From NCBI GenBank assembly GCA_046595765.1, contig JBKJSW010000120.1, positions 1 to 24,162 of the forward strand: DNA of 24,162 bases, written 5' to 3'. The notes beneath the pieces were generated by a model that saw only the letters and a list, made by a program, of their open reading frames with translations, searched no databases and was not told where the DNA came from. The translations under genes and the position numbers were made by a program. Positions 1 to 24,162 of the stretch are shown here, one piece after another; within the stretch, counting starts at the first letter, position 1, and every line of letters starts with the position of its first letter. This DNA is from Ahniellaceae bacterium (GTDB lineage: Bacteria; Pseudomonadota; Gammaproteobacteria; Xanthomonadales; Ahniellaceae).

Positions 1-1
1 C

Positions 2-289
2 CGGACCTGGGGTACCCGCTACGGTGTGATCTGGGTCAATAATGGCTGCGCAGGCGACTTCGCACTGGTCGGCGGCGGCGGTGGCGTCTCAGGCGGCTAC
101 TCCGTCACCTGCAAGAGCCGCGACTACGGCTTCTCCGCGTGCGCATGGCGTCCGCAGTATGGCTATCCGCAACTGATCGAGCAGATTTCGCAGACGTCTT
201 GCGTCGAAGGCCGCAGCTGGGGCTACGACCGCACGCGCGGACTGTGGGTGGATAACGGTTGCGAAGCACGTTTCGGCACGCGCTTCTGA
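2..289 (+). CDS. DUF3011-family protein, C-terminal part (gene runs in from the left edge of the window)
   Basis: Frame is open from position 2 (RTWGTRYGVIWVNNGCAGDF...) to TGA at 287-289. It has two copies of the DUF3011-type unit 'WG....(G/I)(I/L)WV(N/D)NGC.(G/A).F' and a 'VTCKSRD' Cys motif. Confidence 0.8.
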   Translation, partial: RTWGTRYGVIWVNNGCAGDFALVGGGGGVSGGYSVTCKSRDYGFSACAWRPQYGYPQLIEQISQTSCVEGRSWGYDRTRGLWVDNGCEARFGTRF

Positions 290-309
290 CTCCTTTGCTG
301 CACTGAACG

Positions 310-342
310 CGGTCGGGCTGCGTGGCAGCCCGGCCGTTTTTT
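310..342 (+). terminator. Intrinsic terminator after the DUF3011 gene
   Basis: 12-bp stem CGGTCGGGCTGC / GCAGCCCGGCCG (one G-U pair), GTG loop, then TTTTTT, 20 nt after the stop codon. Confidence 0.8.
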
Positions 343-376
343 CGTTTTCGCGCCAGCGGATGGGCGGCTTCCGCCG

Positions 377-2893
377 TCAGGCGTTGAGTTCGCGCAGGGT
401 GGTCATCGGCGAAGCGTCGAGTACCCGGCGCGTGGCGAGGAGGCCCGCGATCACCGCGCCGGCGACGCCCAGCACCGCGCCCGTCGCGACCAGCCGCCAG
501 TCCGATTGCCAGGCAAGATCAAAAACGCGCGTGGCAATGACGCCCGCAAGGATGGACGCGGCGACTGCGGCCGTAACGCCTGCCATCAAGCCGATCGCCG
601 CAAATTCCGAAGCCTGCGCGAGCCGCAGCTGGCGACGGCTCGCGCCGAGCGCGCGCATCACCCCGCCCTCGAGCAGCCGTTCGTCCTGACTCGCGCTGAT
701 GGCGGCGAGCAACACCAGGACGCCGGCCGCGAGCGCGAAATAAAACACCACCTCCACCACGGTCGACACCTGGTTCGCCGTGGCACGCACCTGGTCGAGC
801 ACCTGGTCGACATCGATCACCGACAGATTGGGAAAGCGCGCGACCAGTTCGGCGGTGAAGCGCGGTTCCCGCCCAGGCACGCTGATCGCGGTGATGTAGC
901 TGGCTGCGAAGCCGTCGAGCGTGCCCGGCGACGCGAGCACGAAGAAGTTCGGCTGGAAGCTTTCCCAGTCGACGCTGCGCAAGCTGGTGATGGGTGCTTC
1001 CAGCCGCTGTCCCGCGACGTCGAAGGCGATGCGGTCGCCGATCTGCCAGCCGAGCCGTTCGGCGAAATCCTCCTCGACAGAAAACTGCGGCGCGGACGCC
1101 TCGCCCCCGGGCCAGAACGTGCCCGCAGTCACACGGTTGTCGGCGCGCAGCGCGGCCGCGCTCGACAGGTTGAACTCGCGTTCGGCGAATCGCTGCGCGC
1201 GCGGGTCGTCGTCGTCCGTGTAATCGGTGCCGCTGACTGCGCGCGCATTGCGCTCGATCAGGCGCCCACGCACCAATGGCCACAGCGCGGGAGGCGGCAG
1301 CCCGCGCGCCCGCACGAACGCGCGCAGGTCGTCGAGCTGGTCCGGCTGCGCGTTGATGACGAATCGGTTGGGCGCGTCGGCCGCGAGTTGCAGCTGCCAG
1401 CGATCGAGCAGCTGCGTCCGCACCAGCGTCAGCAGCAGCAGCGCCATGAGTCCGAGCCCCAGCGCCGCGACCTGCGCGACGGCGCTGCCCGTGCGTCGCG
1501 AGACGTTGGCGAGCCCGTAACGCAGCGGGCCGCGCATGCGGCTGCGCAACACGCGCACGGCGGCAATGGCGGCCAGCGCAAATAGTGCGAGCGCCAGCAA
1601 CGTCGCCACGATGCCGACCAGCATTGCGCCACCGAGCGCAGCTGAGCCGGCCTTCCACCACAGCAGCACGCCGATGCCCGCGAGGCCGGTGAGCGCGACC
1701 AGCCATGCGCCCGGCTCCGTGTTGTCGAGCTCGCGGCGCAAGACCCGCAACGGCGACACGCGCCGCAACGCAAGTACCGGCGGTGCGCCGAAGGCGAGCA
1801 GCACGATCATGCCGACTCCGAAACCCTCGATCGCCGGCAACCAGCCCGCAGGCGGGATCGAGATGCCGAGCGTGCGCGCCAGCCATGCGCCCACGACCCA
1901 CTGCAGCGCAAATGCGATTGCGACGCCGAGGCTGCCGGCCAGCAGTGCCAGCCAGAACAGTTCGCCGACGTGGATGCCGACCAGCGTGCGCTGGCTGGCG
2001 CCGAGGCAACGCATGACGGCGGCGCCCGACCTGTGCCGGTCGCTGTGCCGGCGCGCGGCCATGGCCACCGCGATTGCCGCGAGCACCACCGACACCAGTG
2101 CGGCAAGACCGAGGAAGCGTCCGGCGCGATCGAGCGCGGAGCGGATTTCCGGTCGTGCGTCTGCAGCCGTCTCCAGCTGCTGGCCGCGGACGAGTCCGGC
2201 ACGCACGCGGTCGGCGAAGCGCTCGACCGCCGCGGTCTCGCCCGCCACCACGAGGCGATAGCGCACGCGGCTGCCTTCCTGCACGAGGCCGGTGGCGCCG
2301 AGGTCCGCAAGGTTTAGGAACGCCTTCGGGGCGACGTTGAAGTAATCCAGCGCGGCGTCGGGCTCCTGCGTCACCAGCGCCACGAGCCTCAGTTTCGTGT
2401 CGCCGATACCCACGATGTCGCCGAGGTGCGCGCCCAGTCGCTCCGCGCCGGCGCGCGTCAGCCACAGCGTGCCGCGCGCCGGCACCGAACGCGCGGGATG
2501 GGCATCGGCGCCCGCCGTGTCGATTATGTCGTAGCGGCCGCGCAGCGGAAAACCCGGGCCAAGTGCGCGCAATTCGCCGAGTGCAAGCGCGTCCCCGACA
2601 CGGATCATGCTGGTGAAGTCGACGGTCTCGGACCGGCGCAACGCGAGCGACTGCGCCAGCGCAGGCCACTTGTTCTCGATCGGCGCGTCGGCGCGCAGCA
2701 CGGCATCGCCGCCAAGCAAGCGGTTCGCCTCGAGCGCCAGTGCGCGCTGTGCGCGATCGGTAACGAAGCCCACCGACGTCACCGCAACCACCGCCAGTAC
2801 CAGCGCCGCGATCAGGATGCGCACGTCACCCGCGGCGAGATCCCGACGCAACTGGCGCCAACCGAGTCGCAACGCGCTCCGCGCATCTTTCAT
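377..2893 (-). CDS. ybbP: YbbP-like ABC transporter permease (FtsX/MacB-type, two permease repeats), 838 aa
   Basis: N-terminus 'LRLGWRQLRRDLAAGDVRILIAALVLAVVAVTSV', 'LLGGDAVL', two 'A.MR.LGAS' motifs, 'LRSVDWESFQPNFF', many TM segments. ATG at 2893 overlaps the ybbA TGA (ATGA), so this start is preferred over 2938. Confidence 0.9.
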   Translation of the reverse strand: MKDARSALRLGWRQLRRDLAAGDVRILIAALVLAVVAVTSVGFVTDRAQRALALEANRLLGGDAVLRADAPIENKWPALAQSLALRRSETVDFTSMIRVGDALALGELRALGPGFPLRGRYDIIDTAGADAHPARSVPARGTLWLTRAGAERLGAHLGDIVGIGDTKLRLVALVTQEPDAALDYFNVAPKAFLNLADLGATGLVQEGSRVRYRLVVAGETAAVERFADRVRAGLVRGQQLETAADARPEIRSALDRAGRFLGLAALVSVVLAAIAVAMAARRHSDRHRSGAAVMRCLGASQRTLVGIHVGELFWLALLAGSLGVAIAFALQWVVGAWLARTLGISIPPAGWLPAIEGFGVGMIVLLAFGAPPVLALRRVSPLRVLRRELDNTEPGAWLVALTGLAGIGVLLWWKAGSAALGGAMLVGIVATLLALALFALAAIAAVRVLRSRMRGPLRYGLANVSRRTGSAVAQVAALGLGLMALLLLTLVRTQLLDRWQLQLAADAPNRFVINAQPDQLDDLRAFVRARGLPPPALWPLVRGRLIERNARAVSGTDYTDDDDPRAQRFAEREFNLSSAAALRADNRVTAGTFWPGGEASAPQFSVEEDFAERLGWQIGDRIAFDVAGQRLEAPITSLRSVDWESFQPNFFVLASPGTLDGFAASYITAISVPGREPRFTAELVARFPNLSVIDVDQVLDQVRATANQVSTVVEVVFYFALAAGVLVLLAAISASQDERLLEGGVMRALGASRRQLRLAQASEFAAIGLMAGVTAAVAASILAGVIATRVFDLAWQSDWRLVATGAVLGVAGAVIAGLLATRRVLDASPMTTLRELNA

Positions 2894-3585
2894 GCAGCCA
2901 CCTGGCGGCCGCCGTCGAGACGCAGCACGCGTCCGCAACGCTGCGCGAGAGCATCGTCATGCGTGACCAGCACCAGCGTCGTCCCGGCATCGTGGTTGAG
3001 CGAGAACAGCAATTCGATGATGGAGTGTCCTGTCTCCGTATCGAGATTGCCGGTCGGTTCGTCCGCGAAGAGCACCGAAGGACGCGTCACGAACGCGCGT
3101 GCCAGCGCCACGCGCTGCTGCTCGCCACCCGACAACTGGCGGGGATAATGATCGAGGCGTGCGTCGAGGCCGACCTTGCCCAGCATCGCGCGAGCCTGCG
3201 CAGTGGCATCGCCATCGCCACGCAACTCGAGCGGCAGCATCACGTTCTCGACGGCCGTCAGCGACGGCAGCAGCTGGAAGTTCTGGAATACGAAGCCGAC
3301 CCTGGCGCCGCGCACGCGCGCGCGCCCGTCCTCGTCGAGCGCCGACAGAGGTTCGCCTTCGAGCTCGACCGATCCTGACGTCGGCGTGTCGAGTCCCGCG
3401 AGCAGCCCGAGCAGGGTGCTCTTGCCCGACCCGGAAGCGCCCACGATGGCGATCGCCTCGCCCTTGTCCACGATGAACTCGACGCCATCAAGGATGGTCA
3501 GCTCGTGGTCGGGCAGCGCAACGCGCTTGCCGAGGTTGCGCACGTTGAGGGCCGCAAGCCGCGCCGAACCCGCAGAATGAGTCAT
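2890..3585 (-). CDS. ybbA: YbbA-like ABC transporter ATP-binding protein (LolD/MacB family)
   Basis: Walker A GASGSGKST, Q-loop VFQNFQL, signature LSGGEQQRV, Walker B VLFADEPTGNLD, H-loop VTHD. Lies between ybbP and the divergent tesA. Confidence 0.92.
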   Translation of the reverse strand: MTHSAGSARLAALNVRNLGKRVALPDHELTILDGVEFIVDKGEAIAIVGASGSGKSTLLGLLAGLDTPTSGSVELEGEPLSALDEDGRARVRGARVGFVFQNFQLLPSLTAVENVMLPLELRGDGDATAQARAMLGKVGLDARLDHYPRQLSGGEQQRVALARAFVTRPSVLFADEPTGNLDTETGHSIIELLFSLNHDAGTTLVLVTHDDALAQRCGRVLRLDGGRQVAA

Positions 3586-3618
3586 GGAGAATCCAGTGCA
3601 ATGGGTGGGAGCTATTCG

Positions 3619-4311
3619 ATGAGCTTACGTTGTGCAGTCGTGCGCCCGTGCTTTCAACCGGCCATCGGTCATGGCCTGCGCCGGCTGTGCTTGGCCGCGT
3701 GGTTGGGCTGCATGCCGCTGGCGCTGGCGGCCGCGCCTGCCCTTCCAACGCCGAAGGCCCATTCGACAACCCTGCTGGTGATGGGCGACTCGCTCTCCGC
3801 GTCCTACGGCCTGCGGCCGGCGCAGGGTTGGGTCGCGCTCACGGCCGCGCGCATGTCCACATCGCACCCGCGCTGGCGCGTGGTCAATGCCAGCGTGAGC
3901 GGCGAGACGACCGCCGGCGGCAGTGCGCGCATCGAAGCAGAGCTGGTGCGCTCGCGGCCCGCGCTGGTGCTGATCGAACTCGGAGCGAACGACGGCCTGC
4001 GCGGGTTGCCGCCTCCGCAAACGCGCGCCAACCTCGCGCGCATCATCGAAGCATCGCAGCGCGCTGGCGCCCGCGTGCTGCTGGTCGGCATGCGCCTGCC
4101 GCCCAACTACGGCCGCGATTACACCACCGCATTCGCGGACAACTACGCCGCGCTCTCCCGGCAGTACAAGGTGCCGCTGCTGCCGTTCCTGCTGGCCCCG
4201 ATCGCGCTCGATCGCACGGCGTACCTGCCCGACAACCTGCATCCGAACGCCGCCTCGCAGCCGAAGCTGCGCGACCACGTGTGGACCGCGCTCGCCCCGC
4301 TGCTGCGTTGA
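3619..4311 (+). CDS. tesA: TesA-like SGNH/GDSL arylesterase / acyl-CoA thioesterase I with signal peptide, 230 aa
   Basis: GDSLS block I, NASVSGETTAGG block II, ELGANDG block III, DNLHPN block V. ATG 3619 has GGGAG 7 nt upstream. Divergent from ybbA as in the known tesA-ybbAP locus. Confidence 0.9.
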   Translation: MSLRCAVVRPCFQPAIGHGLRRLCLAAWLGCMPLALAAAPALPTPKAHSTTLLVMGDSLSASYGLRPAQGWVALTAARMSTSHPRWRVVNASVSGETTAGGSARIEAELVRSRPALVLIELGANDGLRGLPPPQTRANLARIIEASQRAGARVLLVGMRLPPNYGRDYTTAFADNYAALSRQYKVPLLPFLLAPIALDRTAYLPDNLHPNAASQPKLRDHVWTALAPLLR

Positions 4312-4453
4312 GCGGCGACGACCGCAGGCCGGGCCGCGCACCGCGGCGGTGACGCCGAAGGTGCGCTCATCGGCGCAGGGAAAGGCTGCACGGATCCGGG
4401 GAAACCTCCAGAATCCATGGCGATCCCTGCCGTGATCCTCGCCGGAAGTCCCG

Positions 4454-5260
4454 ATGCACATCGCGTCGCTGCATATCCATTCCCTGAAATCTGCGGCGGT
4501 GCTCGACGTCGACGCGCTCGACATCGTTGCGCGCGGGCCGGTGGGCGATCGCCGCTGGATGGTCGTGGATGCCGCCAACCGGTTCATGACCGCGCGAGCC
4601 GAGGCGCGCCTGGTTTTGATCCGCGCGCTGCCGCGCGGCGACGGCTTGTTGCTGTCGACGCCTGGCCGCACTCCGCTTGAAGTATCGGCGCCGGCGGGCA
4701 CGCTGCGCATTCCGGTACGCGTCTGGAACGACGAGGTCGACGCCGCCGTGGCCGACAACGAAGCCCACGCATGGTTGAGCGAGTTCCTCGATCGCCCGGT
4801 GCGGCTGGTGCGGATGGACGCCGGAAGCCACCGCGCTGTCGACCCGGCCTACGGCGCCAACGGCGACGAGGTGAGTTTTGCCGACGGCTATCCGCTCCTG
4901 GTCATTTCGCAGTCGGCGCTCGATGCGCTCAACGCTCGGCTCGCGCGTCCGGTTGCGATGACGCGGTTTCGCCCGAACATCGTGGTCGCCGGTGCCACCG
5001 CGCATGCCGAGGACGGCTGGCGCCGGGTGCGCATCGGAAGCCTGGAGTTCGACGCGGTCAAAGCCTGCGCACGCTGCGTGTTCACCACCATCGACCCGGC
5101 CACGGGCGAACGCGACCCCGCACGCGAGCCACTGGCGACGCTCGGCACCTATCGTCGTGCCGTGGAGGGCGACGGCATCCTGTTCGGCATGAACCTCATT
5201 GCGCGCGGAACCGGCGTCGTCCGGCGCGGCGACACCGTCGAGGTGCTCGAAGCGCGATGA
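4454..5260 (+). CDS. MOSC domain-containing protein (YcbX N-terminal / mARC-like molybdoenzyme)
   Basis: MOSC_N 'GDRRWMVVD...FMTAR....LVLI', 'FADGYPLLVISQSALDALN', 'RFRPNIVV', 'EDGWRRVRIG', and the conserved C-x-R-C in 'KACARCVFTTIDPATG'. Confidence 0.88.
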   Translation: MHIASLHIHSLKSAAVLDVDALDIVARGPVGDRRWMVVDAANRFMTARAEARLVLIRALPRGDGLLLSTPGRTPLEVSAPAGTLRIPVRVWNDEVDAAVADNEAHAWLSEFLDRPVRLVRMDAGSHRAVDPAYGANGDEVSFADGYPLLVISQSALDALNARLARPVAMTRFRPNIVVAGATAHAEDGWRRVRIGSLEFDAVKACARCVFTTIDPATGERDPAREPLATLGTYRRAVEGDGILFGMNLIARGTGVVRRGDTVEVLEAR

Positions 5261-5360
5261 CACCGGCACCATTGTGAGCCGCGTCGCCTGACGCAGCATT
5301 TTCGAGGCAGTCGAACGCTTCCCGGCCAACGCCGTGCCGTCTTAAGCTCACACTTGCACC

Positions 5361-6272
5361 GTGGCGGAACAGACAGTGGCGCATCAGGATTTCCACTCGC
5401 GCGGCATGCCGACTGACGCAATCAAAGCGGCTGCGCGAGCGGCTGCAGCGCTGCTGGTCACTCTTGCCCTTTTCCTGCCGCAAGCCGTGGTGCGCGCGGC
5501 GACACGCGGCCCTGCGTCGTTCGTGCTGCCGCGGCTCTGGCACCGCGCGCTGTGCGCACTGCTCGGCATCGACGTGGTGCAGGTCGGAGAAGTCGACACG
5601 CGTCCGGGCATGGTCTACGTCGGCAACCACATTTCACACTTCGATATTTTCGTGATGGGAGCCTGCGCGGGTGCTGCGTTCATCGCCAAGGGCGAGATGG
5701 CGGGCTGGCCCGGCATGCGTCTGCTTGGGAGCATGCAGCACACGCTGTTCGTCAGCCGCAAGGCGCGCGATGCGGTCGACGTCGCGACGCGGGTGGCTGC
5801 ATCACGCCGACTCGGCCATCGCCTGGTGTTGTTCGCCGAAGGCACGACGTCGCGTGGCGACAGCGTCGCTGCCTTCAAGTCGAGTCTTTTTTCGGTGCTG
5901 ATCGACGCCGCACAAGCCGCTGATGTCGACGCTGCGGCCGGTACAGTCGATGCAACCGAACCGCGCGGCAGCGGCACGGCTGACACGAGTTCGACGCGGG
6001 CACGCGAGCGCCCGCCGGCGCACCTCCAGCCCTTCACGCTCCGCCTGCTTGGAACGGATGGCATCGCGGCGCCCGAGGGCTTTGATCCCGATCTCTATGC
6101 ATTCCACGGCGGCATGAAGGCGGGAGCACACGTCTGGCGCTTCCTGCGCTCGCGCGGCGCGCGCGTGGAAGTCGTGCTCCACCCTCCGATCGAAGTCGTG
6201 CCGGGCATGACGCGAAAGTCGCTGGCCATCGCCGCGCACACGGTGGTTGCATCGGGCCTTGGAACCCGCTGA
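5361..6272 (+). CDS. Lysophospholipid acyltransferase family protein (PlsC/OlsA-like)
   Basis: Catalytic HxxxxD in NHISHFD, 'FIAKGEM..WP', 'LFVSR', 'LFAEGTTSRG...FKSSLF'. Start could be GTG 5361 or ATG 5406. Confidence 0.85.
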   Translation: MAEQTVAHQDFHSRGMPTDAIKAAARAAAALLVTLALFLPQAVVRAATRGPASFVLPRLWHRALCALLGIDVVQVGEVDTRPGMVYVGNHISHFDIFVMGACAGAAFIAKGEMAGWPGMRLLGSMQHTLFVSRKARDAVDVATRVAASRRLGHRLVLFAEGTTSRGDSVAAFKSSLFSVLIDAAQAADVDAAAGTVDATEPRGSGTADTSSTRARERPPAHLQPFTLRLLGTDGIAAPEGFDPDLYAFHGGMKAGAHVWRFLRSRGARVEVVLHPPIEVVPGMTRKSLAIAAHTVVASGLGTR

Positions 6273-6276
6273 TTTT

Positions 6277-9200
6277 TCACCGGCAGCTCGTCGGCCCTTC
6301 CTGGTCCTCAAAGCTTGATGCGAAGACATGTGCCGGATCGGGCAGCGGCGCGGTGCCGCTGACGCGGACGTCGTCGAGGTAGAAGCCTTCCGCTTCGACG
6401 TTCGAATCCGACGTGAAGCGCCAGCGAATCATGACGGCTCGATTGGCGAATGCGGCGAGGTTCGTGGTCTTCGCCTGGAACTCATTCGCGCTGGATCCGG
6501 TGTAGGCACCCTGCGTGGCCGGGTAGCCGCACTCGTTGCCCGGCGGGTTTCCGGTCAGGGAGAGCAGTGCGGGGTAGCCGCCGTCGGGCGGCAGATCGTT
6601 CCAAGTGGCGCCGGCGTCGGTTGAAATCTCCACCACCACGCCGTCCCAGTTGGCCTCGAAGTCGTAGCGTGCCGCGTAGCCGAGCGTCGCGCCCGTCGGC
6701 ACCACGAACGGCGGCGTGGTGATCGCGGCGCAGGTGGCGGCGAGATAGTTCTGACCTTCACCGGCATTGCGATAACTGAAGGACCCTGTGGTCGCGTGCG
6801 CGTTCGAAACTCGCCATGGCGTCGCGAGCGTCATGTACGTGTTGTCGTCGACGTCGTCGAGGTAATCAACGCCCGCAGGGCCGCCGGGCCCCACCGGCGT
6901 CGCGTTGACGATGAGCGAGGGCAGGCTCCGGCTGCCGCCGCTGTCGTGCGCGGTGATGCGGTAGTAGTAGGGCTGGCCCGCGACCACTTCCGTGTCGACA
7001 TGCACATTCGCCGCGGCATCGGCGATCTGCCGCGGTCTGGAAAAGTAGGGATCGGTATCGCGTTCGACGAAGTAGCCGACGCCCGGTGCAATTGCACAGT
7101 TAGACGTGGCCGCGGACCAGTCGAGCCGCACCGAACACGACGTGTTGGTGAAATCGCGAGTCACCGACCGCGTGTCGAACGTGGGGCGACGCGTACAGTT
7201 GTCGGCGGACACGATATCGACGCACTGCGAAGCATGGCCTTCGATGTCGTTGCCGATGCCACGCACCTTGTACGCATAGACGCTGCCGCCTTCCGACATG
7301 GTGTCGACCAACGGGTTGCCGGGCCCGTGCGCGACCATGCGGAACGAGCCCCTGGCAGCCGTCCCGCACGTACCGTCCGCGCGGTACAGCTGGTACCCCT
7401 CGGTGCTGGAGCCGCGAAAGCCGACCGCAACACCGGCGGTGTCGTTGCCGATGACGCCGACCGCGGCGGGCGCGGGATTCGCCATGGCATCGGCGATGCC
7501 GAATGCGCCCGATACGACCAGTGCATAGCCCTGCCGTTCGGTGCCCTCGCGCCCGGTGCCGGGCACGTCGGTGGCCTTGACCCGCAAGGTGTAGGCACCC
7601 GCCGGTGGATCGACGATGCGGATCTGCTCGACGTTGTTGCGGGCATCGGCAATGCCACCGTTGGGCGCGGACACTCCGCCCGCAAAAACATTGCCGCGAT
7701 ACACCGCGGCGCCGCCAGGGCCGAGCACTTCCAGATCGAGATTGTTGACGAGCTTGATGCCCGCACCGGGCGCTCCTTCCGGATCAGTCCAGACCAGCGT
7801 CACGCGCAATTCCTCGCTGGCGCCGACGTTGCCCAGCGCGTACTCATGCATTTGACCGGTGGCCAGCCCCGCATCGTTCTCGCGCTCGAAGGTGCGCATG
7901 CGACGCGCGTCACCGGGGCCGCCGCCCAAAGCGCTGTCGAAATACAGCGTGTTCTCGAGAAACATGCGCCCCCACCCGAACGTCTGGGTGGGAAGCGAGC
8001 CGAGTATCGCGGTGCCGTTGAGCAGCACGGCCTTCATGAGCGCGCCGTTCGGGTCGATGGCGTCCGCAGCGGTCCGGGCACCGCGCGGATAGAAGCCATC
8101 GGCAAAATACTGACGCATGAGCGCCGCACCCCCGGCAATGGTCGGCGTGGCCATCGACGTGCCGCTGTTCGGCCTCGACGTGCCCGCCTGGATCGTGGCT
8201 GCGTTGTTGGCATTGCCCGCCGCCGACATGACCGCCACGCCCGCCGCCACGATGTCCGGCTTGAGGCGCAGGTCGCGCGTGGGGCCCCGGCTCGAGAAGC
8301 TCGCGATGTCCGTGCTGTTGCCGTGCAACGTGGCGCCCACCGTCAGCACGTTCTTGGCGTTGCCCGGCGACAGGATGCTGCCGGCCTGCGGGCCCGTGTT
8401 GCCGGCCGCCGCGGTGACGAGCAGGCTCTCCAGCTCCCAGGTCGTGACATCGGCATCGACGTCGTTGCCGTTGTAGGAGCCGCCCGCGCCACCACCCCAA
8501 CTGTTGCTGTGGATGCGCGCGCCACCGGCTGCGGCTTGCCGCAACGTGCCTGCGAAATCCTCGATGCTTAGGCAACCGGTTGCATCATCGCCGATGTCCT
8601 GGAACAGGATCTGCGCGTTCGGCGCCATGCCGTCGTCGCCGCCGGCGTCGTGCGCCGGATCGGTGGGTGAAGCGGTGACTCCGCGATCGCCGGCGACAGT
8701 GCCGACCACGTGCGTGCCGTGAAAGCCAGTAGGCGTGTTGCCCGAGCAGGATTCGTTGTTGTCGAACGCACTCGCGCCCGGTTGCACCCAGTAACCGAGC
8801 ACCTTTCGGTTGCCGTGGCTCGTGCCGATGAGCGGCAACGCAGGGAAGTCGGGATCAGCGATGCCGGTGAACACGCCGGCACCCTGGTCCAGCGCCGTGA
8901 ACCATGATTCGTTGCGGTCGAGGCCAGAGTCCGCGACCGCGACGATCTGGCCGCTGCCAACGAGATCACGGTCCCAGATCGGGCTGCCCGTTTCCGCGTT
9001 CGCCTGGATCGAAGGAAACGACTCGTCGTTCTGGAGCCGCGGTGGATCGTAGTGCGCGATCCACGCGACGCCATCGATGCGCGCCAGCAAATCCACCGCC
9101 TGCTGGAACCTGACGCTCGGCAGCCACGCCCGCAGCCGCGGATGGCGCGCATCCTCGCGCGTACTCACGATCTCGGATTCAGGGAACGATTTGCGCAAGG

Positions 9201-9693
9201 CCGCGGCGAATCGCTGCGCGGACTCGCCGGCAAAACCGAGCACCTCGAGTCGATTGCGAAATTCGGTAGCACCCGCGAACGCGGGCGTCAGGTCCGGATC
9301 GATCTTCCACTGCGCTTCGTATGCGCCTGCCCAGCGGATACTGTCGTCGCCCGCGAGCGCGTCGAGCCCATCCGGTCCCAGGCGGACGGCGTAGGCGCGG
9401 TACGGGATGAAGCTCACGATGGTGAAACCGGCCCGCTCGAGCTTCAGCCGCACGGCGTTCGCATCCGCGTCGCTCTGCAATTGCACGATCGCGTAACGGC
9501 CGTCCTTCGCGCCCGCGATCTCGGACACGGAACGCTCACGCGGATCGAAAACCCCGGCGCGCAAGTCCAGCAGATGGGCAGCACCGACCGCAGTATTCGC
9601 TTCGAACGGCGGAGTCGCGGCGATCATGCGTGCCGATGCCAGCGCGATGCCCAGCGCGATCGTCGTCAACAGCAAGCGGCGCAGGTTTAGCAT
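6277..9693 (-). CDS. Secreted S8 subtilase (KP-43-like catalytic and P/beta-barrel domains) with FN3-like domains and a C-terminal jelly-roll module, 1138 aa
   Basis: Signal peptide. Catalytic triad motifs VAVADSGLD, FHGTHVVGTVAG, SGTSMATP, oxyanion AAAGN, and 'RLKPDIVAAG'. KP-43-type 'LRVTLVWTDPEG...VNNLDLEV...NNVEQI'. C-terminal 'WDGVVVEIST.....W...RWRFTSD....GFYLDDVRV'. Confidence 0.9.
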   Translation of the reverse strand: MLNLRRLLLTTIALGIALASARMIAATPPFEANTAVGAAHLLDLRAGVFDPRERSVSEIAGAKDGRYAIVQLQSDADANAVRLKLERAGFTIVSFIPYRAYAVRLGPDGLDALAGDDSIRWAGAYEAQWKIDPDLTPAFAGATEFRNRLEVLGFAGESAQRFAAALRKSFPESEIVSTREDARHPRLRAWLPSVRFQQAVDLLARIDGVAWIAHYDPPRLQNDESFPSIQANAETGSPIWDRDLVGSGQIVAVADSGLDRNESWFTALDQGAGVFTGIADPDFPALPLIGTSHGNRKVLGYWVQPGASAFDNNESCSGNTPTGFHGTHVVGTVAGDRGVTASPTDPAHDAGGDDGMAPNAQILFQDIGDDATGCLSIEDFAGTLRQAAAGGARIHSNSWGGGAGGSYNGNDVDADVTTWELESLLVTAAAGNTGPQAGSILSPGNAKNVLTVGATLHGNSTDIASFSSRGPTRDLRLKPDIVAAGVAVMSAAGNANNAATIQAGTSRPNSGTSMATPTIAGGAALMRQYFADGFYPRGARTAADAIDPNGALMKAVLLNGTAILGSLPTQTFGWGRMFLENTLYFDSALGGGPGDARRMRTFERENDAGLATGQMHEYALGNVGASEELRVTLVWTDPEGAPGAGIKLVNNLDLEVLGPGGAAVYRGNVFAGGVSAPNGGIADARNNVEQIRIVDPPAGAYTLRVKATDVPGTGREGTERQGYALVVSGAFGIADAMANPAPAAVGVIGNDTAGVAVGFRGSSTEGYQLYRADGTCGTAARGSFRMVAHGPGNPLVDTMSEGGSVYAYKVRGIGNDIEGHASQCVDIVSADNCTRRPTFDTRSVTRDFTNTSCSVRLDWSAATSNCAIAPGVGYFVERDTDPYFSRPRQIADAAANVHVDTEVVAGQPYYYRITAHDSGGSRSLPSLIVNATPVGPGGPAGVDYLDDVDDNTYMTLATPWRVSNAHATTGSFSYRNAGEGQNYLAATCAAITTPPFVVPTGATLGYAARYDFEANWDGVVVEISTDAGATWNDLPPDGGYPALLSLTGNPPGNECGYPATQGAYTGSSANEFQAKTTNLAAFANRAVMIRWRFTSDSNVEAEGFYLDDVRVSGTAPLPDPAHVFASSFEDQEGPTSCR

Positions 9694-9805
9694 CTGAATT
9701 TCCGGACCTTGTCCAAGTCACTCTACCGGCGGGTAGTGAAGGGGACGCGACCCTTGAAGATGACCCCATCCGTGTGAACCGTTCCGGCTGCGGTGAGGGC
9801 TTTCA

Positions 9806-9839
9806 GCAAAAACCCGATGCGCTCGCGCGCATCGGGTTT
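9806..9839 (-). terminator. Intrinsic terminator downstream of the 969-aa gene
   Basis: Perfect 13-bp inverted repeat AAACCCGATGCGC / GCGCATCGGGTTT (9810-9839) with a GCGA tetraloop on the minus strand. The stem base runs into TTTTT. Confidence 0.75.
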
Positions 9840-9860
9840 GGTTGCATGACGCAATCAGCC

Positions 9861-9886
9861 CCGTCATCCGCTGATGCGAATGACGG
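9861..9886. other. Second stem-loop between the 969-aa gene stop and its terminator
   Basis: CCGTCATCCGC-TGAT-GCGAATGACGG, 10 of 11 pairs, no U-tract on the minus strand. Confidence 0.45.
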
Positions 9887-9907
9887 TTGTCGAGGTGGGA
9901 CTTCGCG

Positions 9908-12817
9908 CTACTGGCACACCTCGACGCGCAGGTTGTCGATTGACAGACCGTTGCTGGCCGGCGGATTCGCGACCGTGTTGGCGTCTGATGTCGCGCGGAA
10001 TCGCACCTGGATGGTCTGGCCGATGAAACTGTCCAGATCGACGATGGTGCGTTGTGCGGTATTGCCGGCAGGCGTGCGGCACCAGACATCGCGACCCGCC
10101 AACGGCGCACCCGGCAGGATCTGGCCGTTGTAGCTGTTGGTGAATACGCGATTCGCGCCCTGGTAAACCCAGTCGACCGCGCCAACGGGCTTGGCTTCGA
10201 GCGCCGCGCCATCCCAGCAGCCGGGAGGAGCGTCGATTTCGAAGCTGTGGTACGCGTCAAACGACAGGATCACGGCCTGTGCATTGGCCGGGATCACCAC
10301 GTTCGGCGAGGTCAGCGTCTGGTCGCTGGTCAGCGCGTTGTTCGGCACGCGCCAGACAGTCGTCGAGAGTCCGGTGCCCGCCGGGGCCGCCTGCTGCGCC
10401 CACGGGTTCGGACCGGTTCCGACCGGCACCCAGCCATTGAGCCCCGACTCGAACGCGTCCTGCAGGACGATGTTCGCGGTCGTGCCCGTCGGGCATTGGC
10501 CCGGCACGCCGGTGGTAAACGAACGCGTCGCCGACACCGGGCCGTTGCCGCAGTAGTTGCTCGGACGCACGCGCCAGAAATACTGCGTCGACGGCGTCAG
10601 GCCGATGTTGACCGTCCACGAGTTACCGGTGACGGCCGCGCTCGCGACCACCGTGGTGAATGCGGCGCTGGTGCCCACTTCGACGAAGTAGCTGAGGGCG
10701 CCGGGCACCGCGTTCCAGCTCAGTACCGGACGCACCTGCAGGCCGGTTGCGCCTGCTGCGGGCGCGACCAGCGTCGGCGTCGCCGGCGCTGCCGACGATA
10801 CGCCGAGGCTGAGGGCGAGCGCGCGCTGCTCGGCTCCGGCCGTGGCGGTGACGGTGGTGCTGTACTCGCCCGACGCGAGCGTGTTCGCACCCTGCAGCGT
10901 CAAGGTGCTCGTGCCTGGCGTCGGATTGATGATCGCCGGGGAGAACTGCGCGGTGACCCCGGCCGGCTGCGCGGACGCGGACAGCGTAACGGCGCTGTTG
11001 AAGCCGTCGAGCACGCCAACACGCAGCGCAAATGTCGGATTGGCCGGCGTCGGCGTGCCGCAGATCTGCAGGCGCGTCGGCGAGTCGGCAACCAAATCGA
11101 AGGTCGGCAGCCCGCAGTTCGGGAACTTGAAAGAGCACACACGCGTGGTCCAGCCGCTGTTGGACGTGACGGCGTAGTACTCGCTGGTGAACCAGAACGT
11201 GCACTCGTCGGCCGGGTCCACGCTCATCGAGGCATAGTCGCCCCAGCGCCCGTCGGTGCGAAGCTGGCTACCGGTGACAGGGGGAGTGCAGGTCTGCTCG
11301 TCGCGCATGGTGCCATTGGGATCGCTGAGATCCCGGCCCGTGATGCGCAGTTGCGGCGACAGGGTGGCGCCACCGACCGAATAACCGAGCCCGAGGTTGC
11401 CGGTACGGTCGATGGCGATGGCGCCAATCCAACGGGAGTTCGAGTCCGGTGCGTAGGTGCCCTCGTCCTTGATGGCCTTGGTCGCGGCACGCACGGGGTC
11501 AGGTTCGAAACCGCTTGCGAAGAGCACATTGACCGGCTGCGAAGGTAGCGTGCCCGGCCGAAGGTTGAAGTTGACCCACTTCACGCCGCCGTTGGCGGCA
11601 CTGCCGTTGACGTAGTGGTTGATCACTGCGGACAAAGGCGTGGGCGCTCCCGCCGGGAACGCTCGCGCGGTGGCGCGGTACATGGTGTTGGATCCGAACG
11701 AGTCGAGGGTTGACGTCGTTCCGAGCTGCGCAACGTCGTCGAAATTCGGTACGAAAGGAGTGCGGGCCGTCAGACGCTGCGGCTGCGCAGACAGTGTGCT
11801 CGAACCCGCGGCATCCCAGCGCATGCACATGTCCCACAAGAGGTACTGGCTTGCAAACGCGTCGAAGTGCACGAATACGGGACAGGTGCCCGCCGGCGCC
11901 GGGTTCGGTCCTTCAAGGTGGAGCGGCAACGCGCCGTAGCTCGCGGAGGTGCTGCCATCGACGGCGATGCCGGGAAATCGCACCATCTGTGCCGGCAGGC
12001 CCTGCAGCATCTTGTCCCGTTCGAAAGCGACGAAGGACGCGCCCTGGAACGCCCCCGCGAAATCGTGCGTCACCATCAGATAGGCATTCTGCGAATCCTG
12101 CGAATCGGTCCAGACACCGAGGTGCGGGTAGTCGCCGAAGATAGGCAGATTGAACTGGTACCGGTAGTAGGTTCCGAGCGGATCGGAGGTTGTCGAAATG
12201 GCCACGCATTGCGCGAACGGCGAATTGCTGAGGAACTGCGACATGACCCACCGTTGCGCGCGGTCGTCCCACAAGGCGATCGGGTCGCCGGCATTCGTCG
12301 CCTCACAGGGGCCACCAAAACCCGCCCAGAAGGAATTGCCGTTGGTGGGCCCGGAAATACGTGCGCCCGTGGTCTTGTTGTAGATGGCCCACTGCGAATT
12401 CACCCACTGGATGAAATGCGCGGGGCTGACGTCACCGTTGGTATCGGGAGGAACGCCCCCGTTGACGCTCTGACCCTGGAACGAGACGATTGTGCTCGGA
12501 GCAGGCGTTCCCGTGGGTTCGTCCTGCACGCCGAAGCGCGCCGCTTCCCTGACCTCTGGGAGAATCTCGCCGGCCCGCGGCTGCTTCGGAAAGATGTTCG
12601 GAATCGCCCTGGGCGGTCCGCCGGTCTGGTTCGGCACTGCGGCAGCCTCGGCCACGATGTCCCGCATCGGACGCGACTCGTCGAAACGCGCCGCCTGCGA
12701 AACCTGCGGAGCGAGCGCTGTAGGCGCCGCGTCAGCCGCAATGGCCGCGCCGCTGAATGCCGGCAGCAGACTGCACGTCAGCAGCGTGCCCACAATCTCT
12801 TTCGACCAACGATTCAT
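9908..12817 (-). CDS. Large secreted Cys-rich multidomain protein of unknown function (uncharacterised beta-rich N-terminal domain, Ig/FN3-like domains, C-terminal jelly-roll module), 969 aa
   Basis: ATG 12817 with GGGGAG 7 nt upstream, then a signal peptide. Motifs 'PPDTNGDVSPAHFIQWVN', 'GDPIALWD...QRWVMSQF', 'CVAISTTSDPLG', 'DYPHLGVW', 'RWGDYASMSVDP.DECTFWFTSEY'. FN3-like 'LSWNAVPGALSYFVEV...YFWRVRPSN.CG'. Confidence 0.8.
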   Translation of the reverse strand: MNRWSKEIVGTLLTCSLLPAFSGAAIAADAAPTALAPQVSQAARFDESRPMRDIVAEAAAVPNQTGGPPRAIPNIFPKQPRAGEILPEVREAARFGVQDEPTGTPAPSTIVSFQGQSVNGGVPPDTNGDVSPAHFIQWVNSQWAIYNKTTGARISGPTNGNSFWAGFGGPCEATNAGDPIALWDDRAQRWVMSQFLSNSPFAQCVAISTTSDPLGTYYRYQFNLPIFGDYPHLGVWTDSQDSQNAYLMVTHDFAGAFQGASFVAFERDKMLQGLPAQMVRFPGIAVDGSTSASYGALPLHLEGPNPAPAGTCPVFVHFDAFASQYLLWDMCMRWDAAGSSTLSAQPQRLTARTPFVPNFDDVAQLGTTSTLDSFGSNTMYRATARAFPAGAPTPLSAVINHYVNGSAANGGVKWVNFNLRPGTLPSQPVNVLFASGFEPDPVRAATKAIKDEGTYAPDSNSRWIGAIAIDRTGNLGLGYSVGGATLSPQLRITGRDLSDPNGTMRDEQTCTPPVTGSQLRTDGRWGDYASMSVDPADECTFWFTSEYYAVTSNSGWTTRVCSFKFPNCGLPTFDLVADSPTRLQICGTPTPANPTFALRVGVLDGFNSAVTLSASAQPAGVTAQFSPAIINPTPGTSTLTLQGANTLASGEYSTTVTATAGAEQRALALSLGVSSAAPATPTLVAPAAGATGLQVRPVLSWNAVPGALSYFVEVGTSAAFTTVVASAAVTGNSWTVNIGLTPSTQYFWRVRPSNYCGNGPVSATRSFTTGVPGQCPTGTTANIVLQDAFESGLNGWVPVGTGPNPWAQQAAPAGTGLSTTVWRVPNNALTSDQTLTSPNVVIPANAQAVILSFDAYHSFEIDAPPGCWDGAALEAKPVGAVDWVYQGANRVFTNSYNGQILPGAPLAGRDVWCRTPAGNTAQRTIVDLDSFIGQTIQVRFRATSDANTVANPPASNGLSIDNLRVEVCQ

Positions 12818-12880
12818 GACCTGACTCCCCAAACGATTTCAAACAAATTCCCGTTGCCCCGATTAGGGCGATGCGGATTC

Positions 12881-13912
12881 TTACCCGTGTCCTTTTTCGG
12901 CCGCGCTTGCGGCTTGGAGCGCGTCCTGCATGATTGTAAGGCGCCGCAAATGGTCTCGCAGGAACTCCCTGGTTGCCGGAGTGAGTCCTGCCCGCACCAG
13001 CGCCTCCTCGGCGGCTCCTCGCTCCCGCTCTGGCGCCGAGCGCCGAATCGCCAGCAGCGCCGGTTCCACAAGGCCAACCTGCGCGCTGGCGAGCCAGCGC
13101 CGAGCGCTCCCGAGCGGAACCTTGCGGTCACCCCTTTCCAACACGTTGAAGGAAGTGCGCACCAGGTTCGGCAGCAGGCTCAGCGGAGCATCGACTTCGC
13201 CGACATTTGCATTGGCGATGATTCCGAGCGCAGCGTCGATTGGCCATCGCGCGCCGAACTGAGCGGGATGTGCCGCGGCCACGTTTAGGATCGACGACCG
13301 TGCCGAGGGATGCGCCGCGCCATCATTCACGAATCGCGCGATCTCTTTTCGATCGCCGGACTTCAGCAGTGCGTGGAGCGGCTTGCGCAGCGCCAGCTCC
13401 GCCGCGAAAAAATTCTGCTGCATCAGGTCCTCAGACCGCAATCCTTCGACGATCCTGTCGACCCAAGGGCGGCTGGCCGCCAAGGATTCGTCTGGCTTCA
13501 CAAGCAATGCACGAGCCTGCTGCGTGTCGTGGAATAGCGCAGGCTCCAGCCCTTCGCCCACCAGGATCAACGCCCCCTCCGGTCGCAGTTCGAGCGTCCT
13601 CGGCCGCGTCGGACTGCGGCGATAAAGTGTGTAGGCGACCAGCACGCGCTGGTCAGTCTCGAAGCCGTCGAGCCATTGCCGCGCCGTGCGGACCTGGAGA
13701 TCCGCGGGTGGCGGCGTGCCGCTCAACGTTTCGCGTACGCGTAACGAAAGCGTTCCGTCCGCGTCGATCTTCGCCACCTCTGCGGCGACGATCGAGTGTT
13801 CCGCCTTGAACAGGAACTTGCTCGGCGGATCGATGATCGCGGCGCCGGCGGGTTGCACAAACACGGCGATGAGGCCAGCAAGCACCAGAGTTCGGATGGA
13901 GGACAGCGTCAT
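12881..13912 (-). CDS. Hypothetical secreted protein, beta-rich N-terminal domain plus helical-repeat-like C-terminal domain, 343 aa
   Basis: ATG 13912 gives a clean signal peptide (MTLSSIRTLVLAGLIAVFVQPAGA). Protein-like composition. Only 63 bp upstream of the 969-aa gene on the same strand. Confidence 0.7.
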   Translation of the reverse strand: MTLSSIRTLVLAGLIAVFVQPAGAAIIDPPSKFLFKAEHSIVAAEVAKIDADGTLSLRVRETLSGTPPPADLQVRTARQWLDGFETDQRVLVAYTLYRRSPTRPRTLELRPEGALILVGEGLEPALFHDTQQARALLVKPDESLAASRPWVDRIVEGLRSEDLMQQNFFAAELALRKPLHALLKSGDRKEIARFVNDGAAHPSARSSILNVAAAHPAQFGARWPIDAALGIIANANVGEVDAPLSLLPNLVRTSFNVLERGDRKVPLGSARRWLASAQVGLVEPALLAIRRSAPERERGAAEEALVRAGLTPATREFLRDHLRRLTIMQDALQAASAAEKGHG

Positions 13913-14229
13913 GCAGAACAGCCGTGCTCGACTATGAGCCCACCACGGTAACGGTGGAAAACGCTGTTCGCAAGCTGAATCCGGGCTTTTGACCAATCAT
14001 GAAATGACGTCGCAATTCGTCACCAACCACGGCTCGGATGCCCCGATTGGTAAGCGATCGTGGAGTGCGATGGGTCGTGCCCAAACGACACCCCAGCCAA
14101 TCCCGGCAGCAAACGGCCTTCCGCGCTATACTCCCGCGTTCGCCGCGACGCCACCGACTCGCCCAGCGCCATGCGCCATGGGCTCGAGGCTTTGCGCGCC
14201 TCATTTCGCACCACCTCTGGAGCTTCCCC

Positions 14230-14535
14230 ATGGCCATCGCCAAGCCCGCAGCAACCACCCGGACCGGCCCCAACTCACGCGGCGGCTCCGATCCGTTCGC
14301 CGACAAGCGTCTGACCAGCGGTCGCATTTCCTCCGACATCACGGATTTCGAGCGCCTGGGCGGCAAGGTCGAAGTGCTCGGCATCACGCGCGACTGGTAC
14401 AAGCCGTCCGCGCCCTCGGCGCGTTCGAACAAATCTGCCGCGAAGACCGCGCCAGCTGCTCCCGGCGCAACTGTGGTTGCCGCTGCCGCGCCGGCGGCAC
14501 CGCGCAAGCGCGTGCGCACGCCCGCCAAGCGCTGA
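14230..14535 (+). CDS. Small basic protein with an 'I..D...F...GGKVEVLG' core and Ala/Pro/Lys tails, 101 aa (SutA-like core)
   Basis: GGAG at 14219-14222, 7 nt before ATG 14230. TATACT candidate -10 at 14127-14132. The core motif resembles small conserved Xanthomonadales proteins (from recall). Confidence 0.7.
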   Translation: MAIAKPAATTRTGPNSRGGSDPFADKRLTSGRISSDITDFERLGGKVEVLGITRDWYKPSAPSARSNKSAAKTAPAAPGATVVAAAAPAAPRKRVRTPAKR

Positions 14536-14693
14536 TTACTGCGCGAGCTTTAGGATCCCCGCGCGGCTGTTCTCGAGCTGCCTGGTTCTTTCGCGCTTTT
14601 AAGTGGCCGCGGCGGGCGCACCCGCCCGCGTAGCCGGCACGCCTGATCGTTTAGACTCCACCGCCACGGCTATCGCCGGGCGGGGGTTGACGC

Positions 14694-17069
14694 GTGCGCT
14701 TCGAATCGGGATCGATGTTCGCGGGCTATACGGTGGTGTCGCGCCTCGGGCGCGGCGGCATGGCGACCGTGTACCTGGTCCGCGAAGTGGGCCTCGACCG
14801 CCTCGTGGCCCTGAAGGTGCTGCCCGAACAACTGGTGGACGACCAGCAATTCGGCGGGCGCTTCGAACAGGAAGCGCGCGTGATCGGCAGCCTCGACCAC
14901 CCTCACATCATTCCGTTGTACCGATACGGCATCACCGAGGACGTGCCGTGGATGGCTCTGCGTTACGTCGACGGCGGCGACTTCGCGGCGCGGCTGATCG
15001 CGCGTCCGCTGGCACTGGCCGAGGGCTTCGCGATCCTGCGCGGCGTGGCGAGCGCACTCGACTACGCGCATCGCAAGAGCGTGGTGCATCGCGACATCAA
15101 GCCGCAGAACATCCTGCTGACCAGCGAAGGCAATTCCTACCTTGCCGACTTCGGGGTAGCCAAGCTGCTGCAGGCATCGAACGTGTCGCACACGTTGATC
15201 GGCGGCATCGTGGGCTCGCCGGCCTACATGGCGCCCGAGCAGGCGCAGGGTCACGCGATCGGCCCGCACACCGACATCTACTCCCTCGCGGTGATCTGTT
15301 TCCAGTGGCTGACCGGCGGCCTGCCGTTCGAGGCCGACACCCCACACGCGATCCTGTTGAAGCACGTCCTCGAACCGCTGCCTACGCACGCGCTCGGAAT
15401 GCTCGCGCCGCCCGTCGCCGTGGCCCTGCAGCGCGGCATGGCCAAGAAGCCGGAGGATCGCTTCGCCACCGCCGGCCTGCTGATCGCGGCGCTCGAGCAG
15501 GCGATGTATGCGCCGATGACAATGAGCTACGACGGCTTGCCGGCATTGACACCGTCCGGTCTGCGGGCGGTCAGCGGCGTGGACGCCCGCATCGACTCGC
15601 AGACGACACTGTCGCGGCCCGTCGATGCACGGCTCGATACGCCGACGACGCTGTCGAGGGCGGTGGTGGAACCGCTGCGCCCACCCTACCCGCCGCCCCT
15701 GCCCCCGCCTGCGCCGGCACCCACCCCGCCAACCCCGGCGCCACCGGCGCCTGTGCTACCCGCAGCGCCTCCGTTGGTTGCGCTCGAGCCCATGCCCCGC
15801 GCGACGCCGCGTCTCGAACCGATCGCCGCGCCGATTCCTGCACCGGTTCCCACGGCAAGCTTTCCGCCACCGCCGCAACTGCGCCAGCCCGCCGAACCAG
15901 CCTCGGCGTCCCTGAAAACCGGCCATACCGCGGAGCCGATCAGCCGCCTCAGCGCGATGATGCAGTCGCTGAACTCACCCGCGGCCGCATCCGTGCCGTC
16001 GCCAAAGGTGGAAGATGCAGCGGCCGAAGGCATGTGGGCGCAGCTCCGTCGGCCGCTGGCGTTTGGCGCGCTCGGCGCAGCGCTGCTGATCGGAGCGTAT
16101 GCGAGCTGGCGGTTGCTCATGGCCGACCCGGCGGTTCCGTCTGCGGACGTGGCGGGGTCGACGTCGGCTCCAGTCGCTGAAACCGGATCCGAGCCCGAGT
16201 CCTCAACCTCCGCTTCCTCACCCGAAGCCTCGGTGGAAGAGCGGGCGGAAGCGCGGGCGGCCCTCAAGCGCGAGCTCGAACGCGCGGAAGGTCTGCGCAC
16301 CGGTGCGACCGACGGTTCGGACCCCGCCGCGACCACAACAGCACCCACTCCGGATCCTGCCCTGGCGGCGCAGCGACTGGCCACGGAGCGGCTCGAAGCC
16401 GACCAACGCGCAGCACGGCTCCTCGAGGAAAAACGCGTGGCAGCACAGCGCAAGGCTGAAATCCTCGCGGCGCAGAAACCTGTCGCTCAGCCCGCGGCGA
16501 AGCCAACCGCCGCAGCCGCGCCGCCCGCCACTGCGGTGCGCGCGCCGCCGCCGACGAGCCCCGCTACGCAAGCCCAGCCGGCACCGCCGCCGGTCGTGAC
16601 CGCACCACCCGTGACCGCACCACCCGTGACCGCACCACCCGTGACAGCGCCGGTCGTGGCGGCGCCGCGGCCGGCATCTGGCGCCACCCCGCAAGCTGTC
16701 GGCGGTTTCGTCGACAAGGGCGGCGGAGTGCTCACCGACACGCGCAACGGCACTGAATGGTCGCAGTCCGACAATGGCTCGAGCATCGACTGGAAAGATG
16801 CGCAGCGCCATTGCCGCAAGCGCGGTTCTGGCTGGCGGCTGCCGAACGGTAGCGAGCTGGTCGGAATCATCGGCCGCGGCGGGTCCACCAGCTGCGGCAA
16901 CAAGTCATGCCGCGTGTCGCCACTGTTCAACCTCAGCGGCTCGTCGTTCTGGACCTCGGAAAAGCGCGGCAGAACCCTGTCGATGGTGGTCTATCTCAAC
17001 ACCGGTAGCGCCGAGGCGCTTCCGGTCGATCGCGGTTCGCCGCGCTCGCTCTGCGTTCGCAAGCCGTGA
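14694..17069 (+). CDS. Membrane Hanks-type (PknB-like) Ser/Thr protein kinase with a C-terminal DUF1566/Lcl-like domain, 791 aa
   Basis: LGRGGMATVY, ALKVL, VHRDIKPQNIL, LADFGVAK, GSPAYMAPEQ and TDIYSL are all intact. Pro-rich linker, single TM (LAFGALGAALLIGAYASW), coiled coil, then 'VLTDTRNGTEWSQ.....DWKDAQRHC.....GWRLPNGSEL..I'. Confidence 0.9.
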   Translation: MRFESGSMFAGYTVVSRLGRGGMATVYLVREVGLDRLVALKVLPEQLVDDQQFGGRFEQEARVIGSLDHPHIIPLYRYGITEDVPWMALRYVDGGDFAARLIARPLALAEGFAILRGVASALDYAHRKSVVHRDIKPQNILLTSEGNSYLADFGVAKLLQASNVSHTLIGGIVGSPAYMAPEQAQGHAIGPHTDIYSLAVICFQWLTGGLPFEADTPHAILLKHVLEPLPTHALGMLAPPVAVALQRGMAKKPEDRFATAGLLIAALEQAMYAPMTMSYDGLPALTPSGLRAVSGVDARIDSQTTLSRPVDARLDTPTTLSRAVVEPLRPPYPPPLPPPAPAPTPPTPAPPAPVLPAAPPLVALEPMPRATPRLEPIAAPIPAPVPTASFPPPPQLRQPAEPASASLKTGHTAEPISRLSAMMQSLNSPAAASVPSPKVEDAAAEGMWAQLRRPLAFGALGAALLIGAYASWRLLMADPAVPSADVAGSTSAPVAETGSEPESSTSASSPEASVEERAEARAALKRELERAEGLRTGATDGSDPAATTTAPTPDPALAAQRLATERLEADQRAARLLEEKRVAAQRKAEILAAQKPVAQPAAKPTAAAAPPATAVRAPPPTSPATQAQPAPPPVVTAPPVTAPPVTAPPVTAPVVAAPRPASGATPQAVGGFVDKGGGVLTDTRNGTEWSQSDNGSSIDWKDAQRHCRKRGSGWRLPNGSELVGIIGRGGSTSCGNKSCRVSPLFNLSGSSFWTSEKRGRTLSMVVYLNTGSAEALPVDRGSPRSLCVRKP
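15582..15659 (+). repeat. Duplicated 14-aa unit in the kinase linker (DARIDSQTTLSRPV / DARLDTPTTLSR)
   Basis: Two tandem copies, conserved at protein level and diverged at synonymous sites. Confidence 0.75.
16596..16645 (+). repeat. 15-bp tandem repeat GTGACCGCACCACCC (x3 plus a partial copy) encoding VTAPP in the kinase stalk
   Basis: Three identical copies at 16596, 16611 and 16626, followed by GTGAC. Confidence 0.9.
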
Positions 17070-17099
17070 GCAGACAACAGCAACCGCGCCGACTGGTTG

Positions 17100-19790
17100 T
17101 CAGACGCCGATCGGATTCGCCTTCTCGGGATCGAGCTTGTAGAGCTTGATGGCGCGCGCGGCGTCGGCCGGCTTGAGCGCACCGTCGGCAACCAGCGAAC
17201 TCACCGCGGCGTGCGCGATGTAGTGGCGATCCACTTCGAAATGTCGGCGCAGGTTCGCGCGCGTGTCGCTGCGGCCGAAGCCGTCGGTGCCGAGCACGCT
17301 GAAGCGCATCCCTGCCGGCACGAACGCGCGGATCTGGTCGGCGTAGGCGCGCACGTAGTCGGTCGCGGCAATCGCGGGACCGGTGCGACCGTCGAGCTTG
17401 CCGGTGGCATGGGCGACGCGGGGCGATTTCGCATCGGGATGCAGGCGGTTGTGGCGTTCGCAATCGAAGCCGTCGCGCCGCAGTTCGTTGAAGCTCGGAC
17501 AACTCCAGATATCGCTGACCACGCCGAAGTCCGCCGCCAGCAGTTCGCTCGCCGCGATCGCCTCGCGCAGGATCGTTCCCGATCCCAGCAACTGCACCTT
17601 GAGCTTGGCGCGGCCGCCGTCCTTCAGCAGGTACATGCCCTTGATGATGTCGGGCGCCGCACCCTCCGGCATCGCCGGATGGGTGTAGTTCTCGTTCATC
17701 AGCGTCAGGTACCAGTACGCGTCTTCCTGCTCGGTCAGCATGCGGCGCATGCCGTCCTGCACGATCACCGCGACTTCGAAGGCGAAGGTCGGATCGTACG
17801 CGCGGCAATTCGGGATCGCGCCCGCGAGCAGGTGCGAGTGGCCGTCCTCGTGCTGGAGGCCCTCGCCGTTGAGCGTGGTGCGGCCCGCGGTCGCGCCGAG
17901 CAGGAAACCGCGCGCGCGCATGTCGGCGGCCTGCCAGCAGCTGTCGCCAATGCGCTGCATGCCGAACATCGAATAGAAGATGTAGAACGGCAGCATCTGC
18001 AGGTTGTTGGTGCTGTAGCTGGTGGCCGCGGCCAGCCACGAGCAGAACGCGCCGCATTCGGTGATGCCTTCCTGCAGCACCTGTCCCGCCTGGTCTTCGC
18101 GGTAGAACATGAGCTGTCCCGCGTCCATCGGTTTGTACTTCTGACCGAACGGCGCATAGATGCCGATCTGGCGGAACAGACCTTCCATGCCGAAAGTGCG
18201 CGCCTCGTCAGCGACGATCGGCACCACGCGCGGACCCACGGCCTTGTCGCGCAGGATGAGGTTCAGCACCTGCACGAACGCCATGGTGGTCGAGATTTCG
18301 CGGTCACCGGATTCCTTCAGCAGGCGCTCGAAGATGGCGAGCTCAGGCGTCGGCAACGACTCGTCGGCGCGCTCGCGGCGCTGCGGCAGGTAGCCGCCCA
18401 GCGCGGCGCGACGCTCCTGCAGGTACTTGACCTCGGGCGAATCGGCACCCGGATGGAAGAACGGTACGTCGTCGAGCTGCGCGTCTTCGACCGGTATGCG
18501 GAAGCGATCGCGGAATGCCTTGACCGCGACCGTGTCCATCTTCTTCTGGCCGTGGGTGATGTTCTGCGCCTCGCCGGCCTGGCCCATGCCATAGCCCTTG
18601 ACGGTCTTGGCAAGGATCACCGTCGGCTGGCCCTTGTGCGCGCTCGCTGCCGCGTAGGCCGCGTGCACCTTGACCGGATCGTGGCCACCGCGATTGAGGC
18701 GCCAGATGTCCTCATCGGACATGTTCGCGACCAGCGCCGCGGTCTCGGGATACTTGCCGAAGAAATGTTCGCGCGTGTAGGCACCGCCGAAGGCTTTGCA
18801 GTTCTGGTACTCGCCGTCGACGGTTTCCATCATGAGCTTGCGCAGCATGCCGGTGTGGTCCTGCGCGAGCAGTGGATCCCAATAGCTGCCCCAGACGACC
18901 TTGAGCACGTTCCAGCCGGCGCCGCGGAAGCCACCCTCGAGCTCCTGGATGATCTTGCCGTTGCCGCGCACCGGGCCGTCTAGCCGCTGCAGGTTGCAGT
19001 TGATGACGAAGCACAGGTTGTCGAGGTTTTCGCGGCCACCCAGCGAGATCGCGCCGAGGCTTTCCGGCTCGTCGCACTCGCCGTCACCCATGAAGCACCA
19101 GACCTTGCGGTCGCTCGGCGCCAGCATGCCGCGGCCTTCGAGATACTTGAAGAAGCGCGCCTGATAGATCGCGCTGATGGGCCCGAGGCCCATCGAAACG
19201 GTCGGCGTCTGCCAGAACGTCGGCATCAGCCACGGATGCGGATACGAGGACACGCCGCGGCCACCCGTCTCCATGCGGAAATGATCGAGCTGGTCCTCGC
19301 TCATCCGCCCCTCGAGGAATGCCCGCGCATAGATGCCCGGCGACGAATGCCCCTGGATGTAGAGGAGATCCCCGGGATGCTCCGCGTGCGGCGCGCGCCA
19401 GAAGTGATTGAAGCCGACGTCATACAGTGTTGCCGACGACGCGAAGCTCGCGATGTGACCGCCCAGCTCGCCGGGTTTGCGATTGGCGCGCACCACAGTC
19501 GCGAGCGCGTTCCAGCGAATCAGTGATCTGATCTTCCACTCGAGCGTGGCGTCGCCGGGCATCGCCGGCTGCTGGGACGGCGGGATCGAATTGATGTACG
19601 CGGTGGTCGGCGTGAACGGCAGATTGCCGCCCGCGCGACGCGTCTCCGCGACCAGTTGCTCGAGCAGGAACTGCGCACGCCCGGTGCCGTCGCGCGCGAT
19701 GATCGCCTGCATGGACTCGACCCATTCGCGCGTCTCGACCGGATCGAGATCGGTCCCAAGGTCCTTCCCGGTCTTCGCTTGATCGTTCAT
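17100..19790 (-). CDS. aceE: Pyruvate dehydrogenase E1 component (homodimeric type), 896 aa
   Basis: 'DLDPVETREW', 'ELGGHIASFASSATLYDVGFNHFW', 'YIQGHSSPGIYARAFLEGR', ThDP-binding 'GDGECDEPES...NCNLQRLDGPV', 'GRTTLNGEGLQHEDG', 'LGTDGFGRSDTR'. Confidence 0.97.
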   Translation of the reverse strand: MNDQAKTGKDLGTDLDPVETREWVESMQAIIARDGTGRAQFLLEQLVAETRRAGGNLPFTPTTAYINSIPPSQQPAMPGDATLEWKIRSLIRWNALATVVRANRKPGELGGHIASFASSATLYDVGFNHFWRAPHAEHPGDLLYIQGHSSPGIYARAFLEGRMSEDQLDHFRMETGGRGVSSYPHPWLMPTFWQTPTVSMGLGPISAIYQARFFKYLEGRGMLAPSDRKVWCFMGDGECDEPESLGAISLGGRENLDNLCFVINCNLQRLDGPVRGNGKIIQELEGGFRGAGWNVLKVVWGSYWDPLLAQDHTGMLRKLMMETVDGEYQNCKAFGGAYTREHFFGKYPETAALVANMSDEDIWRLNRGGHDPVKVHAAYAAASAHKGQPTVILAKTVKGYGMGQAGEAQNITHGQKKMDTVAVKAFRDRFRIPVEDAQLDDVPFFHPGADSPEVKYLQERRAALGGYLPQRRERADESLPTPELAIFERLLKESGDREISTTMAFVQVLNLILRDKAVGPRVVPIVADEARTFGMEGLFRQIGIYAPFGQKYKPMDAGQLMFYREDQAGQVLQEGITECGAFCSWLAAATSYSTNNLQMLPFYIFYSMFGMQRIGDSCWQAADMRARGFLLGATAGRTTLNGEGLQHEDGHSHLLAGAIPNCRAYDPTFAFEVAVIVQDGMRRMLTEQEDAYWYLTLMNENYTHPAMPEGAAPDIIKGMYLLKDGGRAKLKVQLLGSGTILREAIAASELLAADFGVVSDIWSCPSFNELRRDGFDCERHNRLHPDAKSPRVAHATGKLDGRTGPAIAATDYVRAYADQIRAFVPAGMRFSVLGTDGFGRSDTRANLRRHFEVDRHYIAHAAVSSLVADGALKPADAARAIKLYKLDPEKANPIGV

Positions 19791-19823
19791 GGCGCCTTTG
19801 GGAATGTCCGAATCGAGTCGCGC

Positions 19824-19851
19824 AGTCTAACGGCTGCCACAGAGCCGGCAA
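19824..19851 (-). promoter_or_regulatory. Candidate sigma70 promoter for aceE
   Basis: Minus strand TTGCCG (19851-19846), 16 nt, TAGACT (19829-19824), about 33 nt upstream of the ATG. Confidence 0.5.
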
Positions 19852-19932
19852 AAACCGCCGTTCGCGCTGCCGCGCGCAGAATCCTCGACCGATGTCGCCA
19901 CCCCCCAATGCGGGTGGTCGTAGCATTGACGC

Positions 19933-20421
19933 ATGGCCTTTTCCCGAAAGCATCCCATGTCGTGTATTCGTTGCGTTGCCGCAAGTGTTCTTGGATGGAT
20001 GCTGGCGATGCAGCCTGCACTTGCACAGACCACTGTCTCGCATGAGCCTGATGCCGCGCCTTCGGAAAATCCCGTTCCGAGCGGCAGCGTCGGCCTGCGC
20101 GGCGCGCTTGATCCCGTGACAGGCCGGCTGGTGGAGCCGTTGCCCGATCGTCAGCTTGTGCCGATGGTTACGGATGTACCGGGCGCGGAACCCGCGATCG
20201 GTGCCCAGGATTTCTCGCGCGTGCGCATGGAGGTGCTGCCCGACGGCCGCGTACACGCGGACGTGCAGGGCCAATTCGACATGGCCTCATTCGCTCGCAT
20301 CGGCGCGAGTGGAACGGCCGAAACCTGGTGCAAGCCACACGCTGCGGGCGACATGGCGCACTCGCATACGCATGCACCCGACCAACCCGGCGCAGCTGCC
20401 GGCACCGCAACTGCACGATGA
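19933..20421 (+). CDS. Small secreted protein coupled to the downstream metallopeptidase (motifs 'LDPVTGRL' and 'PDGRVHADVQGQF...G....WC'), 162 aa
   Basis: Signal peptide ending ALA|Q. Its TGA (20419-20421) overlaps the next ATG (20418-20420). From memory it resembles the family annotated 'post-PEP-CTERM-1 domain' (unverified). Start could be 19957. Confidence 0.7.
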   Translation: MAFSRKHPMSCIRCVAASVLGWMLAMQPALAQTTVSHEPDAAPSENPVPSGSVGLRGALDPVTGRLVEPLPDRQLVPMVTDVPGAEPAIGAQDFSRVRMEVLPDGRVHADVQGQFDMASFARIGASGTAETWCKPHAAGDMAHSHTHAPDQPGAAAGTATAR

Positions 20422-22586
20422 GCTATCGCGCATTTGTATTCATGGCGGCGCTTGCGGGCTTGCTCGGAGCGATTGCCGACACCCGTGCCGCCACCATCAC
20501 TATCGTCAACCTGGATGCAGCAGGCGAAGGCTTCAACGATGCAACGCTGGTGGCTCCCGAAGGCGGCAACACCGGCACTACGCGCGGTGCGCAACGACTG
20601 CAACTTTTTCAGGCCGCCGCAAACGTGTGGGCCGCGCGCCTGCAGAGCAACATCACGATCAAGGTCGGCGCAAACTTCGATCCGTTGACGCCGTGCGACA
20701 CCAACGGCGGCGTGCTGGGTTCGGCTGGCCCCACCGACCTCTACTCCGCGCCGAGCGGCCTGCCGCGTCCCAATACTTTGTATGTGGTGGCTCAGGTGGA
20801 GGCGATTACCGCCGCCAATCAGAACGGCACCGGCAACGAACTTGAGGCACGCTTCAACTCGAGCGTTGACGCCAGCTGCCTCGGTGCCGGCTCGCGTTTC
20901 TGGTACGGGACGGATCCTGCAATTCCCGTGCCGTCGAACCGGGTCGCATTGTTTCCGGTGGTGTTGCACGAGATCGCGCATGGACTCGGATTTATCAGTT
21001 TCGTATGCGTCAACCCGTCGGGATGCGGGCCAGCCGATCCGCACGGAAGCGAATTGGGCGACCTTGATGATGCATGGAGCTTTCTGACTCTTGACCGAGG
21101 TCTGGGCCTCCGATGGAGCCAGATGAGCGACGCGCAGCGCGCGGATTCCATGAACAACGATCCGAACCTGGTCTGGGACGGCGCCGCAGTGAACGCAGCA
21201 CTCCCCTCGCTGCAACCGGGATCGACCGGCACCAACGGCAGCGGTGCATTGCGGCGATTGCGCCTGCATGCGCCGGCAACTATCCAGCCGGGATCGAGCG
21301 TCTCGCACTGGACCAACGCTGCGGCAAGTCCTGATCTCCTGATGGAGCCCTCGCTCTCCACCGGCGTGTTCAACAGCGTCGACATGACGGTGCCGCTTTT
21401 CCAGGACATCGGGTGGCCTTTGGCGGGTGCGCCACCGAATCAGCCACCGGTCATCGCGCGGCCCGCCTCCATCACGATCACCGAAGATATCGCCTCGTCG
21501 ATCACCGGCATCTCGTTCGCCGATCCGGACATTGGCGGCGGCAGTCTGACTGCGACTTTCAGTGTCGGTGCCGGCTCGTTCAACAGCCCCGGTTGTGTGG
21601 GCGTGACTTCGGGCGGCACCGCGACATCGCGCACGCTGATCGGAACGCTGAGCAACCTCAACTCGTGTATTGGCGTCGGGAGTTTTCGCTACACGACGGC
21701 CACGGACTCGACCGCGTCGCTCACCATGACGGTGACCGCGAACGACAACGGCAATACGGGCACGGGCGGTGCGATGACCGATACCGAAATGGTCACGCTC
21801 AACATCACTGCGGTTAACGACGCACCCGTCAGCACTGTGCCAGCGTCGATTGCGGTGAACGAAGATGTGGCGACAGGGTTGACCGGCATTTCGTTCGCCG
21901 ATGTCGATAGTGGCGGGGGCGCGATCACGGTCACGCTGTCGGTATCGAACGGCAGCATCGACTCACCCGTGTGCGCGGGCGTCGTCGTGGCCGGCAACGC
22001 AACTTCGCGCCAGCTCACCGGCACGCTCGCACAGATCAACGCCTGCTTCGGCGGCGCCAACCGTCCGCGTTTCACCACCGCGCCGAACGCGACCACGAAT
22101 GTGCAGTTGACGGTCTCCGTCAGCGACAACAGCAACACCGGCACCGGTGGAACCGGCAATGACTCCGATGCGTTGACCTTGATGGTTACCGCCGTCAACG
22201 ATGCGCCGAGCGTGACCTTGCCGGCCAGCATTGCAATCCTCGTGCCGGGCACGCTGCCGCTGCGCGGAATCGAAGTGGCCGACGTCGATTCAGCGGCCGG
22301 CAACGTGACCGCAACGCTGTCGGTGCCGATCGGAACGCTGAGCGCCATCACTGCGGGCGGGGTTGCGGTTGCGGGCTCCGGCACCGCGACGGTTGTGCTC
22401 TCCGGCAACATCGCCAGTGTCGCGGCGTTTCTCGCCAGCGACGCCGCAAGTTACACCGCCGACGGCAACACCACGCTGACGGTCTCGCTCAACGATCAAG
22501 GCAACTTCGGCTCGGGCGGCCCGCAGGCCGCTGTCGCGATGACGCCACTCGTGCGCGACGACCTCTTCGCCAACAGCTTCGAATAA
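20418..22586 (+). CDS. Secreted zinc metallopeptidase-like protein (HExxH) with three cadherin-like repeats and a terminal DDLFANSFE, 722 aa
   Basis: Signal peptide; 'ATITIVNLD..GEGFND....P.GGN.GTT.GAQRL'; VVLHEIAHGLGF (20967-20981); 'GSSVSHW' and 'LMEP'; three 'N(Q/D)(P/A)P' repeats. Confidence 0.82.
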   Translation: MSYRAFVFMAALAGLLGAIADTRAATITIVNLDAAGEGFNDATLVAPEGGNTGTTRGAQRLQLFQAAANVWAARLQSNITIKVGANFDPLTPCDTNGGVLGSAGPTDLYSAPSGLPRPNTLYVVAQVEAITAANQNGTGNELEARFNSSVDASCLGAGSRFWYGTDPAIPVPSNRVALFPVVLHEIAHGLGFISFVCVNPSGCGPADPHGSELGDLDDAWSFLTLDRGLGLRWSQMSDAQRADSMNNDPNLVWDGAAVNAALPSLQPGSTGTNGSGALRRLRLHAPATIQPGSSVSHWTNAAASPDLLMEPSLSTGVFNSVDMTVPLFQDIGWPLAGAPPNQPPVIARPASITITEDIASSITGISFADPDIGGGSLTATFSVGAGSFNSPGCVGVTSGGTATSRTLIGTLSNLNSCIGVGSFRYTTATDSTASLTMTVTANDNGNTGTGGAMTDTEMVTLNITAVNDAPVSTVPASIAVNEDVATGLTGISFADVDSGGGAITVTLSVSNGSIDSPVCAGVVVAGNATSRQLTGTLAQINACFGGANRPRFTTAPNATTNVQLTVSVSDNSNTGTGGTGNDSDALTLMVTAVNDAPSVTLPASIAILVPGTLPLRGIEVADVDSAAGNVTATLSVPIGTLSAITAGGVAVAGSGTATVVLSGNIASVAAFLASDAASYTADGNTTLTVSLNDQGNFGSGGPQAAVAMTPLVRDDLFANSFE
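21438..22550 (+). repeat. Three ~120-127-aa cadherin/Ig-like repeats (starts 21438, 21816, 22197)
   Basis: Each has 'N.(P/A)P....PASI...ED....TGISFAD.D....T.T.SV..G', ending 'T.....D..N.G.GG', joined by 'TAVNDAP'. The third copy is more diverged. Confidence 0.85.
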
Positions 22587-22636
22587 CTCAGGGGGTGCGG
22601 ATCGCCACCGCGCTGCACCCAATGCGTCTGCGATAG

Positions 22637-22656
22637 GTGGACCTGCACCGTTCTTC
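22637..22656 (+). repeat. REP-like repeat copy A, GTGGACCTGCACCGTTCTTC
   Basis: Matches 24006-24026 apart from a 1-nt indel. Contains a small GGTG/CACC hairpin. Confidence 0.75.
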
Positions 22657-22665
22657 ACACGACCG

Positions 22666-22720
22666 CAGCAACTCCGAGTTGGCCGCTACGATGCGGACTC
22701 ATGAAATATCCGGGTTAGCG
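22666..22720 (-). other. Degenerate attC remnant at the 3' end of the fos cassette
   Basis: Minus strand CGCTAAC-CCGGA (R''-like) ... GGCCAAC-TCGGA-GTTGCTG (L'/R'-like), 55 bp. The L'' arm does not pair, so it is probably non-functional. Confidence 0.4.
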
Positions 22721-23121
22721 CTCAGCAAGCGGTACCGCGCGAGGCGCTGATCAAGCGTGCCACTGTGCAGCTCAAACAAGTGATTGTCGAAGTCGTAGAA
22801 GTACAGCGACATCCCCTCTCCATCGATACGGCTGCGGGGTGGCAGAATCTCCACGCCAAGCGCCTGAAGGCTGGATCGATACACGCGCAAATCAGCCTCG
22901 CTCACTGCGAATGCAACATGTTGGTAAGACTTCTGCGCGGGCGGCTCACCCTCCATGGCCGCGAGCCATACGCCGCCAAGTACAAAGAATTTTTCTCGCG
23001 ACAGCGAGTGGTTCTGACCAGAACTGTCATAGACCTCGCGCGCGCCCAAGCCCCGGCACAAGAATGTGGCCATGCGCTCAAGGTCTCGCACGATAAACGT
23101 GATGTGGCTGATTCCTTCCAT
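22699..23121 (-). CDS. fosX: FosX/FosE-like fosfomycin resistance protein (VOC superfamily epoxide hydrolase), 140 aa
   Basis: MEGISHITFIVRDL, 'SLSREKFF', 'SYQHVAF', 'R..GEG.SLYFYDFDNHLFELH.GTL..RL..Y'. Metal ligands (His, His, Glu) and the FosX-type EKFF glutamate are present. Closest in recall to cassette-borne FosE. The symbol denotes the family only. Confidence 0.9.
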   Translation of the reverse strand: MEGISHITFIVRDLERMATFLCRGLGAREVYDSSGQNHSLSREKFFVLGGVWLAAMEGEPPAQKSYQHVAFAVSEADLRVYRSSLQALGVEILPPRSRIDGEGMSLYFYDFDNHLFELHSGTLDQRLARYRLLSANPDIS

Positions 23122-23124
23122 GGT

Positions 23125-23214
23125 CACTGACGCCGTGTTAAGCCGCCGCCGCGTTGAGCACGACGGAAAAACAATGCGGTGATTTCGGCGGTCGGCCTGA
23201 ACACATAGTCAACC
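23125..23214 (-). other. attC site (90 bp) between the TA cassette and the fos cassette
   Basis: Minus strand: R'' GGTTGAC, 5 nt, L'' GTTCAGGC, CGACCGCCG ... CGGCGGCG, L' GCTTAAC, 5 nt, R' GTCAGTG. The arms pair with two extrahelical bases (C, then A on the top strand), as in canonical attC. Confidence 0.85.
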
Positions 23215-23502
23215 CCGCACGTCCCAGTAGCCGGGACGACGGCGATGATGTGCGACCGCGAGGACTTGAACTATGCCACCGACCTCGCGGAAAAAAACAG
23301 TGAAAGGGACTTGATGCAGCACGGCGCGACGAAGGCCAGACGGCGCCTACGCGGAATGCTGTAGTGGGGCTTCGCACACGCGCTCCAGCGCACTCGCAAA
23401 CTCGGCCAGGTAGCGCGCACCCAATCCAGGTTGCTGGGACTCATAGAACGCGACCTGTTCAAGATGCTCCGCTTCGGCAGCAGGATGGAACGCGTAGTTC
23501 AA
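23209..23502 (-). pseudogene. RelE/ParE-family toxin with an in-frame amber stop at codon 52
   Basis: TTG start overlaps the antitoxin TGA. MNYAFHPAAEAE...YESQQPGLGARY...VCEAP, then TAG at 23349-23347. The same frame continues as APSGLRRAVLHQVPFTVFFRE....QVLAVAHHRRRPGYW to TGA at 23211-23209. Confidence 0.85.
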
Positions 23503-23723
23503 CGAAGCAATGCTCGAGCCTTCCGTGCAACCTGGGCACCTGGAACCAATTGCACAACACCCGAATCGACTCCTCGTGCCCGACGCTCGGCCTCTTCCAT
23601 CCACAAGTTCTCGATCTCGGCAGGAGACAGCACATCCAGGCTCTCCAACAATTCGTGCGCAAGCCTGGCGCGATCTGCTGGCGGCACACTCAAGACTTGC
23701 TCTTCGAGCGATTTCATTTCCAT
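23499..23723 (-). CDS. Putative addiction-module antitoxin (TIGR02574-like), 74 aa
   Basis: 'LSVPPADRARLAHELLESLD......ENLWMEEAERRARGVDSG.V..VP...V' pattern, directly upstream of and overlapping the RelE/ParE gene. Confidence 0.82.
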   Translation of the reverse strand: MEMKSLEEQVLSVPPADRARLAHELLESLDVLSPAEIENLWMEEAERRARGVDSGVVQLVPGAQVARKARALLR

Positions 23724-23730
23724 GGCGGCG

Positions 23731-23739
23731 AGTTTACCA
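23731..23739 (-). promoter_or_regulatory. Extended -10 promoter of the TA cassette (likely leaderless)
   Basis: TGGTAAACT (TGn + TAAACT) ends 7 nt before ATG 23723. No SD sequence in between. Confidence 0.5.
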
Positions 23740-23756
23740 GCGGTTTGTTTGAGCGA

Positions 23757-23780
23757 CGCCAACGCTTGAGCTAGTTGGCC
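23757..23780 (-). other. Internally collapsed attC remnant upstream of the TA cassette
   Basis: Minus strand GGCCAAC-TAGCTCAAGC-GTTGGCG. The R''/R' cores pair (GCCAAC/GTTGGC). The 10 nt between them resemble the usual 'TAGC-TCAAGC' right end, and the central arms are absent. Confidence 0.55.
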
Positions 23781-23803
23781 GCTGCCGCGAGGAGTTTGCG
23801 GGT

Positions 23804-23822
23804 AACGGTGCCAGTTCCACTT
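23804..23822 (-). repeat. REP-like repeat copy B (inverted)
   Basis: Reverse complement AAGTGGAACTGGCACCGTT matches 24004-24022 AAGTGGACCCTGCACCGTT at 16 of 19 positions. Confidence 0.65.
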
Positions 23823-23827
23823 TCCGG

Positions 23828-23974
23828 AGCGACGCCGTCATCGCGGAAATCCGCGCCTACTTGCAACAACAGCGCGTCCTCGGCCACGACGACTTCCGAG
23901 CCCGCGTCGAAGCGCGCGTCATCCGATGCTTCAATGTCCGCCCCGCCCACCGACCGCGCCTCGCGGACAAATGA
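23828..23974 (+). pseudogene. 3' remnant of a Y1 HUH (RAYT / Y1_Tnp-like) transposase
   Basis: This frame is absent from the ORF track. It reads SDAVIAEIRAYLQQQRVLGHDDFRARVEARVIRCFNVRPAHRPRLADK*, matching the recalled C-terminus of Xanthomonadales RAYT-like proteins (IR.YLQQQR.LG.DDFR..VEA....F..VRPAHRP). There is no start codon and no HUH domain. Confidence 0.75.
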
Positions 23975-24003
23975 TCGCGCCAGAATCCGCCGCCCCGCAA
24001 AGT

Positions 24004-24040
24004 AAGTGGACCCTGCACCGTTCTTCTCTGGCACCGTTCC
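24004..24040 (+). repeat. REP-like repeat copy C plus a partial tandem copy
   Basis: AAGTGGACCCTGCACCGTTCTTC at 24004-24026, followed by TGGCACCGTTCC at 24029-24040. Confidence 0.75.
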
Positions 24041-24162
24041 TCTCTCATGCATCGCGCAATTCGAACCCGGTGTAACGTGTCCGTGACTCGCGTATTGTCA
24101 TGGCGTGCACTTGGCTTCGAACGGGCGTAGTCTGATCTTGCCGTCTCGACTGACCGCGCTCG

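Follow-up and report, generated by a model that had tools for sequence, protein, structure and literature searches.

How Gram-negative bacteria pick folded periplasmic proteins for secretion or display has long been an open question, and we know of no accepted linear signal for type II secretion. Among described C-terminal modules, the tripartite signals (IPTL-CTERM, PEP-CTERM/exosortase, GlyGly-CTERM/rhombosortase, and LPXTG/sortase) span about 25 to 35 residues, occur in one copy per protein on unrelated Sec-exported cargo, follow the last folded domain, and are lineage specific; GlyGly-CTERM cargo is routed through the type II secretion system (T2SS). The C-terminal domains of type IX secretion (T9SS; type A, PF18962/TIGR04183, and FlgD_ig type, PF13860) are modules free of transmembrane (TM) helices that serve both secretion and attachment of many unrelated exoproteins and fold as beta-sandwiches of about 70 to 100 residues, within Bacteroidota-type systems. 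A putative sorting motif, very short and C-terminal on many exported proteins, is the YLP box (NCBIfam NF050076), which was compared here by its description only. In eukaryotes, the KDEL/HDEL retrieval signal and the PTS1 signal (-SKL) are made up of very few residues at the end of folded proteins that are otherwise unrelated; a receptor reads them non-covalently, and they are not cleaved.

The peptide analyzed here, termed the GFE tag, has the consensus (D/E)-x-[ILV]-F-x-[N/D]-[G/S]-F-E and is 7 to 9 residues long. It shares with the tripartite signals the single copy per protein, the unrelated Sec-exported cargo, the place behind the last folded domain, and the lineage specificity, and takes the same slot in homologues, but is far shorter, lacks a TM helix, a basic cluster, and a cleavable leaving group, and, unlike those signals, is also found within a loop or at the mature N-terminus. 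Tagged proteins end at the FE itself or no more than 12 polar residues beyond it. As the preliminary description of this DNA had argued, the lack of a TM helix or basic tail separates the tag from PEP-CTERM, GlyGly-CTERM, and LPXTG signals; IPTL-CTERM membership was rejected on the same grounds, and no curated NCBIfam sorting-domain match was obtained for any of these classes. Equally, PF18962, TIGR04183, and PF13860 did not match the three proteins considered below, and in contrast to the folded T9SS domain the tag is a disordered heptapeptide of Gammaproteobacteria with no Pfam match. Its sequence differs from that of the YLP box. The tag may work like KDEL and PTS1, although kingdom and compartment differ and there is no homology; those signals depend on a free C-terminus, but copies of the GFE tag are also present at N-termini and inside a protein. 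An NCBIfam hmmscan of five tail segments returned no family at E<=10, and full-text literature searches yielded no description of the motif.

Three secreted proteins with otherwise different architectures carry the tag in the window, i.e., the whole stretch of 24,162 nucleotides that was analyzed (Table 1). Each copy lies where the preliminary description had placed it, and plausible N-terminal signal peptides (MLNLRRLLLTTIALGIALASA, MNRWSKEIVGTLLTCSLLPAFSGAAIA, and MSYRAFVFMAALAGLLGAIADTRA), also claimed there, were found on all three, the S8 protease, the metallopeptidase, and the 969-aa protein. In the S8 protease, the MAM domain is followed by a linker, the tag (HVFASSFE codons, 6307-6330), and 9 more residues. 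The true start of the metallopeptidase is the ATG at 20418, and the protein ends in DDLFANSFE; in its AlphaFold model, residues 717-722 have a pLDDT of <50 and lie beyond the last strand (704-713), in agreement with the earlier view that the tag comes after the last folded domain. About 75 of 120 homologues of this enzyme have the same tag at the C-terminus.

Table 1. Tagged genes in the window and the positions of their tag copies
Feature	Position	Strand	Description
S8 subtilase gene	6277..9693	minus	1138 aa, secreted; Peptidase_S8 246-575; C-terminal InhA-like MAM domain 999-1122
Tag VFASSFE, S8 protease	6307..6327	minus	followed by DQEGPTSCR (6280-6306), then stop
969-aa exported protein gene	9911..12817	minus	sialidase-like beta-propeller, Ig/Fn3 domains, C-terminal MAM-like jelly roll
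Internal tag VLFASGFE, 969-aa protein	11504..11527	minus	residues 431-438, in an exposed loop flanked by strands 410-421 and 445-455
Zinc metallopeptidase gene	20418..22586	plus	722 aa, secreted, NF038122-type (LGF); three cadherin-like/tandem-95 repeats; tag at end
C-terminal tag LFANSFE, metallopeptidase	22563..22583	plus	stop codon 22584-22586 directly after

The 969-aa protein has no C-terminal tag; its copy is internal (NVLFASGFE, 11504-11530). Its AlphaFold model (mean pLDDT, 88.8; top PDB fold matches, Micromonospora sialidase chains) puts the tag in the loop of lowest confidence (pLDDT, 65-76) within a domain that elsewhere exceeds 90. Across 120 orthologues, the core [IL][FL]x[DSN]GF[ED] is conserved, while the surrounding loop differs in both length and sequence. 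Where the genome bears tails, 8 of 10 orthologues retain the internal copy. As to joint loss of this copy and the tails, G108 alone among tail-less genomes has a true orthologue, in which the motif persists in degenerate form as DFESGFE, and the loop is gone in two tail-rich genomes.

Genome-wide counts show that the tag is a selected, modular short linear peptide common to unrelated signal-peptide proteins. When six-frame open reading frames of >=100 aa from the whole source genome (2.76 Mb, 84% complete) were searched with the strict motif [ILVM]F.[NDSG][GSA]F[ED], 40 of 49 copies were terminal (<=12 residues from the stop), where the internal rate predicts 0.54 (75-fold; Poisson P ~1e-59); the reversed motif gave 1 terminal match. 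The C-terminal enrichment that the preliminary description had proposed to look for is thus present, and the basic observation was, if anything, understated. With a looser pattern, 42 carriers were found, which fall into 34 unrelated sequence clusters and 47 Pfam families; 26 reading frames finish exactly at F...FE/FD-stop, and 17 of the 42 carriers have 1 to 12 residues beyond the tag. GFE and SFE rank second and third among the C-terminal tripeptides of this genome. Roughly 95% of copies are terminal; a rare few directly follow a signal peptide and so open the mature protein, and in one family the copy lies in an exposed loop. The codons differ freely at the third position (TTC/TTT, GGC/GGA/GGT/GGG, and GAA/GAG), so selection acts on the peptide and a DNA or RNA element is ruled out; together with retention of the motif within a variable loop across 120 orthologues, this argues for purifying selection on the peptide only. 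Stop-codon recoding was dismissed because all three stop codons are in use, and an assembly artefact because identical tails occur in complete single-contig genomes.

The carriers, about 1.7% of all genes, are typical exoproteins, including S8, M14, and M12 peptidases, GH44, endonuclease I, and arginine deiminase, together with proteins with FG-GAP and other propellers or with cadherin-like, LamG, and MAM domains; some are already lipoproteins. By a strict heuristic, signal peptides are present in 15 of 30 carriers versus 157 of 910 in the comparison set (P=6e-5), so that the possibility raised at the outset, a motif no commoner in exported proteins, does not hold. Depending on stringency, a signal peptide is present in 15 to 23 of the 30 carriers whose 5' end is complete (two of the three window proteins among them). 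From these predictions and the models, the tag appears to sit on a flexible end of proteins exported across the inner membrane via Sec. N-terminal signal peptides on these carriers and on all three window proteins rule out a type I secretion signal, and an outer-membrane beta-signal, the last strand of a beta-barrel with an aromatic final residue (usually Phe), was discarded since the tag's last residue is Glu or Asp in 42 of 42 carriers and the tagged proteins are soluble enzymes and adhesins of several domains.

The tag is confined to one order, the Lysobacterales. Exact F-x-N/D-G-F-E-stop sites, used as a DNA proxy with the reversed pattern as a control, were found in 19 of 19 genomes of the source organism's own family (6 to 70 sites each) and in most other families of an order sample of roughly 150 genomes, with 0 to 1 reversed sites per genome; the abundance in Dokdonella/Tahibacter-type bacteria mentioned in the preliminary description is borne out by these searches. 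Tails are cleanly lost from whole genera within the order. Among 248 genomes from >200 other gammaproteobacterial families, 0 to 2 sites each were counted, which is background. Lone matches to the exact DNA pattern outside the Lysobacterales are mostly chance occurrences in short frames.

Homologues of the metallopeptidase core from other lineages carry recognized sorting modules at the slot of the tag. Several (e.g., P0086, P0094-P0100, and P0116) have a FlgD_ig/T9SS-type C-terminal domain there, so the T9SS module replaces the GFE tag in relatives of the window peptidase, and two (P0064 and P0074) have an IPTL/PEP-CTERM-like TM anchor.

Searching for genes that co-occur with the tails gave one signal, from the T2SS. 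Overall, Pfam-detectable GspC is present in 82 of 87 genomes with tails versus 17 of 63 without. In two families, tails and Pfam-detectable GspC/GspL go together, imperfectly and with exceptions in both directions: in family f12, GspC/GspL occur in exactly the six tail-bearing genomes (G029, G047, G063, G080, G104, and G156) and not in the twelve others, and in family f2, strong matches to both are confined to the sole tail-bearing genome (G139) as opposed to 18 further members, but genus g16, which contrasts within its family with genus g31, G148, and G153, has nine genomes with full Gsp genes and no tails, and three genomes of family f7 with 4 to 11 tails (G135, G024, and G092) lack Pfam-detectable GspC and have at best weak GspL matches. 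No more than two or three independent changes in evolution account for the supporting contrasts. GspD did not discriminate in family f7, being above the cut-off in 5 of 5 tested genomes (the three with 4 to 11 tails and two with none). When genomes with tails (G007, G139, G063, G029, G037, G143, and the source genome) were set against genomes that have none (G066 and G107) for their gspG-N and gspC-F clusters with 10 kb flanks, the same genes were present on both sides and no carrier-specific gene was found near either cluster. The preliminary description had envisaged an undescribed secretion or surface-display system that recognizes the peptide; the modular tag on unrelated exported proteins is borne out, whereas no machinery was found for such a system and the T2SS neighborhoods are alike. 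No tag reader was detected in the gsp neighborhoods or in a MAM/choice-of-anchor-J search of the source genome. A jelly-roll reader lacking its first strand was among the candidates rejected, because the genome's only MAM/choice-of-anchor-J matches are four tag-bearing cargo proteins.

We put at about one in two the probability that the tag is an address or docking label that acts after export and decides the destination of its cargo. This reading draws on the terminal enrichment, the unrelated exported cargo, the predicted disorder, the slot shared with known sorting modules, the confinement to one order, and the co-occurrence of tails with GspC/GspL. We infer that a receptor reads the tag and that sorting is the outcome: a conserved envelope component of the Lysobacterales would bind the tag non-covalently, and binding would decide between passage across the outer membrane (probably through the Gsp-type type II system), retention at the cell surface, or both. 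The N-terminal and loop copies argue against readers that require a free carboxylate or a cleavable anchor and so remove the best-understood mechanisms as models. More tentatively, and with the odds against it, the GFE tag may represent a new class of post-Sec address code, a position-independent heptapeptide read non-covalently by an envelope receptor that selects which periplasmic proteins cross the outer membrane or stay attached to it. Binding might then take the form of beta-strand complementation, given the tag's mimicry of the first strand in MAM/choice-of-anchor-J jelly rolls. In that case, no earlier linear sorting signal would be known for proteins that are type II-routed or surface-retained. 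The tag marks 1 to 2% of genes across a whole bacterial order, at the slot where other lineages have known sorting modules, and would offer a simple, mutable handle for receptor finding (by pull-down or genetics), for secretome prediction from sequence, and for display or secretion fusions, as well as better annotation of thousands of "hypothetical" exoproteins in the Lysobacterales of soil, water, and wastewater.

Alternatively, the tag could be a physical anchor that requires no reader, its two Phe and aliphatic residue entering the outer leaflet, binding lipopolysaccharide, or self-associating, so that cargo is retained at the surface or on vesicles. A very short, aromatic, flexible peptide found at either end or in a loop would suit this role, as would the failure of the gsp neighborhoods to yield a specific partner gene. 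A lead, and only that, is a Wenzhouxiangella strain of the same order with no protease activity in the medium, for which surface-anchored proteases were inferred (PMC7691419). We nevertheless regard such an anchor as unlikely: the N/D-G/S pair and terminal Glu are strictly conserved, and the tag has a sharp limit at a single order, within which entire genera have cleanly lost it; generic membrane affinity would explain both less well than a protein reader that co-evolves with the tag. In addition, some carriers are lipoproteins already.

More doubtful still is that the tag is the Gsp-type type II secretion signal proper, read by the PDZ domain of GspC, the N-domains of the secretin, or the pseudopilus tip. 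The co-occurrence described above, both overall and within families f2 and f12, speaks for it, as does the PDZ-like domain at the C-terminus of the carriers' GspC; in addition, one tail gene directly adjoins gspL in G047 and another lies about 3 kb from gspL in G037. The tail genes of few-tail genomes are scattered, without clustering at gsp genes. Against it, genus g16 lacks tails but shares the T2SS gene set, including a GspC with a PDZ domain, and the f7 genomes have tails but no detectable GspC. Classical PDZ binding, as by the PDZ domains of GspC, DegS, or Prc, calls for a free C-terminal carboxylate, which suits the ~95% of copies that are terminal and ill suits those behind signal peptides or in the conserved loop. 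Complex prediction with the source organism's GspC residues 115-370 (HR and PDZ) and the last 27 metallopeptidase residues scored 0.00, which counts neither way.

A role in processing or control, in which the tag is no address at all but is recognized by a protease in the periplasm or outside the cell (whether to trim the C-terminus, to control a zymogen, or to degrade proteins in quality control), seems improbable. The extra residues beyond the tag in 17 of 42 carriers could be trimmed, many carriers are themselves proteases, and cleavage in the loop of the 969-aa protein would yield a GFE end. However, the majority of carriers are not enzymes that require activation, it is difficult to see why a degron would mark ~1.7% of genes and as many as 70 proteins in one genome, and homologues use the same slot for sorting modules. 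Finally, a functionless left-over, either a truncated first strand of a MAM/choice-of-anchor-J jelly roll or a favored linker end, is very improbable given the tag's presence on 34 unrelated families per genome, its residue-level conservation across the order, and its persistence within an otherwise freely varying loop, even though it looks like the first strands of MAM-like domains in this genome (VLQDAFE and LYVDNIE, followed by x-G-x-x-G-W). The same genome encodes about nine IPTL/PEP-CTERM-like anchors, with TM helices and basic tails, on other proteins, and GFE tags and such anchors therefore coexist in one organism.

The GFE tag, a peptide of seven to nine residues ([I/L/V]-F-x-N/D-G/S-F-E), had been noticed in three secreted proteins of the window. 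Gene translations place all three copies exactly where the preliminary description put them, and Pfam and NCBIfam searches bear out that the proteins differ in architecture: the S8 subtilase combines Peptidase_S8 with an InhA-like MAM domain, the metallopeptidase joins an NF038122-type zinc peptidase to cadherin-like/tandem-95 repeats, and the 969-aa protein gave a weak Fn3-like match as its sole hit. The AlphaFold model of the last (pLDDT 88.8) shows a sialidase-like propeller, then Ig/Fn3 domains and a C-terminal jelly roll, the same domain order as in Micromonospora viridifaciens sialidase (Foldseek E 2.6e-10, identity only 10-11%). A metallopeptidase paralogue in the same genome (69% identical) likewise ends in LFANSFE, with another tag-bearing gene on its contig, 1.5 kb downstream. 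The best matches to the 969-aa family in two tail-less genomes of family f12 contain in-frame stop codons, and these copies are possibly decaying.

Locations of tagged genes and related features in the window, its own genome (G000) and other genomes (C, contig; L, locus)
Feature	Location	Strand	Detail
S8 subtilase gene, 1138 aa	6277-9693	minus	translation ends ...PDPAHVFASSFE, then DQEGPTSCR
969-aa protein gene	9911-12817	minus	...PVNVLFASGFEPDPV... at residues 431-438
Metallopeptidase gene	ATG 20418 to 22586		translation ends ...RDDLFANSFE-stop
Metallopeptidase paralogue	G000:C315:519-3290		
MAM-like jelly-roll domains	9917-10297 and 6325-6702	minus	also G000 contigs C270, C338
IPTL/PEP-CTERM-like tails	G000 contigs C131, C257, C208, C404, C387, C445, C13, C96, C412		
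969-family match	G111:C1:631734-633515		in-frame 1 TGA + 1 TAA
969-family match	G132:C19:293188-294774		in-frame 1 TAA
Two neighbouring ORFs of exported proteins, tag at mature N-terminus	L156 (CAZGKE010000143.1)		..LRAC-P-LFSNGFE.., ..AGTC-GAGSDE-VFANGFE..
Clustered tail genes	G006:C6:15000-95000 (L001-L004)		

The window is one entire contig of a 2.76-Mb genome (464 contigs, 84% complete), and there the observation proved far larger, with 42 carriers. The strict motif [ILVM]F.[NDSG][GSA]F[ED] was counted 49 times in the six-frame ORFs of 100 aa or longer, and 40 of these copies are no more than 12 residues away from the stop, against 0.54 predicted by the internal rate (75-fold excess, Poisson P ~1e-59); the reversed motif gave one terminal match in the same ORFs. 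Under a looser pattern, the motif forms the exact end of 26 ORFs. The consensus of the 42 carriers, collected with a pattern slightly looser than the strict motif, is (E/D)-x-[I22 L15 V5]-F42-[A16/x]-[N28 D10]-[G29 S11]-F42-[E37 D5]. Stripped of their tails, the carriers fall into 34 clusters with undetectable mutual similarity and match 47 different Pfam families, including subtilases, M14 and M12 peptidases, GH44, endonuclease I and arginine deiminase, along with several beta-propellers and cadherin-like, LamG and MAM domains. Carriers with a complete 5' end are enriched in signal peptides: crude heuristics scored 23/30 carriers vs 416/910 when permissive and 15/30 vs 157/910 when strict (P=6e-5), and several carriers are lipoprotein-like. 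The proposed interpretation is thus supported in part: the peptide is a real, selected, modular tag on exported proteins, but the sorting function and machinery also proposed for it are inferred.

We consider it most likely, at a probability of about one half, that the tag is an address or docking label read by an envelope component. It ends approximately 75 of the 120 best metallopeptidase homologues, and proteins of other lineages with the same peptidase/PA-domain core end in some cases in a FlgD_ig/T9SS-type C-terminal domain (PF13860, PF18962) and in others in an IPTL/PEP-CTERM-like transmembrane anchor; the tag thus takes the slot of known sorting modules. The tag itself fits no catalogued sorting family; NCBIfam models did not match the tail, and a full-text literature search found no description of it. 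Approximately nine proteins of the same genome carry IPTL/PEP-CTERM-like tails (..VPTLS.. or ..IPTLG.., then a transmembrane helix and an Arg-rich terminus), so the GFE tag exists alongside a sorting system of the classical kind.

Alternatively, but with less probability, the tag may act as an aromatic anchor that needs no reader. Three own-genome copies directly follow the signal peptide (e.g., ...LNPAARA/GTEAVFSNGFEQPPDC), and 860 kb around tails in other genomes contained 125 C-terminal copies and two just after lipobox-like signal peptides, at locus L156, directly after the cysteines. In the 969-aa protein, the core [IL][FL]x[DSN]GF[ED] is kept across 120 orthologues (50-84% identity) in a loop otherwise free to vary in length and sequence, flanked by the conserved VxFxL and KxIxDEGTYA blocks; judged by this alignment, the internal copy is no accident. 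The modelled loop connects strands 410-421 and 445-455 at a confidence of 65-76, the lowest in a domain otherwise above 90, and the metallopeptidase model has its final strand at 704-713, with pLDDT below 50 at residues 717-722. Given these N-terminal and loop copies and low-confidence regions, the tag is predicted to be a flexible appendage for which a free carboxylate is probably not strictly required.

With the DNA proxy TTYNNNRAYGGNTTYGARTRR, coding for F-x-N/D-G-F-E-stop, all 19 genomes of the own family in the order-level sample had 6-70 sites (reversed control, 0-1). Among the 150 surveyed genomes of the order, each at least 90% complete, tails occur in each of families f3, f4, f5, f8, f9 and f11, in 1/19 genomes of f2 (G139, 21 sites), 7/18 of f12, 9/19 of f6 (0/9 in genus g16) and 10/19 of f7 (mostly 0-2 sites; 11, 6 and 4 in three genomes). 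The occurrence of the tag in Dokdonella/Tahibacter-like bacteria was borne out by Dokdonella immobilis and Tahibacter soli, and genomes of Aquimonas, Ahniella, Rudaea, Pseudolysobacter, Pseudomarimonas and Marinicella also carry it. A sample of 248 genomes across over 200 further gammaproteobacterial families gave counts at background level (0-2), and the single exact matches to the DNA proxy seen in other phyla mostly arose by chance in short frames. Tail genes can cluster, with the tag ending approximately 12-15 of 52 genes over 80 kb in genome G006, where no obvious recurrent untagged neighbour was seen.

Another, less probable reading is that the tag is the type II secretion (T2SS) signal proper. 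The Pfam models T2SSL and T2SSC recognise GspL and GspC of the canonical Gsp type and hardly those of the Xanthomonas type. Across the whole sample, GspC was matched in 82/87 genomes with at least three tails vs 17/63 without tails; within f12, strong matches to both GspC and GspL mark those six genomes, and no others, that have two or more proxy sites (G029, G047, G063, G080, G104 and G156), and within f2 they occur only in G139. These supporting contrasts represent only two or three independent events. Nine g16 genomes have a full Gsp gene set and zero tails (a relaxed pattern gave 1-4 matches in three tested), and in f7, three genomes with 4-11 tails lack any GspC match and match GspL weakly at best; GspD was present in all five f7 genomes tested, tails or not. 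The gspG-N and gspC-F neighbourhoods contain the same genes in tail-bearing and tail-less genomes, and the C-terminal PDZ-like domain of GspC is found in both groups. The link therefore partly holds as a correlation and does not amount to evidence of tag reading by the T2SS.

All four own-genome MAM/choice-of-anchor-J matches lie in tag-bearing cargo, with the tag directly after the MAM-like domain in three. The first strands of these jelly rolls, VLQDAFE-SGLNGW in the 969-aa protein and LYVDNIE-NGVNGW on contig C270, share the tag pattern hydrophobic-hydrophobic-x-D/N-x-aromatic-E (VLQDAFESGLNGW, LYVDNIENGVNGW). The tag might have arisen from such a strand or imitate it; the resemblance serves as a lead rather than an established result.

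The tag might instead be a processing site; 1-12 residues follow it in 17 carriers, the S8 protease among them, and in others it is the exact end. That it is a relic is the least probable reading. Synonymous codon variation and the use of all three stop codons show that constraint acts on the peptide. Of the 40 own-genome tails, 25% are followed by TAA, a stop that ends 11% of the long high-GC3 ORFs across the genome (Fisher P=0.02); in relatives, both TAA and TAG are often found after tails, and the final Glu is encoded by GAA in 21/37 own-genome cases.

Follow-up and report, generated by a model that had tools for sequence, protein, structure and literature searches.

A fosfomycin hydrolase gene of the fosX/fosE/fosI family stands near one end of a 24,162-nt contig that belongs to a metagenome bin of 464 contigs; the entire contig was analysed, and we call it the window in what follows. 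We read the locus as the two units left of an integron cassette array in an uncultured member of Xanthomonadales; the attC of the fos cassette itself would have decayed, leaving the cassette stranded. We put the probability of this reading at about 0.78; it includes a Fos enzyme that is predicted to be most likely active, descent in common with the clinical cassettes fosE and fosI, and a leaning towards a cluster separate from the integron found elsewhere in the bin. Judged by its sequence relatives, the gene is a novel allele, an ordinary environmental relative of the hospital-integron cassettes and not their source. An earlier sequence-only reading of this DNA had described a fos cassette in an integrase-less array, behind a toxin-antitoxin (TA) cassette with its own promoter, as a possible source-side or novel allele. 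Its observation is partly confirmed and its interpretation partly supported.

Locus and host

On the minus strand a parD-like/parE TA unit is followed by an attC, the fosX/fosE/fosI-family gene and a chromosomal gene. The features of the locus, in window coordinates, are:

20328–22586, plus strand: secreted HExxH-type/cadherin-like protein, 752 aa, the convergent chromosomal flank (ORF list; PF17803)
22699–23121, minus strand: fosX/fosE/fosI-family fosfomycin hydrolase CDS, 140 aa (NF000222, PF00903, FosX alignment)
22714–22721, minus strand: R''-like octamer GCGCTAAC, sole recognisable remnant of the fos attC (alignment A2)
23125–23214, minus strand: attC between parE and fosX (models R1 and R2; copies in bin and genus)
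23209–23502, minus strand: ParE-family toxin gene with in-frame amber stop (three-frame translation; PF05016)
23499–23723, minus strand: antitoxin, PF09720 'putative addiction module component', 74 aa (PF09720, 50.1 bits)
23755–23781, minus strand: marginal R''/R' mini-site (R2, 12.1 bits)
23804–24043, no strand assigned: copy of a genus-level interspersed repeat (repeats D2, I4 and I5; G005 matches)

The host belongs to Xanthomonadales, its AceE being 79–81% identical to those of Chiayiivirga, Silanimonas and Arenimonas, and the earlier placement of a fos gene of cassette origin in such a host holds. GC content is 0.60–0.62 at the cassette locus versus 0.66 genome-wide. The stop codon of the 752-aa protein lies 112 nt away from that of fosX. 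The arrangement of aceE followed by the 752-aa ORF is orthologous in the same-genus genomes G003 and G002 and on contig C315, none of which has cassettes at this aceE-peptidase locus. In the relatives the peptidase gene is followed by a convergent gene, as seen in G003 and on C315, and the window's contig stops before any such gene. With 90% identity between the window's aceE and that of C315, the bin seems to combine two related populations, seen as two haplotypes of the aceE locus.

Cassette boundaries

The element at 23214–23125 is a true attC. Its R'' box GGTTGAC (23214–23208) contains the parE stop TGA, its R' box is GTCAGTG (23131–23125), and its L''/L' stem has two extrahelical top-strand bases. 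Two covariance models were built in this analysis: R1 scores the site at 97.3 bits (E 4e-29), and the generalised R2, which also recovers the attCs of fosE (59 bits) and fosI (46 bits), at 64.8 bits (E 2.5e-17, filters off). The site aligns with five other copies in the bin and with copies in same-genus genomes; the family is genus-wide and 90 nt long, with about nine copies in the bin including this one, and its structure is backed by covariation in 17 of 23 pairs. The core triplets are paired GAC/GTC rather than AAC/GTT, an unusual core that recurs in another genome of the genus; it might impair the one good attC, or might leave it fully functional.

At the 5' end of fos a cassette boundary is present, with a GTC core replacing GTT. 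The junction reads GTCAGTG-ACC-ATGGAAGG, so that the ATG follows R' by 3 nt, just as the sequence-only reading had it; the fosE junction is GTTAGCG-CCC-ATGGAAGG. The window, fosE, fosI, Rhodanobacter and the metagenome cassette L020 are collinear across this junction, and in the first three the crossover G precedes the ATG by exactly 10 nt (core G, 9 nt, ATG). Because the ATG stands 3 nt after R' at a junction common to fosE and fosI, the cassette ancestry of fos is real. Because the position of the crossover G and an R'' box at the stop codon are common to all three, we infer that the window's fos shares an ancestral cassette with clinical fosE and fosI, as a separate lineage about 80% identical to them.

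The 3' boundary has decayed. In fosE, fosI and L020 the stop codon TAA sits inside the R'' box GCGCTAAC; in the window the TAA of this octamer is out of frame, so the fos ORF extends to a TGA. Beyond the octamer, the 3' region has no similarity to the fosE or fosI attC. R2 gives it less than 5 bits over 22590–22740 with filters off, and it folds no better than shuffled sequences (z −0.5 to +0.5), whereas the fold of the fosE attC is strong, with z from −2.8 to −3.4. Two attC candidates picked by eye, 22721–22668 (R' GTTGCTG) and 22685–22617 (R' ATTGGGT), were rejected, each having no model match and a shuffle-level fold, and aligning locally with the attCs of fosE, fosI and L020 no better than shuffled sequence does. 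Covariance models thus recover the upstream attC of the earlier reading but not the one at the 3' end of fos; what stands of its cassette claim is the attC directly upstream (65–97 bits), and what falls is the complete cassette with a 3' attC of its own. With that attC reduced to an R'' octamer, IntI could not excise the gene as a unit. The fos cassette is stranded, its own recombination site lost.

The Fos protein

The fos ORF is intact, as first described, running from an ATG at 23121 to a TGA at 22701–22699; an alternative GTG start at 23127 falls within R'. The protein is about six residues longer at its C-terminus than FosE and FosI. The NCBIfam model NF000222 (FosX/FosE/FosI), whose curated equivalog cut-off is 170 bits, matches residues 6–132 at 198.4 bits and over 127 of 127 profile positions, and Pfam PF00903 also matches; models for FosA, FosB and other thiol transferases all score far under their cut-offs. 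Alignment is gapless with FosX 1R9C (E 5e-46) and 2P7K (E 6e-43). The catalytic tetrad is kept, with H8, E45, H70 and E119 corresponding to H7, E44, H69 and E118 of FosX (Mesorhizobium loti numbering): His8, His70 and Glu119 form the metal triad, and the general base Glu45 lies inside SLSREKFFVL. The SLSREKFF motif with its Glu44 base separates hydrolases from thiol transferases (bioRxiv 10.1101/2024.11.04.621841). By homology, an active Mn(II)-dependent epoxide hydrolase is the most likely function; the protein is predicted to add water to C1 of fosfomycin, with Glu45 serving as base while His8, His70 and Glu119 bind the metal.

The upstream unit and the contig end

The presumed TA cassette upstream of fos does consist of a PF09720 antitoxin and a ParE-family toxin on the same strand, but as a ParDE-type module it is broken. 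The antitoxin is intact; it starts from the ATG at 23723, or possibly further upstream from a TTG at 23762, and has a weak match to TIGR02574. The parE start, a TTG, overlaps the antitoxin stop (TTGA), and three-frame translation reveals a single in-frame TAG at 23349–23347, codon 52; read through with X, the toxin matches PF05016 at 32.5 bits over positions 1–88 of 89. In principle, errors in the assembly or consensus of the metagenome bin could account for both this amber stop and the attC decay.

The promoter attributed to the TA unit did not materialise: a consensus promoter/terminator scan of 22500–24162 yielded no sigma-70-type promoter. No Shine-Dalgarno-like sequence is visible by eye before the fos ATG. 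With the toxin nonsense-mutated and no promoter in the scan, read-through expression of fos is conjectural; any expression would need transcription entering from the TA unit or from beyond it. A possible extended −10 element, TGGTAAACT, picked by eye, unscored and speculative, lies at 23739–23731, 7 nt before the antitoxin ATG.

An upper boundary site had also been proposed at 23781–23755. It is a mini-site (GGCCAAC, 10 nt, GTTGGCG) without L boxes, and its R2 score corresponds to an E of 0.22 across the window, or 0.004 across 423 nt; such a site may be what is left of a collapsed attC, or may match by chance.

The repeat at 23804–24043 is bounded by inverted 19-nt motifs, AACGGTGCnGGnTCCACTT at 24022–24004 and its inverse at 23804–23822, and the motif recurs as a 22-nt copy at 22635–22657, just 3' of fosX. 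The repeat DNA matches a same-genus genome (G005) at four places with 76–90% identity. Three further candidates in the window were discarded. A 93-aa ORF overlapping the repeat (24052–23771) is no cassette gene: Pfam, NCBIfam and Rfam give no match, and in G005 its DNA recurs as an interspersed repeat. A supposed RAYT/Y1 transposase remnant where the contig ends was dropped since PF01797 matches six other contigs and nothing in the window (E ≤0.1). The 11-mer AGTTGGCCGCT at 22677 and 23773 was weighed as an attC core common to both places, but its frequency in the genome is close to chance expectation, and the contexts of its two copies differ. The Rfam search gave nothing above noise.

Integrase and other arrays in the bin

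The description 'integrase-less' is right for this contig and wrong for the bin, where contig C445 carries an intact integron integrase gene intI (495 bits; cut-off 265) alongside an attI, cassettes and attCs of the family found in the window. About eight further copies of the window's attC family are spread over five bin contigs (C445, C390, C399, C96 and C78), and the window's contig has only one strong model-detectable attC. Array pieces stand at contig ends; the window's own contig breaks off 440 nt past the TA unit, and more attCs, or intI itself, could lie just beyond the break. We lean towards the fos cluster being a separate attC cluster without integrase (CALIN-like) and not the tail of the C445 integron, because the aceE-peptidase locus is cassette-free in G003, G002 and C315 and because at least three array ends in the bin point into chromosomal genes. 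Since the bin appears to hold two populations, the C445 intI may belong to the other one.

Relatives and known systems

More than 2,600 relatives of the Fos protein were found, the nearest at most 87% identical. The identity check called for by the sequence-only reading gave 81.7% to FosI over 131 residues and 80.0% to FosE; identity to Listeria FosX is 50.8%. In the same sample FosI has relatives at 87–89% and FosE at about 85%, and dozens of other environmental alleles are at least as near to FosE and FosI as the window's Fos. In a tree of 122 sequences from a quick search, a poorly resolved bush, the window's Fos is placed with the environmental sequences P0005 and P0031 and groups with neither FosE nor FosI. 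Across the order, 9 of 301 genomes carry a member of the Fos family; among 40 other genomes of the host's taxonomic family none does, and fos DNA was found in none of 30 relatives. Together with the lower GC at the locus, these counts mark fos as accessory. Six of the eight other fos-bearing genomes of the order have no attC within 1.5 kb of the gene, so that fos is often an ordinary chromosomal gene there.

Class 1 integrons carry FosI as their first cassette on plasmids from Providencia rettgeri, Enterobacter, Pseudomonas monteilii and Mycobacteroides abscessus. FosI shares with the window the family model, the 5' junction and the R'' box GCGCTAAC at the gene end, but has an intact 60-nt attC (46 bits with R2), adjoins intI1 and is expressed from Pc, whereas the window's gene is chromosomal, has a decayed 3' attC and a longer C-terminus, and follows a 90-nt genus-specific attC. 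FosE, another class 1 integron cassette (e.g. on Pseudomonas aeruginosa pWTJH2), is 80.0% identical, and the host order here is the taxon predicted as its source, the fosE attC having been assigned to a Xanthomonadales type (Ghaly et al. 2021, PMC8352920). It belongs to another lineage, however, and the window's 3' region neither scores nor folds as its attC does. The environmental integron-cassette alleles fosE2, fosI2, fosI3 and fosP, accessions PQ186074–PQ186077, are 72–82% identical among themselves and all increased E. coli fosfomycin MICs, to 32–256 µg/ml, and a fosE2-like gene without attC lies in a Lysobacteraceae chromosome (Kieffer et al. 2024, bioRxiv 10.1101/2024.11.04.621841). Going by this published description, the window's Fos falls in the same hydrolase subtree, with a similar range of identity to FosE and FosI (75–89%); resistance was measured for those four, whereas for the window's allele it is predicted.

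The FosX proteins of M. loti (1R9C) and Listeria monocytogenes (2P7K and others) share the VOC fold, metal triad and Glu44 base, but are encoded by core chromosomal genes and not by cassettes. The locus resembles CALIN elements and sedentary chromosomal integrons of Xanthomonadales in its small same-strand ORFs with an attC between them, homogeneous lineage-specific attC family, TA unit within the array and distal decay. It departs from CALIN in having one model-detectable attC on the contig and intI elsewhere in the bin; the usual CALIN definition, reportedly due to Cury et al. in 2016, asks for at least two attCs.

Discussion

A Xanthomonadales host, a fosE attC of Xanthomonadales type (Ghaly et al. 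2021, PMC8352920) and cassette junctions collinear with those of fosE and fosI would fit a chromosomal array that served as reservoir or direct progenitor of the clinical genes captured by class 1 integrons. For the window's allele this origin is effectively refuted, and we give it a very slim chance: amino-acid identity is only 80.0–81.7%, the closer relatives of FosI and FosE in the same sample mean that the window's Fos is not among their nearest, Fos groups with neither in the tree, the decayed 3' attC is unlike theirs, and the upstream attC is of the 90-nt genus family and not of the 60-nt fosE type. Of the two origins first suggested, source-side or novel, novelty is the one that survives. 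It is unlikely, though less remote than that, that fos is an intact mobile cassette at the distal end of a single sedentary integron in the bin, with a contig break hiding the array and an unusual but functional attC at its 3' end. The intact intI and shared attC family in the bin speak for it, as do array pieces at contig ends, expected where repeats break assemblies, and R''/R'-like heptamers seen by eye at 22721–22714 with 22674–22668 and at 22685–22679 with 22623–22617. Yet R2 scores neither candidate while finding the fosE and fosI attCs at 46–59 bits, the 3' region folds like its shuffles, the distal-type junctions in the bin, at least three, cannot all fit one array, and this locus is free of any array in the relatives and on contig C315.

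Somewhat less improbable, if still doubtful, is the reading in which a FosX-fold hydrolase acts natively on a different epoxide or phosphonate and gives the bacterium no meaningful fosfomycin resistance, its gene being silent anyway. M. loti FosX is reportedly a poor resistance enzyme, and catalytic efficiency is said to vary widely among FosX homologues; the lack of a promoter in the scan and of a Shine-Dalgarno-like motif before the ATG points the same way, as do the six genomes of the order that carry fos away from any attC. This is countered by a score above the curated equivalog cut-off, by the intact catalytic tetrad and SLSREKFF motif, and by the higher E. coli MIC that fosE2, fosI2, fosI3 and fosP, environmental cassette alleles in the subtree of the window's Fos, confer (bioRxiv 10.1101/2024.11.04.621841). 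We return to the stranded remnant of a two-unit array as the preferred reading. A bolder version, in which a fosE/fosI-lineage cassette is being fixed in the chromosome beside a disabled addiction module and the IntI of the genus tolerates or uses a non-AAC crossover triplet, is about as doubtful as the substrate alternative.

Because the window's copy is neither a source nor currently mobilisable, it has little direct relevance to the spread of resistance. Of more use is a lesson in method: when an array in a fragmented bin looks 'integrase-less', the remaining contigs need to be consulted, and attC calls made by eye need a covariance-model check. For the order, the window adds one more data point that fosE/fosI-type cassettes encoding FosX-family hydrolases circulate in environmental Xanthomonadales, a circulation predicted from the fosE attC (PMC8352920) and found by cassette sequencing (bioRxiv 10.1101/2024.11.04.621841).

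The fos gene and its relatives

The locus near the end of the contig is a FosX-family gene of cassette origin that has lost its own attC and so been stranded, beside a ParE toxin gene with a nonsense mutation. Its features are:

24043-23804 and 22657-22635: copies of an interspersed repeat
23781-23755, minus: R''/R' mini-site without L boxes
23723-23499, minus: PF09720 antitoxin gene
23502-23209, minus: ParE-family toxin gene
23214-23125, minus: 90-nt attC separating the stop of parE from the start of fos (models R1 and R2)
23127/23121-22699, minus: fosX/fosE/fosI-family ORF (NF000222)
20328-22586, plus: gene for a secreted 752-aa peptidase, convergent with fosX

The fos ORF scores 198.4 bits over the whole of the NCBIfam profile NF000222 ('FosX/FosE/FosI family fosfomycin resistance hydrolase'; cut-off 170), and every thiol-transferase Fos model falls far under its cut-off. 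Its product aligns without gaps to the solved FosX structures 1R9C (E 5e-46) and 2P7K (E 6e-43), and in this alignment His8, Glu45, His70 and Glu119 correspond to the metal triad plus the FosX-specific general base, within the SLSREKFF motif. The gene is intact and present once in the bin; with its score and retained catalytic residues, it bears out the intact enzyme proposed in the sequence-only reading, and the product is probably an active FosX-family hydrolase of cassette origin.

In a tblastn search of plasmids the protein shares 81.7% identity with FosI, 80.0% with FosE and 50.8% with Listeria FosX. A search of 5.8 billion proteins gave 2641 relatives at E up to 1e-20, mainly metagenomic, the named sources being Rhodanobacter, Dyella, Pseudoxanthomonas, Stenotrophomonas and Methylobacter; the top non-self match is 87% identical, in keeping with the novel allele suggested earlier, and about a hundred lie at 76–83%. 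The companion suggestion, a place on the source side of a cassette known from clinical integrons, does not hold, since FosI (87–89%) and FosE (about 85%) have nearer environmental relatives than the window protein, which in a quick, poorly resolved tree clusters with two environmental sequences and neither clinical allele. These comparisons place it as a new allele inside a large, bush-like clade, and not as the source of fosE or fosI.

Of 301 genomes sampled across the order, 9 were positive with the Fos family model, and 40 further genomes of the same family were all negative; the fos DNA was found in 0 of 30 relatives. Among the eight other fos-positive genomes of the order, only two have a model-detected attC adjoining the gene. 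This patchy distribution, together with the lowered GC of the fos–TA region (0.60–0.62 versus 0.66 for the genome), fits an accessory, horizontally acquired gene.

The upstream attC

The attC ahead of fosX aligns with five further copies in the bin, two each on contigs C390 and C399 and one on C445; by nhmmer the family there has nine or ten members on six contigs, every one near a contig end. Covariance model R1 was built from six bin copies, and R2 from 69 attCs recovered with R1 (from this bin, four same-genus and two same-family genomes, Rhodanobacter, a metagenome contig, and clinical fosE and fosI integrons). The window site, which R1 scores at 97.3 bits and R2, with filters off, at 64.8 bits (E 2.5e-17), is genuine: 93% of cells are paired in the structure, with compensatory changes at 17 of 23 pairs, a level reached by none of 500 shuffles. 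The minus strand, that of the gene, carries both extrahelical bases, so the cassettes read the same way as the gene.

The core is a paired GAC/GTC (R'' GGTTGAC, R' GTCAGTG) where AAC/GTT is otherwise nearly invariant; with one other case, in the same-genus genome G003, it is rare (2 of 69 attCs) but not unique, and a non-AAC core recurs within arrays of this lineage. The G003 attCs at 5567-5629 and 7645-7707 of locus L029 (contig C17) have GAC in R'', one of them with the matching R' GTC. A weak match to the attC model at window 577-652 (plus strand; 15 bits, E 0.03–0.08), within an 853-aa FtsX-type permease ORF, is most likely due to chance.

Cassette ancestry and loss of the 3' attC

The start codon lies 3 nt after R', as had been read from the sequence (R', then ACC, then ATG), the same arrangement as in fosE (GTTAGCG-CCC-ATG) and fosI (GTTAGCT-CCC-ATG); this 5' junction also occurs in an 87%-identical metagenome cassette (L020) and in Rhodanobacter umsongensis. 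These common junctions show the descent of all five genes from a single ancestral cassette.

The R'' box GCGCTAAC holds the stop TAA in fosE, fosI and L020; this octamer is retained in the window at 22721-22714, but out of frame because of an upstream indel, so that the ORF extends 18 nt, to a TGA. R2 scores the fosE attC at 59 bits, that of fosI at 46 bits and those of L020 at 59–66 bits; over window 22590-22740 its maximum is 4.6 bits (filters off), and past the octamer similarity to the three sets of attCs is no higher than for shuffles. The cassette's own 3' attC is lost, and the gene is thereby stranded. Two candidates picked by eye were rejected, with fold z of −0.5 to +0.5 against shuffles, compared with −2.8 to −3.4 for the fosE attC. 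The refuting condition named in the sequence-only reading, attC calls missed by covariance models, thus has a split outcome: the 5' site is recovered strongly and the 3' site not at all, and the mini-site at 23781-23755, taken as the upper TA boundary, is marginal (12 bits on R2, with a window-wide E of 0.22).

The Rhodanobacter homologue likewise has no 3' attC detectable by the model, so such fusions are not rare. That gene (L021) belongs to a cassette array and has three cassettes with a GFA domain (PF04828) as immediate neighbours (2012-2419, 4450-4842 and 4933-5199); a 2026 preprint (10.64898/2026.10.07.757220) reports that Gfa is a new family of fosfomycin resistance carried by integrons.

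The toxin–antitoxin unit and expression

Upstream of fosX, a TA cassette carrying its own promoter had been proposed. The antitoxin is intact (PF09720, 50 bits) and the toxin, whose gene overlaps it by TTGA, is of the ParE family (PF05016, 32.5 bits, full length on read-through), but an in-frame TAG interrupts parE at codon 52 (23349-23347). The terminal TGA of parE falls in the attC R'' box. The promoter was not borne out: a consensus scan of the whole of 22500-24162 found no sigma-70-type site, and a possible extended −10 right before the antitoxin ATG is a by-eye lead only. As there is also no Shine-Dalgarno-like sequence ahead of the fos ATG, expression of fosX by read-through is plausible but unsupported.

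Host, integrase and linkage

The complete contig (24,162 bases) is the longest in its bin (464 contigs, 2.76 Mb, 66% GC, 84% completeness, 3.8% contamination). Its pyruvate dehydrogenase E1 is 79–81% identical to those of the Xanthomonadaceae/Lysobacteraceae genera Chiayiivirga, Silanimonas and Arenimonas and 88–95% to metagenome proteins, so the host is an uncultured Xanthomonadales genus, in agreement with the order named earlier.

The description 'integrase-less' holds for this contig but not for the bin, since contig C445 encodes an intact integron integrase (TIGR02249, 494–495 bits, cut-off 265; a 333-aa ORF without stops). The same contig has a GTTAGGC junction resembling attI, and two cassettes; a family attC closes the first of these. 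C445 terminates in an IS110-family transposase fragment (L009, 1-376) abutting the second cassette beside intI; some IS110-family members target attC sites. On C399, an IS3-family orfAB follows the cassettes (L008, 1953-3115). These two elements probably explain the contig breaks.

One integron cannot account for all three array ends that face chromosomal genes, on the window contig, C390 (into cysD/cysN-like genes) and C96. At the orthologous aceE–peptidase locus of G003 and G002, a convergent gene follows directly, with no attC, fos or TA. The bin itself holds a second copy (C315:1-4788 versus window 19249-22587; aceE 90% and peptidase 73% identical), cassette-free and with a convergent gene after the peptidase, as in G003; the bin therefore probably mixes two related populations, which weakens linkage arguments between contigs. 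The fos–TA segment looks like an insertion beside the peptidase gene in one of them. We lean towards a separate remnant resembling a CALIN (attC cluster lacking an integron integrase); the contig stops 440 nt past the TA unit. The peptidase C-terminus (22560-22586) reads LFANSFE, and its orthologues end in FSNSFE (G003), FANGFE (G002) and FADGFE (G001).

On both sides of the segment lie copies of a genus-level interspersed repeat, a 19–22-nt motif (GAAGAACGGTGCnGGTCCACTTA) in single, tandem or inverted-pair copies that often precedes a conserved stretch of ∼100 nt (GGTCGGTGGGCGGGGCGGAC...GACGCGCGCTTCGACGCGGGC); it also occurs in L023 (about 530-790), L024, L025 and L026 (G005), and has no Rfam or protein-family match.

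Place among environmental fos cassettes

The fosE attC has been assigned to a Xanthomonadales type (Ghaly et al. 2021, PMC8352920). Kieffer et al. (2024, 10.1101/2024.11.04.621841) described four new FosX-family cassette alleles from environmental integrons, fosE2, fosI2, fosI3 and fosP, with 72–82% mutual identity, all four raising the E. coli fosfomycin MIC to 32–256 ug/ml and phosphonoformate-insensitive; they also reported a fosE2-like gene without attC in a Lysobacteraceae chromosome. With the observation of the sequence-only reading partly confirmed and its interpretation partly supported, the locus fits squarely into this picture and adds a member to an already known group of environmental FosX-family genes.
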